Part shown: positions 1 through 64,000 of the stretch, one piece after another | How positions within the stretch are numbered: the stretch's first letter is position 1 | Layout: every line of letters begins with the position of its first letter | NCBI RefSeq assembly: GCF_003334385.1 | Contig: NZ_QOWN01000012.1 | Length of the DNA stretch: 64,000 nt | Direction: 5' to 3' (one strand) | Source of the DNA: Escherichia coli | GTDB lineage: Bacteria; Pseudomonadota; Gammaproteobacteria; Enterobacterales; Enterobacteriaceae | Translations under genes and position numbers: made by a program | The notes under the pieces: generated by a model | What the model saw: only the letters and a program-made list of their open reading frames with translations | Databases searched by the model: none | What the model was told of the DNA's origin: nothing

Positions 1-10276: not shown

Positions 10277-11371
10277 ATGGCACAACAGACTCCTTTGTAC
10301 GAACAACACACGCTTTGCGGCGCTCGCATGGTGGATTTCCACGGCTGGATGATGCCGCTGCATTACGGTTCGCAAATCGACGAACATCATGCGGTACGTA
10401 CCGATGCCGGAATGTTTGATGTGTCACATATGACCATCGTCGATCTTCGCGGCAGCCGCACCCGGGAGTTTCTGCGTTATCTGCTGGCGAACGATGTGGC
10501 GAAGCTCACCAAAAGCGGCAAAGCCCTTTACTCGGGGATGTTGAATGCCTCTGGCGGTGTGATAGATGACCTCATCGTCTACTACTTTACTGAAGATTTC
10601 TTCCGCCTCGTTGTTAACTCCGCCACCCGCGAAAAAGACCTCTCCTGGATTACCCAACACGCTGAACCTTTCGGCATCGAAATTACCGTTCGTGATGACC
10701 TTTCCATGATTGCCGTGCAAGGGCCGAATGCGCAGGCAAAAGCTGCCACACTGTTTAATGACGCCCAGCGTCAGGCGGTGGAAGGGATGAAACCGTTCTT
10801 TGGCGTGCAGGCGGGCGATCTGTTTATTGCCACCACTGGTTATACCGGTGAAGCGGGCTATGAAATTGCGCTGCCCAATGAAAAAGCGGCCGATTTCTGG
10901 CGTGCGCTGGTGGAAGCGGGTGTTAAGCCATGTGGCTTGGGCGCGCGTGACACGCTGCGTCTGGAAGCGGGCATGAATCTTTATGGTCAGGAGATGGACG
11001 AAACCATCTCTCCTTTAGCCGCCAACATGGGCTGGACCATCGCCTGGGAACCGGCAGATCGTGACTTTATCGGTCGTGAAGCCCTGGAAGTGCAGCGTGA
11101 GCATGGTACAGAAAAACTGGTTGGTCTGGTGATGACCGAAAAAGGCGTGCTGCGTAATGAACTGCCGGTACGCTTTACCGATGCGCAGGGCAACCAGCAT
11201 GAAGGCATTATCACCAGCGGTACTTTCTCCCCGACGCTGGGTTACAGCATTGCGCTGGCGCGCGTGCCGGAAGGTATTGGCGAAACGGCGATTGTGCAAA
11301 TTCGCAACCGTGAAATGCCGGTTAAAGTGACAAAACCTGTTTTTGTGCGTAACGGCAAAGCCGTCGCGTGA
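10277..11371 (+). CDS. gcvT: glycine cleavage system T protein, aminomethyltransferase (364 aa)
   Basis: 364-aa [36 protein letters not shown]. Recognised. Confidence 0.97.
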
Positions 11372-11394
11372 TTTACTTTTTTGGAGATTGATTG

Positions 11395-11784
11395 ATGAGC
11401 AACGTACCAGCAGAACTGAAATACAGCAAAGAACACGAATGGCTGCGTAAAGAAGCCGACGGCACTTACACCGTTGGTATTACCGAACATGCTCAGGAGC
11501 TGTTAGGCGATATGGTGTTTGTTGACCTGCCGGAAGTGGGCGCAACGGTTAGCGCGGGCGATGACTGCGCGGTTGCCGAATCGGTAAAAGCGGCGTCAGA
11601 CATTTATGCGCCAGTAAGCGGTGAAATCGTGGCGGTAAACGACGCACTGAGCGATTCCCCGGAACTGGTGAACAGCGAACCGTATGCAGGCGGCTGGATC
11701 TTTAAAATCAAAGCCAGCGATGAAAGCGAACTGGAATCACTGCTGGATGCGACCGCATACGAAGCATTGTTAGAAGACGAGTAA
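11395..11784 (+). CDS. gcvH: glycine cleavage system H protein (129 aa)
   Basis: [20 protein letters not shown].. with the lipoyl-lysine motif ESVKAASD. The track start at 11392 is a TTG one codon upstream. Confidence 0.96.
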
Positions 11785-11804
11785 CGGCTTTATTCCTCTT
11801 CTGC

Positions 11805-11866
11805 GGGAGAGGATCAGGGTGAGGAAAATTTATGCCTCACCCTCACTCTCTTCGTAAGGAGAGAGG
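11805..11866. repeat. GC-rich palindromic intergenic repeat (boxC-like unit)
   Basis: GGGAGAGGATCAGGGTGAGG...CCTCACCCTCACTCTC. It belongs to the same family as the pair at 14855..14957. Confidence 0.5.
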
Positions 11867-11902
11867 TTCACAATTCACTGCACGTTTCAGGAACCATCGC
11901 TC

Positions 11903-14776
11903 ATGACACAGACGTTAAGCCAGCTTGAAAACAGCGGCGCTTTTATTGAACGCCATATCGGACCGGACGCCGCGCAACAGCAAGAAATGCTGAATGCCGT
12001 TGGTGCACAATCGTTAAACGCGCTGACCGGCCAGATTGTGCCGAAAGATATTCAACTTGCGACACCACCGCAGGTTGGCGCACCGGCGACCGAATACGCC
12101 GCACTGGCAGAACTCAAGGCTATTGCCAGTCGCAATAAACGCTTCACGTCTTACATCGGCATGGGTTACACCGCCGTGCAGCTACCGCCGGTTATCCTGC
12201 GTAACATGCTGGAAAATCCGGGCTGGTATACCGCGTACACTCCGTATCAACCTGAAGTCTCCCAGGGCCGCCTTGAAGCACTGCTCAACTTCCAGCAGGT
12301 AACGCTGGATTTGACTGGACTGGATATGGCCTCTGCTTCTCTTCTGGACGAGGCCACCGCTGCCGCCGAAGCAATGGCGATGGCGAAACGCGTCAGCAAA
12401 CTGAAAAATGCCAACCGCTTCTTCGTGGCTTCCGATGTGCATCCGCAAACGCTGGATGTGGTCCGTACTCGTGCCGAAACCTTTGGTTTTGAAGTGATTG
12501 TCGATGACGCGCAAAAAGTGCTCGACCATCAGGACGTCTTCGGCGTGCTGTTACAGCAGGTAGGCACTACCGGTGAAATTCACGACTACACTGCGCTTAT
12601 TAGCGAACTGAAATCACGCAAAATTGTGGTCAGCGTTGCCGCCGATATTATGGCGCTGGTGCTGTTAACTGCGCCGGGTAAACAGGGCGCGGATATTGTT
12701 TTTGGTTCGGCGCAACGCTTCGGCGTGCCGATGGGCTACGGTGGCCCACACGCGGCATTCTTTGCGGCGAAAGATGAATACAAACGCTCAATGCCGGGCC
12801 GTATTATCGGTGTATCGAAAGATGCAGCTGGCAATACCGCGCTGCGCATGGCGATGCAGACTCGCGAGCAACATATCCGCCGTGAGAAAGCGAACTCCAA
12901 CATTTGTACTTCCCAGGTACTGCTGGCAAACATCGCCAGCCTGTATGCCGTTTATCACGGCCCGGTTGGCCTGAAACGTATCGCTAACCGCATTCACCGT
13001 CTGACCGATATCCTGGCGGCGGGCCTGCAACAAAAAGGTCTGAAACTGCGCCATGCGCACTATTTCGACACCTTGTGTGTGGAAGTGGCCGACAAAGCGG
13101 GCGTACTGACGCGTGCCGAAGCGGCTGAAATCAACCTGCGTAGCGATATTCTGAACGCGGTTGGGATCACCCTTGATGAAACAACCACGCGTGAAAACGT
13201 AATGCAGCTTTTCAACGTGCTGCTGGGCGATAACCACGGCCTGGACATCGACACGCTGGACAAAGACGTGGCTCACGACAGCCGCTCTATCCAGCCTGCG
13301 ATGCTGCGCGACGACGAAATCCTCACCCATCCGGTGTTTAATCGCTACCACAGCGAAACCGAAATGATGCGCTATATGCACTCGCTGGAGCGTAAAGATC
13401 TGGCGCTGAATCAGGCGATGATCCCGCTGGGTTCCTGCACCATGAAACTGAACGCCGCCGCCGAGATGATCCCAATCACCTGGCCGGAATTTGCCGAACT
13501 GCACCCGTTCTGCCCGCCGGAGCAGGCCGAAGGTTATCAGCAGATGATTGCGCAGCTGGCTGACTGGCTGGTGAAACTGACCGGTTACGACGCCGTTTGT
13601 ATGCAGCCGAACTCTGGCGCACAGGGCGAATACGCGGGCCTGCTGGCGATTCGTCATTATCATGAAAGCCGCAACGAAGGGCATCGCGATATCTGCCTGA
13701 TCCCGGCTTCTGCGCACGGAACTAACCCCGCTTCTGCACATATGGCAGGAATGCAGGTGGTGGTTGTGGCGTGTGATAAAAACGGCAACATCGATCTGAC
13801 TGATCTGCGCGCGAAAGCGGAACAGGCGGGCGATAACCTCTCCTGTATCATGGTGACTTATCCTTCTACCCACGGCGTGTATGAAGAAACGATCCGTGAA
13901 GTGTGTGAAGTCGTGCATCAGTTCGGCGGTCAGGTTTACCTTGATGGCGCGAACATGAACGCCCAGGTTGGCATCACCTCGCCGGGCTTTATTGGTGCGG
14001 ACGTTTCACACCTTAACCTACATAAAACTTTCTGCATTCCGCACGGCGGTGGTGGTCCGGGTATGGGACCGATCGGCGTGAAAGCGCATTTGGCACCGTT
14101 TGTACCGGGTCATAGCGTGGTGCAAATCGAAGGCATGTTAACCCGTCAGGGCGCGGTTTCTGCGGCACCGTTCGGTAGCGCCTCTATCCTGCCAATCAGC
14201 TGGATGTACATCCGCATGATGGGCGCAGAAGGGCTGAAAAAAGCAAGCCAGGTGGCAATCCTCAACGCCAACTATATTGCCAGCCGCCTGCAGGATGCCT
14301 TCCCGGTGCTGTATACCGGTCGCGACGGTCGCGTGGCGCACGAATGTATTCTCGATATTCGCCCGCTGAAAGAAGAAACCGGCATCAGCGAGCTGGATAT
14401 TGCCAAGCGCCTGATCGACTACGGTTTCCACGCGCCGACGATGTCGTTCCCGGTGGCGGGTACGCTGATGGTTGAACCGACTGAATCTGAAAGCAAAGTG
14501 GAACTGGATCGCTTTATCGACGCGATGCTGGCTATCCGCGCAGAAATTGACCAGGTGAAAGCCGGTGTCTGGCCGCTGGAAGATAACCCGCTGGTGAACG
14601 CGCCGCACATTCAGAGCGAACTGGTCGCCGAGTGGGCGCATCCGTACAGCCGTGAAGTTGCGGTATTCCCGGCAGGTGTGGCAGACAAATACTGGCCGAC
14701 AGTGAAACGTCTGGATGATGTTTACGGCGACCGTAACCTGTTCTGCTCCTGCGTACCGATTAGCGAATACCAGTAA
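11903..14776 (+). CDS. gcvP: glycine dehydrogenase (decarboxylating), P protein (957 aa)
   Basis: 957-aa [25 protein letters not shown]. Recognised. Confidence 0.97.
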
Positions 14777-14798
14777 TTCACTGATTCGACTATTTTCT

Positions 14799-14820
14799 AA
14801 AGGCGCTTCGGCGCCTTTTT
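14799..14820 (+). terminator. intrinsic terminator of gcvTHP
   Basis: AAAGGCGC-TTCG-GCGCCTTTTT. Confidence 0.85.
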
Positions 14821-14854
14821 AGTCAGATGACAAAGTACAAAAGTGCTCAGACAG

Positions 14855-14957
14855 TCCCCTCGCCCCTTTGGGGAGAGGGTTAGGGTGAGGGGAACAGGCC
14901 GGCACTGGCGCGAATATTTACCCTCACCCCGGCCCTCTCCCTGAAAGGGCGAGGGGG
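14855..14957. repeat. pair of inverted GC-rich intergenic repeats (boxC-like)
   Basis: Left unit CCCCTCGCCCCTTTGGGGAGAGGGTTAGGGTGAGGGG. Right unit CCCTCACCCCGGCCCTCTCCCTGAAAGGGCGAGGGG. The two are imperfect reverse complements. Confidence 0.6.
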
Positions 14958-15042
14958 AAAAGCGTGCCAACATTGAAGATTGAGCCAGTTTGTTAGCAAT
15001 CTCAAAGATACGTCAACGAATTAATTTTTCTCGGAAAAACAA

Positions 15043-15786
15043 ATGGCTATAGCACTTGTGACTGGTGGCAGTCGCGGCATCGGGCGGGCAACTGCATTAC
15101 TGTTGGCGCAAGAAGGGTATACGGTGGCGGTTAATTATCAGCAAAACCTCCACGCGGCGCAGGAAGTGATGAACTTAATAACGCAAGCCGGTGGCAAAGC
15201 ATTCGTGCTCCAGGCGGATATCAGCGACGAAAACCAGGTCGTTGCGATGTTTACAGCAATCGATCAGCACGATGAACCGCTAGCAGCGCTGGTCAATAAC
15301 GCCGGGATCTTGTTTACCCAGTGCACCGTTGAAAACCTTACCGCAGAGCGAATCAACCGAGTACTTTCCACCAACGTGACGGGATATTTTCTCTGCTGCC
15401 GCGAGGCGGTAAAACGCATGGCGCTTAAAAATGGTGGCAGTGGCGGCGCTATCGTCAATGTCTCTTCGGTGGCCTCACGGTTGGGTTCGCCAGGGGAATA
15501 TGTTGATTACGCGGCATCGAAAGGGGCGATTGATACGTTAACCACCGGACTATCGCTGGAAGTCGCCGCGCAGGGGATCCGCGTTAACTGCGTGCGGCCA
15601 GGGTTTATTTATACCGAAATGCACGCCAGCGGCGGCGAGCCTGGACGCGTCGATCGCGTTAAGTCGAACATCCCCATGCAGCGTGGTGGACAGGCAGAAG
15701 AGGTCGCGCAGGCCATTGTCTGGCTACTAAGTGATAAAGCCTCTTACGTCACGGGAAGTTTTATCGATTTGGCGGGCGGGAAATAA
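15043..15786 (+). CDS. ygfF: short-chain dehydrogenase/reductase YgfF (247 aa)
   Basis: TGGSRGIGRA cofactor motif and the YAASKGA catalytic motif. Recognised as YgfF. Confidence 0.92.
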   Translation: MAIALVTGGSRGIGRATALLLAQEGYTVAVNYQQNLHAAQEVMNLITQAGGKAFVLQADISDENQVVAMFTAIDQHDEPLAALVNNAGILFTQCTVENLTAERINRVLSTNVTGYFLCCREAVKRMALKNGGSGGAIVNVSSVASRLGSPGEYVDYAASKGAIDTLTTGLSLEVAAQGIRVNCVRPGFIYTEMHASGGEPGRVDRVKSNIPMQRGGQAEEVAQAIVWLLSDKASYVTGSFIDLAGGK

Positions 15787-15803
15787 AACAGGGAAGTTGT
15801 CTG

Positions 15804-15831
15804 ACCGGATGCAACAAGTATTGCATCCGGT
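15804..15831. terminator. bidirectional terminator between convergent ygfF and bglA
   Basis: Perfect stem ACCGGATGCAA / TTGCATCCGGT. Confidence 0.7.
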
Positions 15832-15842
15832 ACTTCATCGAC

Positions 15843-17303
<1,461 letters not shown>

Positions 17304-17320
17304 TTACAGGAAATAGTACC

Positions 17321-17632
17321 ATGCAGCCAAACGACATCACTTTTTTTCAACGTTTCCAGGATGACATTCTGGCTGGGCGTAAAACCATCACCATCCGCGA
17401 CGAGTCTGAATCGCACTTCAAAACGGGTGATGTGCTTCGTGTCGGACGTTTTGAAGATGACGGTTATTTTTGCACGATTGAAGTCACCGCAACCTCAACC
17501 GTAACGCTGGATACGCTGACTGAAAAACATGCAGAGCAGGAAAATATGACCCTGACTGAACTGAAAAAAGTCATTGCTGACATCTATCCCGGTCAGACAC
17601 AATTTTATGTGATTGAATTTAAATGTCTTTAA
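17321..17632 (+). CDS. yqfB: ASCH-domain protein YqfB (103 aa)
   Basis: 103-aa [30 protein letters not shown]. Recognised. Confidence 0.9.
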
Positions 17633-17792
17633 ATTGAACTCACGCCTGTTAGTTGAAATTTCGCATTTAATTTCATGATTTTTAGGAGATTAGTCTCAAA
17701 TCAGAATTTATTTTAGCTAACAGGTGTTCACTGGAACTATTCTCAGTTACGCTGGAGAGGTATACATGTGCGTGTACGTTTCTCCGGAGTAA

Positions 17793-18455
<663 letters not shown>

Positions 18456-18464
18456 TGGGTATGC

Positions 18465-18645
18465 CTTTGTAGGCCTGATAAGACGCGCCAGCGTCGCATC
18501 AGGCATCGGAGCACAACTGCCGGATTCGGCGTGAACGCCTTATCCGATCTACGGGCCTCGTCCCTGTTGTGATAAAGGCATCAAATCCCAGACATGATAA
18601 GACGCGCCAGCGTCGCATCAGGCGATAAATGCCTGATGCGATAAA
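18465..18645. repeat. REP/BIME cluster (about four REP-like units)
   Basis: GATAAGACGCGCCAGCGTCGCATCAGGC occurs twice (18477.. and 18595..). Also present are TGCCGGATTCGGCGTGAACGCCTTATCCGATCTAC and GCCTGATGCGATAAAG. Confidence 0.85.
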
Positions 18646-18650
18646 GAGAT

Positions 18651-19631
18651 TTACTCTTCGAGCGAATACGGCAGCGGCTCGATATGCAATGTATTCGCAT
18701 CGTCGCGTACGCGGAAGATGCTATCCGGTTCCATATCGTTATTCATGACGACCTGTACCACGACCTGACCATCTTCCAGTTTTACCGCAGCCAGTACCGT
18801 ACCGGTACGACGCCAGTTCTCGCCCATTTTCAGCTCTAAGTCTTCACCAGCTTCCGGCAGTCGGCTGGCGCTACCTGCCAGCAACCAGAGCGCACGTTTA
18901 TTGGCACCACGGAATTTTGCTCGCGCCACCATCTCTTGTCCGGTATAACAGCCTTTCTTAAAGCTGATACCGCCCAGCGCCTGGAGATTGGTCGCCTGTG
19001 GGATAAACTGCCCGCTGTTGGCGGCATCAATCACCGGGAAACCCGCTTCAATGTTTAATGCCAGCCACTGTTGGCTATTGTTCAGTTCCGCTTCACCGCG
19101 CAGTTTATCGGTCAGCATATTAGCAGTAGCTTCATCGGTTACGATCAGGAAACGTTCTGCCGGGTGTTCAAACCATAGCAAAGTGGTCGCGCCTTCTTTG
19201 ACTACCTGTTTTTCTTTCGAAGGCAGTTCGCTAAAGAGATTTGCCAGCGCGGCGCGCGCCTGAAAACCGGCAACACCAAGCAGCACACGCTCGTCGTCTG
19301 GCGCGATGGTCACTTTAGAGAATACCGCATATTTTTTCAGTTCAGTCAGCTGCGGTTCACGCACGCTGCGCCGTTCAATCCATGCAAAGCCATCGCCGTC
19401 GCGGAACAGACGTAAATTGCTCCACATTTTACCTTTGGCGTCGCAATGGGCGGCGAGCAGGTGCTGATCTTCTGCCATCTGGCTGACATCTGCTGTCACC
19501 TGACCCTGCATATATTTTTCGCTGTCCGCGCCAGTAATGGTGGCAAGCGCCCAGTCATCAAGCGTCATCAGCGTCAGCGGTAAACGGGCAGAAGCCGTAG
19601 GCTGACGGGGAGGAAAAGGTGTAAAAGCCAT
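18651..19631 (-). CDS. ygfZ: folate-binding Fe-S cluster repair/tRNA-modification protein YgfZ (326 aa)
   Basis: 326-aa [47 protein letters not shown] with the KGCYTGQE motif. Confidence 0.95.
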
Positions 19632-19861
19632 AATAGAGTCCTGAGTTGCTTAACGGCGTATTAATGACTAATGGTAAAAGAGCTATGAGGCAATGCAAGT
19701 GCTTTCACTACGCGATCTGTGCCTTCTGCGAGGCGACTTCCAAAAAAATGAAGCCATTGAATTGTTGTGAATTAATTTCGCGATCGCGATGGTGTTTACT
19801 GATATTCCCGTAAAAGAAGGCGAAAAACACGTTACAATAGCCGGGTACTGGATTTTCGTGA

Positions 19862-20528
<667 letters not shown>

Positions 20529-20567
20529 AGATGACGGCAAAGCATATGCGCTAAGCCGTCAGTGAGA

Positions 20568-21089
20568 TCAGGCGTAATGCTCTGCCATTTCGTTGAGGAT
20601 TTGCTCGCACCAGCTCTGAATACGCTCGTCGCTAAGGTCATACTGGTTAGTTTCATCCAGCGCCAGACCCACGAACAGTTGCCCGTCAGCAATCACCGGT
20701 TTCGGGCTGGTAAATTCATATCCTTCCGTTGGCCAGTAGCCGACGAACTTCACGCCTTTGGTCGAGAGTTTGTCATGCAGCATACCGAGCGCATCGAGGA
20801 ACCACTCGCCGTATCCCAGTTGATCGCCAAGCCCATACAGCGCAACAATTTTACCTTCAAGGTTCAGGTCGTCGAGCTGATCCCAGACGGCTTCCCAGTC
20901 TTCCTGGATTTCACCAAAATCCCAGGTCGGGATACCCAGAATGAGCACATCGTACTGCTCCATTAATTTCGGGGAGTCGTCCTTGAGGTTATGTAAGGTC
21001 ACCAGTTCTGGGCCGATAATATCGCGGATTTTTTCTGCCGCCATTTCGGTGTAACAGGTGCTGGAACCGTAAAAAAGACCCATATTCAT
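20568..21089 (-). CDS. fldB: flavodoxin 2 (173 aa)
   Basis: [23 protein letters not shown]. Long-chain flavodoxin; recognised. Confidence 0.95.
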
Positions 21090-21200
21090 AACGTAAGCTT
21101 CTCGATTCTGCTGTGGCTTTTGCGGCTAGTGTATCAGAATCGCTTTAGTCACGGCACAATAAGGCATAATGGATCAAATGAGTGACCATAAGGGGCGCAA

Positions 21201-22097
21201 GTGAAACAGGATCTGGCACGCATCGAGCAGTTTCTTGATGCTCTGTGGCTGGAAAAAAATCTGGCTGAAAATACGTTGAACGCTTACCGTCGCGATCTGT
21301 CAATGATGGTGGAGTGGTTGCATCACCGCGGGTTGACGCTGGCGACGGCGCAAAGTGACGATTTGCAGGCATTACTGGCAGAACGGCTGGAGGGCGGGTA
21401 TAAAGCCACCAGCTCAGCGCGTTTGCTGAGTGCAGTGCGCCGATTGTTCCAGTATCTTTATCGCGAAAAGTTTCGTGAAGACGATCCCAGTGCGCATCTC
21501 GCTTCACCGAAATTGCCCCAGCGTTTGCCAAAAGATTTAAGCGAAGCGCAGGTCGAACGTTTATTACAGGCACCATTAATCGATCAGCCACTGGAGCTAC
21601 GCGATAAAGCCATGCTTGAAGTGTTGTATGCTACCGGGCTGCGTGTCTCTGAACTGGTCGGACTGACAATGAGTGATATCAGCCTGCGTCAGGGCGTGGT
21701 ACGGGTCATTGGTAAAGGCAACAAAGAGCGTCTGGTGCCGTTAGGTGAAGAGGCGGTTTACTGGCTGGAAACCTATCTGGAACATGGGCGTCCGTGGCTG
21801 CTGAATGGTGTGTCAATTGACGTGTTGTTTCCCAGCCAGCGTGCGCAGCAGATGACGCGACAGACCTTCTGGCACCGTATTAAACATTATGCTGTGCTGG
21901 CGGGTATCGACAGCGAAAAGCTGTCACCGCATGTGTTGCGTCACGCTTTTGCCACTCATTTATTAAATCATGGTGCGGATTTACGCGTGGTGCAGATGCT
22001 ACTGGGCCACAGCGATCTCTCCACCACGCAAATTTATACGCATGTCGCTACCGAGCGTCTGCGGCAACTTCATCAACAGCATCACCCGCGGGCGTGA
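21201..22097 (+). CDS. xerD: site-specific tyrosine recombinase XerD (298 aa)
   Basis: GTG start. Contains ATGLRVSELVGL, HVLRHAFATHLL and LLGHSDLSTTQIYTH. Recognised. Confidence 0.96.
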   Translation: MKQDLARIEQFLDALWLEKNLAENTLNAYRRDLSMMVEWLHHRGLTLATAQSDDLQALLAERLEGGYKATSSARLLSAVRRLFQYLYREKFREDDPSAHLASPKLPQRLPKDLSEAQVERLLQAPLIDQPLELRDKAMLEVLYATGLRVSELVGLTMSDISLRQGVVRVIGKGNKERLVPLGEEAVYWLETYLEHGRPWLLNGVSIDVLFPSQRAQQMTRQTFWHRIKHYAVLAGIDSEKLSPHVLRHAFATHLLNHGADLRVVQMLLGHSDLSTTQIYTHVATERLRQLHQQHHPRA

Positions 22098-22121
22098 TGT
22101 CTGAAAAGAACGGGAAGATTT

Positions 22122-22832
22122 ATGAAGAAAGGTTTTATGTTGTTTACTTTGTTAGCGGCGTTTTCAGGCTTTGCTCAGGCTGATGACGCGGCAATTCAAC
22201 AAACGTTAGCCAAAATGGGCATCAAAAGCAGCGATATTCAGCCCGCGCCTGTAGCTGGCATGAAGACAGTTCTGACTAACAGCGGCGTGTTGTACATCAC
22301 CGATGATGGTAAACATATCATTCAGGGGCCAATGTATGACGTTAGTGGCACGGCTCCGGTCAATGTCACCAATAAGATGCTGTTAAAGCAGTTGAATGCG
22401 CTTGAAAAAGAGATGATCGTTTATAAAGCGCCGCAGGAAAAACACGTCATCACCGTGTTTACTGATATTACCTGTGGCTACTGCCACAAACTGCATGAGC
22501 AAATGGCAGACTACAACGCGCTGGGGATCACCGTGCGTTATCTTGCTTTCCCGCGCCAGGGGCTGGACAGCGATGCAGAGAAAGAAATGAAAGCTATCTG
22601 GTGTGCGAAAGATAAAAACAAAGCGTTTGATGATGTGATGGCAGGTAAAAGCGTCGCACCAGCCAGTTGCGACGTGGATATTGCCGACCATTACGCACTT
22701 GGCGTCCAGCTTGGCGTTAGCGGTACTCCGGCAGTTGTGCTGAGCAATGGCACACTTGTTCCGGGTTACCAGCCGCCGAAAGAGATGAAAGAATTCCTCG
22801 ACGAACACCAAAAAATGACCAGCGGTAAATAA
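22122..22832 (+). CDS. dsbC: periplasmic disulfide isomerase DsbC (236 aa)
   Basis: Signal peptide plus the CGYC active site. Recognised. Confidence 0.96.
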   Translation: MKKGFMLFTLLAAFSGFAQADDAAIQQTLAKMGIKSSDIQPAPVAGMKTVLTNSGVLYITDDGKHIIQGPMYDVSGTAPVNVTNKMLLKQLNALEKEMIVYKAPQEKHVITVFTDITCGYCHKLHEQMADYNALGITVRYLAFPRQGLDSDAEKEMKAIWCAKDKNKAFDDVMAGKSVAPASCDVDIADHYALGVQLGVSGTPAVVLSNGTLVPGYQPPKEMKEFLDEHQKMTSGK

Positions 22833-22837
22833 TTCGC

Positions 22838-24571
22838 GTGAAACAACAGATACAACTTCGTCGCCGTGAAGTCGATGAAACGGCAGACTTGCCCGCTGAA
22901 TTGCCTCCCTTGCTGCGCCGTTTATACGCCAGCCGGGGAGTACGCAGTGCGCAAGAACTGGAACGCAGTGTTAAAGGTATGCTGCCCTGGCAGCAACTGA
23001 GCGGCGTCGAAAAGGCCGTTGAGATCCTTTACAACGCTTTTCGCGAAGGAACGCGGATTATTGTGGTCGGTGATTTCGACGCCGACGGCGCGACCAGCAC
23101 GGCTCTAAGCGTGCTGGCGATGCGCTCGCTTGGTTGCAGCAATATCGACTACCTGGTACCAAACCGTTTCGAAGACGGTTACGGCTTAAGCCCGGAAGTG
23201 GTCGATCAGGCCCATGCCCGTGGCGCGCAGTTAATTGTCACGGTGGATAACGGTATTTCCTCCCATGCGGGGGTTGAGCACGCTCGCTCGTTGGGCATCC
23301 CGGTTATTGTTACCGATCACCATTTGCCAGGCGACACATTACCCGCAGCGGAAGCGATCATTAACCCTAACTTGCGCGACTGTAATTTCCCGTCGAAATC
23401 ACTGGCAGGCGTGGGTGTGGCGTTTTATCTGATGCTGGCGCTGCGCACCTTTTTGCGCGATCAGGGCTGGTTTGATGAGCGTAACATCGCAATTCCTAAC
23501 CTGGCAGAACTGCTGGATCTGGTCGCGCTGGGGACAGTGGCGGACGTCGTGCCGCTGGACGCTAATAATCGCATTCTGACCTGGCAGGGGATGAGTCGCA
23601 TCCGAGCCGGAAAGTGCCGTCCGGGGATTAAAGCGCTGCTTGAAGTGGCAAACCGTGATGCACAAAAACTCGCCGCCAGCGATTTAGGTTTTGCGCTGGG
23701 GCCACGTCTCAATGCTGCCGGACGACTGGACGATATGTCCGTCGGTGTGGCGCTGTTGTTGTGCGACAACATCGGCGAAGCGCGCGTGCTGGCAAATGAA
23801 CTCGATGCGCTAAACCAGACGCGAAAAGAGATCGAACAAGGAATGCAAATTGAAGCCCTGACCCTGTGCGAGAAACTGGAGCGCAGCCGTGACACGCTAC
23901 CCGGCGGGCTGGCAATGTATCACCCCGAATGGCATCAGGGCGTTGTCGGTATTCTGGCTTCGCGCATCAAAGAGCGTTTTCACCGTCCGGTTATCGCGTT
24001 TGCGCCAGCAGGTGACGGTACGCTGAAAGGTTCCGGTCGCTCCATTCAGGGGCTGCATATGCGTGATGCGCTGGAGCGATTAGACACACTCTACCCTGGC
24101 ATGATGCTGAAGTTTGGCGGTCATGCGATGGCGGCGGGTTTGTCGCTGGAAGAGGATAAATTCAAACTCTTTCAACAACGGTTTGGCGAACTGGTTACTG
24201 AGTGGCTGGACCCTTCGCTATTGCAAGGCGAAGTGGTATCAGACGGTCCGTTAAGCCCGGCCGAAATGACCATGGAAGTGGCGCAGCTGCTGCGCGATGC
24301 TGGCCCGTGGGGGCAGATGTTCCCGGAGCCGCTGTTTGACGGTCATTTCCGTCTGCTGCAACAGCGGCTGGTGGGCGAACGTCATTTGAAGGTGATGGTC
24401 GAACCGGTCGGCGGCGGTCCACTGCTGGATGGTATTGCTTTTAATGTCGATACCGCCCTCTGGCCGGATAACGGCGTGCGCGAAGTGCAACTGGCTTATA
24501 AGCTCGATATCAACGAGTTTCGCGGCAACCGCAGCCTGCAAATTATCATCGACAATATCTGGCCAATTTAG
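22838..24571 (+). CDS. recJ: ssDNA-specific 5'-3' exonuclease RecJ (577 aa)
   Basis: GTG start. DHH motifs are present (VVGDFDADGATS, VTDHH). Recognised. Confidence 0.96.
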   Translation: MKQQIQLRRREVDETADLPAELPPLLRRLYASRGVRSAQELERSVKGMLPWQQLSGVEKAVEILYNAFREGTRIIVVGDFDADGATSTALSVLAMRSLGCSNIDYLVPNRFEDGYGLSPEVVDQAHARGAQLIVTVDNGISSHAGVEHARSLGIPVIVTDHHLPGDTLPAAEAIINPNLRDCNFPSKSLAGVGVAFYLMLALRTFLRDQGWFDERNIAIPNLAELLDLVALGTVADVVPLDANNRILTWQGMSRIRAGKCRPGIKALLEVANRDAQKLAASDLGFALGPRLNAAGRLDDMSVGVALLLCDNIGEARVLANELDALNQTRKEIEQGMQIEALTLCEKLERSRDTLPGGLAMYHPEWHQGVVGILASRIKERFHRPVIAFAPAGDGTLKGSGRSIQGLHMRDALERLDTLYPGMMLKFGGHAMAAGLSLEEDKFKLFQQRFGELVTEWLDPSLLQGEVVSDGPLSPAEMTMEVAQLLRDAGPWGQMFPEPLFDGHFRLLQQRLVGERHLKVMVEPVGGGPLLDGIAFNVDTALWPDNGVREVQLAYKLDINEFRGNRSLQIIIDNIWPI

Positions 24572-24590
24572 CGTCATCTTCTCTATAAAA

Positions 24591-24621
24591 AAGAGCGTGG
24601 ATTGGGTACAATCCCGCTCTT
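24591..24621 (+). terminator. hairpin after recJ
   Basis: AAGAGCGTGGATT / AATCCCGCTCTT (one bulge). Confidence 0.5.
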
Positions 24622-24661
24622 ATCACCGCATTTTGACTAGCTCAATAAAAGAAATCAGACC

Positions 24662-25760
24662 ATGTTTGAAATTAATCCGGTAAATAATCGCATTCAGGAC
24701 CTCACGGAACGCTCCGACGTTCTTAGGGGGTATCTTTGACTACGACGCCAAGAAAGAGCGTCTGGAAGAAGTAAACGCCGAGCTGGAACAGCCGGATGTC
24801 TGGAACGAACCCGAACGCGCACAGGCGCTGGGTAAAGAGCGTTCCTCCCTCGAAGCCGTTGTCGACACCCTCGACCAAATGAAACAGGGGCTGGAAGATG
24901 TTTCTGGTCTGCTGGAACTGGCTGTAGAAGCTGACGACGAAGAAACCTTTAACGAAGCCGTTGCTGAACTCGACGCCCTGGAAGAAAAACTGGCGCAGCT
25001 TGAGTTCCGCCGTATGTTCTCTGGCGAATATGACAGCGCCGACTGCTACCTCGATATTCAGGCGGGGTCTGGCGGTACGGAAGCACAGGACTGGGCGAGC
25101 ATGCTTGAGCGTATGTATCTGCGCTGGGCAGAATCGCGTGGTTTCAAAACTGAAATCATCGAAGAGTCGGAAGGTGAAGTGGCGGGTATTAAATCCGTGA
25201 CGATCAAAATCTCCGGCGATTACGCTTACGGCTGGCTGCGTACAGAAACCGGCGTTCACCGCCTGGTGCGTAAAAGCCCGTTTGACTCCGGCGGTCGTCG
25301 CCACACGTCGTTCAGCTCCGCGTTTGTTTATCCGGAAGTTGATGATGATATTGATATCGAAATCAACCCGGCGGATCTGCGCATTGACGTTTATCGCGCG
25401 TCCGGCGCGGGCGGTCAGCACGTTAACCGTACCGAATCTGCGGTGCGTATTACCCACATCCCGACCGGGATCGTGACCCAGTGCCAGAACGACCGTTCCC
25501 AGCACAAGAACAAAGATCAGGCCATGAAGCAGATGAAAGCGAAGCTTTATGAACTGGAGATGCAGAAGAAAAATGCCGAGAAACAGGCGATGGAAGATAA
25601 CAAATCCGACATCGGCTGGGGCAGCCAGATTCGTTCTTATGTCCTTGATGACTCCCGCATTAAAGATCTGCGCACCGGGGTAGAAACCCGCAACACGCAG
25701 GCCGTGCTGGACGGCAGCCTGGATCAATTTATCGAAGCAAGTTTGAAAGCAGGGTTATGA
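24662..25760 (+). CDS. prfB: peptide chain release factor 2; join(24662..24736,24738..25760) through a programmed +1 frameshift (365 aa)
   Basis: Frame 1 reads [25 protein letters not shown] then an in-frame TGA at 24737. The +1 frame continues [19 protein letters not shown]... into track ORF 24879..25760, which carries the SPF and GGQ motifs. Confidence 0.95.
24722..24740 (+). promoter_or_regulatory. prfB autoregulatory +1 frameshift site
   Basis: CTT AGG GGG TAT CTT TGA C: an internal SD-like AGGGGG, then 3 nt, then the slippery CTT followed by the poor-context stop TGA C. Confidence 0.95.
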
Positions 25761-25769
25761 GGAACCAAC

Positions 25770-27287
25770 ATGTCTGAACAACACGCACAGGGCGCTGACG
25801 CGGTAGTCGATCTTAACAATGAACTGAAAACGCGTCGTGAGAAGCTGGCGAACCTGCGCGAGCAGGGGATTGCCTTCCCGAACGATTTCCGTCGCGATCA
25901 TACCTCTGACCAATTGCACGCAGAATTCGACGGCAAAGAGAACGAAGAACTGGAAGCGCTGAACATCGAAGTCGCCGTTGCTGGCCGCATGATGACCCGT
26001 CGTATTATGGGTAAAGCGTCTTTCGTTACCCTGCAGGACGTTGGCGGTCGCATTCAGCTGTACGTTGCCCGTGACGATCTCCCGGAAGGCGTTTATAACG
26101 AGCAGTTCAAAAAATGGGACCTCGGCGACATCCTCGGCGCGAAAGGTAAGCTGTTCAAAACCAAAACCGGCGAACTGTCTATCCACTGCACCGAGTTGCG
26201 TCTGCTGACCAAAGCACTGCGTCCGCTGCCGGATAAATTCCACGGCTTGCAGGATCAGGAAGCGCGCTATCGTCAGCGTTATCTCGATCTCATCTCCAAC
26301 GATGAATCCCGCAACACCTTTAAAGTGCGCTCGCAGATCCTCTCTGGTATTCGCCAGTTCATGGTGAACCGCGGCTTTATGGAAGTTGAAACGCCGATGA
26401 TGCAGGTGATCCCTGGCGGTGCCGCTGCGCGTCCGTTTATCACCCACCATAACGCGCTGGATCTCGACATGTACCTGCGTATCGCGCCGGAACTGTACCT
26501 CAAGCGTCTGGTGGTTGGTGGCTTCGAGCGTGTATTCGAAATCAACCGTAACTTCCGTAACGAAGGTATTTCCGTACGTCATAACCCAGAGTTCACCATG
26601 ATGGAACTCTACATGGCTTACGCAGATTACAAAGATCTGATCGAGCTGACCGAATCGCTGTTCCGTACTCTGGCACAGGATATTCTCGGTAAGACGGAAG
26701 TGACCTACGGCGACGTGACGCTGGACTTCGGTAAACCGTTCGAAAAACTGACCATGCGTGAAGCGATCAAGAAATATCGCCCGGAAACCGACATGGCGGA
26801 TCTGGACAACTTCGACTCTGCGAAAGCAATTGCTGAATCTATCGGCATCCACGTTGAGAAGAGCTGGGGTCTGGGCCGTATCGTTACCGAGATCTTCGAA
26901 GAAGTGGCAGAAGCACATCTGATTCAGCCGACCTTCATTACTGAATATCCGGCAGAAGTTTCTCCGCTGGCGCGTCGTAACGACGTTAACCCGGAAATCA
27001 CAGACCGCTTTGAGTTCTTCATTGGTGGTCGTGAAATCGGTAACGGCTTTAGCGAGCTGAATGACGCGGAAGATCAGGCGCAACGCTTCCTGGATCAGGT
27101 TGCCGCGAAAGACGCAGGTGACGACGAAGCGATGTTCTACGATGAAGATTACGTCACCGCACTGGAACATGGCTTACCGCCGACAGCAGGTCTGGGAATT
27201 GGTATCGACCGTATGGTAATGCTGTTCACCAACAGCCATACCATCCGCGACGTTATTCTGTTCCCGGCGATGCGTCCGGTAAAATAA
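25770..27287 (+). CDS. lysS: lysyl-tRNA synthetase, constitutive (505 aa)
   Basis: 505-aa [36 protein letters not shown]. Recognised. Confidence 0.97.
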
Positions 27288-27305
27288 GCATTACGTTATG
27301 CTCAC

Positions 27306-27332
27306 AACCCCGGCAAATGTCGGGGTTTTTTT
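27306..27332. terminator. terminator between convergent lysS and idi
   Basis: AACCCCG-GCAAATGT-CGGGGTT followed by TTTTTT. The T-run abuts the idi stop codon. Confidence 0.8.
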
Positions 27333-27879
27333 ATTTAAGCTGGGTAAATGCAGATAATCGTTTTCTGGCTTCGCGATTTGTCGCCTGCATCACCATCCAC
27401 GGACTGAACGCCCACGGCGTGGCATCAATACCGTGTAATACATCTGCTAAATCACACCATTGATAATCCATCACTTCATCATCATTGATCTGTAACGCAC
27501 TAGTGGTGCGTGCGGCAAATACCGGACACACTTCATTTTCCACAATGCCACTCGGATCGGTGGCGCGGTAGCGAAAGTCAGGATAGATAGATTCAGGAGG
27601 CGTAATTTCCACGCCAAGCTCATAACGGCAACGGCGGATCACTGCGTCTTCGTTGCTTTCTCCCAGTTGTGGGTGCCCACAAACCGAGTTAGTCCACACG
27701 CCAGGCCATGCTTTTTTGCTCAGTGCGCGGCGGGTAACTAATAATTGTCCTTTGGCATTAAACAGCCAACTGGAGAACGCGAGATGTAAGCGGGTGTCTG
27801 CCGTGTGTGCGGCATACTTTTCCAGCGTACCCGTGGGAACTCCCTGTGCATTCAATAAAATGACGTGTTCCGTTTGCAT
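27331..27879 (-). CDS. idi: isopentenyl-diphosphate delta-isomerase (182 aa)
   Basis: [40 protein letters not shown], Nudix-type fold. Recognised. Confidence 0.95.
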
Positions 27880-28001
27880 AATTTCTCACATGTAATTCTG
27901 ATCACTCATCATTATAGATAATTGAAGAGTGAAATGATTAACCAAGTGAGCGTTTATCGACAACCGCCCGTTTTGAGCGGATGCCGACAGGTAAAAACCA
28001 T

Positions 28002-28127
28002 TTAAAAAAGTAGCATCATATATTTGAAGCGACTTTCAATGGCCATTGCAACACAGTCAGAAATGACAGGAATAGAGAGAGTAAAAAGCAACAACAGACT
28101 GAATATAGCGCGCATTAAAAAATTCAT
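28002..28127 (-). CDS. yqfG: 41-aa small hydrophobic protein, translationally coupled to uacT (possibly K-12 yqfG)
   Basis: Minus strand reads MNFLMRAIFSLLLLFTLSIPVISDCVAMAIESRFKYMMLLF*. The ATG lies 1 nt after the uacT stop, and a GGAG inside the last uacT codons sits about 6 nt upstream. Below the ORF-track cutoff. The symbol assignment is from memory and uncertain. Confidence 0.5.
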   Translation of the reverse strand: MNFLMRAIFSLLLLFTLSIPVISDCVAMAIESRFKYMMLLF

Positions 28128-28128
28128 A

Positions 28129-29577
28129 TTATTCTCCATGCTCATTTTTCTTCAGCTTGCGCATCAGAAGCCACATACGTACTGTCCTGACTTTTAAATC
28201 TTTATCAGAGACGGATTCCTTCACCAGGTCAGCATGATGCTGATAGCCATTAAAGAAGACGTTCAGCACAACGGCGCTAAGGGTTGCGAGCATAATGCCG
28301 CTATGTAGCAGCGGTTGCAGTACGGCCGGTAACTTAGAAAAGAAATCGTGAGAGAGCGTCGGAGTCATGCCAACGCCGAGACTGATCGCCACAATATAGA
28401 GGTTGTAACGGTTGGTGGTGTAGTTACAGCGCGACAGAATTCGAATCCCTGTCGCCAGTACCATGCCGAACATCACTAGACCAGCGCCGCCCAGCACAAA
28501 TTGCGGAATGGAGGCTACCAGCACCGCCATTTTTGGCACCATGCCAAACAGGATTAATATAATTCCCGAAGAAATACACACCCAGCGGCTATGAACGCGC
28601 GTCACGCTAACCAGGCCAACGTTTTGAGAAAATGACGTGTGGGGGAAGCTGTTAAACGTGCCGCCTATCATTGTCCCTACGCCATCGACACGCAGCCCGC
28701 GAATAATATCGTGCGAAGAGAGTTTACGACCGACTATTTCACCCAGTGCCAGGAACATCCCCATCGACTCGATAAACACGATGATTAACACGGCAGTCAT
28801 GGTCAGAATGGAAACGGGATCGAAAATCGGCATACCAAACGACATCGGCGTAACAATCGCAAACCATGAAGCATCATGTAGCCCGGATAAATTGACTTCA
28901 TTCATCATCCACGAAAGTAAAAAGCCAAATACAATCCCCAGTAATACGGCGACGTTGGACATAAATCCTTTCGCATAGCGAGTAATGAGCAAGATAAAAA
29001 TTAAGACGGCAAAGGAGATACCTAAATAAACGGGATTACCATATTGCGGATTCCCTTTACCTCCGGCGGCCCAGTCAATACCCACCTGAATGATGCTAAG
29101 CCCGATAGAAGTAATAACCACACCGGTAACCAGTGGCGGGAATAAAGGCATCAAGCGACCGATAAGTGGCGCTAATAATGTGGTGATAAAACCCGCGGCG
29201 ATAGTGGCACCAAATATCCCCAGCAGGCCGATATCCGGGTTCATCCCAATGGCTATCATTGGTGTTACAGCAGCAAAGGTCACCGACATAATCACCGGCA
29301 GGCGGATCCCCATAAAGCGGCCGATACCGATACATTGCAATAATGTGACGATCCCGCAGCAAAAGAGATCCGAGCTAATGAGCATCGCAATAGCTTCTTT
29401 TGAGAGGCCCAGTCGGTCACCAATCATAAGAGGAACAGCGACTGCACCTGCGTACATGACAAGGACGTGTTGCAGACCGAGTATGATCAGCTTTCCTGGT
29501 GATAATATGCGGTCAACCTCATCAGTTGGGCGGTCTTGCCCAGAAGATGAGGGAAGTTGGGAATCTATGGCGCTCAT
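28129..29577 (-). CDS. uacT: uric acid:H+ symporter, NCS2/NAT family (482 aa)
   Basis: ORF 28129..29706. The recognised YgfU/UacT starts MSAIDSQLPSSSGQDRPTDEVDRILSPGKL. Confidence 0.93.
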   Translation of the reverse strand: MSAIDSQLPSSSGQDRPTDEVDRILSPGKLIILGLQHVLVMYAGAVAVPLMIGDRLGLSKEAIAMLISSDLFCCGIVTLLQCIGIGRFMGIRLPVIMSVTFAAVTPMIAIGMNPDIGLLGIFGATIAAGFITTLLAPLIGRLMPLFPPLVTGVVITSIGLSIIQVGIDWAAGGKGNPQYGNPVYLGISFAVLIFILLITRYAKGFMSNVAVLLGIVFGFLLSWMMNEVNLSGLHDASWFAIVTPMSFGMPIFDPVSILTMTAVLIIVFIESMGMFLALGEIVGRKLSSHDIIRGLRVDGVGTMIGGTFNSFPHTSFSQNVGLVSVTRVHSRWVCISSGIILILFGMVPKMAVLVASIPQFVLGGAGLVMFGMVLATGIRILSRCNYTTNRYNLYIVAISLGVGMTPTLSHDFFSKLPAVLQPLLHSGIMLATLSAVVLNVFFNGYQHHADLVKESVSDKDLKVRTVRMWLLMRKLKKNEHGE

Positions 29578-29645
29578 CAGTGTTTCTCCTTTCGCCCGCC
29601 AGAGTAAAAAGCAACCGTTTACGTTAATGAAACTGTCTAAACACA

Positions 29646-29661
29646 TGCTCGTGGAGTGCCA
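29646..29661 (-). promoter_or_regulatory. candidate sigma54 (-24/-12) promoter for uacT
   Basis: Minus strand TGGCAC-TCCAC-GAGCA, with GG and GC correctly spaced, about 70 nt upstream of the uacT ATG. Confidence 0.4.
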
Positions 29662-29764
29662 GTTTTTGCGAGGAAGGGGAGTTAGAGACAGGAATTGCGG
29701 AGGCAATCACATAATCGTGGTTAAACCACGAAAATGAGAAGAGAACCTGACAATGGAATTATCT

Positions 29765-29785
29765 GTAATTTTCTCATATTGATAT
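29765..29785 (+). promoter_or_regulatory. shared purine-cluster motif copy 1 (GTAATTTTCTCATATTGATAT)
   Basis: The core CTCATATTGATAT is identical to 54811..54823 and matches 12 of 13 positions at 60627..60639 (minus strand). Confidence 0.45.
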
Positions 29786-30012
29786 TTCATTAATCATTCT
29801 GGCATGTCGCACTCTCGCATTTAATCGTTTTTATCTGGATAGCGCTCTTTTGATCGGCAATGTTGAAATAATGAAAGCGGCATAGATTGAGGGGCAATAA
29901 TTTGAACTCAGTCGCAAAATTATAATTAAAACGGTCATGCTACCTAATATATGCCCGTTTATTGCATCGCGAAATTTGAGAAGACATAACTCATTAAATG
30001 AAAGGGATGCAA

Positions 30013-31932
30013 ATGAATAAGTTTATTGCTGCTGAAGCTGCGGAATGTATAGGCTGTCATGCTTGTGAAATTGCCTGTGCGGTGGCACACAATCAAGAAA
30101 ACTGGCCGCTGAGTCACAGTGACTTTCGACCGCGTATCCACGTTGTAGGGAAAGGCCAGGCTGCGAATCCGGTGGCCTGCCATCACTGCAACAATGCCCC
30201 TTGCGTTACGGCTTGTCCGGTTAATGCTCTGACTTTCCAGTCCGATAGCGTACAACTGGACGAGCAAAAATGTATTGGTTGTAAAAGATGCGCAATCGCT
30301 TGCCCCTTTGGCGTCGTTGAGATGGTCGATACGATTGCGCAGAAATGCGACCTTTGTAACCAGCGCAGTTCCGGCACGCAAGCCTGTATTGAAGTTTGCC
30401 CAACACAGGCGTTACGACTGATGGACGATAAAGGGTTGCAGCAGATAAAGGTGGCCCGCCAGCGCAAAACGGCAGCAGGAAAAGCGTCATCAGACGCTCA
30501 GCCATCTCGCAGTGCAGCGTTGCTCCCCGTTAACTCGCGTAAAGGCGCAGATAAAATTTCAGCGAGTGAACGGAAAACCCACTTTGGCGAAATATATTGC
30601 GGGCTGGATCCACAACAAGCGACTTATGAGAGTGACCGCTGTGTTTATTGTGCCGAAAAAGCTAACTGCAACTGGCATTGCCCGCTGCATAACGCTATTC
30701 CGGATTACATCCGTCTGGTACAGGAAGGAAAGATTATTGAAGCGGCAGAACTTTGCCACCAGACCAGTTCCTTACCAGAAATTTGCGGCAGGGTATGTCC
30801 ACAGGACCGTCTTTGTGAAGGCGCATGTACTTTGAAAGATCACTCGGGCGCAGTCTCTATCGGTAATCTGGAACGCTACATCACCGATACCGCGCTGGCG
30901 ATGGGCTGGCGTCCCGATGTCAGCAAAGTTGTTCCCCGTAGCGAAAAAGTGGCGGTGATTGGCGCTGGGCCTGCAGGGTTAGGGTGTGCTGATATTCTGG
31001 CGCGCGCAGGAGTTCAGGTCGATGTCTTTGATCGCCATCCAGAAATTGGCGGTATGCTGACTTTTGGCATTCCTCCTTTCAAACTCGATAAAACGGTATT
31101 AAGCCAGCGGCGAGAGATATTCACCGCAATGGGAATCGACTTTCATCTTAACTGTGAAATTGGCCGCGATATTACCTTTAGCGATTTAACTTCTGAATAT
31201 GATGCAGTTTTCATCGGCGTGGGGACTTACGGGATGATGCGAGCAGATCTGCCGCATGAAGATGCGCCCGGTGTCATTCAGGCTCTACCGTTCCTGACTG
31301 CCCATACCCGCCAGCTCATGGGATTGCCGGAGTCTGAAGAGTATCCGCTGACGGACGTGGAAGGTAAGCGAGTCGTGGTATTGGGCGGTGGCGATACGAC
31401 AATGGATTGTTTGCGGACTTCCATCCGCCTCAATGCCGCCAGCGTGACCTGCGCGTATCGTCGTGATGAAGTCAGTATGCCGGGCTCGCGCAAAGAGGTG
31501 GTTAATGCGCGCGAGGAAGGTGTCGAGTTTCAGTTCAATGTTCAACCGCAATATATCGCTTGTGACGAAGATGGGCGTTTAACTGCGGTGGGCCTGATTC
31601 GTACCGCCATGGGTGAGCCGGGGCCGGATGGTCGCCGTCGTCCTCGTCCGGTAGCGGGTTCAGAGTTTGAATTGCCCGCCGATGTTCTGATTATGGCCTT
31701 TGGTTTCCAGGCGCATGCCATGCCGTGGTTGCAGGGCAGCGGAATTAAACTCGATAAATGGGGCCTGATTCAAACCGGTGACGTCGGGTATTTACCTACC
31801 CAGACGCATCTGAAAAAAGTCTTTGCTGGTGGTGATGCAGTTCATGGCGCGGATCTGGTTGTCACTGCAATGGCCGCAGGAAGGCAGGCGGCGCGCGATA
31901 TGTTAACTCTGTTTGATACGAAGGCATCGTGA
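30013..31932 (+). CDS. ygfT: Fe-S ferredoxin-fused GltD-like NAD(P)H oxidoreductase YgfT (639 aa)
   Basis: ORF 29998..31932, recognised start [22 protein letters not shown]. Four CxxCxxCxxxC-type motifs are followed by [21 protein letters not shown]. Confidence 0.92.
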
Positions 31933-32420
31933 TGAAATCGTTAATTATCGTTAATCCGGCTGACTGTATTGGCTGCCGTACTTGTGAAGTAGCCTGTGTG
32001 GTCGCTCACCCTTCAGAACAGGAGTTGAATGCCGATGTCTTTTTACCCCGGCTGAAGGTACAGCGACTGGACAGCATCAGTGCGCCGGTGATGTGCCATC
32101 AGTGTGAAAACGCCCCTTGTGTTGGCGCTTGCCCCGTGGGGGCGCTGACGATGGGCGAGCAGGTGGTGCAGACCAATTCTGCCCGTTGTATTGGCTGTCA
32201 GAGTTGCGTCAGTGCGTGCCCGTTTGGAATGATCACCATTCAGTCGTTGCCGGGGGATACCCGACAACAAATTGTGAAATGCGATCTCTGTGAACAGCGG
32301 GAAGAGGGGCCAGCCTGCGTTGAATCTTGCCCAACACAGGCGCTGCAGTTGCTTACTGAAAGAGAACTCAGGCGAGTCCGCCAGCAGCGTATTGTTGCCA
32401 GCGGTGAGAATCCTCTCTGA
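31932..32420 (+). CDS. ygfS: 4x[4Fe-4S] ferredoxin-type protein YgfS (162 aa)
   Basis: Contains [35 protein letters not shown] and CDLC..CVESC. The start overlaps the ygfT stop (TGATG). Confidence 0.9.
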
Positions 32421-32426
32421 AAGAAA

Positions 32427-32450
32427 TCTCCGCGCTGAAAGGCGCGGAGA
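32427..32450. terminator. bidirectional terminator between ygfS and ghxQ
   Basis: TCTCCGCGC-TGAAAG-GCGCGGAGA. Confidence 0.75.
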
Positions 32451-32455
32451 ATCTA

Positions 32456-33823
32456 TTAGATTGCCCAACCACCCGCGTAAAATGCGACCAGTGCGGCAGT
32501 AATGATCACCGTACCAATATTCAGCTTTTGCCATTCGCGTGCAAAGACGCGGCCTACGACCAGTGTCACAAAGCCCAGCATAATACCGGTAACGATATTA
32601 CAAGTCAGAACGATGAACACGGCACACACCAGGCCAGCCATAGCGTCAATAAAATCATTGAAATCCAGCTTCGAGACGTTACTTAACATCAGCAAACCTA
32701 CGTACATCAGAGCGGGTGCAGTGGCGTAACCAGGGATCAAAAATGACAGCGGTGATAAAAACAGAATTAACAGGAATAACGCCCCCACTACGGTTGCGGT
32801 TAAACCTGTTTTACCCCCGGCGGCGGTTCCTGCCGCTGATTCGATATAAACCGCTGCGGGCGCTGCGCCCACCAGGCCGGAGAATATTGAACTTACTGAG
32901 TCACTGGTCAGGGCTTTGCCGCCGTTGATGATCTGGTTGTCTTTATCCAACAAATTCGCCTGACCGGCGACGGCACGGATGGTGCCAGTAGCGTCGAACA
33001 CTGCGGTCATCACCAATGCCAGTACACTCGGAAGTACAGTTGGCTGGAGTGCACCCATAATATCGAGGCTGAAAATCAGAGACTTACCATCTTCGCCAGT
33101 CAGGCTTGGCATCGCCACCAGACCGTGGTATTTCACCGCTGGGTCAAAGATTAAGCCGATGATCGAAATTGCAATAATCACCAACAAGATCCCGCCGGGT
33201 ACGCGACACTTCTCCAGGCCGAAGATGACCGCCAGCCCCAGCAAGCTCATCATCACCGGGAAGGAGGTAAACGCACCGAGCGCCACTGGCAAGCCTTCAA
33301 TCGGGTTTTTGATAACCATACCCACACCGTTAGCAGCAATCAGCAGCAGAAACAGCCCGATACCGATACCTGTACCGTGAGCGATACCCATCGGCAAATT
33401 ACGTAAGATCCAGGTACGCACACCGGTTACGGAAATGGCGGTGAAGATGACGCCCATCAGAAATACCGCGCCCAGTGCGACAGGAACGCTAATTTGTTGC
33501 CCGAGTACCAGACTGAATGCGGTAAACGCCGTCAAGGAAATCGCGCAACCAATCGCCATTGGCAAATTAGCCCATAATCCCATCAGCAACGAGCCGAAGC
33601 CCGCGACCAGACAGGTGGCAACAAACACAGCTGCGGGAGGAAAACCTGCTTTGCCCAGCATTCCCGGAACGACGATAACGGAATAAACCATGGCCAGAAA
33701 GGTCGTTAAGCCAGCCAGTACTTCCTGACGAACGGTACTGCCACGAGCGGTAATTTTAAAATAATTATCCAGCGCGCCCTGTGGCTTTGGTGCGTCCGGT
33801 GTTTGTAGGATGTCTCCAGACAT
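32456..33823 (-). CDS. ghxQ: guanine/hypoxanthine permease (455 aa)
   Basis: 455-aa polytopic AzgA-type NCS2 [37 protein letters not shown]. Recognised as YgfQ. Confidence 0.93.
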
Positions 33824-33858
33824 AATGATGTCCTCACGAGGATGTTAAAGTTTTATTA

Positions 33859-35178
33859 TTAGTTGCGTTCGTACACCAGACGACCATCAACGTAGGTGCG
33901 GTAGATCGAACGGTCATCGCCCAACGTCATCATCACGAACAATTTGTCGACTAAAGAAACAGAGTTGTCATAGCGCAGCTGCTGTAGCGGAGTGGCGGTG
34001 GGTTCCATCACCACGAAATCAGCCTCTTTGCCAGGTAAAAAGTTGCCAATCAAATCGTCAAGGCCCAGAGATTTCGCTCCGCCGAGCGTGGCCAGGTAAA
34101 ACGCTTCATATGCCGAGAGGCGATAGCCTTGTAATTGCAATACTTTGTAGGCTTCGTTCAGCGTTTGCAGCATGTTGAAAGTGGTTCCGGCACCGATATC
34201 CGTTCCCATGCCCACTTTAACTTTCTTCTGCCATGCTTTTTTCAAGTTGAATAAGCCGCTGCCGAGGTAAAGGTTGGAGGTCGGACAGAAAGCAATGCTG
34301 GATTTGGTTTCGCTGAGACGATCCCACTCTTTTTCTTCGAGATGGACGCAGTGAGCAAAGACACAGTTTTTACCGGTCAGGCCGTACTGATGGTAAACAT
34401 CCAGATAACCATCATGGTCAGGATAAAGCGATTTCACCCAGGCAATTTCATCTTTGTTTTCACAGAGATGGGTATGTACCCACGTATCCGGATATTCTTC
34501 TTTCAGGCGTTGCGCCATCGCCATCTGTTCAGGAGATGAGGTCGGGGCGAAGCGTGGCGTAATCGCATATAGCAGACGACCATTTTTGTGCCAGCGTTCG
34601 ATCAGTTCTTTGCTTTGGTGATAGCTGCTTTCGGCAGTGTCGAGCAGATAATCCGGTGCGTTGCGGTCCATCATCACCTTACCGGCAATCATACGCATAT
34701 TGATATGACTGGCGGCTTCAAACAGCGCATCAACAGATTGCGGATGAACAGTGCCAAACACCAGCGCCGTGGTGGTTCCGTTACGTAAAAGCTGCTTGAT
34801 GAAGAACGCCGACATTTCGCGGGCGTACTCTAAATCCTCATAACGACGTTCAGTAGGGAAGGTGTGTTTATTCAACCACTCCAGCAATTGCTCACCATAG
34901 GCCCCCACCATTTCACTTTGCGGATAATGGATATGTGTATCGACAAAGCCCGGTACTATCAGTTTGCCGCGATAGTCGCGCACGCGAATGGTGTCAGGAA
35001 TTTGATGCTTTCCGTTTTCCCATTCGCCAAACCATTCCACTTTTCCCTGTTTAATGAGTAATAAACCATCCTCAATAAACCGCAGCGCAGAGGCAATCTC
35101 TTCCGGGTTATCGATCGTACGGGTGACATCAATAAAACTGCCTCGTACCGCTTTTAACGTGTGTTCTCCTGACATCAT
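33859..35178 (-). CDS. guaD: guanine deaminase (439 aa)
   Basis: The amidohydrolase HxH motif (FVDTHIHYPQ). Recognised as GuaD/YgfP. Confidence 0.95.
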   Translation of the reverse strand: MMSGEHTLKAVRGSFIDVTRTIDNPEEIASALRFIEDGLLLIKQGKVEWFGEWENGKHQIPDTIRVRDYRGKLIVPGFVDTHIHYPQSEMVGAYGEQLLEWLNKHTFPTERRYEDLEYAREMSAFFIKQLLRNGTTTALVFGTVHPQSVDALFEAASHINMRMIAGKVMMDRNAPDYLLDTAESSYHQSKELIERWHKNGRLLYAITPRFAPTSSPEQMAMAQRLKEEYPDTWVHTHLCENKDEIAWVKSLYPDHDGYLDVYHQYGLTGKNCVFAHCVHLEEKEWDRLSETKSSIAFCPTSNLYLGSGLFNLKKAWQKKVKVGMGTDIGAGTTFNMLQTLNEAYKVLQLQGYRLSAYEAFYLATLGGAKSLGLDDLIGNFLPGKEADFVVMEPTATPLQQLRYDNSVSLVDKLFVMMTLGDDRSIYRTYVDGRLVYERN

Positions 35179-35192
35179 TGACTCCTTTACTG

Positions 35193-45205: not shown

Positions 45206-45784
45206 CTAAATTTCAGTATACCTTTCCTTCGCTGTAATAAAGTCGTCCGGAGTATCAATATCTAAAATTATTTCTGCATTTTCTATTTCGACGGAATAAT
45301 GATCTCCCATAAGGAGTGCCTGACGCATATTGGTGACATTGGGTCGTTGGATTGCCTGCATCAGGCATGGTTTTGACACTAAAATCGGATGGCCGGGGAT
45401 GCCATTATGGAGTGGCAGTATTGCGCCATCATTTCGTAACGACCAGATTTTTCTAAAAATATCGATGGTGAGGGTTGGCATGTCACCGTGGGTGAGAAAA
45501 CAATGTTCTGTTTGCACTGCGGGTACTGCGGCCTTGACGGATGTTAGTAAACCCTGCGCATAATCTGGGTTGTGAATAATAGTGATATTGCTCTGGTTCG
45601 CATAACGTTCGTGCAGTTCATTACCACGATAGCCGGTGACTAAAATAATTCGGCTACAAAACTGCAACGCATTTTTGATACTTGTATCAAGAATTGTTCC
45701 CTGTTCCCAGGGTAACATCATTTTCCATTGCCCCATTCTTGATGATAATCCGGCAGCGGTAATTATACAGTCGATGGCTGACAT
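45206..45784 (-). CDS. mocA: molybdenum cofactor cytidylyltransferase MocA (192 aa)
   Basis: MSAIDCIITAAGLSSRMGQWKMMLPW, with the MobA-like NTP-transferase motif. Recognised as YgfJ. Confidence 0.92.
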   Translation of the reverse strand: MSAIDCIITAAGLSSRMGQWKMMLPWEQGTILDTSIKNALQFCSRIILVTGYRGNELHERYANQSNITIIHNPDYAQGLLTSVKAAVPAVQTEHCFLTHGDMPTLTIDIFRKIWSLRNDGAILPLHNGIPGHPILVSKPCLMQAIQRPNVTNMRQALLMGDHYSVEIENAEIILDIDTPDDFITAKERYTEI

Positions 45785-45886
45785 AGTGGTTCCATTATTT
45801 ATAGGGGCTAATAACGCCTGATAATTGCGTTACTTCCTGATGGATTAAGTTGGGGATAATTTATCCCAGAGAGGTCATAAAGACTC

Positions 45887-46657
45887 GTGAAAAGTATAGT
45901 TGACCCATCGGCATTAGTCATTGATTTAGGTGCGCAGAAACGTCCCACTGTGATTTCTGTTGTTGGTGCTGGGGGGAAAACCAGCTTGCTTTTTTGGCTG
46001 GCAGAACTGCTCCAGGCTAGCGGCAGGCGTGTGTTAATCACGACGACGACACATATGTTTATGCCAACGTCTCACTGGCCCGTGGTTTTCTGTCGTGATC
46101 CCGCCATGCTTCCTCATGCGTCTCTTACATCCCCCATTTCATTTTGTTTTCACAGTTGGAAAGCGAACCAGGGAAAAGTGCAGGGATTTACGCCAGAAGC
46201 GATTGATGCACTGGTGCAACGACCAGAGTGTGACGTAATTCTCATTGAAGCAGATGGCTCGCGTGGAATGCCGTTAAAAGCGCCTGATGAGCACGAACCT
46301 TGCATACCCAAAAGCAGTTGCTGCGTGATTGCTGTGATGGGAGGACATACTTTGGGCGCGAAAGTGAGCACAGAAAATGTCCATCGCTGGTCGCAGTTTG
46401 CTGATATTACCGGGTTAACACCTGATGCAACCTTGCAACTGAGCGATCTCGTTGCGCTGGTTCGCCACCCTCAGGGGGCGTTTAAAAACGTACCGCAAGG
46501 TTGTCGGCGAGTCTGGTTCATTAACCGTTTTTCTCAATGTGAGAATGCGATTGCACAAAGCGAGCTCCTTCAACCGCTGCAACAACACGACGTAGAGGCA
46601 ATCTGGCTGGGCGATATACAAGAACATCCTGCAATCGCGCGCAGATTTGTGAATTAG
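45887..46657 (+). CDS. yqeC: selenium-dependent Mo-hydroxylase accessory protein YqeC (256 aa)
   Basis: GTG start. P-loop-like VVGAGGKTS. Recognised. Confidence 0.88.
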   Translation: MKSIVDPSALVIDLGAQKRPTVISVVGAGGKTSLLFWLAELLQASGRRVLITTTTHMFMPTSHWPVVFCRDPAMLPHASLTSPISFCFHSWKANQGKVQGFTPEAIDALVQRPECDVILIEADGSRGMPLKAPDEHEPCIPKSSCCVIAVMGGHTLGAKVSTENVHRWSQFADITGLTPDATLQLSDLVALVRHPQGAFKNVPQGCRRVWFINRFSQCENAIAQSELLQPLQQHDVEAIWLGDIQEHPAIARRFVN

Positions 46658-46704
46658 CGGCCCGGGTATTCCGGGTTACTGAAAGGATATCCATTGAGGT
46701 TGGT

Positions 46705-48330
46705 ATGAATATTTTCACAGAGGCTGCAAAACTCGAAGAGCAAAATTGTCCGTTTGCTATGGCGCAAATTGTTGATAGCCGAGGCTCGACTCCCCGCCAT
46801 TCTGCACAAATGTTAGTGCGCGCCGATGGTTCTATCGTCGGTACAATTGGTGGCGGAATGGTTGAGCGGAAGGTGATTGAAGAGTCGCTTCAGGCATTGC
46901 AGGAACGTAAGCCGCGATTATTCCATGGACGTATGGCTCGTAACGGTGCGGATGCTGTCGGGTCAGATTGTGGAGGTGCAATGTCAGTATTTATCAGCGT
47001 CCATGGTATGCGTCCACGTCTGGTGTTGATTGGCGCGGGGCATGTCAACCGGGCGATAGCCCAGAGTGCGGCGCTATTAGGATTTGATATTGCCGTTGCT
47101 GATATTTATCGCGAAAGCCTCAATCCTGAACTATTCCCACCATCAACCACGCTTCTCCATGCTGAGTCGTTTGGTGCGGCAGTGGAAGCACTGGATATTC
47201 GCCCTGATAATTTTGTCCTGATTGCCACGAATAATCAGGATCGTGAAGCCCTCGACAAACTCATTGAACAGCCCATTGCATGGTTGGGGTTGCTGGCAAG
47301 TCGTCGCAAGGTTCAGCTTTTCCTGCGTCAATTGCGTGAGAAAGGCGTGGCTGAAGAACATATTGCCCGTTTACATGCGCCCGTTGGTTACAACATAGGT
47401 GCGGAAACGCCGCAGGAGATCGCCATCAGCGTGCTGGCAGAAATATTACAGGTGAAAAATAACGCGCCGGGTGGGCTGATGATGAAACCTTCTCATCCTT
47501 CCGGACACCAGCTGGTGGTGATTCGCGGTGCGGGAGATATCGCCAGTGGTGTGGCGCTACGTCTGTATCATGCGGGTTTTAAAGTGATCATGCTGGAAGT
47601 GGAAAAACCGACAGTGATTCGTTGTACCGTGGCGTTTGCCCAGGCCGTGTTCGATGGCGAAATGACGGTCGAAGGCGTCACTGCTCGCCTGGCAACCAGC
47701 TCTGCGGAAGCGATGAAACTTACCGAACGCGGATTCATTCCTGTGATGGTAGATCCCGCCTGTTCATTGCTTGATGAACTGAAACCGCTTTGCGTGGTGG
47801 ACGCTATTCTGGCGAAACAGAATTTGGGAACGCGGGCAGATATGGCACCAGTAACAATCGCGCTTGGGCCGGGCTTTACTGCTGGGAAGGATTGTCATGC
47901 GGTAATTGAAACAAATCGCGGGCACTGGCTCGGTCAGGTGATTTACTCTGGTTGTGCGCAGGAGAATACCGGTGTTCCTGGCAATATTATGGGGCATACC
48001 ACCCGACGGGTGATCCGTGCTCCTGCTGCAGGCATTATGCGATCCAACGTGAAATTAGGCGATCTGGTGAAAGAGGGCGATGTGATTGCCTGGATTGGTG
48101 AGCATGAAATTAAAGCACCGTTGACGGGGATGGTGCGTGGCTTGTTGAACGACGGCCTGGCAGTGGTTGGTGGTTTTAAAATTGGTGATATCGATCCTCG
48201 TGGTGAAACCGCTGATTTCACCAGCGTTTCTGATAAAGCCCGGGCGATTGGCGGCGGCGTACTTGAGGCGTTAATGATGTTGATGCATCAGGGCGTGAAA
48301 GCGACAAAAGAAGTGCTGGAAGTGGCTTAA
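46705..48330 (+). CDS. yqeB: XdhC/CoxI-like Mo-hydroxylase maturation protein YqeB (541 aa)
   Basis: 541-aa ORF MNIFTEAAKLEEQNCPFAMAQIVDSRGSTPRH (XdhC N-domain plus Rossmann domains). Recognised. Confidence 0.9.
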   Translation: MNIFTEAAKLEEQNCPFAMAQIVDSRGSTPRHSAQMLVRADGSIVGTIGGGMVERKVIEESLQALQERKPRLFHGRMARNGADAVGSDCGGAMSVFISVHGMRPRLVLIGAGHVNRAIAQSAALLGFDIAVADIYRESLNPELFPPSTTLLHAESFGAAVEALDIRPDNFVLIATNNQDREALDKLIEQPIAWLGLLASRRKVQLFLRQLREKGVAEEHIARLHAPVGYNIGAETPQEIAISVLAEILQVKNNAPGGLMMKPSHPSGHQLVVIRGAGDIASGVALRLYHAGFKVIMLEVEKPTVIRCTVAFAQAVFDGEMTVEGVTARLATSSAEAMKLTERGFIPVMVDPACSLLDELKPLCVVDAILAKQNLGTRADMAPVTIALGPGFTAGKDCHAVIETNRGHWLGQVIYSGCAQENTGVPGNIMGHTTRRVIRAPAAGIMRSNVKLGDLVKEGDVIAWIGEHEIKAPLTGMVRGLLNDGLAVVGGFKIGDIDPRGETADFTSVSDKARAIGGGVLEALMMLMHQGVKATKEVLEVA

Positions 48331-48338
48331 ATGAAAAT

Positions 48339-48364
48339 GGCCGGATGGTATTACCCACCCGGCC
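48339..48364. terminator. hairpin between convergent yqeB and yqeA
   Basis: GGCCGGATGG...CCCACCCGGCC, an imperfect stem. Confidence 0.55.
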
Positions 48365-48370
48365 TTTAAA

Positions 48371-49303
48371 TTACTGACAAATCACCGTTCCTGTTTTGCC
48401 TTCAATCCCTTCTTTCGCTTTGCTCAATACGGTAATCAGTGCTTCACGACCTGCGCGAGAGCGAGCAAACGAGGCGGCAGCTTCCACTTTAGGCAGCATA
48501 GAACCTTTCGCAAAATGACCTTCTTCGATAAAGCGTTCAGCATCACTTAATGACAGGCGATCGAGCCACTGTTCATTCTCTTTACCGAAGTTAATGGCCA
48601 CTTTTTCTACCGCAGTCAGAATGATCAGCATATCGGCATCAATCATTTCTGCTAAACGGGCGCTGGCCCAGTCTTTATCGATAACCGCGCTGGCACCACG
48701 CAGATGGTTACCTTCACGAATAACAGGGATACCACCACCGCCAACGGTGATCACCACCTGACCTGCATCTACCAGAGCTTTAACCGTTTCTTTTTCAATG
48801 ATATCAACCGGTTTTGGCGAGGCAACAACACGGCGATAGCCGCGACCAGCATCTTCTTTCAGAGTGTAACCCTGTTTTGTCAGTTGCTCTGCTTCTTGCT
48901 CGGTAAAGAACGAACCGATCGGCTTGGTCGGGTTGAGGAATGCCGGATCGTTAGCGTCGACTTCGACCTGAGTAACCAGCGTTGCTACAGGTTTATTAAT
49001 GCCCCGAGAAAGCAGTTCTTCTCTTAAAGCGTTTTGTAGATCGTAACCAATATAACCCTGGCTTAATGCAACACAGACAGACATCGGCAGCATTGGCGAG
49101 TGCGCTTCAGTTTTTGCGGCAGCTTCAAAGGCCTGGTTAATCATGCCCACCTGCGGCCCGTTACCATGAGTGACGATAACTTCATGTCCCTGGGCAATTA
49201 AATCAACAATTGCCTGAGAAGTAATTTTTACCGCTTTCATTTGCCCGGCCAGGTCATCGCCCAGCGCATTCCCGCCCAGGGCGAGAACAATTTTCTTACT
49301 CAT
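48371..49303 (-). CDS. yqeA: carbamate kinase-like protein YqeA (310 aa)
   Basis: MSKKIVLALGGNALG..HGNGPQVG, the carbamate kinase signature. Recognised. Confidence 0.93.
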   Translation of the reverse strand: MSKKIVLALGGNALGDDLAGQMKAVKITSQAIVDLIAQGHEVIVTHGNGPQVGMINQAFEAAAKTEAHSPMLPMSVCVALSQGYIGYDLQNALREELLSRGINKPVATLVTQVEVDANDPAFLNPTKPIGSFFTEQEAEQLTKQGYTLKEDAGRGYRRVVASPKPVDIIEKETVKALVDAGQVVITVGGGGIPVIREGNHLRGASAVIDKDWASARLAEMIDADMLIILTAVEKVAINFGKENEQWLDRLSLSDAERFIEEGHFAKGSMLPKVEAAASFARSRAGREALITVLSKAKEGIEGKTGTVICQ

Positions 49304-49350
49304 TTTTCCTCACTCATCATTCTTGATTGTGTATAGATCCCTGGCAGTGG

Positions 49351-50736
49351 TTAGAGCACGGGAGGGACAAACGGTTTGCGTCGCAGGAAACGACCTCGCC
49401 CGGCTTTGCCTGTAAAGGTGCCGTCACAGAAAATCGTTTCACCACGGGATAAGGTTCTGACAATCGCGCCCTGACAGGTAAAACCCTCCCATGGCGAGTA
49501 GTCGGCGTTGTCGTGGAGATGGCGATGCTGAATTTGTTGGCTCTGACGTGGGTCGATAATCACCACGTCGCCGTCGGAACCGGGCGCTAATAATCCTTTT
49601 TGCGGCCACAGGCCAAACAACCTGGCGGGCATTGCGCTGGTTAATTCAACAAAGCGTTCCGGTGTTATACGTCCCGTCATCACGCCACTGGAAAACAGTA
49701 ACTGCATGCGGTTTTCCACACCGGGTAAGCCATTTGGGCAGCGACTGAAATCGCCTTTAGAAATTTGCAGGCGTTGAGCCATCGAGAAGGTGCAGTGATC
49801 GGTTGCCACCACGTCAATCGCACCATCGCTGATGCCACACCACAGTTTGTCCTGCTCGCGTACGTTACGCAGCGGTGGGCTAAGAATGAACTTCATGCCA
49901 TCTTCTGTATCGTAACTGCGTTCGTCCAACAGGAGATATTGTGGGCAGGTTTCAACCCAGACTGGCTGGTGATTCGCACGGGCAAGACGCAGATAATCCA
50001 GACCTAAGCCGTTAGACAGGTGCACGATATAGAGCGGGGCGTTACCGGCAATTTGTGCCAGGTTAATCATGCGGGCGATGGCTTCCGCTTCGCATTCCAG
50101 AGGGCGACTCAAGGCATGATAGCGCGGCGCGGTTAACCCTGCGGCGATAAATTCCGCCCGCTTGCTGGCGATAGCCGCATCATTTTCCGGGTGCACGGTG
50201 GTCAGCGCGCCGGATTCATGCAAGCGGCGTAATGCCTGCAAAACCTCGTCATCGTTGAGTTTGTATTGATAGGTTAAATAGAGTTTAAAACTGCTCAGTC
50301 CTTCCTCGACCATCATCGGGATTTCGTCGAGGATTGCGTGATTAATGTGCTGGATCACACCGTGAAAGCTGTAATCGATGACCGCTTTATGGGCGGCATA
50401 ACCACGATAAACCTCCAGTTGATGGCGTAACCGACAGCCGTTTGGGCCAAATCCCATATGGTCAATAATGGTTGTTGTACCGCCACACGCAGCTGCGCGG
50501 GTACCGGTAAAAAAATCATCACAACTGCGCGCGATGCCGACATCAATATTGAAATGCGTATGGACATCCACGCCGCCAGGGAAAACGTAACAGCCAGTGG
50601 CATCAATTTCTTCATACGGGAGCTGCGGCGAAATATTGTTGCCCAACTGGCGAACAATCCCGCTTTCAATCAGCAAATCCTGTTTGGCTTGTCCATCTGC
50701 GTTAACGACAGTGCCGTTTTTGATCAATACGCGCAT
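49351..50736 (-). CDS. hyuA: D-phenylhydantoinase / cyclic amidohydrolase HyuA (461 aa)
   Basis: ORF 49351..50748, recognised start MRVLIKNGTVVNADGQAKQDLLIE. Motif GGVDVHTHF. Confidence 0.93.
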   Translation of the reverse strand: MRVLIKNGTVVNADGQAKQDLLIESGIVRQLGNNISPQLPYEEIDATGCYVFPGGVDVHTHFNIDVGIARSCDDFFTGTRAAACGGTTTIIDHMGFGPNGCRLRHQLEVYRGYAAHKAVIDYSFHGVIQHINHAILDEIPMMVEEGLSSFKLYLTYQYKLNDDEVLQALRRLHESGALTTVHPENDAAIASKRAEFIAAGLTAPRYHALSRPLECEAEAIARMINLAQIAGNAPLYIVHLSNGLGLDYLRLARANHQPVWVETCPQYLLLDERSYDTEDGMKFILSPPLRNVREQDKLWCGISDGAIDVVATDHCTFSMAQRLQISKGDFSRCPNGLPGVENRMQLLFSSGVMTGRITPERFVELTSAMPARLFGLWPQKGLLAPGSDGDVVIIDPRQSQQIQHRHLHDNADYSPWEGFTCQGAIVRTLSRGETIFCDGTFTGKAGRGRFLRRKPFVPPVL

Positions 50737-50751
50737 AGCAAACTCCAAAAA

Positions 50752-50771
50752 CCCTCCGGCGAACCGGAGGG
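50752..50771 (-). terminator. terminator-like hairpin with U-run 15 nt before the hyuA start (possible attenuator)
   Basis: Minus strand CCCTCCGG-TTCG-CCGGAGGG followed by TTTTTGGAGTTTGCTATG. Confidence 0.45.
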
Positions 50772-50788
50772 GAATAAGTGAAGAGTAA

Positions 50789-52000
50789 TTACTCTGTTGC
50801 CAGCCAGCTTAACGGGATTGCAGCGTACATCGCGGCACAGGTCACCAGGTGAGATTTCCAGGTTTTTTCGTTAGGTGCATGCGCTTCAGGTTCTTTACCC
50901 GGGCCAAAGCCGATCACCGGAATGCCGTGACGGCCCATGATAGATACGCCGTTAGTTGAGAAGGTCCACTTATCAACAACCGGCGCTTTGCCAAACAGCC
51001 CTTCGTAGGCATTCACCAGTGCTTTAACGGTGAAGTGATCTTCTTCCACTTTCCAGGTCGGGAAGTAGCATTCGGTTGGGTAAACCAGGCCAGTCCAGGA
51101 CGGACGGTCGTAGTTGTACATAGAAACAACCGCGTTAGCTTTCTGTACTGCAGGCAGGGCGCGGATTTCGTCCAGCGCGCCTTCCCAGGTTTCGCCCCAG
51201 GTCAGACGACGGTCGATTGAAACTGCGCAGCTGTCTGCTACAGCGCAACGGCTTGGGGATGTGAAGAAGATTTCAGAAACGGTGAGGGTGCCTTTGCCGA
51301 GGAATTCGTCATAACCCAGACGTTGGGAGAGTTCTTGTAATTCGCCAAGAATCGGACCCATTTTGAAAATGGCGTTATCACCGCGTTCTGGTGCAGAACC
51401 GTGGCAGCTAACACCCTGAACATCAATACGAATTTCCATACGACCGCGCTGACCACGGTATACCTGGCAGTCGGTTGGTTCGGTACTGACCACAAATTCC
51501 GGGCGAATGCCGGATTGTTCAATAATGTACTGCCAGCACAGACCGTCGCAGTCTTCTTCCTGCACCGTACCGGTAACCAGCAGGGTATATTCATCTTCCA
51601 GACCGAGGTCTTTAATGATTTTACCGGCATAAACCATAGAGGCCATGCCACCTTCCTGGTCGGAAGTACCGCGACCACCAATCAGTTCATCAGTTTCCAT
51701 GCCTTCGTACGGATCGAAGTCCCAGTTTTTGATGTTGCCAATGCCGACGGTATCGATATGAGCGTCCATTGCCACCAGACGCGGGCCGTGGCCGATATAA
51801 CCGAGAACGTTGCCCATCGGGTCGATTTCAACTTTATCGAAGCCGACTTTTTCCATCTCTTCTTTAATACGATGTACTACGCGTTTCTCGTCGCAGCTTT
51901 CACTGGGAATAGCAACCATGTCGCGCAGGAAGCGAGTCATATCCGCCTGGTAATCTTTTGCTTTTTCAAGAATCAGTTTGAATGGAATATTCTTAGCCAT
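50789..52000 (-). CDS. ygeY: M20-family amidohydrolase/peptidase YgeY (403 aa)
   Basis: 403-aa [38 protein letters not shown], ArgE/DapE/ACY1 type. Recognised. Confidence 0.92.
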
Positions 52001-52057
52001 TATTTTTCTCCAGATTTTTTACTCCCCGTTTTGCAGGGAGCAGTTCCAATAGGGTGA

Positions 52058-53254
52058 TTAAGGTGCTACAGCGTGTTTGCCTTCCCAGACAACTTCGCGG
52101 TAGTGCTTCACGTCGGTGTCGCCTTCAGTGCTGATAACCAGCACCACGGCATCTTTGTTCAGCGCCAGTTTTTCCATCAGGCTTTGACGTTGCGGGTGAT
52201 AATGAACCGCTGCGAGAACGCCCAAACCGACAGCGCCGGATTCACCGGAGATGATGCGCGGGTCGTTGCCGTACGGATTACCCAGCACGCGCATACCTAA
52301 TGCGGCAACGCTGTCCTGGCAGGAGATGAATTGGGTGGCGCAGTTACGTAGGATTTCCCAGCCCAGCGGGTTAGGTTCGCCACAGGCCAGGCCTGCCATG
52401 ATGGTGGCCATATCACCGCCAACGTTGACGATGTCGCCTTTGACGCCGGAGCGATAAATACAGTCAGCTTTGTCAGGTTCAACAATAATGCTGTGCAGAT
52501 TTTGCGGGCTATAGACGTCGACCAGATAACCCAGCACACCACCGGCCATTGCTCCGACACCGGCTTGCAGCAGAACGTGCGTCGGGGTTACGCCCATTTC
52601 ACGCATTTGCTCGACGGCTTCATCTGCCAGGGTTGCGTAGCCTTGCATGATCCAGGTTGGGATTTTGGTGTAACCTTCCCATGCCGTGTCCTGTACCACT
52701 TCCCAGCCGTGCTGCTGCGCGTGTTGCATGGTCAGGCGAACGGTATCGTCATAGTTCATATCCGTGACGATGCACTCGGCACCGAGGTTCAGAATGGCGT
52801 CAACGCGTTCCTGAGCAGAACCTTTCGGCATGTAAATCACCGCATTCTGTCCGAGTTGCTGTGCTGCCCACGCCACACCGCGCCCGTGGTTGCCGTCGGT
52901 GGTGGTCGCGAAAGTCATTTTTTCGCCGATGGCATTTTTCAGGTGCTCAAATGACAGCGTTTCGATATCAAGATGATATTTTTCACACAATAATTGAGCG
53001 ATGGCGTACGCACCGCCAAGCATTTTGAAGGCGTTCAGACCGAATCGTTTTGATTCGTCTTTGACGAGAATTTTCTTCACACCAAAAAGGTTTGCGAGAT
53101 CGTCCAGCGCACAAAGCGGTGTTGGGCGATAACCAGCTATTTTCTGGTGGAACTGGCGCGCCAGTTTGGCCTGGCTTTGCGAAAAGAGCGGTGATGTTTC
53201 GCCGTTGAAAAATTTGTTATCGGCGATATCAATCTTCAATGAGAAAACGGACAT
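52058..53254 (-). CDS. ygeX: 2,3-diaminopropionate ammonia-lyase (PLP) (398 aa)
   Basis: 398-aa ORF MSVFSLKIDIADNKFFNGETSPLF with the PLP-lysine context KDESKRFGLNAFKMLGG. Recognised. Confidence 0.93.
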   Translation of the reverse strand: MSVFSLKIDIADNKFFNGETSPLFSQSQAKLARQFHQKIAGYRPTPLCALDDLANLFGVKKILVKDESKRFGLNAFKMLGGAYAIAQLLCEKYHLDIETLSFEHLKNAIGEKMTFATTTDGNHGRGVAWAAQQLGQNAVIYMPKGSAQERVDAILNLGAECIVTDMNYDDTVRLTMQHAQQHGWEVVQDTAWEGYTKIPTWIMQGYATLADEAVEQMREMGVTPTHVLLQAGVGAMAGGVLGYLVDVYSPQNLHSIIVEPDKADCIYRSGVKGDIVNVGGDMATIMAGLACGEPNPLGWEILRNCATQFISCQDSVAALGMRVLGNPYGNDPRIISGESGAVGLGVLAAVHYHPQRQSLMEKLALNKDAVVLVISTEGDTDVKHYREVVWEGKHAVAP

Positions 53255-53311
53255 ATCCTATCCTTTTGGCCTCTGGAAATAGAGGGCCGACCAGCTGATC
53301 GGCCCGAGGGG

Positions 53312-54502
53312 TTATTTCACGCGTTCTTGCGCTTCTTTCAGCAGTTGCTCGAGCAGTGCACCTGGTTTGGCGTATTTACGGGACAGGATCATCGCGGCGA
53401 TGATATAAGGCTTCCAGCTGGCTTCTTTGTAGGTAGCGATACGGTATTTTTCGAATACGCCTTCAGTCACTTCACCTTCTTTACAGGATACGCCGCTGAT
53501 ATCAGCTGGCAGGCAGTGCATGTACAGGGCTTCGCCATCACGGGTCAGTTCCATCATCTCTTCAGTACAATGCCAGTCTTTGTGTTGCGCGTTCTGTGCC
53601 AGACACTGTTTTTCCAGTGCTTTTAAGCCTTCGTGATCGTTCGCACGCAGCAATTCAGTACGCTCTTCCATCACTTTGTAAGGTGCCCATGACTTCGGAT
53701 AAACGATGTCTGCGTCTTTGAAGGCTTCTTCCATGCTGGTGACCTGACGGAAGCTACCACCGGAGGCTTTAGCATTGTTTTTCGCCACTTCAACCACATC
53801 CGGGATCAGGTCGTAGCCTTCCGGATGGGCCAGGGTGACATCCATACCGAAGCGAGTCATCAGACCGATGATGCCTTGTGGTACAGAGAGCGGTTTGCCA
53901 TAGCTTGGAGAGTAGGCCCAGGTCATGGCGATTTTTTTACCTTTCAGGTTTTCCAGTGAACCAAAGTGTTCACGTAACCACGCGAGGTCAGCCATTGACT
54001 GAGTCGGGTGGTCAATATCGCATTGCAGGTTCACTAAAGCCGGACGCTGTGGCAGTACACCCTGCTTGTAACCGTCATCAAGTGCAGCGCCAACTTCACG
54101 CATATAGGCGTTGCCTGCGCCCAGATACATATCGTCGCGAATACCAATAGCGTCGGCGCAGAAGGAGATCATATTGGCGGTTTCACGCACGGTTTCGCCG
54201 TGAGCGATTTGTGATTTGCCTTCGTCGAGATCTTGTTGTGCAAGGCCGAGCAGGTTAAGCGCGGAAGCATAAGAGAAGCGGGTACGGGTGGAGTTGTCGC
54301 GGAATACGGAAATACCTAATCCACTATTAAAGACTTTGGTTGAGATGTTTTCAGCACGCAGTGCTTTTAATGCTGCGGCAACGTCCAGTACTTGTTTCAG
54401 TTCATCTGGCGTCTGTTCCCACGTTAACAAAAAATCTTTCTCGTGAAGGTGAGAGGTCAGCGAATTGATATCCTTAATCAGCTCATTAACAGTTTTCATC
54501 AT
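53312..54502 (-). CDS. ygeW: knotted carbamoyltransferase YgeW (396 aa)
   Basis: 396-aa ORF MMKTVNELIKDINSLTSHLHEKDFLLTWEQ with the STRTR carbamoyl-phosphate motif. Recognised. Confidence 0.93.
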   Translation of the reverse strand: MMKTVNELIKDINSLTSHLHEKDFLLTWEQTPDELKQVLDVAAALKALRAENISTKVFNSGLGISVFRDNSTRTRFSYASALNLLGLAQQDLDEGKSQIAHGETVRETANMISFCADAIGIRDDMYLGAGNAYMREVGAALDDGYKQGVLPQRPALVNLQCDIDHPTQSMADLAWLREHFGSLENLKGKKIAMTWAYSPSYGKPLSVPQGIIGLMTRFGMDVTLAHPEGYDLIPDVVEVAKNNAKASGGSFRQVTSMEEAFKDADIVYPKSWAPYKVMEERTELLRANDHEGLKALEKQCLAQNAQHKDWHCTEEMMELTRDGEALYMHCLPADISGVSCKEGEVTEGVFEKYRIATYKEASWKPYIIAAMILSRKYAKPGALLEQLLKEAQERVK

Positions 54503-54592
54503 AAAGTCCCGGTAGTGGAATGACAGGCAAAGTGGTTTATTTCACTGTGACTTGCCAAAGTGATTGGTGTTTTCACAGCTATACCTGGGACT

Positions 54593-54608
54593 AACAATAA
54601 GTGTGCCA
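54593..54608 (-). promoter_or_regulatory. weak sigma54-like element upstream of ygeW
   Basis: Minus strand TGGCAC-ACTTA-TTGTT. The -24 element is perfect, but the -12 element reads GT where GC is expected. Confidence 0.25.
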
Positions 54609-54804
54609 GAATTATCCGCGCGGCTGCAAAAGACTAATTTGACGGATAATGTGTGGGGTTGATCACAAATTGATGCCAGCTTCTGGTTGTTTGTAAAATA
54701 CGAAAACGTTTGGCTTTTTTTATCGCGTTATTTATTTGCTGCTAAGTATCAGAAATAAGATAAAGGGGCAGGCTATCTCTCTTCAGTTTGATAAACTCAC
54801 CGCC

Positions 54805-54823
54805 GTAATTCTCATATTGATAT
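54805..54823 (+). promoter_or_regulatory. shared purine-cluster motif copy 2 (GTAATTCTCATATTGATAT)
   Basis: Identical 13-mer core to 29773..29785. A second TGATAT lies 13 nt downstream. Confidence 0.45.
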
Positions 54824-54977
54824 AGAAATGTGATATCTCTTCCATAATTTCATTAGAAAATGATAAAAATCTTATGTTTTTATCAAAGCCAATTTCGCCT
54901 GAGTTAATATCATCATGATCTGTGAACCATCAACGTCTTCAATGATCGACTTTTAAGTAAGTCTGGAAGGTAAAGCT

Positions 54978-56756
54978 ATGGAGCTTGCTACTACGCAGTC
55001 AGTATTGATGCAAATTCAACCGACAATTCAGCGTTTTGCCAGAATGCTTGCCAGCGTTTTGCAGCTTGAGGTTGAGATCGTTGATGAAAACTTGTGTCGC
55101 GTTGCCGGAACGGGCGCGTATGGGAAGTTTCTTGGTCGCCAGTTGAGCGGCAACTCACGCCTGCTCCGCCACGTCCTGGAAACGAAAACTGAAAAAGTTG
55201 TGACACAGTCTCGCTTCGATCCCCTTTGCGAAGGTTGCGATAGTAAAGAAAATTGCCGCGAAAAAGCATTTCTGGGTACGCCTGTCATTTTACAGGATCG
55301 TTGTGTTGGGGTGATAAGTTTGATTGCCGTTACCCACGAGCAACAAGAGCATATCAGTGATAATTTACGCGAATTTTCTGATTATGTTCGCCATATATCC
55401 ACCATTTTTGTTTCGAAACTTCTGGAGGATCAGGGGCCAGGAGATAACATCAGTAAAATATTTGCGACCATGATCGATAATATGGATCAGGGCGTATTAG
55501 TTGTAGATGATGAAAATCGGGTTCAGTTTGTTAATCAGACTGCCTTAAAAACACTTGGTGTTGTGCAAAATAATATTATTGGGAAACCTATCCGTTTCAG
55601 ACCATTAACATTTGAGAGTAATTTTACCCATGGACATATGCAGCATATTGTTTCATGGGACGATAAAAGTGAATTAATCATTGGTCAATTGCATAACATT
55701 CAGGGCCGACAATTATTTTTAATGGCGTTTCACCAATCGCATACCAGTTTTTCTGTAGCAAATGCACCTGATGAACCGCATATTGAACAATTGGTTGGCG
55801 AGTGCCGTGTTATGCGGCAATTAAAACGACTCATTAGCCGTATTGCACCCAGCCCATCCAGCGTTATGGTGGTTGGTGAAAGCGGCACGGGTAAAGAAGT
55901 CGTCGCCCGTGCAATCCATAAGTTGAGCGGAAGACGGAATAAACCCTTTATTGCTATCAACTGTGCCGCGATTCCGGAGCAGCTTCTGGAGAGCGAACTG
56001 TTCGGTTATGTTAAAGGTGCATTTACTGGCGCTTCTGCCAACGGTAAAACAGGGTTGATTCAGGCGGCGAATACGGGCACGCTGTTTCTCGATGAAATAG
56101 GTGATATGCCATTAATGTTGCAGGCTAAATTACTGCGCGCTATTGAGGCACGTGAAATTCTGCCGATTGGTGCCAGTAGCCCAATACAAGTCGACATTCG
56201 CATCATTTCTGCAACTAATCAGAATTTGGCCCAGTTCATTGCCGAAGGTAAATTCCGCGAAGATCTCTTCTACCGACTTAATGTTATCCCGATAACTCTG
56301 CCACCGCTGCGTGAACGTCAGGAAGATATTGAACTATTGGTGCATTACTTTTTACATCTGCATACCCGTCGTCTGGGATCGGTTTATCCTGGCATTGCTC
56401 CCGATGTCGTCGAAATATTGCGTAAGCATCGTTGGCCCGGAAACCTGCGCGAGTTAAGCAATTTGATGGAATATCTGGTTAACGTGGTTCCTTCAGGTGA
56501 AGTTATCGACAGCACGCTATTGCCGCCAAATCTGCTGAATAATGGCACAACGGAGCAAAGTGATGTAACAGAGGTCAGTGAGGCGCACCTGTCACTCGAT
56601 GATGCGGGCGGCACGGCGCTGGAGGAGATGGAAAAGCAAATGATCCGCGAGGCGCTTTCACGTCATAACAGCAAGAAGCAAGTTGCTGATGAACTGGGCA
56701 TCGGCATTGCTACGCTCTATCGCAAGATTAAGAAATATGAGTTGTTAAACACATAA
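54978..56756 (+). CDS. ygeV: sigma54-dependent transcriptional activator YgeV (592 aa)
   Basis: AAA+ core with Walker A GESGTGKE and the sigma54-contact motif GAFTGA, plus a C-terminal HTH (IGIATLYRKIKKY). Recognised. Confidence 0.95.
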   Translation: MELATTQSVLMQIQPTIQRFARMLASVLQLEVEIVDENLCRVAGTGAYGKFLGRQLSGNSRLLRHVLETKTEKVVTQSRFDPLCEGCDSKENCREKAFLGTPVILQDRCVGVISLIAVTHEQQEHISDNLREFSDYVRHISTIFVSKLLEDQGPGDNISKIFATMIDNMDQGVLVVDDENRVQFVNQTALKTLGVVQNNIIGKPIRFRPLTFESNFTHGHMQHIVSWDDKSELIIGQLHNIQGRQLFLMAFHQSHTSFSVANAPDEPHIEQLVGECRVMRQLKRLISRIAPSPSSVMVVGESGTGKEVVARAIHKLSGRRNKPFIAINCAAIPEQLLESELFGYVKGAFTGASANGKTGLIQAANTGTLFLDEIGDMPLMLQAKLLRAIEAREILPIGASSPIQVDIRIISATNQNLAQFIAEGKFREDLFYRLNVIPITLPPLRERQEDIELLVHYFLHLHTRRLGSVYPGIAPDVVEILRKHRWPGNLRELSNLMEYLVNVVPSGEVIDSTLLPPNLLNNGTTEQSDVTEVSEAHLSLDDAGGTALEEMEKQMIREALSRHNSKKQVADELGIGIATLYRKIKKYELLNT

Positions 56757-56765
56757 CCTCAGTGA

Positions 56766-56789
56766 ATCCGGCCTGAATTCAGGCCGGAT
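56766..56789. terminator. bidirectional terminator between ygeV and xdhC
   Basis: Perfect palindrome ATCCGGCCTGAATTCAGGCCGGAT. Confidence 0.75.
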
Positions 56790-56795
56790 ATCCTT

Positions 56796-57275
56796 TTACT
56801 TCGTTTTCTCGCAATCCAGAACTGTATTTACAATCATCTGATACCCCGTGCAGCGACAAAGATTTCCCGCCAGTCCGCGACGAATTTCCGTAATGGTTAA
56901 TGGCTTCTCGCGTGGTTTCGCCAGCATTGCCGTGGTAGCCATAATCAGGCCAGGCGTACAAAACCCGCACTGCACTGCGCCGGATTTCGCATAAGCCTGC
57001 TGAACATGAGAAAGTTTTCCGCCTTTCGCTTCACCTTCCAGCGTGCGGATCTCTTTTCCTTCAGCCCAGGCGGCAAGGTATAAGCAACTGTCTATTGCTG
57101 TGCCGTCGACCAACACCGTACAGGCACCACATTCACCCACGCAGCACCCTTGTTTGACACTTAGCAGTCCTTGTTCGCGGAGTAATTCCGAGAGCGGCGT
57201 GCCTGGTGCGGCGTGAAGCTGAAAAGGCATCCCGTTAATGGTGCATTCGATGGTAATTGTTTCGCTGTGATTCAT
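56796..57275 (-). CDS. xdhC: xanthine dehydrogenase Fe-S subunit (159 aa)
   Basis: Intact 2x[2Fe-2S] ligands: [12 protein letters not shown] and [14 protein letters not shown]. Confidence 0.95.
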
Positions 57276-58150
57276 TGCAATTTTCCCCCCGCCGCGGCGA
57301 CGGCTTCGCTAATCACTTTTTTGGTCATCGTCTGGATGAGATGCAGACGAAACTCTTTACTGGCCCGCCATGAAGAACGCGGGGCGACATCTTGCAGGAC
57401 AGATTCGCTGATAGCTTCCAGCGTTTGCAGGTTTAATGGCGCATTTTGTGCAGTCTGTTCGGCATGTTGGCAGCGAATCGGCGTTGGCGCGGCAACACCA
57501 AATGCCAGGCGTAATTCGCTGAAATTGCCGTTATCCAGTCGGCAATGTGCGGCGCAGCCAATCGTTGAAATATCCATTGCGTCGCGCATGGCATATTTAA
57601 AATGCGCGCTGCCCGCGTGTTCTTTCGGCTGTGGCGGAAAATGAAAGGCGACGAGGATTTCGTCATGCTCAAGAGACACTTTGCCCGGCCCGGTGTGAAA
57701 GCCATTAATCGGGACGAAACGAACACCGCGCGGGGAGTGGATCTCCAGTTTCGCGTCATAAATTAGCGTTGGCGTGGCAGAATCTGCGCTGGTGGCACCG
57801 TTGCAAATATTTCCACCGTAGGTAGCGACGTTACGGATCTGCGGTCCAGCAATGGACGTGGCCGCAGCACATAACGCCGGGAGATGACGTTGAGTTATAG
57901 GATCTTCTATTAGCTGGGTAAATGTCGTTGCAGAGCCGATACGTAGCGAGCCATCTTCCGCCAGCGTAATTCCCCGCAGCTCCGCCAGATTATGAATATC
58001 AACAATATGGCGATAACGGTCATTGTGATGGTGGAGCTGAATCAGTACGTCAGTGCCACCGGCGAGCAGTTTGGCCTGCGGGTTGTCAGCCAGCAGGTTG
58101 ATGGCATCGGCAAGGGTTGCTGCGCGATGGTAAGAAGCAAAATCAAACAT
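57272..58150 (-). CDS. xdhB: xanthine dehydrogenase FAD-binding subunit (292 aa)
   Basis: 292-aa ORF with [16 protein letters not shown] overlap with xdhC. Confidence 0.95.
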
Positions 58151-58160
58151 GATGTTATCC

Positions 58161-60419
58161 TCAAATCAATCCTGCCAGATGGAACTCTTCATATAACCGT
58201 TTTGGCGTCAGCGGCAGTGTATTGATTGCAACACCGGTAGCCATCTTCACCGCGTTACGAATAGCAGCGGCAACAGGAATTATTGGTGGCTCACCCAGTG
58301 ACTTATGTCCGTATGCGGATTGCGGCTCATTGATTTCGACGAACGCGCTTTCCAGTTGTGGCAGATCCGGCATGGTCGGCATTTTGTAATCCAGCAGATT
58401 GGGGTTACGGACCACGCCGCTTTTAGCATCGATGATCATCTCTTCAAATAGCGCCCAGCCAATGCCCATTCCCATTCCGCCGTGTACCTGACCTTCTGCC
58501 AGCAGTGGATTAAGAATATGCCCTGAATCATGAACGTTGAGGATGCGGTTGATGGTGACTTTGCACAGCGCAATATCGACCGTCAGATCAACAAAGGTAC
58601 AGCCAAACGCCGGTGGGTTAGTGGTGGTTTTGATGGAGCTTTCAGCAGAGAGCTGCCCGCCGCGTTCAGGGTGGTAGAAAGCGTCCATCGCCAAATCTTT
58701 TAACGACATTAACGGCTCTTCCGGTCGTTCAACCAGCACGATATGGCCTTTTATCAGGGTCAGATTCATCGCTGACTGATGTAGCATGACTGCGGCGTGA
58801 GCGATGATTTTCTCTTTTAATAATAGTGCCGCACTGCGCAGCGCAGGCGCGGCAACATAGCTCTGGCGTGAGGCAAATGCGCCGGGATCGAACGGCGTAA
58901 CGTCGGTATCTTGAGTTGAAATAACGCGAACGTCGCTGACCGGAACCCCCACGGTTTCTGCCACCATTTGCGAGAAGACGGTGTCGGCACCCTGACCGAT
59001 TTCCGTCGCGCCGCTTTGCACGTTGATGGTTCCATCCTGATTCATCAGAAGGCGCGCGCCTGCTATTTCTACGCCGACAGGCCAGGTGTTAGAGGTGTAG
59101 CTAAAACAGGCGACGCCAACGCCGCGGCGCAAATTGCCTTGCTGGTTCTGGCATTCTGCACGGCGTTTTTCCCATTCAAAGATTTTCCGGCCTTTTTCAA
59201 GACACTCCGGCAACCCTGCGCTGTAAATACGTTTGCCCGTGAGCGGATTAGCATCTCCTTCGCGGGCGGCGTTGCGTAAACGAATTTCAACAGGATCAAT
59301 ACCTAACGCTGTCGCGGCGTCATCAAGCATAGACTCAACGGCAAATACGACTTGTGGCGCGCCATAACCACGCATCGCACCAGCCGAGGGGAGGTTGGTA
59401 TAGCAGGTCTTTGAACTGTAAGCGTAGGCACAACGAGGATAAAGGTAAGCGACTTTATTCCCCCCCGCAGAAGCGATGGAGTGCCCGTGAGATGCATAAG
59501 CGCCGGTGTTAGACAGAACATCCAGACTATAACCTTTCAATGTTCCGTCGCGGTTCACGCCCATTTGCCCGTCAATGGTAAAAGCGTGGCGGGTACGGGT
59601 TGCGAGGAAACACTCTTCACGGCTAAGGGAAACTTTCACCGGAATGCCGCCAAGCTTGCTGGTCAGGAATGCCGCCATTGGCTCTTCCAGTACATCCTGT
59701 TTATTACCAAAACCGCCACCGACAAATGGTTTGATGACTCGTACGCATGACCAGGGAATATCCAGCGCCTGACCAACCACGCGGCGAACAATGTGCGGGA
59801 TCTGGGTGCTGGAAACGATGGTAATTCGCGAGTCATCCTCCATCCACGCCAGCGATGTTACGCTTTCCATGTGACAATGTTGAATAACGGGGGTCTGATA
59901 GTGCCCCTGTACCTGGTAGTCGGCGGCATCGATTGTTTGTTGGACATTACCCGTCGACATCGTGCTTTGTTTCAGTAAATTGCCACCGTTATGGATTGGT
60001 GCAGCGTCTTCTGCCAGCGCCGCTTCTGGCGTGGTGATAACGGGTAATTCTTGCCACTCAATGCTGACCAATTGCGCCGCTTTTTCTGCCGTGAGTTCAT
60101 CGCGGGCCACGACGATGGCAACGGCGTCACCATGATGACGAACATGGCGAGTTAGCAGTGCGCGATCGGCGGTATCGCGCTTGTTTTCGTCAAGTGTCCA
60201 GGCATGCCCAGCTGTAGCGAATGGAATATCAGGCACATCTTCCCAGGTAAAAATCGCCAGTACGCCCGGCAAACTTCTGGCTTGTTCATCATTAATACTT
60301 ACGGCATAACCATGTGCGATAGGGCTACGTACATATTTCGCATAACACATGCCCGCCATAACATAATCGTCAGTATATCGTGCCCGCCCGGTGACCTTAG
60401 CAATGGCATCGACGCGCAT
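58161..60419 (-). CDS. xdhA: xanthine dehydrogenase molybdenum-binding subunit (752 aa)
   Basis: ORF 58161..60458, recognised start MRVDAIAKVTGRARYTDDY. Motif GGGFGNK. Confidence 0.94.
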   Translation of the reverse strand: MRVDAIAKVTGRARYTDDYVMAGMCYAKYVRSPIAHGYAVSINDEQARSLPGVLAIFTWEDVPDIPFATAGHAWTLDENKRDTADRALLTRHVRHHGDAVAIVVARDELTAEKAAQLVSIEWQELPVITTPEAALAEDAAPIHNGGNLLKQSTMSTGNVQQTIDAADYQVQGHYQTPVIQHCHMESVTSLAWMEDDSRITIVSSTQIPHIVRRVVGQALDIPWSCVRVIKPFVGGGFGNKQDVLEEPMAAFLTSKLGGIPVKVSLSREECFLATRTRHAFTIDGQMGVNRDGTLKGYSLDVLSNTGAYASHGHSIASAGGNKVAYLYPRCAYAYSSKTCYTNLPSAGAMRGYGAPQVVFAVESMLDDAATALGIDPVEIRLRNAAREGDANPLTGKRIYSAGLPECLEKGRKIFEWEKRRAECQNQQGNLRRGVGVACFSYTSNTWPVGVEIAGARLLMNQDGTINVQSGATEIGQGADTVFSQMVAETVGVPVSDVRVISTQDTDVTPFDPGAFASRQSYVAAPALRSAALLLKEKIIAHAAVMLHQSAMNLTLIKGHIVLVERPEEPLMSLKDLAMDAFYHPERGGQLSAESSIKTTTNPPAFGCTFVDLTVDIALCKVTINRILNVHDSGHILNPLLAEGQVHGGMGMGIGWALFEEMIIDAKSGVVRNPNLLDYKMPTMPDLPQLESAFVEINEPQSAYGHKSLGEPPIIPVAAAIRNAVKMATGVAINTLPLTPKRLYEEFHLAGLI

Positions 60420-60513
60420 GCATGATTCACCCGTAGCGGTTGCTTCCCGCGCTTCCATAGAAATCCCCTCGATTTGAACATTTGGTTCTTATGGCAAAGA
60501 TTTAGTCTAAGCA

Positions 60514-60529
60514 GGCAAGATTTACGCCA
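60514..60529 (-). promoter_or_regulatory. candidate sigma54 (-24/-12) promoter for xdhABC
   Basis: Minus strand TGGCGT-AAATC-TTGCC, 95 nt upstream of the xdhA ATG. Confidence 0.5.
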
Positions 60530-60619
60530 GAAACGACGATAAGCGTTAGGGGAGGTAGGAAGTGTGATGACGTTAAAAAAACACAGATATGATACGAAAC
60601 AGGACTCTGAATAGGGGCA

Positions 60620-60639
60620 GTGATACGTATCAATATGAG
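60620..60639 (-). promoter_or_regulatory. shared purine-cluster motif copy 3 (CTCATATTGATAC) overlapping an FNR/CRP-family-like palindrome
   Basis: Minus strand reads CTCATATTGATACGTATCAC. TTGAT-ACGT-ATCAC matches 9 of 10 positions of TTGAT-N4-ATCAA. Confidence 0.4.
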
Positions 60640-60872
60640 TGGCGATAAAATCAATGTGATAAATTGGGATTATTACGCATCAGGATGGGAAATAGGGTAA
60701 AAAGTCAGGAAGTTCGATACCTCTACAGCGAATATTTTGCTGATGATACTTCCCTTTGCCAAATGAAATTAACCTCTTTCTCTATTACCACGTTTTTCCA
60801 GAAGCAAGAGATTGGGTATCAAGAGGCTGGCTGCTATGATAAGGCGTCTTGTTTTTTAAGCGAGGAAAGATT

Positions 60873-61628
60873 TTGAGTGCGGGACGCCTGAATAAAAAAT
60901 CTCTGGGTATCGTGATGTTGTTATCGGTTGGACTGCTTTTGGCGGGCTGTTCGGGTAGCAAATCATCCGATACAGGAACGTATTCCGGCTCCGTTTACAC
61001 CGTGAAACGGGGGGATACGCTATATCGTATTTCGCGCACCACGGGAACCAGCGTAAAAGAACTGGCGCGACTGAACGGCATTTCCCCCCCTTACACCATT
61101 GAAGTTGGTCAGAAACTAAAACTGGGTGGGGCGAAAAGTAGCAGTATTACACGTAAATCAACCGCCAAATCAACGACCAAAACCGCATCGGTTACACCGT
61201 CATCAGCGGTACCGAAATCATCCTGGCCGCCAGTAGGGCAACGTTGTTGGTTATGGCCAACGACAGGGAAAGTTATCATGCCGTATTCGACAGCAGATGG
61301 CGGCAATAAAGGGATTGATATCTCAGCTCCACGGGGTACACCTATTTACGCCGCGGGTGCAGGAAAGGTGGTGTATGTGGGCAACCAGCTGCGTGGCTAC
61401 GGTAATCTCATCATGATTAAACACAGTGAAGATTACATTACGGCTTACGCCCATAATGACACGATGCTGGTAAATAATGGGCAAAGCGTGAAGGCTGGGC
61501 AAAAAATCGCCACTATGGGGAGCACGGATGCGGCATCTGTTCGCCTGCATTTCCAGATTCGTTACCGTGCAACGGCAATTGATCCGCTACGTTACTTGCC
61601 GCCTCAGGGCAGCAAGCCAAAATGCTGA
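60873..61628 (+). CDS. ygeR: LysM + M23-peptidase-domain lipoprotein YgeR (251 aa)
   Basis: TTG start inside track ORF 60849..61628. Lipobox LLAGC, a LysM domain (YTVKRGDTLYRISR) and an M23 body. Recognised. Confidence 0.9.
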   Translation: MSAGRLNKKSLGIVMLLSVGLLLAGCSGSKSSDTGTYSGSVYTVKRGDTLYRISRTTGTSVKELARLNGISPPYTIEVGQKLKLGGAKSSSITRKSTAKSTTKTASVTPSSAVPKSSWPPVGQRCWLWPTTGKVIMPYSTADGGNKGIDISAPRGTPIYAAGAGKVVYVGNQLRGYGNLIMIKHSEDYITAYAHNDTMLVNNGQSVKAGQKIATMGSTDAASVRLHFQIRYRATAIDPLRYLPPQGSKPKC

Positions 61629-61661
61629 TGGCGAATTAATCAGCAGTCAGCAGCGTGGCAC

Positions 61662-61689
61662 TTGCTAAGGAGAGCGTAAGGTTTATAAT
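61662..61689 (+). promoter_or_regulatory. sigma70 promoter of glyU
   Basis: TTGCTA, 16 nt spacer, TATAAT, ending 18 nt before the mature tRNA 5' end. Confidence 0.6.
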
Positions 61690-61706
61690 GCCTTACGCAT
61701 CTCGAA

Positions 61707-61780
61707 GCGGGCGTAGTTCAATGGTAGAACGAGAGCTTCCCAAGCTCTATACGAGGGTTCGATTCCCTTCGCCCGCTCCA
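61707..61780 (+). tRNA. glyU: tRNA-Gly (anticodon CCC)
   Basis: 74-nt sequence GCGGGCGTAGTTCAATGGTAGAACGAGAGCTTCCCAAGCTCTATACGAGGGTTCGATTCCCTTCGCCCGCTCCA. It folds as a cloverleaf by hand with anticodon loop TTCCCAA and an encoded CCA. Confidence 0.95.
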
Positions 61781-61914
61781 TGACCATTCTTAAAGTATCT
61801 CAACTTACTGAATCCTAAGGGATATGGCTTTAAGCCTTCCGATAGTTTTACTCACTGTAACCAACACTGTGACTAACTTTGTTGAAATTGTGAGCAGATC
61901 TAAGGTCTCAGTAC

Positions 61915-63522
61915 ATGCTCAATTCCAGAACTTATCTTTATCAGCGGAATGGCGTCTTCTATATCCGTCTTAGGATGAAGGCCGCTGGTCCCTTCCCGGC
62001 TTCGCTTCCACAACATAAACGTTATAAACTTACGTCAGTATCATTACGGACTAAGGACAGACGTACCGCTATGGCTCACTCTCGGCACATCAAGGCAGCT
62101 CTTAGGGCAATCCATGCAGACAGACCAGACACTTCCTATGAGGAAATGAGGGAACACCTTAGGGATATCGCTGAGTGGGAATTGTCTACCGGGCGTTCAG
62201 ACCTCTTTGAGTCGGACATGAGAGACCTGTATCGTGACCAGTACGGAGAACTCGGTGAGAACCTTACGGATGCCTTGGCGAGTGAACTGCTTAGTATTGA
62301 CCAGCATCGCTACATTCATGAGGCCTTGGGAGTACTTAAGGCGTGTATGAAGCGTATCGAAACGGGAGACAGTAAGCCTCTTATAGATTATGTCGATGGA
62401 TTTGATGATATTGATCGGTCGAATGGTAAGGCCCCTGCGTCCCAATCTGTAAGTACTCCAGAAGTTAAACCCGGTGTCACCGTAGAGAGCCTTTTTGAGC
62501 AATACGAAGCGGAGAATTCACAGAACTGGAAGCCTGCCACCTTAAGGGAAAACAAAGCGTCTCATACTGCGTTACTCGAAATCTTTGACCATCTGGGCCT
62601 TAATGATGATGCCAATGCGATAACACGTGCTGACATACTTAGTGTTCGTAATGTGCTCCAGCAGTTACCTAAGAATCGCAAGCAGCGTTTCAAGGATGCC
62701 ACGTTGATTGATCTTCTGAACCGTGAAGATAAGACCGATTGTCTGGATGTGGTTACTATCAATAATAAATATCTCATTAAGATGGCGGCTGTCTTCAAGT
62801 GGGCTGTACGTAATGACCTTATTAAAAAGAATATGACAGAAGGGCTGGAACTGAAGGCTCCCCAGCGTAAAGCCTCAGAGGCCCGTAATGCTTTCTCTAC
62901 GGAGCAGGTAAACCAACTATTGTCTGCCGCCCAAGTTTACTCACAGAGGCCTTCTGGTAAGCCCTATCACTATTACGTTACCGTTTTGGCTGCTATCACT
63001 GGAGCAAGACTTAATGAAGTAGCTCAGCTACAGGTCAAGGATGTCAGAGCCACAGAAGCCGGAACCGTTTATATCCATATCAATGAGGACGACAGTAGCT
63101 TACCCGGTAAGAGTATCAAGAACGCCCACAGTGATCGCTGTGTCCCACTGATCGATGGTGCCTATGGTTTTGTATTGGCGGATTTTATGAAGCTGGTAGA
63201 AGCCCGCAGAAGCGCTTTAGGTGATGATGCTATGGTGTTTGACGGTCTTCGTCTTATGAAGAATGGCTACGGTGAGCAAGTAAGCAAATGGTTTAACCGG
63301 ACGTTGTTACCGAAAGTTCTAACTGATCGTGACGGTATGGCATTCCATTCGTTCAGGCATACAGTTGCGACACAGTTAAAACAACATGGCGTCGAGTTGG
63401 CTTACGCTCAGGCGATCATGGGACATAGTTCAGGGTCTATTACATATGACCGTTACGCTAAAGAGGTTGAGGTGGATAGGTTGGTTAATGTGATGGTAGG
63501 TATTTATAAGGAGGTAAAGTAA
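61915..63522 (+). CDS. tyrosine-type site-specific integrase (535 aa)
   Basis: C-terminal catalytic signature: AITGARLNEVAQL (Arg), HSFRHTVATQL (HxxR) and MGHSSGSITYDRYAK (His/Tyr). The N-terminus YLYQRNGVFYIRLR resembles the DUF6538-type arm domain. Confidence 0.88.
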   Translation: MLNSRTYLYQRNGVFYIRLRMKAAGPFPASLPQHKRYKLTSVSLRTKDRRTAMAHSRHIKAALRAIHADRPDTSYEEMREHLRDIAEWELSTGRSDLFESDMRDLYRDQYGELGENLTDALASELLSIDQHRYIHEALGVLKACMKRIETGDSKPLIDYVDGFDDIDRSNGKAPASQSVSTPEVKPGVTVESLFEQYEAENSQNWKPATLRENKASHTALLEIFDHLGLNDDANAITRADILSVRNVLQQLPKNRKQRFKDATLIDLLNREDKTDCLDVVTINNKYLIKMAAVFKWAVRNDLIKKNMTEGLELKAPQRKASEARNAFSTEQVNQLLSAAQVYSQRPSGKPYHYYVTVLAAITGARLNEVAQLQVKDVRATEAGTVYIHINEDDSSLPGKSIKNAHSDRCVPLIDGAYGFVLADFMKLVEARRSALGDDAMVFDGLRLMKNGYGEQVSKWFNRTLLPKVLTDRDGMAFHSFRHTVATQLKQHGVELAYAQAIMGHSSGSITYDRYAKEVEVDRLVNVMVGIYKEVK

Positions 63523-63984
63523 ATGGCAATTCCATATGAACCAGCGGAGTTCAAGAAAGAAGCTTTTAACTGTCCGTACTGTCAGGCGTATGCTAAGCAA
63601 AAGTGGGACCAATTATTTCCTTACTATGATGAAATGGCTTTCCCTATGCATGTGTCACAATGTGAGCGCTGTGAGGAGTACTCATATTGGTTTGAGGAGT
63701 CCCTCCTAATTCCTGCATCTGCGAATGTTGAAATGCCGAACCCAGACATGCCGGAGGATTGTAAGTCCGACTACATGGAAGCCAGGAGCATCGTCAATCT
63801 GTCTCCTAAAGGGGCCGCTGCACTTCTCCGTCTATGTCTTCAGAAACTGATGGTCCACTTGGGCGAGCCGGGGAAAAACATTAACGACGACATTAAGTCT
63901 CTCGTGGAAAAAGGGTTACCTCCCATAAGCGCTAACTTAAGGGTTGAACCATCTGAAGAATGCGACGCCTCGGTGCCTCGTTAA
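63523..63984 (+). CDS. zinc-ribbon + DUF4145-like protein, apparently C-terminally truncated or disrupted (153 aa)
   Basis: The start abuts the integrase stop (TAAATG). CPYC(17-20)..CERC(47-50), followed by [49 protein letters not shown], which I recognise as the first half of the DUF4145 fold. The tail [19 protein letters not shown] is unrelated. Confidence 0.6.
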
Positions 63985-64000
63985 GACGATGCCTCGCGTT

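Follow-up and report, generated by a model that had tools for sequence, protein, structure and literature searches.

The block at positions 28129-60458 of the window (the whole 64,000-nucleotide stretch of Escherichia coli DNA analysed here) is almost certainly the E. coli purine-to-pyruvate '2,8-dioxopurine' (reductive urate) catabolic regulon. In the published route, GuaD and XdhABC convert purines to urate and XdhD-YgfM converts urate to 2,8-dioxopurine. YgfK then reduces 2,8-dioxopurine, SsnA acts hydrolytically at C4 to give mainly 5-ureidomethylhydantoin, and HyuA opens this hydantoin to 2,3-diureidopropionate. One ureido group leaves as carbamoyl phosphate by YgeW phosphorolysis, from which YqeA forms ATP; the other is hydrolysed by YgeY, and YgeX splits the resulting 2,3-diaminopropionate into pyruvate and 2 NH3. 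The net reaction is urate + 4 [H] -> pyruvate + 2 CO2 + 4 NH3, and the carbamoyl phosphate yields one ATP. The pathway is real, ordinary and known since 2025, and is not new: its steps were demonstrated experimentally in that year with the same E. coli proteins (Liu et al., 2025, bioRxiv; Li et al., 2025, Life Metab), E. coli deletion mutants built up the matching intermediates (Liu et al., 2025), and an independent commentary agreed with the pathway. The assayed proteins were identical or near-identical to those of the window. The first-pass annotation, which read the block as an oxygen-independent, ATP-yielding purine/urate system, was borne out by these studies (Liu et al., 2025; Li et al., 2025); its interpretation is partly supported, being correct in outline, already published, and wrong or incomplete in four chemical details. 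Urate use by K-12 was reported to be slow and restricted to certain media (Liu et al., 2025; commentary).

Identity and conservation of the region

Positions 28129-60458 are the chromosomal uacT-xdhA region of E. coli. Several complete genomes matched 28129-48000 at 100% in the sequence search, and 5156 of the 5426 complete E. coli genomes carried at least 80% of this segment, the same count as for 48000-60500. The annotation and the open reading frames gave the order uacT (-), ygfT-ygfS (+), ghxQ-guaD-xanQ (-), xdhD-ygfM-ssnA-ygfK (-), mocA (-), yqeC-yqeB (+), yqeA-hyuA-ygeY-ygeX-ygeW (-), ygeV (+) and xdhC-xdhB-xdhA (-). The first-pass block runs from 28129, where uacT stops, to 60419, where xdhA starts in K-12; RefSeq now places that start at 60458. 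Nineteen of the 22 proteins were identical to those of K-12 MG1655; the others were HyuA (I142M), XanQ (C433S) and XdhA, which differed by its annotated start only. In family scans every product named earlier exceeded a curated NCBIfam or Pfam cut-off (GhxQ was matched by Pfam PF00860 only). The earlier list left out ygfT-ygfS (30013-32420).

The clustering of these genes is not due to chance. Among 65 full-length gammaproteobacterial loci, ygfK and ssnA were neighbours in 64, and yqeB, yqeA, hyuA, ygeY, ygfM, xdhD, mocA and yqeC were each found within 10 kb on either side in 43-56; synteny was kept across Enterobacterales, Morganella, Aeromonas and Ferrimonas.

Uptake and conversion of purines to urate

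The uptake and funnel genes all lie on the minus strand. uacT (28129..29577; TIGR03173, 510 bits, above the cut-off) is annotated as a urate:H+ symporter of the NCS2 family and is identical to that of K-12, ghxQ (32456..33823; PF00860, 271 bits, and annotation) is a guanine/hypoxanthine permease, and xanQ (35193..36593; TIGR00801, 455 bits) is a xanthine permease. According to the literature on the same proteins, urate is imported by UacT, xanthine by XanQ and guanine/hypoxanthine by GhxQ, and GuaD and XdhABC channel purines into urate. Guanine deaminase, forming xanthine, is encoded by guaD (33859..35178; TIGR02967, 634 bits). Xanthine dehydrogenase, which takes hypoxanthine through xanthine to urate, comprises the Mo subunit XdhA (58161..60458; NF007426, 1486 bits), the FAD subunit XdhB (57272..58150; NF007427, 534 bits) and the 2x[2Fe-2S] subunit XdhC (56796..57275; NF007387, 342 bits).

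Reduction, ring opening and ATP formation

The entry step of the pathway is the reductive removal of O6 from urate by XdhD-YgfM, giving 2,8-dioxopurine (Li et al., 2025). xdhD (36758..39628, minus strand; TIGR03313, 2123 bits) encodes the Mo-hydroxylase and ygfM (39625..40404, minus strand; TIGR03312, 490 bits; PF00941) the FAD subunit, which co-purifies with XdhD (Li et al., 2025). The first-pass annotation missed this 6-dehydroxylation and assumed a single two-electron reduction. [quoted passage not shown] The N-terminal [2Fe-2S]-like domain of XdhD retained none of the eight cysteine ligands; XdhC of the same block has all eight. The Cys-less state is conserved, and we found no discussion of it in the literature. 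Without these ligands, E. coli XdhD-YgfM cannot contain the textbook electron path from FAD through Fe-S to Mo, and the reported NADH-dependent activity requires a mechanistic explanation. [quoted passage not shown]

The second reduction is carried out by YgfK (41786..44884, minus strand; TIGR03315, 1779 bits), an NAD(P)H-dependent flavin and Fe-S 2,8-dioxopurine reductase (Li et al., 2025; Liu et al., 2025). PDB and Foldseek matches showed DPD-type modules in permuted order, in line with the earlier view of a DPD-like reductase. Reports on the physiological electron donor differ, NADPH in Liu et al. (2025) and NAD(P)H/NADH in Li et al. (2025), which counts against the 2,8-dioxopurine reading. 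SsnA (40455..41783, minus strand; TIGR03314, 738 bits; HxH motif) opens the pyrimidine ring of the dihydro-2,8-dioxopurine by hydrolysis at C4, yielding 5-ureidomethylhydantoin as the major and 5-ureidodihydrouracil as the minor product (Li et al., 2025); the YgfK and SsnA product structures were provisional in Liu et al. (2025). These products place hydrogens on C6 and C5 and make C4 the carbonyl/carboxyl carbon, indicating that the reduction saturates C5-C6, not C4=C5 as had been supposed, and that the C3 unit is oriented opposite to that from a 6-oxo purine.

HyuA (49351..50736, minus strand; TIGR02033, 676 bits) forms 2,3-diureidopropionate by opening the hydantoin ring (Li et al., 2025), and the earlier assignment of SsnA and HyuA as ring openers agrees with published activities. 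The knotted carbamoyltransferase YgeW (53312..54502, minus strand; NF005538, 825 bits; STRTR/HPTQ/HCLP motifs) releases one ureido group as carbamoyl phosphate by phosphorolysis (Li et al., 2025; Liu et al., 2025), and with the carbamate kinase YqeA (48371..49303, minus strand; TIGR00746, 386 bits; carbamoyl phosphate + ADP to ATP) it made ATP in vitro, as had been anticipated (Liu et al., 2025). YgeY (50789..52000, minus strand; TIGR03526, 722 bits), an M20 hydrolase which had been taken for a ring opener, instead removes the remaining ureido group, giving 2,3-diaminopropionate (Li et al., 2025; commentary). The predicted passage of carbamoyl groups to ATP held for one of the two groups, the other being lost by hydrolysis (Liu et al., 2025; commentary). 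Liu et al. (2025) and Li et al. (2025) disagree on which of these ureido cleavages comes first (commentary). The proposed C3 residue, 2,3-diaminopropionate, and its cleavage to pyruvate and 2 NH3 by the ammonia-lyase YgeX (dpaL; 52058..53254, minus strand; TIGR03528, 651 bits) were shown experimentally (Liu et al., 2025).

Taken literally, the first-pass scheme starts from urate or xanthine as the 6-oxo purine, with a single reduction of C4=C5 by YgfK; SsnA, HyuA and YgeY open the rings, C2 and C8 pass through YgeW and YqeA to two ATP, and C6 is retained as the diaminopropionate carboxyl. Its enzyme classes are correct, the YgfK-DPD relationship is supported, and purine C4=C5 is indeed the bond that a DPD would attack in the uracil moiety of xanthine. 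However, YgfK accepts 2,8-dioxopurine and not xanthine, and ATP was demonstrated for a single YgeW step only (Liu et al., 2025), the SsnA products carry CH2 at C6 and carbonyl at C4 (Li et al., 2025), and the scheme gives XdhD no role although xdhAC mutants stop at the first step. The identification of 2,8-dioxopurine in ygfK mutants, together with the in vitro reconstitution, refuted it, and we regard it as very improbable.

Electron supply, cofactors and alternative assignments

The plus-strand gene ygfT (30013..31932, plus strand; NF009451, 1506 bits; Pfam Fer4_11, Fer4_20 and Pyr_redox_2) encodes an Fe-S/flavin oxidoreductase annotated as 'formate-dependent uric acid utilization protein'. 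The co-operonic ygfS (31932..32420, plus strand; Pfam 4Fe-4S dicluster families) encodes a 4x[4Fe-4S]-type ferredoxin-like protein with 16 Cys in four CxxCxxCxxxC-like groups. Both were earlier reported as formate-dependent urate-utilisation genes, and urate induces ygfT. The role of YgfT is probably electron input, and YgfT/YgfS may supply electrons, e.g., from formate, to both reductive steps. The Mo/Se cofactor would be matured by MocA (45206..45784, minus strand; TIGR03310, 214 bits), a Moco cytidylyltransferase making the MCD cofactor, by YqeC (45887..46657, plus strand; TIGR03172, 241 bits), a selenium-cofactor maturation protein, and by the XdhC-like, selenium-dependent Moco maturation protein YqeB (46705..48330, plus strand; TIGR03309, 417 bits; Pfam XdhC_CoxI and XdhC_C), with SelD encoded elsewhere, as families and genetics suggest. 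In C. sporogenes, the Mo enzymes were shown to need selenium/SelD.

YqeB/YqeC co-clustering was recorded in 2008. Co-occurrence of the genes with SelD, YqeB and YqeC fits the older annotation, in which YgfK-YgfM-XdhD is a selenate reductase and its neighbours serve selenium metabolism, not purine catabolism; RefSeq/NCBIfam names still read 'putative selenate reductase subunit YgfK' and 'selenium metabolism-linked hydrolase'. Yet YgfK neither needs selenate nor is stimulated by it (Liu et al., 2025), the Mo hydroxylases require selenium as part of their cofactor, and every enzyme has been assigned a purine-derived substrate (Li et al., 2025; Liu et al., 2025), leaving this annotation hardly any credibility.

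No uricase, allantoinase, allantoicase, gcl or other allantoin gene was annotated within the whole window. Allantoin genes are present at other places in E. coli (introduction of Li et al., 2025), so the earlier statement that they are lacking holds for the block, not for the organism. The classical clostridial (Rabinowitz) route from xanthine to formiminoglycine, or a uricase/allantoin route of aerobic type whose enzymes went unrecognised, is the least probable reading of all. In its favour, HyuA resembles allantoinase below threshold (255 bits vs a cut-off of 358), and SsnA and GuaD share the amidohydrolase superfamily with other purine ring-active enzymes. Against it, mutants of E. coli and C. 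sporogenes showed no Rabinowitz intermediates, and the pathway ends in pyruvate instead of formiminoglycine (Liu et al., 2025).

Regulation

Within the block, ygeV (54978..56756, plus strand) encodes a sigma54 enhancer-binding protein with PAS, AAA+ and HTH domains (PF00158, 238 bits; PF02954; Walker A and GAFTGA motifs). The YgeV iModulon consists of exactly these operons plus uacT (iModulon study), and YgeV has also been connected with indole signalling. All four ChIP-mapped sigma54 promoters were present in the window as -24/-12 elements matching the ChIP-seq sites (Bonocora, 2015): TATGCCCGTTTATTGCA upstream of ygfT (29950..29966, plus strand; exact match), GTGGTGCGATTGTTGCT for ygfK-ssnA-ygfM-xdhD (44957..44973, minus strand), CTGGCACACTTATTGTT for ygeW-ygeX-ygeY-hyuA-yqeA (54593..54609, minus strand) and CTGGCGTAAATCTTGCC for xdhABC (60514..60530, minus strand; exact match).

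A TATCA-N3-TGATA palindrome was found upstream of each of the four promoters, with 14 strand matches vs 3.96 +/- 2.2 expected (none of 100 shuffles reached 14), and is a candidate YgeV site on sequence grounds. The copy TATCAATATGAGA (29772..29784), which precedes the sigma54 site of ygfT by about 170 bp, may serve ygfT and possibly uacT. Motif scans placed a perfect palindrome, TATCATTATGATA, at 45142..45154 as a candidate enhancer site for the ygfK operon, two candidate copies between ygeV and ygeW (54810-54822 and 54908-54920; span 54810..54920), and two palindrome-like candidate copies upstream of xdhA (60628-60640 and 60649-60661; span 60628..60661). Through this shared candidate element, YgeV alone might drive the sigma54 promoters of xdhABC, ygeW-yqeA, ygfK-xdhD and ygfT-ygfS. 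The element 240-320 bp upstream of ygfK was kept in 72 of 73 loci.

Identity of the locus and variation against K-12

The block from uacT to xdhA (28129-60458) is the locus of the published 2,8-dioxopurine, or reductive urate, pathway of E. coli; it encodes the same proteins and is already known. The route was set out by Liu et al. (2025; bioRxiv 10.1101/2025.04.24.650524), by Li et al. (2025; Life Metab, PMC12507026) and in a commentary, and earlier genetics of the cluster are available (Liu et al., 2023; Kasahara et al., 2023). The K-12 enzymes of those studies are identical to those encoded here, and locus, gene content and gene order are the same, the only differences in pathway genes being HyuA I142M and XanQ C433S. 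Compared with K-12 MG1655, 19 of the 22 proteins are identical, and the third protein that differs, XdhA, does so in its annotated start only. Window positions 28129-48000 matched several complete genomes at 100% (E. coli chromosome), and 5156 of 5426 complete E. coli genomes carry at least 80% of this stretch; positions 48000-60500 gave the same result.

Open reading frames and RefSeq annotation placed, from left to right, uacT (minus strand), ygfT-ygfS (plus), ghxQ-guaD-xanQ (minus), xdhD-ygfM-ssnA-ygfK (minus), mocA (minus), yqeC-yqeB (plus), yqeA-hyuA-ygeY-ygeX-ygeW (minus), ygeV (plus) and xdhC-xdhB-xdhA (minus). The limits set in the first-pass annotation are the uacT stop and the K-12 xdhA start, and each product scored above the curated cut-off (NCBIfam or Pfam) of the family named there. 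For example, XdhD, identical to its K-12 counterpart, scored 2123 bits against TIGR03313 (cut-off 1102), YgfK 1779 bits against TIGR03315 and SsnA 738 bits against TIGR03314; ygfK and ssnA are separated by 2 bp. The genes hyuA, ygeW, yqeA (carbamate kinase), ygeY and ygeX, all above curated cut-offs, form one co-directional operon (48371-54502). YqeB and YqeC are encoded in the block; selD is absent from the window and lies elsewhere in the E. coli genome as b1764 (Haft and Self, 2008). Uricase, HIU hydrolase, allantoinase/allantoicase and gcl are not annotated anywhere in the window, and the allantoinase score of HyuA was under the cut-off. The earlier statement that allantoin (all/gcl) genes are lacking holds for the block but not for E. 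coli as a whole, in which allantoin genes occur elsewhere (Li et al., 2025).

Several differences in structure were observed around these genes. The yqeB-yqeA spacer (48331-48370) is 40 bp long with a single hairpin, GGCCGGATGGTATTACCCACCCGGCC, whereas in K-12 and ML35 it is 220 bp long and contains in addition a REP-like insert (about 153 bp) next to which the hairpin occurs a second time; a repeat of about 180 bp between the two genes is missing from this strain. The ML35 annotation gives xdhC as a pseudogene that contains an internal stop (L001, the ML35 locus, 43848-44327), whereas xdhC of the window (56796-57275) is intact and identical to that of K-12. Collinearity with K-12 and ML35 stops directly after tRNA-Gly(CCC) at 61780 (region 61707-63984). 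Past the tRNA gene, the ygeQ/ETT2 remnants are replaced by two ORFs, one of 535 aa (61915-63522) that weakly resembles tyrosine recombinases and, after it, one of 153 aa without a family match, which suggests that a different island was integrated at glyU in this strain. GC-rich hairpins with T-rich tracts were found on the minus strand within the ygeW-yqeA operon, after ygeW (53284-53305) and after ygeY (50752-50771), and may act as attenuators within the transcript or affect RNA stability. Towards the left of the window, Rfam matched a Sib antitoxin RNA opposite ibsC (3979-4129), 6S RNA (ssrS; 4778-4961) and naRNA4 (18472-18549), and the annotation of the window shows the programmed frameshift of prfB.

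Pathway steps

In the published route, XdhD-YgfM (XdhAC in C. sporogenes) reduces urate to 2,8-dioxopurine, which is in turn reduced by YgfK with NAD(P)H. The YgfK product is hydrolysed by SsnA, mainly to 5-ureidomethylhydantoin, and HyuA opens the hydantoin ring to give 2,3-diureidopropionate. One ureido group is phosphorolysed by YgeW to carbamoyl phosphate, the other is hydrolysed by YgeY, and from 2,3-diaminopropionate YgeX forms pyruvate and ammonia. ATP was made in vitro by YgeW together with YqeA, and deletion mutants of E. coli and C. sporogenes piled up the same intermediates (Liu et al., 2025). SelD was required by both Mo enzymes in C. sporogenes. The pathway is relevant to human urate homeostasis, gout and probiotic engineering. 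Readings of the block as a selenate reductase, or as a D-hydantoinase system for D-amino-acid production, are ruled out by the published biochemistry.

The first-pass annotation had inferred from gene content an anaerobic, ATP-yielding purine/urate degradation system. This was borne out by the E. coli route of Liu et al. (2025) and Li et al. (2025), and the experiments and refutation tests proposed with it have largely been done and passed in published work; as stated, the finding adds no new biology, having been published before. About two-thirds of its step assignments are right, and experiment has superseded them. SsnA and HyuA are indeed ring openers, diaminopropionate is the C3 product with YgeX as the exit to pyruvate, and the roles of MocA, YqeB and YqeC in cofactor maturation and of YgeV as regulator were correctly named. 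YgeW and YqeA do make ATP in vitro, but only one carbamoyl group yields it. For YgfK, proposed as a DPD-like reductase of the C4=C5 bond, the published reduction of 2,8-dioxopurine and the match to the DPD input module agree, but C4=C5 is not simply saturated. YgeY, also taken for a ring opener, has the published activity of a ureido hydrolase. XdhD was given no step, whereas it carries out the key 6-dehydroxylation, and the one two-electron reduction that was assumed cannot balance because the conversion of urate to diaminopropionate is a four-electron reduction. Furthermore, ygfT and ygfS (30013-32420), both inside the block, were missing from the gene list. The reported SsnA products are 5-ureidomethylhydantoin and 5-ureidodihydrouracil (Li et al., 2025), structures in which purine C6 must be CH2, C5 CH and C4 a carbonyl. 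From these, the carboxyl of diaminopropionate would derive from purine C4 and its CH2NH2 from C6.

Relation to other systems and architecture of YgfK

The block shares its logic with the Pyd pathway (DPD/PydA, dihydropyrimidinase/PydB and beta-ureidopropionase/PydC): reductive dearomatisation by a flavin/Fe-S enzyme, ring opening by a cyclic amidohydrolase and removal of N-carbamoyl groups, with HyuA belonging to the dihydropyrimidinase family as in Pyd. However, the substrate here is a bicyclic purine that first loses O6, two ring openings and two ureido groups are involved, and one ureido group is taken off by phosphorolysis, which conserves energy. In this last respect the block is similar to the arginine deiminase pathway, where a phosphorolytic carbamoyltransferase and a carbamate kinase also give substrate-level ATP. 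YgeW carries the STRTR/HPxQ/HCLP motifs, but it falls in the distinct 'knotted' YgeW family rather than with the ornithine carbamoyltransferase of that pathway, and its carbamoyl donor is 2,3-diureidopropionate instead of citrulline.

The electron-input module of YgfK is shared with DPD, and a DHODH-like barrel may be, on weaker matches. Residues 436-843 matched pig DPD (1h7x) with a phmmer E of 1e-30, the input module was recovered by Foldseek (E about 1e-23) and by Pfam PF14691 and PF07992, and in both sequence and fold searches the matches to pig DPD, NfnB and GltD were limited to residues 436-850, which form the Fe-S/FAD/NADPH input module. Residues 1-440 had no Pfam match, PF01180 included. 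A fold search with the full-length model (pLDDT 69.6, pTM 0.46) gave the central NfnB/GltD/DPD module only, while with a domain model of residues 1-440 (pLDDT 75.8, pTM 0.81) nearly all top PDB matches were FMN barrels of dihydroorotate dehydrogenases, although weak ones (E about 1e-3, TM 0.45-0.57). Two CxxCxxCxxxC motifs lie at residues 898-948. All DPD modules thus appear to be present in YgfK in a permuted order: the barrel-like domain (1-440) comes first, followed by the input module (436-850) and the CxxCxxCxxxC pair (898-948), whereas in DPD/PydA the input module is N-terminal and the barrel comes after it. The structural modelling of Li et al. (2025) agrees with DPD modules in YgfK.

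Clustering in related genomes

Among the best 80 SsnA-containing loci, all from Gammaproteobacteria, 65 span the full +/-10 kb. ygfK adjoins ssnA in 64 of these 65, and yqeB, yqeA, hyuA, ygeY, ygfM, mocA, yqeC and xdhD each lie within +/-10 kb in 43-56 of them, with the same gene order from Escherichia to Aeromonas and Ferrimonas. Counts for ygeW, ygeX, ygeV and xdhABC were low because these genes are more than 10 kb from ssnA and fall outside the flanks, which is a window effect and not absence. Conserved clustering of b2866-b2882 with SelD was already reported in 2008 (Haft and Self, 2008), and a cross-phylum distribution is given in the pathway papers (Liu et al., 2025; Li et al., 2025). 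A compact variant was found in Serratia sp. 2723 and Cedecea colo, with the units ygeX-ygeY-hyuA-yqeA, ygfK-ssnA and ygfS-ygfT. It has no xdhD/ygfM beside ssnA; a divergent xdhC/xdhB-like set and a mocA-like gene lie about 8 kb off. In both genomes ygfS-ygfT directly follow ssnA, which ties YgfT/YgfS to the pathway core.

XdhD without Fe-S ligands

XdhD resembles R. capsulatus XDH, bovine XOR, E. coli XdhABC and PaoABC in its hammerhead and two Moco-binding domains (PF01315, PF02738 and PF20256) and in having a partner FAD subunit (YgfM, PF00941). It is unlike the canonical family in acting in the reductive direction on C6 of urate, and its fused [2Fe-2S]-like domain has none of the eight cysteine ligands. 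This domain (residues 1-175; 39100-39628, minus strand) is a homologue of XdhC, the 2x[2Fe-2S] subunit (33% identity, E 2e-22; Pfam Fer2_2), and XdhD is annotated as a 'Mo/Fe-S-binding subunit'. However, residues 1-189 contain no cysteine. At the eight ligand positions of the alignment XdhD has D, A, D, S / S, N, S, D, where XdhC has CCCC/CCCC; all eight cysteines are also retained by more than 30 other fused relatives. Among the gammaproteobacterial loci retrieved, 53 XdhD orthologues were detected, and the motifs that take the place of the ligands (SDDGFGFAGSDA, VQSGYNDPA and FSRDAGW/Y) are kept in these 53 and in a gut Oscillospiraceae cluster of 51% identity that includes Vescimonas fastidiosa; in one protein representative (P0246) the first cluster alone is lost. 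On a gut Oscillospiraceae metagenome contig (L083, 5814-12880), a single operon, xdhA-xdhC-xdhB-ygfM-like-xdhD, lies away from ssnA/ygfK, so that a canonical Fe-S-containing XDH and a cysteine-less XdhD are co-transcribed, xdhD following the ygfM-like FAD gene. We regard it as possible, if on balance doubtful, that the XdhD proteins of Gammaproteobacteria and gut Oscillospiraceae form a clade in which the ligands gave way to conserved Asp/Ser/Asn/Ala and the dedicated FAD subunit YgfM was kept, with electrons reaching molybdenum by a non-canonical route.

To our knowledge, electrons pass between FAD and Moco through two [2Fe-2S] clusters in every characterised member of the XDH family. If both clusters were truly missing from XdhD, the FAD to Fe-S II to Fe-S I to Moco wire would be impossible. 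Li et al. (2025) reported that the Mo centre of XdhD is reduced via NADH-reduced YgfM, a route which is hard to explain because XdhD lacks the cluster ligands. Neither pathway paper mentions Fe-S in XdhD (Liu et al., 2025; Li et al., 2025), and no discussion of the cysteine loss was found in the openly accessible literature that was searched. It is possible that long-range transfer is slow but enough for an end-point assay, that the two subunits dock in a different geometry, or that the physiological donor is a different one, e.g., YgfT/YgfS or YgfK. Either XdhD-YgfM would then have an undescribed electron path, or electrons would be supplied by a different member of the block, with YgfT/YgfS and YgfK, which has an Fe-S chain itself, as candidates; such a donor would also account for why urate use by E. 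coli depends on formate. The cysteine-less domain contradicts the current annotation, bears on the physiological electron donor of the first step, and is a modest new lead from this re-examination.

Sigma54 promoters and a candidate YgeV site

YgeV, the sigma54 activator of the block, consists of a PAS segment, an AAA+ domain and an HTH (PF00158, 238 bits; PF02954), with Walker A at residue 300 and GAFTGA at residue 347. ChIP-seq in K-12 located four sigma54 binding sites (Bonocora, 2015), and elements identical to them lie upstream of xdhA (60514-60530), ygeW (54593-54609), ygfK (44957-44973) and ygfT (29950-29966). A generic sigma54 pattern was not enriched in the window (49 matches vs 43 expected); what supports the promoters is therefore their position together with the published ChIP-seq sites. 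A sigma70 promoter scan was also at chance level and was not used. The published YgeV iModulon comprises exactly these operons and uacT.

Searching the four upstream regions for shared words gave one 11-mer, which appeared in 0 of 30 shuffles. Allowing up to two mismatches, the window holds 14 strand matches to the palindrome TATCAWWATGATA, compared with an expectation of 3.96 +/- 2.2; none of 100 shuffles reached 14. Six of the nine distinct sites (29772-29784, 45142-45154, 54810-54822, 54908-54920, 60628-60640 and 60649-60661) precede the four sigma54 elements by 100-300 bp. Of 73 related loci, 72 have TATCA-N3-TGATA at a distance of 240-320 bp upstream of ygfK, a count inflated by the kinship of the loci; its density there was 2.74 per kb vs 0.13 per kb elsewhere, and the element persisted down to about 65-72% YgfK identity. 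This pattern of conservation points to the palindrome as a candidate YgeV enhancer site, which would offer a testable operator for all four sigma54 promoters. It is likewise a modest new lead from the re-examination. Regulation was stated to be the bottleneck of urate consumption by E. coli (Liu et al., 2025). One group built a therapeutic strain by replacing the palindrome-bearing intergenic region.

Follow-up and report, generated by a model that had tools for sequence, protein, structure and literature searches.

A palindrome between uacT and ygfT as a putative YgeV enhancer shared by two proposed outward-facing sigma-54 promoters

How uacT is switched on together with the enzymes encoded around it is the question raised by this locus. 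The gene lies in a block that encodes anaerobic purine and urate breakdown in Escherichia coli and other gut bacteria, and the urate route is being engineered against gout, to lower urate (bioRxiv 10.1101/2022.07.24.501321; PMC12507026). Both uacT and its divergent neighbour ygfT are members of the expression-derived YgeV iModulon (PMC10602906, PMC12132413). YgeV contains PAS, Sigma54_activat (AAA+) and HTH_8 (Fis-type helix-turn-helix) domains, and is the sole enhancer-binding protein encoded in the block. In the literature searched, we found neither a link of uacT/ygfU to rpoN or sigma-54 nor a mapped uacT start, and no YgeV motif or YgeV ChIP, SELEX or footprint.

We analysed a stretch of E. 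coli DNA of 64,000 nucleotides (the window), which contains the purine/urate block (xdhABC, ygeV, ygeWXY, hyuA, yqeA-C, mocA, ygfK, ssnA, ygfM, xdhD, xanQ, guaD, ghxQ, ygfS, ygfT and uacT) in reversed orientation with respect to K-12. A spacer of 435 bp separates uacT (minus strand, ATG at 29577) from ygfT (plus strand, ATG at 30013), and contains the following elements:

29646..29662, minus strand: candidate uacT sigma-54 promoter CTGGCACTCCACGAGCA, predicted start 29635, 58 nt before the ATG
29696..29711: CRP-like site TGCGGAGGCAATCACA (read towards uacT, TGTGATTGCCTCCGCA), centre at -68.5 of the candidate uacT promoter
29772..29784: main palindrome TCTCATATTGATA, centre 29778, at -143 of uacT and -199 of ygfT, 22.3 bits (29768-29788), kept in orthologous spacers
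29792..29804: second, weaker palindrome-like site AATCATTCTGGCA (in orthologues, TCAGAATGATT), 20 bp centre to centre from the main palindrome
29901..29916: CRP-like site TTTGAACTCAGTCGCA, centre at -68.5 of the ygfT sigma-54 site
29950..29966, plus strand: ygfT sigma-54 site TATGCCCGTTTATTGCA, ChIP-seq site OS32 with a fold-above-threshold score of 3 (PMC4591121 Table 1), predicted start 29977

Sigma-54 ChIP-seq identified four sites in the block, at xdhA (site OS29), ygeW, ygfK and ygfT (PMC4591121), and their positions in the window are:

29950-29966, plus strand: ygfT
44957-44973, minus strand: ygfK
54593-54609, minus strand: ygeW
60514-60530, minus strand: xdhA

The only ChIP-seq site in the spacer is therefore on the plus strand, and the published site faces ygfT, not uacT. 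The ygfT site (ATGCCC-N5-TTGCA) has a good -12 region and a degenerate -24 region with one G, and scored 6.1 bits, about the same as the uacT element some 304 bp away. Its -12 sequence, TTGCAT, was kept in the four enterobacterial orthologues of a spacer alignment (alignment A1), and a weak sigma-54-like element whose -12 ends in TGCA was the best match near the ygfT ATG in 10 of 10 orthologous loci.

For uacT, a first-pass annotation made from the sequence had proposed a sigma-54 promoter reading TGGCAC-TCCAC-GAGCA on the minus strand (29661->29646), about 70 nt before the ATG and 112 bp from an upstream 12-mer. The element is present, with GG at 29660/29659 and GC at 29648/29647 in the correct spacing (the doublets are 10 bp apart in the TGGCAC-N5-TTGCW frame); it lies 69 nt from the ATG, and the distance of 112 bp between its start and the 12-mer was confirmed. 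Matches to TGGCAC-N5-TTGCW with at most two mismatches numbered 49 in the window, compared with 43 expected. We also built a sigma-54 matrix from 46 intergenic ChIP-seq sites (PMC4591121 Table 1), which themselves scored between 7.5 and 20.5 bits. In this matrix scan, which had been suggested as a check on the promoter, the uacT element did not rise above chance, with 5.8 bits (rank 164 of 127,968 positions) against 7.5 bits for the weakest training site. The -24 region is perfect and the -12 region (RAGCA) is weak: the A preceding GC is found in 0 of the 46 intergenic ChIP sites, 44 of which have T, and an AAGCA -12 occurs in 1 of 135 published sigma-54 sites, the ChIP-verified IS16 TTGGCATGGAAAAAGCA. 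Since neither the consensus nor the matrix scan singles out the uacT element, we took these scans as insufficient evidence either way.

A second suggested check, RpoN ChIP-seq, also went against the element, as the published data (M9, mid-log) have no peak there and the sole peak in the spacer is at the ygfT site. No sigma-54 peak near ~3,029,312, the computed position of the uacT element, was found in the text of PMC4591121 or in the supplements that we examined. A sigma-54 region detected by ChIP-chip (Cho et al.), 3,028,352-3,029,976, spans both the uacT and the ygfT elements and is too coarse to separate them. We rejected its width and midpoint as proof of two sigma-54 sites, with which they are compatible, because the 159-bp offset falls within the range of single sites. 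From this block, RpoN genomic SELEX lists just ygeV/ygeW and xdhB/xdhC.

We then considered conservation. Loci carrying uacT were collected via UacT homologues, with one further locus (L009) from a set gathered with YgeW as the query, and seven uacT genes have an upstream region of their own (E. coli, Pseudocitrobacter, Raoultella, Kluyvera, two metagenomic contigs and Pluralibacter). In this small sample (n=7, Enterobacteriaceae only), the pattern CTGGCAY-N5-RAGCA was present in 7 of 7 upstream regions, 44-110 nt before the ATG, and by our own arithmetic it should occur by chance at a frequency of ~1.4e-4 per 600-bp region. Positions -27..-22 and -14..-10 were invariant in all seven, while the 5-nt spacer between them varied (TCCAC, TGCCT, CACCT, TTTCT, CGGAT) and the flanks were unrelated between species. 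Alignment A1, which was not anchored on this pattern, gave AAAACTGGCAC-N5-RAGCATG as the longest invariant block of the spacer. The uacT-like genes of Hafnia and Edwardsiella (L091, L092) were left out of the count because they are uncertain orthologues; a different conserved block, TCGCATGCTCTGTGCAT, is found at these two loci. In Erwinia-like loci, uacT directly follows ygfK-ssnA, behind the ygfK sigma-54 promoter.

The upstream 12-mer, CTCATATTGATA, has three exact copies in the window, at 29773-29784 (plus strand), 54811-54822 (plus strand) and 60628-60639 (minus strand). Its recurrence at 54811 and 60628 had been described as exceeding chance, and this proved correct, with no exact copy in 100 dinucleotide-preserving shuffles of the window; at up to two mismatches, 13 copies were found where 3.9 were expected. 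The copies are located, as had also been claimed, in promoter regions of the block (the uacT-ygfT spacer, the ygeV-ygeW spacer and 5' of xdhA) and at enhancer distance, with centres at -143 of uacT, -234 of ygeW and -131 of xdhA. The 12-mer is part of a dyad, TTATCA-N3-TGATAA, and this consensus was obtained from 43 species. A palindrome matrix was trained on non-Escherichia ygeV-ygeW sites only. Applied to the window, the matrix gave 6 matches of at least 14 bits compared with 0.22 expected. Four of the six are upstream of sigma-54 sites of the block, and the other two, inside yqeC and ygeX, rank below the uacT-ygfT palindrome and above that of xdhA. Outside the uacT-ygfT spacer, the palindromes associated with these promoters are:

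45138..45158: ygfK palindrome TTATCATTATGATAA, at -202 of the ygfK sigma-54 promoter (ChIP-seq site OS31), 25.5 bits, the best in the window
54810..54822: ygeV-ygeW palindrome TCTCATATTGATA, at -234 of the ygeW sigma-54 promoter, 23.1 bits (54806-54826), with a weaker second site centred at 54787
60628..60665: xdhA pair, the exact 12-mer (60628-60639, minus strand) and a palindrome centred at 60655 (60645-60665, 15.9 bits), at -131 and -152 of the xdhA sigma-54 promoter

Second sites adjoin the main palindrome at a distance of 20-21 bp in the uacT-ygfT spacer and at xdhA and of 29 bp at ygeW, several of them being weak (3-11 bits), and ygfK shows only one site. In the uacT-ygfT spacer, the conserved block CAGAATGATT of alignment A1 covers the weaker site at 29792-29804, and an equivalent site is found at -160/-161 in three of the orthologous loci (L082, L083, L086). 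The ATTAAT noted one helical turn beyond the motif is there (29789-29794), and overlaps the flank of this half-conserved weaker palindrome.

We examined the palindrome in 80 loci of other species, gathered with YgeW as the query. The sequence TATCA-N3-TGATA was present in 47 of 47 divergent ygeV-ygeW spacers, from Escherichia, Serratia, Morganella, Vibrio, Photobacterium, Shewanella and Erwiniaceae, with YgeV identity down to 49%; the E. coli form, TATCAATATGAGA, is the reverse complement of the motif in the first-pass annotation. The palindrome is located ~135-215 bp upstream of a strong ygeW sigma-54 promoter (367 bp in one locus), and a second copy is often present 27-29 bp away. A palindrome of at least 14 bits was found 5' of ygeW in 48 of 48 loci with an adjacent ygeV and in 0 of 29 non-gammaproteobacterial loci without ygeV, and for sigma-54 sites scoring 12 bits or more the corresponding counts were 46 of 48 and 0 of 29. 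Three loci appear to break this co-occurrence, two from Aeromonas and one on a truncated contig. Outward-facing sigma-54 sites were found 40-320 bp from 73% of 129 palindromes, compared with 9.6% of random positions. The location of the palindrome, ~100-240 bp upstream of sigma-54 promoters, makes it most likely the enhancer, or upstream activator site, of a regulon driven by YgeV, as the first-pass annotation had suggested for the shared motif; the dyad symmetry, the co-occurrence with ygeV and the coupling to sigma-54 sites all support this assignment. IHF was considered as a ligand of the palindrome and rejected, since only the WATCAA part of its site fits and the TTR part does not, and both TGATA halves are conserved symmetrically, unlike an asymmetric IHF site.

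Between the palindrome and the promoter on each side of the spacer is a CRP-like site, defined as TGTGA-N6-TCACA with at most two mismatches in the 10 core positions. Such sites occur in the window at a frequency of one per 1,882 bp, and are also present at the other promoters of the set:

Upstream of ygfK: CRP-like sites at -67.5 and -97.5, with a perfect core at -97.5
54652-54667: CRP-like site at -77.5 of ygeW
60563-60578: CRP-like site at -67.5 of xdhA

A CRP-like site was found at -67.5 in 6 of 6 uacT orthologues and within one base of -67.5 in 10 of 11 ygfT upstream regions (-67.5/-68.5 in nine, -66.5 in L047 and none in L085). Among 87 palindrome-bearing promoters from 43 loci of other species, the centres were at -67.5/-68.5 (31), -77.5/-78.5 (20), -97.5/-98.5 (14) and, once, at -56.5. 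The spacing between these offsets, 10, 20 or 30 bp, roughly keeps the helical phase. Binding of FNR at the intervening site was rejected, as the arms are TGTGA and TCACA separated by N6 and not TTGAT-N4-ATCAA. Genomic SELEX lists the ygfT-ygfU and ygeV-ygeW spacers as CRP targets, at spacer resolution only (PMC3105977). A preprint that treats glucose as a repressor of the urate pathway also names a native Crp-binding site in the ygeV-ygeW spacer (bioRxiv 10.1101/2025.05.19.654654; published as PMC12507026). In one E. coli strain, an IS1 element is inserted at the CRP-like site at 29696-29711.

We then scanned the window for the layout as a whole, requiring a sigma-54 match that reached 5 bits, a CRP-like site at -67.5/-68.5, -77.5/-78.5 or -97.5/-98.5, and, between -260 and -100, a palindrome scoring 8 bits or more. 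Exactly five matches were obtained, namely the uacT element and the four sites known from ChIP-seq, and none was obtained in 100 shuffled windows. Together with the conservation in 7 of 7 upstream regions, this shared layout supports the proposal that the -24/-12 element is the sigma-54 promoter of uacT, despite its weak score. The dyad, the fourth copy of the motif at ygfK, the ygfT site facing the same enhancer from the other side and the CRP-like sites at every promoter of the set were all missing from the first-pass annotation. Our preferred reading of the spacer is a control region that works in both directions and depends on one putative YgeV enhancer. We consider it probable that uacT is driven by a YgeV/sigma-54 promoter here, and more probable still that the palindrome is the enhancer of the regulon.

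The sigma-54 signal seen by ChIP-seq at the ygfT side only, and not at the uacT element, could alternatively indicate that the enhancer and sigma-54 serve ygfT alone and that uacT is transcribed from a CRP-dependent sigma-70 promoter, with CTGGCAC...AGCAT being another operator or an element of the 5' leader. The low score (5.8 bits) and atypical -12 region of the uacT element would agree with this, as would the CRP-like site upstream of the element and the selection of this spacer by CRP in SELEX. However, no sigma-70-like hexamer pair was found in the spacer (29500-30100 scanned), where 1.6 were expected, and the invariant positions in orthologues coincide exactly with the -24 and -12 boxes and leave the 5-nt spacer free. 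The CRP-like site at -68.5 has the offset seen at ygfT, ygfK and xdhA, and not the -61.5 or -71.5 of class I sigma-70 promoters. The distance between palindrome and element is fixed at ~119-122 bp in 5 of 7 species; five of seven uacT regions have the main palindrome at -140 to -143, one at -152 and one at -176. Moreover, the module accompanies uacT even in the two of seven loci (L086, L009) in which the gene does not adjoin ygfT, and at the equivalent place Morganella uacT has a canonical sigma-54 promoter instead, CTGGTCTGAATTTTGCT, with 14 bits and a palindrome 185 bp upstream. Transcription of uacT from a sigma-70 promoter is thus unlikely.

Alternatively, the palindrome might be bound by a regulator other than YgeV, either Fur-like or an unknown protein responsive to purines or urate, with YgeV binding elsewhere. 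The pairing of YgeV with the palindrome is one that we infer from sequence, and Aeromonas has the palindrome and the promoter before ygeW, yet no ygeV within 10 kb. In addition, two strong palindromes are located inside the coding sequences of yqeC and ygeX, and nothing convincing as a partner promoter was found on the expected side of either. Within the ygfK copy, TTATCATAATGATAAG, the sequence ATAATGATAA matches the Fur box consensus over 10 nt, and this was also counted in favour of another regulator. Against these observations stands the co-occurrence with ygeV (48 of 48 compared with 0 of 29) and the strong coupling in position between the palindromes and sigma-54 promoters at enhancer distance. 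A sigma-54 promoter requires an enhancer-binding protein, and the block encodes none besides YgeV; the dyad symmetry, in turn, suits a dimer of the Fis-type helix-turn-helix. The remaining conserved blocks of the spacers are already assigned to the promoters and the CRP-like sites, so none is left for YgeV except the palindrome. We therefore regard a different ligand as quite improbable. That the 12-mer repeats and the -24/-12 match arose by chance in AT-rich intergenic DNA can be dismissed: the -24/-12 match taken alone is at chance level, but the absence of the 12-mer from 100 shuffles already refutes this explanation, and the elements are kept across genera and the layout scan gave five matches compared with none.

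The preferred reading, a YgeV enhancer shared by two sigma-54 promoters, suggests the following mechanism. YgeV dimers would bind TCTCATATTGATA, centred at 29778, and the weaker neighbour 20 bp away, and would then contact RNA polymerase containing sigma-54 at two outward-facing, individually weak -24/-12 promoters, CTGGCAC-N5-GAGCA for uacT (29662->29646) and ATGCCC-N5-TTGCA for ygfT (29950-29966). The CRP-like site at -68.5 on each side most likely bends the DNA, and perhaps aids recruitment of the polymerase, so that the loop can close; such an input from CRP would tie expression to cAMP. Since ygeW, xdhA and ygfK have this three-part layout too, uacT would be a member of a single YgeV/sigma-54/CRP regulon serving purine and urate breakdown. 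The chief argument against this reading, the absent ChIP signal at uacT, could be due to a closed complex that is weak and whose recruitment depends on CRP or YgeV, by analogy with Pu and IHF (PMC3900584). The role of CRP here may also be negative, because CRP has mostly been described as an inhibitor at sigma-54 promoters (PMC3900584).

More tentatively, the YgeV regulon could represent a natural class of deliberately sub-consensus sigma-54 promoters, in each of which one of the two boxes, -24 or -12, is defective, and which are made to work by a CRP dimer on one helical face (-67.5, -77.5 or -97.5), with cAMP-CRP as an obligatory co-activator or recruiter. The layout is kept from Escherichia to Vibrio, Photobacterium and Shewanella. 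If true, this would be the opposite of the inhibitory role of CRP at glnAp2, dctA and Pu, and would explain why glucose represses gut urate breakdown and why uacT shows no sigma-54 ChIP signal in non-inducing medium.

So far, YgeV has been known only by prediction as an activator and by a gene set derived from expression data; the palindrome is new with respect to the literature searched. The palindrome, the five promoters built alike and the probable CRP input provide a model, testable by mutation, of how uacT and the enzymes are switched on jointly. This model may account for the shut-off by glucose, and it points to the bases that could be altered for constitutive expression. It also indicates that sigma-54 promoters falling below matrix or ChIP thresholds can be recognised by a conserved layout.

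Divergent sigma-54 targets that share one activator region are known in E. coli from hycA-hypA, controlled by FhlA, and zraP-zraS, controlled by ZraR. Both pairs are given as paired sites in the ChIP-seq study (PMC4591121 Table 1). The present system resembles these in having an AAA+ activator with a C-terminal Fis-type helix-turn-helix, dyad sites ~100-250 bp upstream (to which YgeV is predicted to bind), outward-facing -24 GG/-12 GC promoters on both sides of one spacer and an activator gene in the same block. It differs in that both promoters are sub-consensus, and in that the intervening architectural site is CRP-like and not an IHF site. The prpBCDE operon, with its activator PrpR, is reportedly another case of a sigma-54 promoter that also requires CRP. 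Like the genes studied here, it serves catabolism, uses sigma-54 and has a dedicated activator gene transcribed divergently, and it is said to depend positively on cAMP-CRP; unlike at prpBCDE, the CRP-like site here is fixed and phased (-67.5, -77.5, -97.5), and is repeated at five promoters and across many genera. The Pu promoter with IHF offers a parallel of another kind, a weak closed complex whose formation relies on a bending protein between enhancer and promoter, and the need for such a helper would explain low sigma-54 occupancy when the helper is absent. The helper proposed here is CRP-like and not IHF, and no UP-like elements were identified.

At the glnAp2, dctA and Pu promoters, CRP acts from a position just upstream, where it contacts or poises the polymerase carrying sigma-54, and is inhibitory (PMC3900584; PMC1865078). 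As at those promoters, geometry relative to the face accessible to the activator appears to matter at the YgeV promoters. However, CRP often acts at glnAp2, dctA and Pu without specific high-affinity sites, whereas a recognisable site is present here at a conserved, fixed offset, which argues for a built-in role of CRP that is probably positive or gating.

The promoters of ygfT were compared using the window site (29950-29966) and its orthologues in the comparison loci L042-L048 and L082-L088. A -12 element ending in TGCA was kept in 11 species, as TTGCA in 10 and as CTGCA in the Erwiniaceae locus L045, and the -24 element was degenerate throughout (ATGCCC, GCGCCT, GAGCAC, GTGTAT and others). 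Despite this degenerate -24, a CRP-like site was located no more than one base from -67.5 in 10 of the 11 promoters.

In the Erwiniaceae loci (L042-L048, approximately 3250-3600), an xdhD-like gene is divergent from ygfT, and the spacer between them contains both the palindrome (the TTATCA-N3-TGATAA dyad, the proposed YgeV enhancer) and a strong sigma-54 promoter of 16-17 bits directed towards the xdhD-like gene. The palindrome, as TTCTCATAATGATAAT, and a strong sigma-54 promoter were also observed 5' of ygeW in Aeromonas (locus L021, 9300-10000, and locus L022). No ygeV was found within 10 kb in either Aeromonas locus, and the regulator gene may be located elsewhere.

Three further features of the window were considered:
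46288-46304, plus strand: IS34, a published intragenic sigma-54 site (TGAGCACGAACCTTGCA) within yqeC, directed at yqeB
52962-52982: strong palindrome (ATATCAAGATGATAT) within ygeX, 16.2 bits
54904-54924: palindrome-like site (ATATCATCATGATCT) approximately 60 bp 5' of the ygeV ATG, 11.7 bits

A CRP-like site (TGTGACGTAATTCTCA) is centred at -78.5 of IS34, as in the other promoters of the purine block, and a strong palindrome of 16.6 bits (46528-46548) is present approximately 220 bp downstream of IS34, not upstream (region 46229-46548). Judged from this arrangement of sites, IS34 may be a sixth promoter, with its enhancer downstream. Outside the block, a sigma-54-like site (CTGTCGCGATTTTTGCA, 10077-10093) scored 14.6 bits, the second best in the window. 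For the ygeX palindrome, no sigma-54 partner was found within 330 bp. Of the four E. coli-like loci compared, only three showed the core of the site near the ygeV ATG: L001 (E. coli), L003 (labelled Citrobacter murliniae) and L004 (Shigella). The site may serve autoregulation by YgeV.

The uacT-ygfT spacer is interrupted by IS1 in E. coli strain 200112 (L093, NZ_CM128591.1). The element is flanked by a 9-bp duplication, TGCGGAGGC, equivalent to 29696-29704 of the window; the insertion point is within the uacT-proximal CRP-like site, and 777 bp are thereby interposed between enhancer and uacT element. The operon context of uacT also differs among genera (loci L084, L087 and L090): in Erwinia-like contigs it directly follows ygfK-ssnA, and in another contig it follows xanQ-guaD-ghxQ. 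In both arrangements uacT lacks a -24/-12 element of its own. Hafnia and Edwardsiella (L091 and L092; 3650-4000 in each) carry uacT-like genes of 71-72% identity. These have in common a different conserved block upstream, TCGCATGCTCTGTGCAT, together with a TGATA half-site block and a AAATGTGA block, and the arrangement may represent a more diverged form of the same layout.

Follow-up and report, generated by a model that had tools for sequence, protein, structure and literature searches.

The mocA-yqeC-yqeB genes of Escherichia coli as helper genes for a probably selenium-containing molybdenum cofactor

Within the 64,000-nucleotide stretch of E. coli DNA analysed here (contig NZ_QOWN01000012.1; hereafter, the window), positions 45206-48330 (3125 bases) correspond exactly to mocA on the minus strand and yqeC and yqeB on the plus strand, both in the list of open reading frames and in the RefSeq annotation. 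The first-pass annotation had placed these three genes between two catabolic operons, and the exact coordinates and the flanking annotation agree with this placement. The DNA matches E. coli K-12 MG1655-type records at 100% identity, the genes being likewise annotated there as mocA, yqeC and yqeB, and 5176 of 5426 complete E. coli genomes carry it. Each of the three proteins exceeds its curated NCBIfam cut-off, and these scores and the literature (PMC2276186, PMC5029168, PMC11448449) are in accord with the gene identities given in the first pass. The locus comprises the following features:

Left flank, minus strand: ygfK-ssnA-ygfM-xdhD-xanQ-guaD-ghxQ, from the annotation
45206..45784, minus strand: mocA (ygfJ), the CTP:molybdopterin cytidylyltransferase that converts the molybdenum cofactor to its MCD form, 192 aa
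45785..45886, no strand: divergent intergenic region between mocA and yqeC, 102 bp, from the sequence
45887..46657, plus strand: yqeC, a YqeC-family SIMIBI-class P-loop NTPase, 256 aa, GTG start
45959..45985, plus strand: codons for VVGAGGKTS, YqeC residues 25-33, the Walker A loop, from the translation
46705..48330, plus strand: yqeB, an XdhC-like Moco chaperone fused to a YqeB-family domain, 541 aa
46738..47445, plus strand: XdhC-like module, YqeB residues 12-247 (PF02625 and PF13478)
47515..48282, plus strand: YqeB-specific domain, residues 271-526 (TIGR03309), the part of the protein that actually marks the 'selenium cofactor' trait
Right flank, minus strand: ygeW-dpaL(ygeX)-ygeY-hyuA-arcC(yqeA), from the annotation

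MocA scores 214.2 bits against TIGR03310, above the curated equivalog cut-off of 186.45 (NCBIfam), and 99.5 bits against PF12804. It shares 22% identity with E. coli MobA (E = 5e-9) and falls far below the cut-offs of the MobA equivalog models, as expected of a protein homologous to MobA yet distinct from it. [quoted passage not shown] CTP-specific MCD synthesis by K-12 MocA was reported by Neumann et al. (2009), as cited in PMC2997495, and the protein encoded here is identical in sequence to the K-12 protein with reported cytidylyltransferase activity; this identity and the TIGR03310 score uphold its earlier designation as a MoCo cytidylyltransferase. PaoABC, which is encoded elsewhere in E. 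coli, also contains MCD (PMC2997495), and the term 'dedicated' that had been applied to the island is therefore not fully appropriate.

YqeC scores 240.9 bits against TIGR03172 (cut-off 73.05) and 144.2 against PF19842 (cut-off 27.6), and its fold is that of a SIMIBI-class P-loop NTPase, in agreement with the P-loop motif VVGAGGKTS noticed at residues 25-33 in the first pass. G27, G29, G30 and K31 are kept in 148/148 aligned representatives, and in the family alignment of 149 representatives the segments G27-A-G-G-K-T-S33 and E121-A-D-G124 (the Walker-B-like EADG) are invariant, as are K97, K131, E137 and R167. A conserved-cysteine relay in YqeC was considered and rejected: Cys139 (HEPC) is invariant in 33 proteobacterial sequences but is replaced by Val in 99 of the 149 family representatives, and no other position in this alignment holds a conserved cysteine. 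A PDB sequence search found no solved structure related by sequence to YqeC. Homology to MobB was likewise rejected, since hhalign gave a probability of 4.3% when the YqeC profile was compared with E. coli MobB, and a functional analogy alone was retained.

YqeB scores 417 bits against TIGR03309 (cut-off 220), residues 271-526 covering the whole model (positions 1-256 of 256). In its N-terminal half, PF02625 is found at residues 12-74 (70.7 bits) and PF13478 at residues 106-247 (118.7 bits), and this module has sequence matches to the solved XdhC-like structures 2we7 (E = 3.6e-27) and 3on5. YqeB remains under the XdhC equivalog cut-off (TIGR02964, 110.8 vs 161.6) and under that of the related NF045664 (201.7 vs 350), which makes the module XdhC-like rather than an XdhC equivalog. 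Thus, the earlier description of YqeB as a two-domain XdhC/CoxI-like protein holds for residues 12-247 and fails for the second half, which is the separate TIGR03309 domain; indeed, a duplicated XdhC Rossmann domain in this half was rejected, as hhalign gave a probability of 3% and aligned a generic glycine loop alone. The fold of the YqeB domain is Rossmann-like plus a biotinyl-like barrel (barrel-sandwich) with no solved homologue, and a PDB sequence search found no solved structure related to it by sequence. The E. coli domain is 52-63% identical to those of distant phyla, which argues for a strongly constrained, specific function. A conserved cysteine was sought in 39 aligned sequences and is absent, and many Asp, Glu, Arg, Lys, Asn and His residues are invariant, a pattern that suggests the binding of a phosphorylated small molecule. 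A swinging lysine of the biotin/lipoyl type was rejected for the barrel-sandwich half, whose central hairpin (GEHE in E. coli) is unconserved in the alignment with predicted strands.

In other phyla, the same modules travel together. A Chloroflexota genome carries an overlapping four-gene operon yqeC-mocA-xdhC-yqeB (L015, 203-3167), and a Clostridia genome an overlapping yqeC-mocA-yqeB-xdhC operon (L013, 8650-11872); E. coli itself carries the XdhC-YqeB fusion. Among the 61 loci that extend 2.5 kb or more to each side of yqeB, yqeC lies within 2.5 kb in 58 and an XdhC module in 57. About three quarters of these loci are from Collinsella, which leaves about a dozen independent lineages, including Enterobacterales, Vibrionaceae, Endozoicomonas and its relative Parendozoicomonas, Spirochaetes, Coriobacteriia, Clostridia, Chloroflexota and Denitrovibrio. 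The MocA, YqeC, XdhC and YqeB modules therefore behave as one unit across phyla. [quoted passage not shown]

Several regulatory features lie within and around the three genes:

44957..44973, minus strand: sigma-54 promoter serving ygfK-ssnA-ygfM-xdhD, identical to the published site GTGGTGCGATTGTTGCT (PMC4591121)
46288..46304, plus strand: sigma-54 promoter inside yqeC, which drives yqeB via a leader of ~400 nt, exact match to the published TGAGCACGAACCTTGCA
48339..48364, no strand: GC-rich terminator-like hairpin between the convergent yqeB and arcC, with a 10-bp stem containing 8 GC pairs
60514-60530: sigma-54 site of xdhA

Mutation of the sigma-54 site in yqeC was shown to abolish sigma-54 binding, lower yqeB mRNA and render the YqeB protein undetectable (PMC4591121). 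Sigma-54 sites are also carried by the client operons ygfK, ygeW, xdhA and ygfT, and none has been reported upstream of mocA or yqeC. That of ygfK sits in the 321-bp gap downstream of mocA, which gives ygfK a promoter of its own. The mocA/yqeC gap holds sigma-70-like matches at consensus level only, which do not in themselves indicate function (45798-45825, plus strand; 45921-45893, minus strand, with its -35 hexamer inside yqeC). The stem of the yqeB/arcC hairpin is followed by a T-rich tail on the minus strand, and the intergenic regions from 44.8 to 48.4 kb gave no Rfam match to a riboswitch or other known RNA.

Two molybdoenzymes encoded in the window are probable clients:

36758..40404, minus strand: xdhD and ygfM, urate to 2,8-dioxopurine reductase, probable client (TIGR03313, 2122.8 bits; TIGR03312, 489.7 bits)
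56796..60458, minus strand: xdhC, xdhB and xdhA, xanthine dehydrogenase, second probable client (annotation; NF007426, 1486 bits)

E. coli XdhD-YgfM converts urate to 2,8-dioxopurine by reduction, and the work in which the active enzyme was purified did not address selenium (PMC12507026). XdhD had been proposed as the most economical target of YqeB and YqeC, a proposal backed by its urate reduction and by a selD-dependent counterpart in C. sporogenes; XdhABC is at least as likely a client. No XdhC-type chaperone gene is co-transcribed with xdhABC (PMC2997495), and phylogenetic profiling ranked xdhA sixth and ygfN (xdhD) fourteenth (PMC2276186). Additionally, the XDH of C. sporogenes likewise requires SelD (bioRxiv 10.1101/2025.04.24.650524), and yqeB adjoins XdhA-type genes in three of the loci examined (L037, L070, L033).

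The YqeB and YqeC families were tied in the first pass to SelD and to labile-selenium molybdenum hydroxylases, with no known mechanism of selenium insertion, and on both points the literature concurs (PMC2276186, PMC5029168, PMC11448449). TIGR03309 is confined to selD-positive genomes (PMC2276186), and E. coli K-12 has selD, such that YqeB, YqeC, SelD and a xanthine-oxidase-family enzyme all co-occur there. At one locus (L042), selD, a tusA-like gene and yqeB lie side by side on the same strand, with a 4-base overlap between yqeB and the tusA-like gene; next come Moco-biosynthesis, ABC-transporter (likely molybdate) and NifS-like genes, then yqeC and xdhC. At another (L066), selD adjoins yqeB. 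Genetic evidence comes from clostridia: deletion of yqeB in C. difficile mimics selD mutants on xanthine and urate (PMC11448449), and the 2,8-dioxopurine dehydrogenase of C. sporogenes, which catalyses the same reaction as XdhD, is inactive when obtained from a selD mutant (bioRxiv 10.1101/2025.04.24.650524). These results support the earlier suggestion of a non-standard, probably selenium-containing molybdenum cofactor. For E. coli XdhD and XdhABC, we found no report of selenium content or of selD or yqeB dependence in the pathway papers searched, and Haft and Self stated that a labile-selenium enzyme had not yet been observed in this organism (PMC2276186). The reading that we favor, with a probability of about 65%, is that the three genes encode four modules that jointly provide the molybdenum cofactor and complete it for the xanthine-oxidase-family enzymes of the adjacent purine/urate degradation cluster, selenium being installed by YqeB.

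An alternative that we consider unlikely, and that survives best among the competitors, is that the cofactor is a standard sulfido-MCD, that YqeB, supplied with sulfur by a cysteine desulfurase, is an XdhC-type chaperone serving both XdhABC and XdhD, and that the YqeB domain and YqeC are accessory (stabilising or gating). Such a shared-chaperone role of YqeB was proposed by Leimkuehler's group (PMC2997495), XdhD-YgfM is active without mention of added selenium (PMC12507026), E. coli has yet to be shown to make a labile-selenium enzyme (PMC2276186), and a conserved Cys that could carry a chalcogen is absent from both YqeC and the YqeB domain. The enzyme activity, however, is no argument against selenium, given the trace selenium in rich media. 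Moreover, a sulfur-only role is at odds with the conservation of the YqeB domain across distant phyla (52-63% identity), with the confinement of its family to selD-positive genomes (PMC2276186) and its operonic arrangement with selD in L042, with the equivalence of yqeB and selD loss in C. difficile (PMC11448449) and with the SelD requirement of the clostridial enzyme for the XdhD reaction (bioRxiv 10.1101/2025.04.24.650524).

A less probable alternative assigns the selenium-handling step to YqeC, for instance as a kinase or NTPase activating selenium or the Mo centre, with YqeB as a mere scaffold. YqeC came first or second in phylogenetic profiling with YqeB (PMC2276186), and its Walker A loop together with the invariant K97, K131, E137 and R167 could form a phosphotransfer site. 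Among the best 150 YqeC representatives, however, 15 are fusions with a MocA-like domain, in both domain orders, and a single one is a fusion with YqeB (P0365), i.e., MocA fusions are fifteen times commoner; a further listing contains well over 100 more YqeC-MocA fusion clusters. All four YqeC-MocA fusion genes examined directly adjoin xanthine-oxidase-family subunits, two of them also adjoining yqeB and the other two having no yqeB within 8 kb. Fusion in 15 of 150 representatives indicates that YqeC may serve the supply of the cytosine-dinucleotide cofactor, not selenium chemistry. Likewise, yqeC deletion in C. difficile has no phenotype and the yqeB yqeC double mutant equals the yqeB mutant (PMC11448449), and surveys treat YqeB and YqeC together, but not YqeC by itself, as a trait marker (PMC5029168). 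Given the MocA fusions and the C. difficile result, YqeC possibly belongs to the MCD branch, and co-occurrence alone is what would suggest the direct selenium-cofactor role that its family name implies. Finally, the older annotation, in which YgfK, YgfM and XdhD form a selenate reductase with MocA, YqeC and YqeB as accessories and selenium as a substrate (which would explain the SelD link), persists in the RefSeq name of YgfK ('putative selenate reductase subunit') and in the 'Se_sel_red' of NCBIfam model names and was the main alternative discussed by Haft and Self (PMC2276186), but is very improbable and largely refuted already by pathway biochemistry, as purified proteins and mutants showed that XdhD-YgfM reduces urate to 2,8-dioxopurine and YgfK reduces the product further (PMC12507026; bioRxiv 10.1101/2025.04.24.650524), the distribution of 'selenate reductase' subunit homologues, unlike that of YqeB, does not follow selD (PMC2276186), and YqeB and YqeC occur elsewhere beside xanthine-oxidase-family enzymes without YgfK.

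If selenium is indeed installed by YqeB on a cofactor supplied by MocA, the following sequence of events can be envisaged. MocA adds CMP to Mo-molybdopterin to yield MCD, as shown elsewhere for the same protein. The YqeC NTPase, judging by its fusions and fold, would work physically with MocA as a hand-over factor gated by nucleotide, in a role like that of MobB beside MobA or of UreG, HypB or CooC in metal-centre assembly, and would be no selenium carrier. By homology to R. capsulatus XdhC, the XdhC module of YqeB would bind MCD during exchange of the terminal Mo ligand; for XdhC, Moco was shown to be sulfurated while bound and inserted afterwards (PMC2997495). The YqeB domain would then deliver or install selenium from SelD-made selenophosphate in place of the sulfido ligand, as co-occurrence, selD adjacency and clostridial genetics suggest, and the lack of a conserved cysteine in this domain makes a persulfide or perselenide relay on YqeB itself unlikely. 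Lastly, YqeB would insert the finished cofactor into apo-XdhD-YgfM, and probably into XdhABC as well, yqeB being turned on by its own sigma-54 promoter. More tentatively, E. coli K-12 may possess an unrecognised labile-selenium molybdoenzyme (XdhD-YgfM, perhaps XdhABC), with YqeC as the NTPase partner of MocA for MCD hand-over and the cysteine-free YqeB domain as a new selenotransferase that uses selenophosphate directly on XdhC-bound MCD without a perselenide relay; this fuller proposal is possible but less likely than not.

The account of mocA, yqeC and yqeB as selenium-cofactor helper genes is already known and restates the hypothesis of Haft & Self (2008); reading the locus adds nothing to that hypothesis and to the current RefSeq annotation. 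The refinements made here are the four-module cassette, the tie between YqeC and MocA, the lack of a cysteine relay and the architecture of the YqeB domain, which has no solved counterpart, and they narrow which experiments are worthwhile. Bacteria use selenium in three ways, and its loading onto the molybdenum cofactor is the one about which least is understood. The enzymes in question are responsible for the anaerobic degradation of purines and urate in the gut, with a bearing on human urate levels and gout. With a complete accessory set beside a biochemically defined client, E. coli K-12 is the most tractable organism for the mechanism.

[quoted passage not shown] 2008), i.e., YqeB/EF2563 (TIGR03309), YqeC/EF2564 (TIGR03172) and YgfJ/MocA (TIGR03310), of which the E. 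coli genes are the type members after which the families are named. The neighbours xdhD, xdhABC, ssnA, ygfK, ygeW/X/Y and hyuA and the presence of selD in the genome are shared, whereas E. coli selD is unlinked to the locus, unlike in E. faecalis, L042 and L066. Nor is selD an 'orphan' in E. coli, which uses selenocysteine and selenouridine as well.

R. capsulatus XdhC, which acts with the NifS4 cysteine desulfurase, and E. coli PaoD, which serves PaoABC, offer a second parallel, as both XdhC Pfam domains are found in the N-terminal half of YqeB, and the same role would be expected: binding Moco, allowing exchange of the terminal chalcogen and inserting the cofactor into the apoenzyme. In contrast to these chaperones, YqeB is not co-transcribed with a client enzyme, carries an extra 270-residue domain absent from both XdhC and PaoD, and has selenophosphate rather than a persulfide as its presumed donor. 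The eukaryotic Moco sulfurases ABA3/HMCS, in which a NifS-like domain is fused to a Moco-binding MOSC domain (PMC2997495), follow the same principle of joining Moco-holding and chalcogen-delivering modules in one polypeptide. The folds are unrelated, however, an absolutely conserved cysteine is present in MOSC and missing from the YqeB domain, and sulfur rather than selenium is delivered.

The pairing of MocA with YqeC, divergent in E. coli and fused elsewhere, resembles that of MobA with MobB, a guanylyltransferase and a P-loop adaptor also known as a bifunctional fusion. MobB, which we take to be of the SIMIBI class, is dispensable for MGD synthesis, and YqeC is dispensable in the one organism tested, C. 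difficile. The two proteins differ in length (YqeC, 256 aa; MobB, 175 aa) and in YqeC's own invariant motifs TTTT, EADG and HEP, and their likeness, argued from fusions and fold class, would be one of role only. Also among the closest known systems are the SIMIBI/G3E NTPases of metal-centre assembly, such as UreG, HypB, CooC and MeaB.

ORF coordinates, RefSeq names and NCBIfam curated cut-offs agree that the three genes at 45206-48330 are mocA, yqeC and yqeB, as the first-pass annotation had named them:

45206-45784, - strand: mocA, ORF of 192 aa, RefSeq 'molybdenum cofactor cytidylyltransferase'
45887-46657, + strand: yqeC, ORF of 256 aa with a GTG start, RefSeq 'selenium cofactor biosynthesis protein YqeC'
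46705-48330, + strand: yqeB, ORF of 541 aa, RefSeq 'selenium-dependent molybdenum cofactor biosynthesis protein YqeB'

MocA scores 214 against TIGR03310 (cut-off 186), YqeC 241 against TIGR03172 (73) and YqeB 417 against TIGR03309 (220), and the VVGAGGKTS motif noticed at the outset corresponds to YqeC residues 25-33. mocA and yqeC are transcribed divergently from the two sides of a 102-bp gap, and yqeB follows yqeC after 47 bp. The island does lie between two catabolic operons, which RefSeq annotation shows on the ygfK and ygeW sides: ygfK-ssnA-ygfM-xdhD-xanQ-guaD-ghxQ on the left flank and ygeW-ygeX-ygeY-hyuA-yqeA, then ygeV and xdhABC, on the right, both on the - strand. MG1655-type chromosomes of E. 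coli K-12 match positions 45206-48330 at 100% identity, and 5176 of the 5426 complete genomes of E. coli contain this stretch. The species representative, E. coli ECGI0523 (CP178306.1), shows 134 gaps in 10.9 kb and 96.6% identity relative to the window, and tblastn splits most of its cluster genes into fragments; this looks like an indel-rich assembly and not real divergence. Rfam gave no family match in the island region; gathering-level matches elsewhere in the window are:

3979-4129: SIB RNA
4778-4961: 6S RNA
18472-18549: naRNA4
61707-61777: tRNA (in an annotated MG1655-type record, L001, a tRNA-Gly lies between actS and ygeQ, apparently at the same position)

The proposed tie of YqeB and YqeC to SelD and labile-selenium molybdenum hydroxylases matches a published hypothesis (PMC2276186, PMC5029168). 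Haft and Self (2008) assigned YqeB, YqeC and YgfJ (MocA) accessory roles for selenium-dependent molybdenum hydroxylases, and in their analysis this part of the E. coli chromosome scored best of the neighbourhoods (PMC2276186); later surveys found a 'Se-cofactor trait' of SelD, YqeB and YqeC, marked only by YqeB and YqeC together, in 312 of ~5200 genomes (PMC5029168). The first-pass annotation reads this well-annotated locus correctly and repeats the 2008 hypothesis, now carried in RefSeq product names, and the mocA-yqeC-yqeB finding is already known. The selenium content of E. coli's own enzymes and the insertion route can be tested in this organism, and the finding itself is no advance on either.

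Gene neighbourhoods were counted in 61 of the 80 loci recovered with a YqeB domain, namely those with at least 2.5 kb either side of yqeB. Within 2.5 kb of yqeB, yqeC is found in 58 of these loci and an XdhC module (fused or as the next gene) in 57, although about three-quarters of the 61 are Collinsella and independent support amounts to about a dozen lineages. Overlapping ORFs are arranged as yqeC-mocA-xdhC-yqeB in a Chloroflexota locus (L015) and as yqeC-mocA-yqeB-xdhC in a Clostridia locus (L013). At L042, from gut Clostridia, selD, a tusA-like gene and yqeB adjoin on one strand, the latter two overlapping by 4 bases; after them come genes of Moco biosynthesis, ABC-transporter genes (likely for molybdate) and NifS-like genes, with yqeC and xdhC beyond these. 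At a further locus (L066) yqeB adjoins selD. In the Arsenophonus endosymbiont of Aleurodicus floccissimus (L008, 2800-20750) the entire xdhD-ygfK-mocA-yqeC-yqeB-yqeA-hyuA-ygeY-ygeX-ygeW cluster is present, and most genes match as several shifted fragments, as expected of pseudogenes in a decaying endosymbiont genome. The Buttiauxella izardii cluster (L005) is collinear with that of E. coli, with a ygfK-yqeC gap of only ~350 bp (8092-8445) that has no mocA match, so at this position mocA seems to be lacking.

YqeB was initially taken for a two-domain XdhC-like protein and is instead an XdhC half joined to a different domain. Both XdhC Pfam domains fall within residues 12-247, a half that resembles two XdhC-like proteins of solved structure, 2we7 and 3on5, and scores under the XdhC equivalog cut-off. 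Residues 271-526 form the family-defining domain, for which origin as a diverged XdhC Rossmann copy was ruled out (hhalign 3%). This domain, mostly a free-standing protein of ~270 aa outside E. coli, is very widespread and very conserved, with 52-63% identity between E. coli and Moorella, Collinsella, spirochaetes and Chloroflexota. In Collinsella and at L013, the XdhC half and this domain are encoded by two distinct genes. Its alignment has no conserved cysteines; invariant charged or polar positions are the GxGD loop, D104, K109, N111, GPGF, D134, E140, R143, H145, N159, R173, R176, D233, D235, R237 and D248 (fragment numbering; add 261 for full length); D277, in full-length numbering, also counts among the invariant residues. 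The alignment includes a database 'YqeB' from a Logan assembly (P0007), which depresses the apparent invariance. Nearly all its differences from E. coli YqeB are P to F/S/L, A to V, T to I or H to Y, the pattern expected from C-to-T DNA conversion, and on that pattern it is an artefact of bisulfite-treated or deaminated reads and not a natural variant.

The YqeC family comprises 5804 clusters (50% identity) at E <= 1e-3. Across 149 representatives, conserved positions are Walker A G27, G29, G30, K31 and T32, T52-T55, K97, EADG 121-124, K131, E137-P138, R167, G197 and N213, and Cys139 is invariant in proteobacteria and Val in most of the family. Fusions of YqeC to a MocA-like nucleotidyltransferase, in both orders, account for 15 of the 150 best representatives, with well over 100 additional fusion clusters among the matches listed. 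All four fusion genes seen in context come directly behind the genes of a xanthine-oxidase-family enzyme (FAD, Fe-S and Mo subunits); two of them also adjoin yqeB, and one of these two xdhC as well. A single one of the 150 best YqeC representatives is fused to YqeB (P0365, 541 aa). At a Peptococcaceae locus (L086, 9513-11243), XdhD-like and YqeC::MocA genes are succeeded by one for a YgfK-like protein, which shares 39% identity with residues 1-428 of E. coli YgfK. This gene order and the P0365 fusion suggest alternative packaging of one pathway.

PaoABC is said to depend on MocA, a result attributed to Neumann et al. in 2009. The island, first described as dedicated, does hold Mo cofactor maturation genes and is not wholly dedicated, since MCD, the MocA product, is also contained in PaoABC, which is encoded elsewhere in E. 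coli (PMC2997495). Two 2025 papers identify XdhD-YgfM as a urate to 2,8-dioxopurine reductase and YgfK as the enzyme that reduces 2,8-dioxopurine further (PMC12507026; bioRxiv 10.1101/2025.04.24.650524). RefSeq and NCBIfam label YgfK (41786-44884) 'putative selenate reductase subunit' and apply 'Se_sel_red' models to XdhD and YgfM (36758-40404). XdhD as a client, the most economical one in the first-pass annotation, is supported by the clostridial enzyme of the same reaction: C. sporogenes 2,8-dioxopurine dehydrogenase from a selD mutant was inactive on purification (bioRxiv 10.1101/2025.04.24.650524). However, XdhABC is also a candidate, and XdhD is not the sole economical client because published profiling ranked xdhA above xdhD (PMC2276186), C. 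sporogenes xanthine dehydrogenase also requires SelD (bioRxiv 10.1101/2025.04.24.650524) and XdhA-type genes neighbour YqeB at three comparison loci (L033, L037, L070).

Published sigma-54 sites (PMC4591121) map in the window as follows:

46288-46304: yqeB promoter, inside the yqeC coding sequence
44957-44973: ygfK site, in the 321-bp gap after mocA
54593-54608: site upstream of ygeW
60514-60530: site upstream of xdhA
29950-29966: site upstream of ygfT

Bonocora et al. found the intragenic yqeC site to be required for yqeB mRNA and detectable YqeB protein, and the published sites include none upstream of mocA or yqeC (PMC4591121). Sigma-54 dependence is therefore common to yqeB and the catabolic operons, and the gene for the enhancer-binding protein YgeV is annotated within the cluster. 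Johnstone and Self described the same asymmetry in C. difficile, where a SigL promoter precedes yqeB and none precedes yqeC (PMC11448449). A GC-rich hairpin lies at 48339-48364 between the convergent yqeB and arcC. The window has a single copy of the 27-bp hairpin sequence, GGCCGGATGGTATTACCCACCCGGCCT (48339-48366), whereas MG1655-type records have two direct copies around a REP-like insert (L001, 23134-23341) and are 180 bp longer overall. Among the matches listed, all records 100% identical to the window's hairpin flanks have the insert, insert-free records reach at most 99.2% identity, and the window's combination of K-12-like flanks without insert was not seen. The insert-free gap has the appearance of a deletion in which the two direct repeats recombined.

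Taken as a whole, we give a probability of about 0.65 to a five-step selenium-cofactor mechanism. MCD is made by MocA, an activity shown for this very protein in work cited in PMC2997495. YqeC, as a MocA-bound NTPase, may gate the hand-over of MCD, as suggested by its fusions, its fold class and its being dispensable in C. difficile; by homology, the XdhC half of YqeB would hold MCD. The YqeB domain would then replace the sulfido ligand by selenium from the SelD product, with no cysteine relay involved, and the finished cofactor would be inserted into XdhD-YgfM and probably also XdhABC. Least secure are YqeC's role and, for E. coli itself, the selenium step. Sulfur-type XdhC chaperoning only, with no selenium in E. 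coli, is a less probable but serious alternative: the literature search found no selenium measurement in any E. coli enzyme and no E. coli selD, yqeB or yqeC mutant test, and Leimkuehler's group separately proposed YqeB as an XdhC-type chaperone common to XdhABC and XdhD (PMC2997495). Against this alternative, deleting yqeB in C. difficile has the effect of a selD mutation on growth substrates xanthine and urate (PMC11448449). That YqeC is itself a selenium-handling enzyme is improbable: its 'selenium' label has co-occurrence as its sole basis, and yqeC deletion in C. difficile gave no phenotype (PMC11448449). The old selenate-reductase reading is the least credible, its names being outdated because XdhD-YgfM and YgfK act on urate and 2,8-dioxopurine. 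The search, extending to mid-2026, brought up no paper on the mechanism of either YqeB or YqeC. In the five-step mechanism, YqeC would be to MocA what MobB is to MobA, by analogy and not by homology.

Follow-up and report, generated by a model that had tools for sequence, protein, structure and literature searches.

The five genes ygeW, ygeX, ygeY, hyuA and yqeA very probably form the lower, energy-conserving half of anaerobic urate degradation in Escherichia coli, and probable expression from a σ54 promoter under YgeV, together with probable modulation by hairpins, belongs to the same explanation. The genes all lie on the minus strand at positions 48371-54502 of the window, a 64,000-nucleotide stretch of the E. 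coli chromosome (Table 1), and are separated by 57, 57, 52 and 47 nt in that order, in agreement with an earlier note made from the sequence, which had described five co-directional genes with gaps of 47-57 nt. This five-gene observation is real and was correctly read, but it is already known. The anaerobic urate pathway, also called the "2,8-dioxopurine" or "reductive" pathway, has been rebuilt with E. coli enzymes in two studies (Liu et al. 2025, bioRxiv 10.1101/2025.04.24.650524; Li et al. 2025, Life Metab, PMC12507026), and published experiments cover every enzymatic step as well as the coupling to ATP. The additions made here are the extent of conserved synteny in gammaproteobacteria, ygeY as the constant neighbor of ygeW in other phyla, and a conserved σ54 element.

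Locus and encoded proteins

The 6.1-kb stretch spanned by the five genes was found in 5161 of 5426 complete E. coli genomes (at least 95% identity over at least 80% of its length), where it is annotated as ygeW, dpaL (ygeX), ygeY, hyuA and arcC (yqeA). It is the same locus as that published for E. coli K-12 (b2870-b2874), with no difference of substance; strain L73 carries a 180-bp REP-containing insert between yqeA and yqeB, and the window does not have this insert. The region 36758..44884, which comprises xdhD, ygfM, ssnA and ygfK and lies a short way downstream of the five genes, is the upper half of the same urate pathway, the gene functions being taken from the literature. The longest open reading frame of hyuA reaches further 5' than the annotated gene, to a TTG at 50748.

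Table 1. Genes, promoter element and hairpins in the window; open reading frames are abbreviated as ORF.
Feature	Position	Strand	Description
yqeA/yqeB hairpin	48339..48364	-	common to convergent yqeA and yqeB; -22.6 kcal/mol, z -5.5; terminator scan; strong terminator
yqeA/arcC	48371..49303	-	310 aa; carbamate kinase
hyuA	49351..50736	-	461 aa from annotated ATG; D-hydantoinase-type cyclic amidohydrolase
ygeY-hyuA gap hairpin	50752..50771	-	CCCTCCGGttcgCCGGAGGG followed by TTTTT; terminator scan; z -2.8; terminator-like
ygeY	50789..52000	-	403 aa; M20-family amidohydrolase
ygeX-ygeY gap hairpin	52020..52042	-	-15.3 kcal/mol, z -2.8, 0/200 shuffles fold as well; no U-tract after it
ygeX/dpaL	52058..53254	-	398 aa; PLP-dependent 2,3-diaminopropionate ammonia-lyase
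ygeW 3' hairpin	53284..53305	-	GC-rich, after ygeW stop; terminator scan; centroid energy -18.3 kcal/mol
ygeW	53312..54502	-	396 aa; knotted carbamoyltransferase (YTCase); RefSeq start is the second ATG, 54499
σ54-type -24/-12 element	54593..54608	-	TGGCACacttaTTGTT; 91 nt upstream of ygeW ATG
ygeV	54978..56756	+	divergent; annotated σ54 interaction domain protein; putative cluster activator
xdhD	36758-39628	-	ORF without internal stops; name from annotated record
ygfM	39625-40404	-	ORF without internal stops; name from annotated record
ssnA	40455-41783	-	ORF without internal stops; name from annotated record
ygfK	41786-44884	-	ORF without internal stops; name from annotated record

All five proteins exceed the cut-offs of curated NCBIfam families, and their Pfam domains agree. 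YgeX is assigned to the diaminopropionate ammonia-lyases by TIGR03528 (651 bits, cut-off 532) and matches the solved E. coli enzyme, PDB 4D9G, over its full length (E 2e-274); diaminopropionate builds up in ygeX mutants of both E. coli and C. sporogenes. YgeY belongs to its own family of M20 hydrolases (TIGR03526, 721.6 bits, cut-off 321.5), with the domains Peptidase_M20 (PF01546) and M20_dimer (PF07687), and its next-best family is ArgE/DapE (TIGR01910), whose 183.7 bits fall below the cut-off of 217.6; a PDB search matched no solved structure to it at E≤1e-20. HyuA falls within the D-hydantoinase/dihydropyrimidinase family (TIGR02033, 675.5 bits, cut-off 393.25), and its closest PDB relatives are D-hydantoinases (E 1e-109). 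YqeA is a carbamate kinase of the ArcC family (TIGR00746, 385.6 bits, cut-off 358.25) with a PF00696 domain and matches to PDB carbamate kinases at E 5.5e-90. It carries LGGNALG at residues 9-15, HGNGPQVG at 46-53 and GGGGIP at 188, so that the carbamate kinase signature named in the earlier note (GGNALG..HGNGPQVG) is indeed present.

YgeW has the hallmarks of the transcarbamylase superfamily with the ATC/OTC fold, namely the SxRT, HPxQ and HxLP motifs (STRTR at residues 71-75, HPTQ at 165 and HCLP at 329) and both Pfam domains above their cut-offs (PF02729, 86.6 bits; PF00185, 70.9 bits). Within this superfamily it is placed in the YgeW-type knotted carbamoyltransferases by NF005538 (825 bits, cut-off 453) and TIGR03316 (675 bits, cut-off 500), and by a full-length match of residues 1-396 to the E. 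coli protein in PDB 3Q98 (E 5.9e-270). According to the published structure and a review, the YgeW-type fold contains a trefoil knot in which C-terminal residues pass through a proline-rich loop. The carbamoyl-phosphate site, with positions taken from a structural review, is complete (S71, T72, R73, T74, R122, H165, Q168, C330 and L331).

The second substrate is another matter, and the OTC, ATC, PTC and AOTC models all score below their cut-offs. For ornithine transcarbamylase, TIGR00658 gives 133 bits (cut-off 280.85), and a motif search of the protein found neither the DxxxSMG ornithine motif nor SMG. Aspartate transcarbamylase was judged by equivalog score and by the aspartate-binding residues R167, R229 and Q231; TIGR00670 gives 71 bits (cut-off 236.95), NF002032 gives 74.6 (cut-off 263), and the RxQ motif is absent. 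The putrescine transcarbamylase model TIGR04384 reaches 107.9 bits against 500, and the AOTC model 129 bits against 288. The STRTR motif and the second-substrate region unlike that of OTC, ATC or PTC, both pointed out in the earlier note, are thereby borne out, and the latter has been known since the 2011 crystal structure 3Q98.

Pathway and energy conservation

In the scheme, XdhD-YgfM, YgfK and SsnA together reduce urate to 2,8-dioxopurine, dearomatize it and open its six-membered ring to yield ureidomethylhydantoin. HyuA then opens the hydantoin ring to give 2,3-diureidopropionate, the substrate of YgeW, a knotted transcarbamylase that acts catabolically here and, with phosphate, takes off one ureido group as carbamoyl phosphate. 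YqeA uses the carbamoyl phosphate and ADP to form ATP and carbamate, a substrate-level phosphorylation that yields one ATP for each urate. YgeY hydrolyzes the ureido group left after YgeW to release 2,3-diaminopropionate, and YgeX converts the latter to pyruvate and ammonia in the last step.

The published biochemistry fits this scheme closely, and nothing was found against it. From an enzymatic preparation of 2,3-diureidopropionate, E. coli YgeW and YqeA formed ATP and a mono-ureido product in the presence of Mg and ADP, whereas either enzyme alone gave minimal ATP (Liu et al. 2025); this experiment is equivalent to the coupled assay with an ADP-to-ATP readout that the earlier note had proposed. 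HyuA and YgeW with phosphate turned ureidomethylhydantoin into mono-ureido-diaminopropionate, from which YgeY and YgeX made pyruvate (Li et al. 2025). Complete in vitro reconstitution from urate to pyruvate has been achieved at ~50% yield. We found no published kinetic constants in the literature. Of 39 gut strains, 33 have the kinase within their urate cluster (Liu et al. 2025). The central proposal of the earlier note has been shown by these two studies: a ureido derivative of diaminopropionate is cleaved by YgeW to carbamoyl phosphate, YqeA makes ATP, and YgeX uses diaminopropionate. The suggestion that HyuA and YgeY make the carbamoyl donor holds for HyuA, which makes 2,3-diureidopropionate, but not for YgeY, which acts after YgeW. 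Nor is YgeW any longer the orphan enzyme of that note, as its activity was demonstrated in the 2025 papers.

The pairing of YgeW with YqeA mirrors the energy-conserving end of the arginine deiminase pathway, as the note had recognized and as Liu et al. (2025) likewise point out: the logic of ureido phosphorolysis to carbamoyl phosphate and then ATP is the same, and so is the kinase family (TIGR00746). Compared with catabolic OTC, however, YgeW is knotted, has a different second-substrate site and acts on 2,3-diureidopropionate rather than citrulline. The anaerobic allantoin pathway of the same organism, with AllFGH and AllK (YbcF), likewise passes from a purine-derived ureido compound via carbamoyl phosphate to ATP, but AllFGH is a three-subunit enzyme without sequence similarity to the ATC/OTC/YgeW family and belongs to the oxidative branch via allantoin. 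In the urate cluster of C. difficile, UacY, a D-aminoacylase homolog, replaces YgeW and YqeA for the same step on 2,3-diureidopropionate; its reaction is hydrolytic and irreversible and yields neither carbamoyl phosphate nor ATP.

Two other roles for YgeW have to be weighed against the catabolic one. The presence of an adjacent carbamate kinase once led to the prediction that anaerobic allantoin degradation uses YgeW as its oxamate transcarbamylase and oxalurate as carbamoyl donor, a reading whose chance is now close to nil: it has already been refuted in the literature by the discovery that in E. coli this enzyme is AllFGH, whose sequence is unrelated. It is also very improbable that the two enzymes are an anabolic pair in which carbamoyl phosphate made by YqeA serves YgeW for the carbamoylation of a diaminopropionate derivative. 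The reversibility of the reaction and the unfavorable thermodynamics of phosphorolysis would suit such a pair, but ATP formation was measured directly (Liu et al. 2025), urate induces the genes, whose neighbors are catabolic, and the enzymes known to carbamoylate diaminopropionate in biosynthesis come from another, unknotted family, DPTCase. Isotope tracing has moreover been reported to show a net flux of urate carbon to pyruvate via these steps.

Which ureido group is removed by YgeW

The regiochemistry of the YgeW reaction is disputed between the two studies. Li et al. (2025) propose that the 2-ureido (N-alpha) group is lost to give 2-amino-3-ureidopropionate (albizziin), so that YgeY would hydrolyze the 3-ureido group, and we give this assignment an even chance. 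The YgeW product co-elutes with commercial albizziin, and pyruvate is formed from albizziin by YgeY and YgeX (Li et al. 2025), two results that also tell against loss of the 3-ureido group; furthermore, albizziin builds up in the over-expressing strain CBT2.0, and HyuA is a D-hydantoinase, the product of which is an N-alpha-carbamoyl amino acid. Nevertheless, a single LC system may leave both isomers unseparated, and in these experiments the substrate was racemic and the YgeW product peak small, for which Li et al. (2025) blame the unfavorable thermodynamics of phosphorolysis.

Liu et al. (2025) propose instead that YgeW takes the 3-ureido (side-chain) group, leaving 3-amino-2-ureidopropionate for hydrolysis of its N-alpha-carbamoyl group by YgeY, which we regard as possible, at slightly under even odds. 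Their assignment is based on retention time, m/z and MS/MS against synthesized standards, but the standards were prepared from diaminopropionate and urea by a carbamoylation that was not selective, and the text makes no mention of albizziin. Homology would favor this side of the dispute and the opposite group to that of Li et al. (2025). The nearest structurally characterized relatives of YgeW, the knotted N-acetyl- and N-succinyl-ornithine transcarbamylases (AOTCase and SOTCase), act on N-alpha-acylated amino acids, whose side-chain amine they carbamoylate, and K270 and Q160 of YgeW occupy the positions at which these enzymes anchor the alpha-carboxylate. The partners are alike as well, in that YgeY resembles the N-alpha-deacylases ArgE and DapE (its second-best family, below cut-off). 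Taken together, these points would parallel the order AOTCase, then ArgE, in the arginine pathway of Xanthomonas. The analogy is a loose one because the side chain of ornithine has two more carbons than that of diaminopropionate. AOTCase and SOTCase, unlike YgeW, are anabolic enzymes of arginine biosynthesis.

Expression of the gene cluster

A σ54 promoter upstream of ygeW, under the divergently encoded activator YgeV, probably drives expression. The element TGGCACacttaTTGTT has one mismatch to TGGCAC-N5-TTGCW and is not significant when taken alone, but among 80 species loci TGGCA[CT]-N5-TTGTT recurs in 24 at a distance of 81-120 nt 5' of ygeW, and in one further locus at 224 nt. In genomic SELEX the RpoN holoenzyme bound the spacer upstream of ygeW in vitro, a σ54 promoter has been reported for ygeWXY, and the genes fall in the YgeV iModulon. 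Divergent ygeV is found in 48 of 51 gammaproteobacterial loci.

Hairpins occupy three of the four gaps between the genes, two of them terminator-like, and probably influence how much transcription reads on into the distal genes. The hairpin 3' of ygeW, which may act as either a partial terminator or an mRNA-stabilizing stem, is kept in 10 Enterobacterales, with compensatory changes on both sides at four of its eight pairs. In the ygeY-hyuA gap of other Enterobacterales, judged by eye from gaps printed in full, the same place is taken by an inverted repeat that is rich in GC but differs in sequence.

These hairpins complicate the five-gene operon proposed in the earlier note: the shared direction and short gaps stand, but a single transcript is putative, and the literature names ygeW alone or ygeWXY as the transcription unit. 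The odds seem about balanced that the five genes are transcribed as two or three units (ygeW, or ygeWXY, followed by hyuA-yqeA), or as a single unit in which strong internal attenuation gives the proteins different levels. The terminator-like hairpins 3' of ygeW and ygeY, the further hairpin 3' of ygeX, the compensatory changes and the recurring repeat after ygeY all argue for such a division, as do the units named in the literature. On the other hand, the 52-nt gap 5' of hyuA is too short to hold a promoter outside the ygeY coding sequence, a promoter scan found no σ70-like site in that gap, and a promoter placed upstream of ygeW is described as raising expression of the "uricolytic genes".

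Conservation and spread of ygeW

In 47-50 of 51 gammaproteobacterial species loci the five genes stand in this order, often adjoined by ygfK and ssnA, and the arrangement is thus not due to chance. A different picture emerges from 29 loci outside the gammaproteobacteria (Bacteroidota, Verrucomicrobiota, Spirochaetota, Riflebacteria and others), whose YgeW is 70-79% identical to the E. coli protein. Here the constant neighbor is ygeY, which lies beside ygeW on the same strand in 21 of the 29 loci, and not the carbamate kinase, which occurs within 10 kb of ygeW in six; within the same distance ygeX is found in two loci and hyuA in one. Since ygeY is constant while the other three genes are rare, the pair there might draw on a ureido source other than urate, or work without ATP conservation. 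It is conceivable, although rather unlikely, that YgeW and YgeY represent a two-enzyme module of older and wider use than one would gather from the E. coli urate cluster. In some of these loci ygeW, or ygeY-ygeW, stands alone amid unrelated genes.

Gene block and protein identities

The five genes are located in a 6132-bp stretch (48371-54502) of the E. coli chromosome annotated as ygeW, dpaL (= ygeX), ygeY, hyuA and arcC (= yqeA). Of 5426 complete E. coli genomes, 5161 carry this stretch with at least 95% identity across at least 80% of its length. As the earlier note described, they are co-directional and closely spaced, with all ORFs on the minus strand and successive gaps of 57, 57, 52 and 47 nt. 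The ygeW start reads ATGATG; RefSeq takes the second ATG, and the crystallised protein fits the 396-residue form from the first. For hyuA, the ORF list places the start at a TTG, 12 nt before the annotated ATG. The window also encodes the upstream pathway enzymes. The genes separating the two parts of the urate pathway are yqeC and yqeB, annotated for selenium-dependent molybdenum cofactor biosynthesis, and mocA, annotated as a molybdenum cofactor cytidylyltransferase, a neighbourhood that probably accounts for the "selenium metabolism-linked" label of YgeY.

Features of the ygeW-yqeA region, with NCBIfam scores of the encoded proteins
Feature	Coordinates	Strand	NCBIfam model	Score (bits)	Cut-off (bits)	Remark
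sigma-54 -24/-12 element TGGCACacttaTTGTT	54608-54593	-				91 nt upstream of ygeW
ygeW	54502..53312	-	NF005538	825	453	ORF
hairpin after ygeW	53305-53284	-				GC-rich; flagged terminator-like
ygeX	53254..52058	-	TIGR03528	651	532	ORF
hairpin after ygeX	52042-52020	-				GC-rich; no U-tract behind
ygeY	52000..50789	-	TIGR03526	722	321	ORF
hairpin after ygeY	50771-50752	-				GC-rich; TTTTT behind; flagged terminator-like
hyuA	50736..49351	-	TIGR02033	675	393	ORF
yqeA	49303..48371	-	TIGR00746	386	358	ORF
yqeB-yqeA spacer	48331-48370					
strong terminator	48364-48339					common to yqeA and convergent yqeB
yqeC, yqeB, mocA	45887-48330; 45206-45784	+; -				
xdhD-ygfM, ygfK, ssnA	36758-44884					upstream pathway enzymes

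Identity was judged by the score of each protein against the cut-off of a curated NCBIfam model, and the Pfam domains of all five are consistent with the resulting assignments. YgeX aligns along its whole length with 4D9G, the solved E. coli lyase, and both YqeA and HyuA have close relatives with solved structures. YgeY gave no PDB match at E ≤ 1e-20, hence it is without a solved structure or close solved relative; it is also one of two enzymes whose regiospecificity is disputed. The carbamate kinase signature attributed to YqeA is present in both parts, LGGNALG at residues 9-15 and HGNGPQVG at residues 46-53.

In YgeW, the carbamoyl-phosphate motif STRTR occupies residues 71-75, accompanied by HPTQ at 165 and HCLP at 329, and all nine carbamoyl-phosphate residues listed in a 2015 review (S71, T72, R73, T74, R122, H165, Q168, C330 and L331) are found at those positions in the window protein. 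YgeW falls below the cut-offs of the models for ornithine (133 versus 281 bits), aspartate (71 versus 237), putrescine (108 versus 500) and N-acetylornithine (129 versus 288) transcarbamylases, and a search of its sequence for the DxxxSMG motif found none. Thus, the earlier description of its second-substrate region as unlike that of OTC, ATC or PTC is correct, a property known since crystal structure 3Q98, which YgeW matches over its full length. The same review describes a knotted fold like that of the N-acetyl- and N-succinyl-ornithine transcarbamylases (AOTCase and SOTCase), with a larger and more polar pocket. Published assays for an oxamate transcarbamylase role of YgeW were negative, and the E. 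coli enzyme with that activity was identified as AllFGH, which rules the role out.

The published urate pathway

The biochemistry of this block was described in 2025 by two groups, both using E. coli proteins. In the scheme of Liu et al. (bioRxiv 10.1101/2025.04.24.650524), HyuA opens the ring of a ureido-substituted hydantoin, giving 2,3-diureidopropanoate, which YgeW converts to a mono-ureido-aminopropanoate; YgeY then yields 2,3-diaminopropanoate and YgeX pyruvate, and the full pathway from urate to pyruvate was reconstituted. With ADP and Mg, YgeW and YqeA together formed ATP alongside 2,3-diureidopropanoate conversion, and either enzyme alone gave minimal ATP. Independently, Li et al. (Life Metab, PMC12507026) obtained a mono-ureido product from ureidomethylhydantoin with HyuA, YgeW and phosphate, and pyruvate from this product with YgeY and YgeX. 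A commentary covers the two studies together.

The proposal that YgeW phosphorolyses a ureido derivative of diaminopropionate and that YqeA makes ATP from the carbamoyl phosphate has been confirmed experimentally by both groups, and the coupled ADP-to-ATP assay suggested for it is the one that Liu et al. ran, with ATP formed. The donor had been ascribed to HyuA and YgeY together: the di-ureido compound does come from HyuA, but YgeY works after YgeW rather than before it. Nor can YgeW still be called an orphan enzyme. The earlier observation is confirmed and its interpretation supported, as a result already known since 2025; a reading of the DNA by itself reached the correct substrate class, which is independently confirmed here.

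Gut bacteria use this pathway to dispose of roughly one third of human urate, and probiotics against hyperuricaemia and gout are being engineered with it; its YgeW-YqeA step accounts for the bacterial energy gain from urate. Credit for this medical and energetic significance belongs to the 2025 papers. The additions made here are a cross-species synteny table and mappable regulatory features, namely a conserved sigma-54 element and intercistronic hairpins. What retains value is the regiochemistry question, the conservation of the hairpins, and the stand-alone ygeY-ygeW modules of other phyla.

Which ureido group is removed by YgeW

The one point still under scientific debate concerns the ureido group cleaved by YgeW. 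Liu et al. have YgeW take off the 3-ureido group, whereas Li et al. have it take off the 2-ureido group to give albizziin. The commentary notes this conflict as standing, and our literature search found only the primary papers, the commentary and reviews, with no later paper deciding the matter. Loss of the 3-ureido group would agree with the resemblance of YgeW to AOTCase and SOTCase, which act on the side-chain amine of an N-alpha-acyl amino acid, and with that of YgeY to the ArgE/DapE N-alpha-deacylases. Loss of the 2-ureido group is favored by the D-aminoacylase homolog that C. difficile has in place of YgeW, and by the use of a commercial albizziin standard. The homology arguments pull both ways, and we rate the two orders as about equally likely.

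Conservation of the block across species

A YgeW scan with one genome per species yielded 80 loci, the most similar to E. coli YgeW and including no Bacillota, in which neighbors were mapped by tblastn with ten window proteins as queries. The 51 gammaproteobacterial loci keep the order ygeW-ygeX-ygeY-hyuA-yqeA with next to no variation. In Vibrionaceae, Shewanella and Ferrimonas (loci L030-L041 and L056), the carbamate kinase in the fifth slot is 37-42% identical to YqeA and the remaining four proteins show 63-85% identity to their counterparts (YgeW 82-85% in Vibrionaceae and Shewanella), which suggests that another carbamate kinase lineage was swapped into the same position. In Shigella flexneri (L004), ygeW, ygeX and yqeA are intact, the ygeY match is only 80% identical, and no hyuA match of at least half length was found; the urate pathway seems to be in decay in this Shigella.

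Neighbors of ygeW in the compared loci
Neighbor	Gammaproteobacteria	Other phyla
ygeY		adjacent, same strand, 21/29
ygeX	adjacent, 50/51	within 10 kb, 2/29
hyuA	present, 49/51	within 10 kb, 1/29
kinase	present, 47/51	within 10 kb, 6/29
ygeV	divergent, 48/51	

In the loci of other phyla (L050-L081), YgeW still shares 70-79% identity with the E. coli protein, and its constant neighbor is ygeY. Pfam scans of four of them found the ygeY-ygeW pair beside a Mo enzyme of the xanthine dehydrogenase type (L073), the pair by itself among unrelated genes (L058), and ygeW by itself (L070 and L079). The tight ygeW-ygeY linkage fits consecutive steps for the two enzymes. The kinase, in contrast to the 33 of 39 gut strains that Liu et al. 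cite for its linkage (10.1101/2025.04.24.650524), is only loosely linked to ygeW outside Gammaproteobacteria in our sample.

A candidate sigma-54 element and intercistronic hairpins

The element upstream of ygeW differs from the sigma-54 consensus at one position. Such a motif by itself is not significant, with 2 matches in the window versus 3.5 expected. The pattern TGGCA[CT]-N5-TTGTT nevertheless recurs upstream of ygeW in 25 of the 80 species loci (handles within L002-L055), at a distance of 81-120 nt from the gene in 24 of them and of 224 nt in the other, across Escherichia, Citrobacter, Klebsiella, Pluralibacter, Hafnia, Morganella, Dryocola and Mixta; its -12 box is TTGT, as opposed to TTGC in the consensus. 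Genomic SELEX found RpoN holoenzyme binding to the spacer upstream of ygeW, and the candidate element carries weight only through its position, its conservation and this published binding. In addition, ygeV, divergent from ygeW, is annotated as a sigma-54 activator, and the YgeV iModulon includes these urate-cluster genes.

The block of co-directional genes with short gaps had been called an operon; a single transcript is a presumption, and stable hairpins on the coding strand occupy every intercistronic gap but that between hyuA and yqeA. The post-ygeW hairpin is conserved as a structure, as judged from changes on both sides that keep pairing at 4 of 8 pairs among ten Enterobacterales. After ygeY, the other Enterobacterales gaps printed in full each have an inverted repeat in the same place, GC-rich but different in sequence; the MAFFT/RNAalifold consensus of the ygeY-hyuA gap showed no structure because these hairpins aligned out of register. 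The literature gives the transcription unit as "ygeW" or "ygeWXY", and one source reports higher expression of "the uricolytic genes" after a promoter was inserted ahead of ygeW. We propose as likeliest that sigma-54 drives a single transcript, which is partly terminated or processed at the hairpins. These may be terminators of partial efficiency or stems that stabilise the mRNA, and may thereby set the proportions of the five proteins.

In strain L73 (L001, 19781-20000), the spacer between the convergent yqeB and yqeA holds a 180-bp insert that contains REP-type sequences and is bordered by a further copy of the terminator hairpin GGCCGGATGGTATTACCCACCCGGCC; in the window this spacer is of the short form, with a single hairpin.

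Follow-up and report, generated by a model that had tools for sequence, protein, structure and literature searches.

The region upstream of xdhABC in E. coli raises the question of which activator acts there: the sequence carries a sigma-54-type -24/-12 element, two ATTGAT repeats farther upstream and, overlapping the first of these, a palindrome that resembles an FNR site. We considered this region within a 64-kb window (the whole 64,000-nt stretch of E. coli DNA analyzed here, whose positions are used throughout). A preliminary description of the locus had been made from the sequence alone, and on re-checking every coordinate and string in it was correct. In our reading, the region combines a known promoter with a new instance of a known operator family. 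The elements from which transcription and translation begin are the following:

60514..60530, minus strand: -24/-12 element of the xdhABC sigma-54 promoter, CTGGCGTAAATCTTGCC (sequence and published ChIP-seq)
60456..60458, minus strand: probable true xdhA start codon, an ATG with the Shine-Dalgarno sequence GAGGGGA before it (RefSeq and orthologues)

The xdhA upstream region is an enhancer-dependent sigma-54 promoter, as has been published previously. Its -24/-12 element corresponds to sigma-54 ChIP-seq site OS29 (Bonocora 2015; fold above threshold 11, published PSSM score 10.9), and the RpoN ChIP data to which the preliminary description had pointed as a check thus already document sigma-54 occupancy here. 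EcoCyc flags the site as experimentally confirmed, and Zhao 2010 also lists it, with sigma-54-dependent expression and a 4.9-fold rise in xdhA expression upon sigma-54 overexpression. The characterization of this element as good is borne out in that TGGCGTAAATCTTGCC, at 60529->60514, keeps the GG-N10-GC arrangement expected of a sigma-54 promoter (GG at 60528-60527 and GC at 60516-60515) and is ChIP-mapped, but it does not follow from the consensus alone: there are three mismatches to the strict consensus TGGCAC-N5-TTGCW, and matches with at most two mismatches occur in the 64-kb window at chance frequency (49, with 43 expected). The GG and GC dinucleotides show no variation in an alignment of seven E. 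coli alleles, and orthologous xdhA genes retain the promoter element in their upstream regions, with a homologous sigma-54 box in locus L092 (CTGGCGTATTTATTGCT) and boxes upstream of xdhA(B) in the Serratia-group loci L088 (CTGGCATAACCATTGCT), L091 (CTGGCATATTCCCTGCT), and L093 (CTGGCATATTCCATGCT). The predicted transcription start lies near 60503 on the minus strand. The distance of 95 nt that had been given from the element to the xdhA ATG holds for the legacy K-12 start (60419-60417); RefSeq annotation in six genomes instead begins xdhA at the ATG at 60458, and orthologues of XdhA have 11-15 residues N-terminal to the conserved RVDA motif. Together with the Shine-Dalgarno sequence, both of these favour the ATG at 60458, for which the distance to the -12 box is 56 nt.

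The two ATTGAT cores (60634->60629, the copy associated with CTCATATTGATAC at 60639->60627, and 60655->60650) had been described as tandem half-sites two helical turns apart. The 21-bp spacing was recovered by an independent repeat search (family D3, ATCAATATGA and ATCAATGTGA). The sites are indeed of the activator type, but they are whole palindromes rather than simple half-sites: both cores form the right arms of 11-13 bp palindromes of the form [A/C]TCA-N3-TGAT(A), the first core falling in UAS1 and the second in UAS2:

60628..60640, minus strand: UAS1, proximal predicted YgeV-type operator, aCTCA-TAT-TGATA, centre 60634, approximately -131 from the predicted start
60649..60661, minus strand: UAS2, distal predicted YgeV-type operator, TATCA-CAT-TGATT, centre 60655, approximately -152

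Chance falls far short of explaining the ATTGAT-containing motif. Exactly three copies of the 12-mer CTCATATTGATA are present in the 64 kb, in UAS1 of xdhA and in the upstream regions of ygeW and ygfT, in each case with a ChIP-mapped sigma-54 promoter roughly 100-200 bp downstream, and a shared word of this length arose in none of 2000 shuffles. UAS2 has a perfect ATCA-N3-TGAT core. UAS1 lies within a 46-bp block that is invariant among the seven aligned E. coli alleles, and the operator block is found exactly in 5336 of 5426 E. coli genomes (flanking blocks, 2725 and 4433), these genomes being phylogenetically non-independent.

The remaining ChIP-mapped sigma-54 promoters in the cluster, those of ygeW, ygfK, ygfT, and yqeB, all have the same operator nearby:

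54807..54825, plus strand: predicted YgeV-type operator between ygeV and ygeW, AATTCTCATATTGATATAG, second-best matrix match (19.2 bits)
45139..45157, minus strand: predicted YgeV-type operator upstream of ygfK, containing the perfect 15-bp palindrome TTATCATAATGATAA (matrix score 15.7 bits)
29769..29787, plus strand: predicted YgeV-type operator upstream of ygfT, TTTTCTCATATTGATATTT, best matrix match of the window (22.4 bits)
46531-46545: predicted operator within yqeC, near the yqeB promoter, TTCTCAATGTGAGAA

At xdhA, ygeW, ygfK, and ygfT the operators fall within the range of some 100-250 bp upstream of the sigma-54 promoter that is expected of DioR-type sites, which often come in several copies. 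The distances are 207 bp to the ygeW sigma-54 box (54593-54609, minus strand; OS30 of Bonocora 2015), 175 bp to that of ygfK (44957-44973, minus strand; OS31), and 172 bp to that of ygfT (29950-29966, plus strand; OS32 of the same study).

This operator has the same motif as the DioR UAS, which together with its regulon was predicted by comparative genomics in Clostridiales, with its function given as 'Unknown' (Nie, Dong & Yang 2019, BMC Genomics 20:565); that study covers Clostridiales only and makes no mention of YgeV or E. coli. The two share the palindrome TTATCA-N3-TGATAA with TTCTCA..TGAGAA variants, a distance of 100-250 bp to the sigma-54 box downstream, the presence of multiple sites at intervals of 15-20 bp, and the same regulator architecture, with an identical HTH in the one Clostridium locus examined. 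Their targets also coincide, including ygeW, ygfK, ssnA, ygeY, dpaL/ygeX, yqeB/yqeC/ygfJ, xdhABC, and purine permeases. They differ in that the flanks of the sites are richer in G+C in E. coli, where the CTCA/TGAT hybrid is favoured, and in that E. coli adds a TGATA-N2-TATCA junction as well as a site inside the yqeC coding sequence; in this comparison the Clostridial and E. coli sites are both predicted. Seventeen bases of the ygfK operator (TTATCATAATGATAAGG) are identical in the C. botulinum ygeW-ygfK DioR site, and UAS1 resembles CTCA/TGAT hybrid variants of the DioR UAS such as AATTCTCGTATTGATAAAA of C. difficile. Indeed, when the window was scanned with a matrix built from Clostridial DioR sites only, the ygfT, ygeW, yqeC-internal, ygfK, and xdhA sites all appeared among the top six matches, with UAS2 in sixth place at 13.9 bits. 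UAS1 fell outside the top 25, its core CTCA-TAT-TGATA fitting the palindrome and its flanks matching poorly; the low score with this AT-rich matrix arises because the flanks of UAS1 are G+C-rich. Support for UAS1 comes from the exact sharing of the 12-mer with the other promoters.

A candidate for the protein that reads these operators is encoded within the window itself. The ygeV gene (54978-56756) lies 3.7 kb from the xdhABC promoter, and its product contains Sigma54_activat (E = 7.8e-71), AAA_lid_14, HTH_8, and PAS domains. The YgeV iModulon includes xdhABC, ygeWXY, ygfK, and ygfT, and ygfT expression is reported to be lower in a ygeV mutant. YgeV has also been renamed IsrR and tied to indole and to LEE regulation, a link that counts against the present assignment. 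In the searchable literature we found no description of the DNA target of YgeV, no binding experiment (EMSA, footprint, or ChIP) on either YgeV/IsrR or DioR, and no relevant paper for the operator strings.

A homologue search with E. coli YgeV returned E. coli proteins only, at 99-100% identity; the use of Photobacterium YgeW as a query led to loci in Serratia, Klebsiella, Aeromonas, Shewanella, and Vibrio. The YgeV orthologue loci are syntenic, with operators 90-250 bp upstream of sigma-54 boxes, and the operator accompanies YgeV-like proteins of Photobacterium, Serratia, Klebsiella, Aeromonas, and Firmicutes. The position between ygeV and ygeW is likewise occupied in Photobacterium, Klebsiella, Serratia, Aeromonas, and Shewanella, and both Peptostreptococcus and the xdhAB promoters of Serratia show tandem operators 19-21 bp apart. 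E. coli has the same recognition helix, LGIGIATLYRKIKK, as Photobacterium, Tissierellaceae, and Clostridium (three orthologues sampled), and this helix differs in paralogues of YgeV. Across the YgeV-like loci the operator pattern was observed 23 times with 4.0 expected, and in the 64-kb window 14 times with 1.6 expected; it was not enriched in 74 loci of paralogous bacterial enhancer-binding proteins (24, with 28.3 expected). These negative controls are the loci matching in the AAA+ domain only among the matches listed from a contig scan with full-length YgeV, a scan in which conserved AAA+ motifs dominate and no Enterobacteriaceae appear among the matches listed. One family member, in Desulfotomaculum (L004), is without ATCA-N3-TGAT and has other repeats instead, implying that operator specificity has drifted within the family. 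From comparative genomics and co-expression we infer that YgeV is the binding protein, and the ATTGAT repeats upstream of xdhA would most likely be two YgeV binding sites.

These comparisons also bear on whether the repeats are instead chance AT-rich words, or sites for an unrelated factor such as Fur, having nothing to do with the sigma-54 promoter, a reading to which we assign very little probability. The ygfK palindrome TTATCATAATGATAA presumably resembles part of a Fur box (based on GATAAT), but we take the arrangement of a Fur box to be TGAT-N1-ATCA, as opposed to the ATCA-N3-TGAT seen here, and Fur-box identity was rejected on the basis of this difference in half-site arrangement. An H-NS ChIP peak does cover the xdhA upstream region (Myers 2013), and AT-rich words are accordingly common there. 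Chance would nevertheless have to account for an exact 12-mer common to three sigma-54 promoter regions, for the recovery of the sites by an independent Clostridial matrix, and for the fact that across phyla they accompany sigma-54 boxes and YgeV-like genes, the negative controls being clean.

The operators assigned to YgeV overlap the feature that had suggested an anaerobic input:

60621..60632, no strand assigned: perfect 12-bp palindrome TGATA-CG-TATCA, the core of the FNR-like site (60620-60633)

The sequence TTGATACGTATCAC at 60633->60620 (TTGAT-ACGT-ATCAC) does match the FNR consensus TTGAT-N4-ATCAA at 9 of 10 positions, as the preliminary description stated, but sites with at most one mismatch are present at chance level in the window (5, with 2.9 expected; 16 of 100 shuffles reach 5). 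Were this a functional FNR site, it could act through a second, sigma-70 promoter or through competition with YgeV at UAS1. It would share with class II sites (TTGAT-N4-ATCAA at -41.5 of sigma-70 promoters) both its consensus match and an anaerobic context, the purine pathway operating anaerobically; a -10-like hexamer, TATCAT, lies downstream, the Photobacterium ygeV/ygeW region has a 9/10 FNR-like site too, and one paper says that FNR regulates xdhABC, citing the Salmon 2003 microarray, whose effect on xdhABC could be indirect. We nonetheless consider a functional FNR site improbable. In data collected in glucose minimal medium, Myers 2013 reports neither an FNR peak nor a predicted site at 2997-2998 kb: Tables S5, S7, and S9 hold no ChIP peak here in the wild type or the hns/stpA mutant, and Table S6 does not include the site among its predictions. 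As for a second promoter, the nearby anaerobic sigma-70 peaks of the same study lie at 2997935 (the ygeR/actS start) and 3000642; the implied position near 2998200 has no peak. The hexamer TATCAT (60594->60589), the sole -10-like candidate, is 32.5 bp from the centre of the site as opposed to approximately 29.5 bp expected, which would put it 3 bp out of class II register, and it has neither a -35 element nor a promoter call. In a general sigma-70 promoter scan, a single match (60762->60734) was obtained with 1.6 expected, which we do not regard as evidence.

Conservation separates the FNR and YgeV readings only beyond E. coli, as within an E. coli-only alignment both fall in one invariant block. 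A match to the FNR consensus with at most one mismatch occurs in none of four non-E. coli xdhA promoters, nor elsewhere among the regulon's promoters in E. coli, and the same palindrome is found in a Clostridium locus. Among four instances of TGATA-N2-TATCA, the FNR-specific outer T/A is matched at 3 of 8 positions, as compared with 8 of 8 for the non-FNR positions 6 and 9, so that what is conserved fits TGATA/TATCA rather than TTGA/TCAA. The site thus departs from the FNR class II type in having no reported occupancy, apparently no correctly spaced sigma-70 promoter, and no conservation in orthologous promoters, and it can be explained by overlapping YgeV-type half-sites: the left arm of TGATA-CG-TATCA is the right arm of UAS1, and an additional TATCA half-site makes up the other arm. 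With this further TATCA following the right arm of UAS1 (TTGATA) after two bases, a palindrome resembling an FNR site results, and the look-alike is probably a side effect of YgeV-type operators. A tempting but unsupported FNR annotation is thereby removed.

The same counts allow a further possibility, namely that TGATA-N2-TATCA (60621-60632) is no accident and forms a separate conserved regulatory element of the regulon. The exact pattern occurs four times in the window and 10 orthologue loci, with 0.39 expected, and all four copies are in regulatory positions (E. coli xdhA, Photobacterium ygeV/ygeW, Aeromonas ygeV/ygeW, and a Clostridium permease gene); every other spacing from 0 to 7 between TGATA and TATCA gives 0-2 matches, the control loci contain 3 copies in 1.2 Mb with 1.33 expected, and the C. 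difficile DioR sites at -247 and -232, being 15 bp apart, create a junction of the same type, TGATA-N2-TCTCG. We still regard this as unlikely. The instances number only four, the xdhA-type promoters of Serratia rhizosphaerae (L088), L091, L093, and L092 lack the pattern, and TGATA and TATCA words are abundant in these regions, making a chance juxtaposition likelier than base composition implies. If it were such an element, YgeV subunits in the oligomer could use it as a third docking site with a different arrangement, or it could be read by another regulator that recognizes TGATA/TATCA half-sites head-to-head. One possibility is that head-to-head docking would set the stoichiometry of the YgeV oligomer; a co-regulator, possibly of the CRP/FNR family, may alternatively add a signal of anaerobiosis or carbon status at the enhancer. 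That TGATA-N2-TATCA constitutes a second operator class of the purine/uric-acid regulon is correspondingly doubtful.

Returning to YgeV at its two operators, we think it likely that the protein binds both and activates the xdhABC sigma-54 promoter by looping. In the proposed sequence of events, sigma-54 RNA polymerase would wait on CTGGCGTAAATCTTGCC (60530->60514) as a closed complex, the start being near 60503. Dimers of YgeV, a PAS/AAA+/Fis-type HTH protein, would occupy the two palindromic operators, T[A/C]TCA-N3-TGA[T/G]A, at approximately -131 and -152; the operators are 21 bp apart and therefore on the same face of the helix. The bound dimers would assemble into an active AAA+ oligomer that loops to the promoter, and ATP hydrolysis by this oligomer would yield the open complex. 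The same operator at ygeW, ygfK, ygfT, and probably yqeB would allow one regulator to turn on the whole purine/uric-acid catabolic cluster.

This arrangement can be compared with the NtrC enhancer at glnAp2, the classical sigma-54 enhancer. That system likewise has two dimer palindromes that share one face of the helix and precede a -24/-12 promoter by 100-150 bp; they nucleate an AAA+ oligomer whose action involves DNA looping, and weak extra sites or half-sites lie nearby. Its operator, by contrast, is TGCACC-N5-GGTGCA with a spacing of 32 bp. NtrC, moreover, belongs to the phosphorylated response regulators; YgeV, in which a PAS domain accompanies an uncharacterised N-terminal region, lacks a receiver domain.

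Two further features lie between the operators and the promoter:

60590..60594, minus strand: orphan TATCA half-site in CGTATCAT (repeat families D2/I1), of putative function
60575..60581, minus strand: T7 tract in the interval from operators to promoter, approximately -72 to -78 (sequence)

The orphan TATCA is 31 bp downstream of the CGTATCAC half-site and overlaps the -10-like hexamer considered above. The T7 tract is unchanged in the seven E. coli alleles. At none of the four promoters does a match to the IHF consensus (at most one mismatch) occur from UAS to promoter, and IHF-assisted looping is therefore unsupported by sequence; the T7 tract may instead bend the DNA intrinsically, taking the part of an IHF site, and may in that way aid loop formation. 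A CRP-like half-match, TGTGATGACGTTAAAA (60563-60578), is weak, with two mismatches, and was judged to be due to chance. An Rfam search of 60300-61000 returned nothing at E <= 1.

YgeV (IsrR) controls an E. coli cluster now implicated in the breakdown of uric acid and purines that gut bacteria carry out anaerobically, a process of relevance to gout. The promoter was already known and a palindromic enhancer at -130/-150 was to be expected, making this a useful rather than surprising refinement. The DioR-type operators at xdhA link a y-gene regulator of E. coli to a regulon predicted in Clostridia, they provide a testable operator consensus, T[A/C]TCA-N3-TGA[T/G]A, and five target promoters are defined in the window. 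In the fifth case, that of yqeB, the mapped sigma-54 promoter is followed rather than preceded by the operator, which is at odds with the simple upstream-enhancer picture. Bonocora et al. saw no obvious link between the induction of yqeB under nitrogen limitation and the function of YqeB; the operator identified here suggests YgeV as a candidate activator for this yqeC-internal sigma-54 promoter.

The finding lies in the divergent intergenic region of ygeR and xdhA; the 453-bp region studied is 100% identical to K-12 BW25113. The genes concerned, which the window holds in reverse orientation, and the candidate xdhA start codons, are as follows:

60849-61628, plus strand, ygeR (actS)
56796-60458, minus strand, xdhABC
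54978-56756, plus strand, ygeV
60456-60458, minus strand, xdhA start candidate (upstream ATG)
60417-60419, minus strand, xdhA start candidate (legacy K-12)
Further cluster genes in the window: ygeWXY-hyuA-yqeA, yqeBC, ygfJ, ygfK-ssnA-ygfM-xdhD, as well as ygfT/uacT

The xdhA start used in the legacy K-12 annotation (MRVDA..., 752 aa) is probably incorrect; the ATG at 60458 follows a strong Shine-Dalgarno sequence (GAGGGGA), RefSeq places the start there in six genomes, and 11-15 residues stand before the conserved RVDA motif in XdhA orthologues.

All strings and coordinates of the preliminary description proved correct on re-checking the sequence, and the -24/-12 promoter that it proposed upstream of xdhA is borne out by ChIP-seq and expression data. 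The box has three mismatches to TGGCAC-N5-TTGCW, and the window holds 49 matches with at most two mismatches versus 43 by chance, so that the consensus alone is little informative. The xdhA sequence CTGGCGTAAATCTTGCC is the sigma-54 ChIP-seq peak OS29 of Bonocora et al. (2015), whose predicted start falls 84 nt from the legacy ATG, at about 60503 in the window; with translation beginning at 60458, the 5' UTR would be about 45 nt rather than 84. The site carries the EcoCyc flag 'experimentally confirmed', and Zhao et al. (2010) reported the same sequence with sigma-54-dependent expression; the promoter was previously known and is not new. Further sigma-54 sites from the ChIP data of Bonocora et al. 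(2015) are:

54593-54609, minus strand, ygeW
44957-44973, minus strand, ygfK
29950-29966, plus strand, ygfT
46288-46304, plus strand, within yqeC, for yqeB

The 'YgeV iModulon' comprises xdhABC, ygeWXY, ygfK and ygfT, and lower ygfT expression has been reported in a mutant of ygeV, which encodes a PAS/AAA+/Fis-type enhancer-binding protein (bEBP; also IsrR).

The tandem ATTGAT repeats described upstream of this promoter are supported as activator sites by a shared 12-mer, palindromic structure and 21-bp geometry. An independent repeat search recovered the 21-bp spaced pair ATCAATATGA / ATCAATGTGA (family D3), and the 12-mer CTCATATTGATA has exactly three copies in 64 kb, both strands counted:

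60639->60628, minus strand, upstream of xdhA
54811-54822, ygeV/ygeW intergenic region
29773-29784, upstream of ygfT

This is the longest word common to at least three of the four regions upstream of sigma-54 boxes, and none of 2000 shuffles, but two of 2000 draws of random segments, gave a shared word as long; unlike the -24/-12 box and the FNR-like match, the ATTGAT-containing word is far above chance. The word ATATTGATA is common to all four regions. At xdhA both ATTGATs are the right arms of palindromes, 21 bp apart:

Proximal site, CTCA-TAT-TGAT(A), centre 60634, about -131 from the predicted start
Distal site, (T)ATCA-CAT-TGAT, centre 60655, about -152 from the predicted start

A 46-bp block with both operators is invariant in seven E. 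coli alleles, with substitutions directly on either side; the exact 48-bp operator block is present in 5336 of 5426 E. coli genomes and the equal-length flanks in 2725 and 4433 (all phylogenetically non-independent counts). Upstream of ygfK, a perfect 15-bp palindrome, TTATCATAATGATAA, lies 175 bp from the -24 box. The two-operator block lies between the copies of a direct repeat (24 nt, 71% identity; 60593-60616 / 60674-60697, 81 bp apart; minus strand CCCTATTCAGAGTCCTGTTTCGTA / CCCTATTTCCCATCCTGATGCGTA), possibly by chance, as often for two-copy families.

These operators have a counterpart in Clostridia. Nie, Dong and Yang (2019) defined the enhancer-binding-protein group 'DioR', its function entered as 'Unknown', with predicted targets dpaL(=ygeX)-pyrC-argE, pbuX, ygeW-ygfK-ssnA-ygeY, yqeC-ygfJ-yqeB-xdhC and hyp-xdhABC, a gene content that matches the E. 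coli cluster. Their predicted sites (UAS; Table S3) include ATTTATCATAATGATAAGG, ATTTATCAAAATGATATAT (upstream of xdhABC) and AATTCTCGTATTGATAAAA. A matrix built from 24 Clostridial UAS sites, and no others, ranked sites in the E. coli window as follows:

Rank 1, ygfT upstream, 22.4 bits
Rank 2, ygeW upstream, 19.2 bits
Rank 3, inside yqeC, 17.2 bits
Rank 5, ygfK upstream, 15.7 bits
Rank 6, xdhA distal site, 13.9 bits

The same matrix gave 15.8 bits to TTTTATGATATTGAAAATA (3068-3086, inside the plus-strand ORF 2534-3766), which has no sigma-54 context and is probably a coding-sequence chance match. Nie et al. (2019) mention neither YgeV nor E. coli, and the literature searched yielded no paper in which the operator strings of E. 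coli appear in a relevant setting and no report of YgeV/IsrR DNA binding. The xdhA operators add a new member, ascribed to E. coli YgeV, to a family of motifs predicted in Clostridia. An operator-like palindrome with an exact ATCA-N3-TGAT core, ATCATGATGATA (54905-54923, ygeV/ygeW intergenic), lies some 60-70 bp upstream of the ATG of ygeV (54978) and may have a role in YgeV autoregulation; dioR itself is counted among DioR targets (Nie et al. 2019).

A genome scan gave six full-length YgeV-like loci among the matches listed (57-33% identity), four of them syntenic with ygeW/X/Y, hyuA, xdhABC or purine permeases. In Photobacterium, a ygeW-type box has ATATCAATATGATAA about 200 bp upstream of it; in a Tissierellaceae genome, three ATCANTTTGATAA sites stand upstream of TGGCATGACTCTTGCA; Peptostreptococcus has ATCAAAATGAG and ATCAATATGAT, spaced exactly 21 bp, upstream of TGGCACGTAAATTGCA; and in a Clostridium, ATATCAAAATGATAA lies upstream of TGGCACATTTATTGCT. 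Copies of the operator pattern exceed expectation in the six listed loci (23 observed versus 4.0) and the window (14 versus 1.6) but not in 74 listed loci of paralogous bEBPs (24 versus 28.3; 1.21 Mb). E. coli, Photobacterium, Tissierellaceae and Clostridium all have the same recognition helix, LGIGIATLYRKIKK, from which the paralogues differ. In the Desulfotomaculum YgeV-like locus L004 (35% identity), the helix is altered (LGISLATLYRKT), and 11760-11840 lacks ATCA-N3-TGAT, carrying TCTCAA..TCGAGAAT repeats upstream of TGGTACAAAATTTGCT, which suggests that helix and operator have co-varied.

Seven additional gamma-proteobacterial loci were found via YgeW, and ygeW-upstream operators are present in Klebsiella, Serratia, Aeromonas and Shewanella. 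In Serratia rhizosphaerae (L088), and in the related loci L091 and L093 that share its fused xdhAB gene order, the xdhAB promoter carries two operators 19-21 bp apart, approximately 100-130 bp upstream of its sigma-54 box. In L092, a metagenomic enterobacterial relative with XdhA 71% identical to that of E. coli, CTCTCAATATGAGAG lies about 103 bp upstream of CTGGCGTATTTATTGCT, and its -24 box has the unusual TGGCGTA of E. coli. Upstream of xdhA in L092 (2390-2560), five or six isolated TTATCA half-sites (such as AATTATCATTCTG, AATTATCAATACAG and GAATTTATCAGG) occur in the 200 bp lying upstream of the main operator, a hint that half-site arrays contribute to YgeV recruitment.

The anaerobic input suggested earlier from an FNR-like palindrome is not supported. 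The right arm of the proximal operator supplies the palindrome's left arm (TTGAT), and its right arm is an extra TATCA half-site two bases on. The sole positive statement, 'FNR regulates xdhABC', comes from one paper, which cites the Salmon 2003 microarray. Matches of 9/10 are at chance frequency (5 versus 2.9 expected, 5 being reached in 16 of 100 shuffles), and Myers et al. (2013) have neither an FNR ChIP peak at the region, in wild type or hns/stpA mutant, nor a predicted FNR site. Their nearby anaerobic sigma-70 peaks fall at the start of ygeR and within the xdh operon, with none at the implied promoter, and their H-NS peak spans the xdhA upstream region. The sole -10-like hexamer is off register by 3 bp, and FNR-like sites with at most one mismatch occur in 0/4 non-E. 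coli xdhA promoters and in none of the regulon's other E. coli promoters.

The core of the palindrome, TGATA-N2-TATCA, has further exact copies in the ygeV/ygeW regulatory regions of Photobacterium and Aeromonas and in that of a Clostridium permease gene (with xdhA, 4 matches versus 0.39 expected, other spacings giving 0-2; control loci, 3 versus 1.33). Across the four copies, FNR-specific outer positions match 3/8, whereas positions 6 (A) and 9 (T), unspecified by FNR, are kept 8/8, which together with the Clostridium copy argues for an operator half-site rather than FNR. One possibility is that two operators 15 bp apart meet at this element, one reduced to a half-site; 15-bp spacing is present among C. 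difficile DioR sites. We regard it as a lead, not a result, as it has four instances and is missing from the four xdhA-type promoters outside E. coli (L088, L091, L092, L093).

Looping activation by YgeV is the likeliest mechanism at xdhA. The sigma-54 site, the sharing of the operator and the geometry are direct observations. From the bEBP paradigm and comparative genomics, we infer that YgeV dimers would occupy both operators on the same helix face, build an AAA+ oligomer and reach the closed sigma-54 complex by looping, with promoter opening driven by ATP hydrolysis. Between operators and promoter there is a T7 tract and no IHF consensus. The same operator would coordinate ygeW, ygfK, ygfT and probably yqeB.

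For yqeB, TTTTCTCAATGTGAGAATG (46529-46547, inside yqeC), which contains a perfect TTCTCA-N3-TGAGAA palindrome, lies about 240 bp downstream of the confirmed yqeC-internal promoter (46288-46304), with the yqeB ATG at 46705; Bonocora et al. noted nitrogen-limitation induction of this promoter and no obvious tie to YqeB function. Klebsiella aerogenes (L087, 17974-17992) has a homologous site likewise within yqeC, and S. rhizosphaerae (L088, 17137-17155) has one that is intergenic, upstream of an XdhC-family yqeB-like gene. This arrangement suggests that YgeV activates yqeB via a downstream enhancer.

Follow-up and report, generated by a model that had tools for sequence, protein, structure and literature searches.

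The DNA that we analysed, a stretch of 64,000 nucleotides from Escherichia coli (here called the window), follows the K-12 gene order xdhCBA-actS-glyU until the tRNA-Gly gene glyU. There this order stops and an integrase-bearing mobile element starts, as had already been noticed in a sequence-only reading of the same DNA. The question raised by this locus is what kind of element occupies glyU, how far it extends and what it carries. The sequence-only reading had expected an island of tens of kb, located in place of the ETT2 type III secretion remnant, with its cargo beyond the window and possibly with something undescribed starting here. Our results point to a different element. With a probability of roughly 85%, positions 61758 to 64000 are the left end of a small integrase-only islet in glyU, which carries the defence gene RAZR and is broken by IS186/IS421. 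The features of this region are collected in Table 1.

Table 1. Features at the glyU end of the window, with positions in the window.
Feature	Position	Strand	Basis
glyU promoter	61662-61689		consensus-like in promoter scan
glyU, tRNA-Gly(CCC)	61707-61780	+	ARAGORN; same gene annotated glyU in K-12
attL core, 23-nt 3' end of glyU, TTCGATTCCCTTCGCCCGCTCCA	61758-61780	+	repeated as attR in relatives
Islet-internal attL arm	61781-61914	+	candidate integrase core-flanking and arm-type sites, inferred
CTTAAAG in attL arm	61789-61795	+
TGAATCC in attL arm	61809-61815
CTTAAAG in attL arm	61828-61834	-
Tandem TGTAACCAACACTGTGAC in attL arm	61856-61873
Tyrosine integrase, intact, 535 aa	61915-63522	+	ATG open reading frame; Pfam, PHROG, catalytic residues
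RAZR/PD-T7-4 5' fragment, codons 1-134	63523-63924	+	identity to 209-aa H7 protein
IS186/IS421 (IS4 family) end, terminal 76-80 nt	63925-64000	- (inferred for transposase)	match to M217 element

The gap between the end of glyU and the start of the integrase gene was exactly 134 bp; both ARAGORN and the open reading frame agreed with the earlier description of a tRNA-Gly followed at this distance by a 535-aa tyrosine recombinase. In Pfam the Phage_integrase domain (PF00589) was matched at residues 328-516 with 65.2 bits against a cut-off of 27.1 (8e-18). DUF6538 (PF20172) was matched at residues 7-64 (2.3e-6) and covers the N-terminal YLYQRNGVFYIRLR arm that had been pointed out before. The match to the PHROG_1 integrase was 3.6e-46. 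The architecture is that of an N-terminal DUF6538 arm domain and a C-terminal Xer-like catalytic domain. The Arg..HxxR..His/Tyr pattern claimed earlier was located at R365 (in TGARLNE), H478-x-x-R481, H504 and Y511 or Y514. The HxxR and the second His aligned in BLASTP with H244, R247 and H270 of E. coli XerD, and the first Arg and the Tyr were assigned by motif alone. A P4-type integrase was ruled out, as the sequence-only reading had also stated, since only DUF6538 and Phage_integrase were found in Pfam, without Arm-DNA-bind_3 (PF13356) or Phage_int_M. In contrast, a neighbouring P4-like integrase in one of the relatives described below (L029) has PF13356 and PF22022. NCBIfam contained no curated family for the protein, every match being far under the cut-off; its best PDB relative, the Tn1549 Int, matched at approx. 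1e-3 only, and no papers on DUF6538 were found in the literature. The exact integrase sequence was present in 418 blocks of the assembly collection, and the protein is identical to that of H7, the locus nearest to the window.

A drop in GC content and frequent rare codons had been noted before, and both were recovered by counting. The GC content of positions 61781-63924 was 46.3%, compared to 51.4% in the rest of the window, and a value as low occurred in just 5.4% of equal-sized windows. Per 1000 codons the integrase gene contained 14.9 AGG, 13.1 AGA and 33.6 CTT, whereas xdhA contained 0, 1.3 and 10.4, respectively; these three codons were several-fold commoner in the integrase gene than in xdhA and actS. 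The shift in composition of the islet is real but modest.

The next gene follows with zero spacing, as had been noted: the TAA of the integrase gene (63520-63522) abuts the ATG at 63523 (TAAATG), and an AGGAGG lies within the final integrase codons before this start. Amino acids 1-134 of this second open reading frame are exactly those of a 209-aa protein of H7, and the two diverge afterwards. The intact H7 allele matched PD-T7-4 in PADLOC, the search that had been proposed for the cargo, at E 2.9e-100 over 3-209 of 211 positions, and the PDB entry 9y9c (chain 9y9c_OA) at E 1e-102. Judged by sequence, the gene abutting the integrase is RAZR/PD-T7-4, an already characterised single-gene defence. 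PD-T7-4 was discovered in a functional selection by Vassallo et al. in 2022, and the same study already remarked that it is linked to an integrase (PMC9519451). It was later renamed RAZR, for ring-activated zinc-finger RNase (Nature 2026, PMC13017515). The expectation that something undescribed starts here was thus not borne out. Nor does all of the cargo lie beyond the window: its main gene starts inside, and the last 77-80 nt of the window belong to IS186/IS421 rather than to the islet.

According to the published work, RAZR consists of an N-terminal Cys4 zinc ribbon and a C-terminal DUF4145 domain, a divergent HEPN RNase in which R146 and H154 are essential (PMC13017515). Oligomers form around phage portal or Gp77 rings, and the activated protein cuts tRNA, rRNA and mRNA, leading to a translation stop and abortive infection; the zinc-finger domain sets the trigger specificity (PMC13017515). 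Phage-triggered RNase activity and abortive infection have been published for RAZR-Ec and RAZR-Kv only (PMC13017515). The intact H7-type allele resembles RAZR of E. coli UMB1727 in its Cys4 zinc ribbon, its conserved linker and its DUF4145/HEPN domain with the invariant Arg and His, with an HMM match over the full length, and in both cases the gene abuts or overlaps that of the integrase. The identity to RAZR-Ec was 73.5% overall, with only 38% in the zinc-finger domain and 88% in the remainder. The copy in the window differs further from RAZR-Ec in being cut by IS186 and lacking the active site.

The fragment in the window retains the Cys4 zinc ribbon, the linker and the beginning of the HEPN/DUF4145 domain. 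The ribbon residues C17, C20, C47 and C50, invariant in 16 homologues, were all present. The catalytic residues R144 and H152 (corresponding to R146 and H154 of RAZR-Ec) are likewise invariant in 16 RAZR homologues, but they are absent from the window copy, whose native sequence stops at residue 134, and equivalents were found in intact relatives only. The native sequence ends at CTCCC (63920-63924), after which the window diverges from H7 as CATAAGCGCTAACTTAAGGGTTG... Over 80 nt (63921-64000) the window was 100% identical to the end of an IS421-family transposase element in strain M217 (L003, 16756-16835). The first 25 nt of this end recur inverted at the other end of the M217 element. IS186 prefers targets made of a G-run and a C-run, and the native insertion target in RAZR, GGGTTACCTCCCC, fits this preference with a GGG-N6-CCCC-like site. 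The 153-aa open reading frame reported by the ORF finder is a fusion of RAZR and IS sequence. The RAZR::IS186 junction was absent from all 5,426 complete E. coli genomes, and the fusion had no record among the gene calls of the assemblies. RAZR is disrupted in this strain and predicted to be non-functional, because the insertion after codon 134 cuts off the HEPN active site. An IS-mediated deletion or rearrangement at the junction is also possible. The suggestion of accessory anti-phage cargo therefore held as far as the identity of the gene is concerned, but the gene is inactivated by the IS here.

The extent of the element was seen in relatives. Over 11.9 kb the loci nearest to the window were H7/L031 with 5 mismatches, L034 with 6 and L026 with 9. 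In H7 the order is glyU, integrase, RAZR, a 234-aa gene, a 158-aa gene, attR, ygeQ and the ETT2 genes. A direct repeat of the glyU 3' end had been predicted as attR, and such a copy was found in relatives: in H7 all 23 nt are repeated perfectly 4,768 bp downstream of the first copy. The element is in this way bounded by perfect direct att repeats, of which the window carries attL. Ten contexts with the identical integrase were listed; the 209-aa RAZR came next in all ten, and attR was located at +4,768 bp in six. In K-12 the site is empty and glyU and ygeQ are spaced by 155 bp, the same spacing as between attR and ygeQ in H7. The stretch from attR to ygeQ was nearly whole in at least 3,672 genomes, and in the sampled ones it directly abuts tRNA-Gly. 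Because of the identical 155-bp spacing, and because the DNA flanking attR directly abuts tRNA-Gly elsewhere, we read the islet as 4,768 bp inserted precisely between glyU and ygeQ, by which ETT2 was not replaced. The earlier view that the element stands instead of ETT2 does not agree with the presence of ygeQ and ETT2 after attR in H7, nor does an island of tens of kb agree with the 4.8 kb observed in relatives.

glyU is the integration target of the islet, and motifs at the two islet ends suggest how the integrase may recognise it. The pattern TGTRACY-N4-YTGTRAC was restricted to the two islet ends within the 42-kb H7 locus, with 0.01 occurrences expected. It lies approx. 76 nt inside attL, as the tandem motif of Table 1, and approx. 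65-77 nt inside attR. Tandem motifs of the TGTRACY type are kept at the same offsets in islets of E. coli, Klebsiella, Citrobacter and Buttiauxella, and the Morganella islet contains related copies. In addition, TTCTTAAAG...TGAATCC and GGATTCA...CTTTAAGAA form a symmetric frame flanking the att core. These end motifs are putative arm-type and core-flanking sites of a functional attP. The scan for promoters and terminators gave nothing above chance, the region upstream of the integrase included, with the glyU promoter as the sole exception.

The glyU occupancy across E. coli, a comparison also proposed earlier, showed the module at glyU in 134 of 5,426 complete genomes, mostly as a variant that is approx. 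85% identical in DNA. Among 22 RAZR loci from species representatives, a homologue of the 535-aa integrase was immediately upstream of RAZR in 12, and a tRNA-Gly(CCC) just upstream in 10, the latter from Klebsiella, Rouxiella, Edaphovirga, Citrobacter, Morganella, Buttiauxella and Enterobacter. Islets of 4.4-6.4 kb, bounded by repeated tRNA 3' ends, were found in other variants and genera. Integrase and RAZR were common to all nine islets compared, and the distal genes were mosaic. The third gene encodes a regulator of the Ant/Rha/KilA-N type whose form varies among the islets; its matches to PHROG anti-repressors ranged from 1e-8 to 5e-12, and other variants matched KilA-N or Rha. It is followed either by the 158-aa gene or by a DUF6971 gene together with a gene of approx. 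330-400 aa. The 158-aa, 375-aa and DUF6971 proteins had no matches in PADLOC, Pfam, NCBIfam or PHROGs. Two weak matches to distal cargo, Specificity_I (E 0.011) and EarA (E 0.08), were set aside as noise. The motif CTTAAAG was present in seven copies within the 310 bp after RAZR and was nearly confined to the islet in eight of nine loci. No primase or replication genes, AlpA, packaging, capsid-hijack, excisionase or transfer genes were recognised in the H7-type cargo by Pfam, NCBIfam, PHROGs or PADLOC.

Could a larger or composite island continue past the IS, so that the islet would be only the first of several elements arrayed in tandem at glyU? Some of the ten contexts with the identical integrase are built this way. 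In L028 a second DUF6538 integrase of 650 aa follows attR, and then a 764-aa AAA_13 protein that matched the candidate defence ATPase PDC-S06 of PADLOC at E 6e-168. In L029 attR is followed by a P4-like satellite (Arm-DNA-bind_3 integrase, AlpA, Bro-N, primase), and in L032 the genes after RAZR include one for a group II intron reverse transcriptase, attR not being found within the 10 kb read. Further elements in tandem in some genomes indicate that glyU is a re-used landing site. However, H7, the nearest locus, has ygeQ and ETT2 directly after attR, and neither of the also near L026 and L034, where IS copies split the islet and IS-linked rearrangements affect the ETT2 region, has a second integrase-bearing element. 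We consider a tandem array in this strain unlikely; it would supplement the reading as a RAZR islet and not displace it. Much less probable still is a decayed remnant that has ceased to be a discrete element, in which a larger prophage or island would have shrunk to a lone integrase and pieces of genes. Decay would be in keeping with the content of just four genes, with the lack of recognised excisionase, replication or transfer genes and with the further IS damage in this strain. On the other hand, many assemblies share the same intact integrase reading frame, the att repeats match perfectly over 23 nt, and the compact architecture with arm motifs at both ends recurs at the same tRNA in at least eight genera, with integrases of other genera being 70-86% identical. 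From the intact integrase, the perfect att sites, the recurrent architecture and this degree of identity we concluded that the islet is a discrete element which spreads horizontally, and a lone integrase remnant was rejected on the intact att sites and the conserved architecture.

The content of the islet also brings to mind a minimalist phage satellite, in which the Ant/Rha/KilA-N-like protein and the CTTAAAG region would sense or exploit a helper phage for induction and transfer, and the role of RAZR would be to fend off competing phages. The third gene encodes a phage-type regulator in every case, the CTTAAAG repeats cluster after RAZR and hardly occur outside the islets in the loci mentioned above, and, as suggested by Hochhauser et al., defence islands with only an integrase may be satellites that are not yet characterised (PMC10121019). 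Yet genes for a primase or replicase, AlpA, packaging or capsid redirection were not recognised in the H7-type islet, and the CTTAAAG cluster could be an operator or a set of integrase/IHF sites, so that we regard such a satellite as very improbable. Related to this is a broader proposal, that the glyU integrase-RAZR islets are a distinct, undescribed helper-dependent family which would use the Ant/KilA-N gene and CTTAAAG for induction and transfer, and whose mosaic distal genes would include new defence or counter-defence genes. This we put forward as a speculation with a low chance of being correct.

Integrase-only defence islands that are mobile by unknown means were described by Hochhauser et al. 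in 2023 (PMC10121019), and the glyU islet is like these in consisting of an integrase and a defence gene without other recognisable mobility genes, and in being located at a tRNA in a minority of strains. It differs from them in its unusually small size and in an integrase-RAZR core that is fixed across genera. glyU is not mentioned in the main text of that study (PMC10121019), and no literature tying glyU, an integrase and defence together was found. With P4-like satellites, one of which sits in tandem at glyU in L029, the islet shares integration at a tRNA 3' end, direct-repeat att sites and defence genes. Unlike these satellites it has an integrase with DUF6538, without Arm-DNA-bind_3 or Phage_int_M, and it has no AlpA, primase, Psu/Delta or Sid-type genes. 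ETT2 uses the same 3' flank of glyU, and close relatives still have it beyond attR; it is a separate, older island, and the islet is an insertion between glyU and ygeQ.

For the RAZR islet we propose the following course of events. The element would have inserted into the 3' end of glyU by site-specific recombination, with its own 23-nt core regenerating the tRNA. The 535-aa tyrosine recombinase would be the integrase of the islet and may bind the tandem arm sites of the TGTAACC type that are conserved close to either end. Integrase and RAZR are probably co-transcribed. By analogy to the characterised proteins, an intact RAZR would polymerise on phage portal or Gp77 rings, cleave RNA and abort the infection. 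In this strain IS186/IS421 has inserted after codon 134 of RAZR and has inactivated the defence gene. Past the IS, the order in relatives predicts the 3' end of RAZR, the gene of the Ant/Rha-like regulator, the 158-aa gene and attR; attR would then be followed by ygeQ and ETT2, or else by another element in tandem.

The visible flank of glyU hides no undescribed system; it consists of a known defence gene in a known type of islet, knocked out by an IS. A routine run of PADLOC would suffice to label the parts of the islet, which are already known. The insertion of IS186 is a natural knockout of an abortive-infection gene and fits the view that such genes are dispensable or costly. The strongly divergent specificity domain of this RAZR allele could be tested for a different phage range, and the 4.4-6.4-kb glyU islets, which are well delimited and have conserved arm motifs, could serve as a model for how integrase-only islands move.

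The heptamer CTTAAAG was concentrated in the glyU islet, the small mobile element carrying an integrase and the RAZR (PD-T7-4) defence gene. In the 42-kb locus of E. coli H7, 11 of the 16 copies fell inside the 4.8-kb islet, and seven were found within 310 bp 3' of RAZR; about six copies would be expected for the whole locus. The att core, the glyU 3'-end repeat, had one copy on either side. The enrichment was seen in 8/9 islets of different genera, the exception being that of Morganella. Upstream of glyU a near-consensus sigma-70 promoter-like site (10/12) was detected, which presumably is the promoter of the tRNA gene; between glyU and the integrase start in the window no comparable promoter-like site was found.

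The commonest distal cargo was a conserved gene pair, present in five of nine islets and encoding a DUF6971 protein (approx. 136–180 aa) and a second protein of approx. 330–400 aa, for which no family match was obtained. A homologue of the 158-aa protein encoded before attR in the H7-type islet was found in the Morganella islet only.

Insertion sequences have struck the glyU islet repeatedly, and in O103:H2 the right-arm TGTAACC sites were replaced by an IS3-family element. Other elements re-use the glyU attR in tandem, one in L028 and a P4-like satellite in L029; the 764-aa AAA_13 protein encoded by the former matched the PADLOC candidate PDC-S06 (E 6e-168).

Coordinates of features in the window and in compared loci
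Feature	Locus	Position	Remarks
Promoter-like site	window	61662-61689	TTGCTA-16-TATAAT, just 5' of glyU
CTTAAAG copies	window	61789-61795; 61828-61834	
IS186	window	63925-64000	within RAZR
CTTAAAG cluster	L001 (H7)	22651-22962	intergenic, after RAZR
IS3-family element	L002 (O103:H2 12009)	13439-14652	adjoins attR
Another IS3-family element	L026/L030/L034	12627-13855	separates RAZR from Ant-like gene (three genomes)
Distal pair	L003	13506-15138	also in L004, L008, L013, L015
Tandem element	L028 (E. coli SY3626)	14724-19778	650-aa DUF6538-type integrase, then AAA_13 protein
P4-like satellite	L029	14799-21608	integrase, AlpA, Bro-N, primase
ygeQ region	L001 (H7)	25105-26715	compared with L002
ygeQ region	L002 (O103:H2)	15023-16633	compared with L001

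In H7, where it lies to the right of attR, and in K-12, ygeQ was a 264-aa ORF. The K-12-type ygeQ looks like a truncated form, because in O103:H2 and many other strains it is part of a 536-aa ORF annotated as 'glycoside hydrolase family 15'.

Follow-up and report, generated by a model that had tools for sequence, protein, structure and literature searches.

Probable IS186 disruption of a RAZR (PD-T7-4) homologue in an Escherichia coli glyU islet

At the right-hand edge of the 64,000-nucleotide stretch of Escherichia coli DNA analysed here (the window), a gene that by its sequence is a close homologue of the phage defence protein RAZR, also known as PD-T7-4, runs intact for 134 codons and then passes directly into the terminal DNA of the insertion sequence IS186. 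This is very probably an insertion of IS186 into the RAZR homologue of a small islet at glyU, with an inactive pseudogene as the predicted outcome. The identity of the two sequences, the position at which one gives way to the other and the fit of that position to the IS186 target motif are plain from the comparisons set out below. In the proposed course of events a small integrative islet would occupy the chromosomal glyU, with a tyrosine integrase and the RAZR homologue directly behind it, and a copy of IS186 would have transposed into the sequence aGGG-TTACCT-CCCC at codons 130-135 of that homologue. Translation would then proceed through 134 native codons and 19 codons of IS186 terminal DNA to a stop, the catalytic Arg and His and the Asp-Asp-Arg oligomerisation residues would be lost, and the gene would be left as an inactive pseudogene.

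PD-T7-4 was found in E. coli by functional selection (Vassallo et al. 2022, PMC9519451) and was renamed RAZR, for ring-activated zinc-finger RNase (Zhang et al. 2026, PMC13017515). It is a single-protein abortive-infection system, the Cys4 zinc finger of which binds 12- or 24-meric phage rings such as the T7-type portal and SECphi27 Gp77; 24 RAZR subunits assemble round the ring, after which single-stranded RNA is cut non-specifically by the DUF4145/HEPN domains and translation stops (PMC13017515). The DUF4145 domain had previously been placed in the HEPN superfamily (PMC3710099). The features of the window that matter for the present case are the following.

61707..61780, plus strand: tRNA-Gly(CCC), glyU, the islet integration site (ARAGORN, Rfam tRNA)
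61752-61780: attL, the 3' 29 nt of glyU
61915..63522, plus strand: tyrosine integrase, intact, 535 aa (Pfam PF00589 E=8e-18, PF20172 E=2.3e-06)
63523..63924, plus strand: RAZR/PD-T7-4 homologue, 5' two-thirds, codons 1-134 (PADLOC, near-identity to the H7 allele, PDB 9y9c alignment)
63912..63924: left half of the IS186 target, with aGGG at 63912-63915, the 6-nt core TTACCT at 63916-63921 and CCC at 63922-63924
63925..63984, plus strand: read-through tail into IS186, 19 foreign codons and stop (translation; the DNA is IS186)
63924..64000, minus strand: right end of IS186/IS421, 77 nt (exact inverted repeat match; 100% identical E. coli copies)

The broken open reading frame

The open reading frame at 63523-63984 on the plus strand encodes 153 amino acids. 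The original prediction, made from the letters alone, had described it as a zinc ribbon followed by a DUF4145-like domain which breaks off in its middle near 63925 and is succeeded by a foreign tail of 19 residues, and this description is borne out on each count. The Cys4 zinc ribbon is present as C17PYC20 and C47ERC50, which align with the CxxC pairs of RAZR-Ec. A Pfam DUF4145 match that passes the cut-off (E=8.2e-07) spans residues 86-137 and covers just positions 2-55 of the 88 in the profile, and the PADLOC PD-T7-4 profile is matched by residues 4-134 at positions 3-136 of 211 (E=3.1e-59). Family likeness ends at residue 134, with the switch at 63924/63925, and so what remains at 63523..63924 is the Cys4 zinc-ribbon domain, the linker and the first third to half of the DUF4145/HEPN domain. 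Past the break the other two forward frames are interrupted by stops and contain nothing of the family, again as had been claimed. The family length of 220-240 amino acids given there was too long, the homologues examined all being of 209-211.

Comparison with other genomes places the break at the same base. Megablast of window 63400-64000 against 5,426 complete E. coli genomes returned matches of two classes: in 20 genomes query positions 1-525 only, that is up to window 63924, and at thousands of places the last ~77 nt alone. None of the 5,426 genomes spans the junction or carries the same insertion event, and the best coverage halts at 63924. For a simple insertion the right junction is expected to read GCGCTTATGGG-TTACCT-CCCCGCATCCAGC (also written CAACCCTTAAGTTAGCGCTTATGGG-TTACCT-CCCCGCATCCAGCAAGC), which is to say the IS186 left end, TTACCT and the rest of the gene. 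Scans of species-representative genomes and metagenomes gave 0 matches to the observed junction and likewise 0 to this predicted one.

The IS186 end and its target site

The suggestion of a mobile-element end in the last ~75 nt of the window proved right, and the element can be named. The 23-nt sequence CATAAGCGCTAACTTAAGGGTTG, which we take to be the terminal inverted repeat of IS186, stands at 63924-63946 as one exact copy in the window, with none in 100 shuffles, and is followed by 54 nt of subterminal non-coding DNA up to the window end. These 23 and 54 nt are identical to K-12-type copies of IS186/IS421, and the 77 nt together are 100% identical to copies in more than 2,600 complete E. 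coli records. Extended to the 80 nt of 63921-64000, the sequence recurs with 100% identity at 8,423 places, spread over 2,144 of the 5,426 E. coli genomes, with a median of 3 copies of the identical IS186 end per genome. At two such places that were examined the adjoining gene, on the opposite strand, is annotated 'IS4-like element IS421 family transposase', IS4-like IS421 family being the PGAP name for IS186. Annotated copies elsewhere have a 370-aa IS4-family DDE transposase (NCBIfam class IS4 family transposase) between the inverted repeats, its stop codon 171 nt inward of the element end, and the full element from repeat to repeat is 1,337-1,339 nt in the copies measured. On this layout the window ends in the transposase-distal (right) end of IS186/IS421, pointing leftward, and the transposase gene would sit on the minus strand past base 64000.

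Just 77 nt of the ~1.34-kb element are included. Its other inverted repeat and its transposase would lie beyond the window, as would the duplicated target core and the 3' 75 codons of the RAZR homologue. Exactly 77 nt is also a common k-mer size of short-read assemblers, and so the window end is probably a contig end inside a repeat.

IS186 inserts at 5'-GGGG(N6/N7)CCCC-3' with duplication of the core (Lee et al. 2016, PMC5009759). Over the site the intact allele reads AGGGTTACCTCCCC, with codons GAA AAA GGG TTA CCT CCC CGC, or aGGG-TTACCT-CCCC when divided as a target. The window reads aGGG-TTACCT-CCCATAAGCGC over the same bases, a junction of the form aGGG-TTACCT-CCCATAAG. Two other IS186 copies, compared at both ends, have the structure GGGG-N6-CCCATAAG...CTTATGGG-N6-CCCC, and the left junction here matches them, sharing the CCCATAAG junction. 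Because the CCC is alike in target and junction, the element boundary is ambiguous within 63922-63924. The target is one base off the motif, with AGGG in place of GGGG, and departures of this size have precedent, since 7 of 59 IS186 sites showed one or two mismatches to the flanking palindrome (PMC5009759). With a site only one base away from the IS186 target motif, genuine transposition is much likelier than a chance mis-join. Elsewhere in the window, 2285-2299 is a perfect unoccupied IS186 target, GGGGGAACCTCCCCC (GGGG-N6/N7-CCCC), and the sole perfect one in the 64 kb.

The junction might instead be one edge of an IS186-mediated rearrangement: once IS186 had inserted, the 3' part of the RAZR homologue, and possibly the islet cargo as well, would have been lost or relocated through recombination with another IS186 copy or through a deletion next to it. 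This is unlikely, but it is the strongest of the alternatives: the window stops short of the other IS end, nearby partners do occur, as with a same-orientation IS186/IS421 some 5 kb along the glyU-ETT2 region of E. coli M217, and in mutation-accumulation lines IS recombination took place at ~1/8 of the rate of IS insertion, mostly between close copies (PMC5009759). Against it, the arrangement at the left junction is that of a canonical IS186 target, for which primary transposition suffices, and no such deletion at the locus is seen among the 5,426 complete E. coli genomes. Simple insertion is retained as the default reading, and we infer that the 3' remainder of the gene lies ~1.34 kb further on.

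Very improbable is an assembly artefact, by which the contig would have been wrongly extended into a repeat with the gene intact in the real genome. The k-mer length of the IS186 segment and the probable ending of the window within a repeat would fit such an error, but it is a true junction, not a false one, that normally leaves a contig ending k bases inside a repeat, and a random mis-join is not expected to fall on the rare target motif of IS186 (PMC5009759).

There is practically no chance that the product is a natural short DUF4145 variant, or the window end a structured RNA gene, as the original prediction had allowed. Nothing speaks for either beyond the open reading frame and the three copies of GCCTCG (confirmed at 63967, 63975 and 63991), whereas the tail is 100% IS186 DNA, the exact 153-aa product was absent on look-up in a public assembly protein collection, and the length falls well short of the homologues noted above. 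The GCCTCG copies belong to the conserved subterminal DNA of IS186, and no separate meaning of the triplet beyond that was found. The structured RNA gene was rejected on two tests: Rfam gave no match at E<=1 in 63400-64000, and neither strand of the 77 nt gave a fold better than its shuffles (z=+0.4 and +0.5).

The glyU islet

The gene order at the window end is actS/ygeR, tRNA-Gly(CCC), the 535-aa tyrosine integrase and the 153-aa open reading frame. The upstream core genes are 100% identical to those of many E. coli chromosomes, and the locus is the xdh-glyU region beside the ETT2 secretion island. Rfam gathering-level matches further back in the window fall on Sib RNA (3979-4129), 6S RNA (ssrS; 4778-4961) and naRNA4 (18472-18549), all on the minus strand and all ordinary E. 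coli chromosomal RNA genes.

The limits of the islet can be read from E. coli H7, in which the 29-nt tRNA 3' end recurs as a direct repeat 4,768 nt downstream with 27/29 identity, giving attR; the two repeats are at L001:13353-13381 and L001:18121-18149 and are the counterpart of window 61752-61780. Between the tRNA 3' end and its copy the H7 islet is ~4.8 kb long; besides the integrase and RAZR it carries just two genes, both unannotated (234 aa and 158 aa), for which no significant match was found in Pfam or PADLOC. The integrase has an N-terminal DUF6538 domain (PF20172) and a catalytic Phage_integrase domain (PF00589), and its counterpart in H7, of equal length, is annotated 'site-specific integrase'.

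Coupling of the zinc-ribbon gene to the integrase, another part of the original prediction, is direct: the integrase stop TAA occupies 63520-63522 and the ATG of the RAZR homologue follows at 63523 with zero spacer. Of the 5,426 complete E. coli genomes, 191 have the pair at glyU, always stop-to-start, and this arrangement is seen in H7 (L001:13516-17845), M217 (L004:7336-13138) and O103:H2 strain 12009 (L005:9316-12745). Cargo behind the pair varies, with a KilA-N protein in O103:H2, a DUF6971 protein and a 375-aa hypothetical in M217, and two hypotheticals in H7. The impression is of a module for integration and defence that is conserved at glyU, with the integrase-RAZR pair as its constant part and a tail that varies. 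A gene of the PD-T7-4 family that abuts or overlaps an integrase gene has been described (PMC9519451), and so the integrase coupling of RAZR here, which takes the same abutting form as published, is not new.

M217 has in addition its further IS186/IS421 copy (L003:4004-5342 / L004:14930-16042), next to ygeQ at the ETT2 edge, in the same orientation as the copy in the window and with GGGG-GAGAAT-CCCC as its own target. Copies such as this could be partners for IS-mediated deletions in the region.

The intact allele and the consequence of the break

The intact allele is WP_048666022.1, a DUF4145 domain-containing protein of 209 aa found in E. coli H7 (NZ_CP010171.1), SY3626 and EC24, in each case within the same glyU islet and without IS186. 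Over 61600-63924, a stretch which takes in the tRNA-Gly, the integrase and RAZR codons 1-134, the window is 99.9-100% identical to these three genomes and differs from H7 at 1 position in 2,325 nt. The H7 gene is thus the same allele in the same islet, and differs in being intact, full length and free of IS186.

Relationship of this allele to RAZR extends over its whole length. The PADLOC PD-T7-4 profile is matched at positions 3-209 of 211 (E=2.9e-100) and the Pfam DUF4145 profile at 2-79 of 88, and the only related PDB entry is 9y9c, the RAZR-Gp77 complex (E=1e-102). With RAZR of E. coli UMB1727 the intact allele shares length, Cys4 zinc ribbon, conserved linker, DUF4145/HEPN domain, the catalytic R...H and the DD..R oligomerisation residues; the copy in the window differs, being cut at codon 134 by IS186 and left without the active site. 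An intact ancestor had been supposed to be part of a defence module, and a more specific statement can now be made, as the intact gene on its own would be a whole defence system, RAZR/PD-T7-4.

Over its whole length the intact allele is 73.5% identical to RAZR-Ec, and from residue 80 to the end 91%, whereas the zinc-finger domain (codons 1-65, window 63523-63717) is only 40% identical. The linker (RAZR residues 66-79), for which a role between zinc finger and HEPN domain is reported (PMC13017515), is conserved, with 14 residues here against PAAGNVELPNPDMP in RAZR-Ec. A variable zinc finger next to a conserved remainder is in keeping with published work, in which the zinc finger is the part of RAZR that varies and that sets phage specificity (PMC13017515). 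Given that role, the divergence of the zinc finger suggests that the intact allele may recognise phages other than those sensed by RAZR-Ec.

In RAZR, mutation of R146, H154, D179, D180 or R184 reduces or abolishes defence, either R146A or H154A abolishing it, and higher-order oligomerisation depends on D179, D180 and R184 (PMC13017515). By alignment, R146/H154 of RAZR-Ec correspond to R144/H152 of the intact allele, which lie past codon 134, as do the Asp-Asp-Arg residues, located after this pair in the VDDRITR segment. The gene is predicted to be inactive because the break removes both the catalytic Arg/His and the oligomerisation residues. We infer from mutants of a 73.5%-identical homologue that the truncated product would be catalytically dead and unable to form the active assembly.

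The start codon and the upstream DNA of the truncated gene are unchanged and the zinc-finger domain that binds the trigger is complete. The truncated product might then not be inert, still binding phage portal or recombinase rings as a dead decoy or acting as a dominant-negative partner of another RAZR; or the IS186 target in this group of alleles might be a means by which a costly abortive-infection toxin is switched off time and again. Both ideas are long shots beside the inactive pseudogene.

The correct label for the 153-aa open reading frame is an IS186-disrupted RAZR/PD-T7-4 pseudogene; to call it a short DUF4145 protein of a new kind would be wrong. The event is one of the ordinary ways in which pseudogenes form, and all its parts were already known. 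The prediction for the strain is the loss of one abortive-infection defence, which is relevant only to predicting the phage sensitivity of this isolate. For the family, a near-consensus IS186 target lies within the HEPN domain of this group of RAZR alleles, and so the group is exposed to inactivation of this kind.
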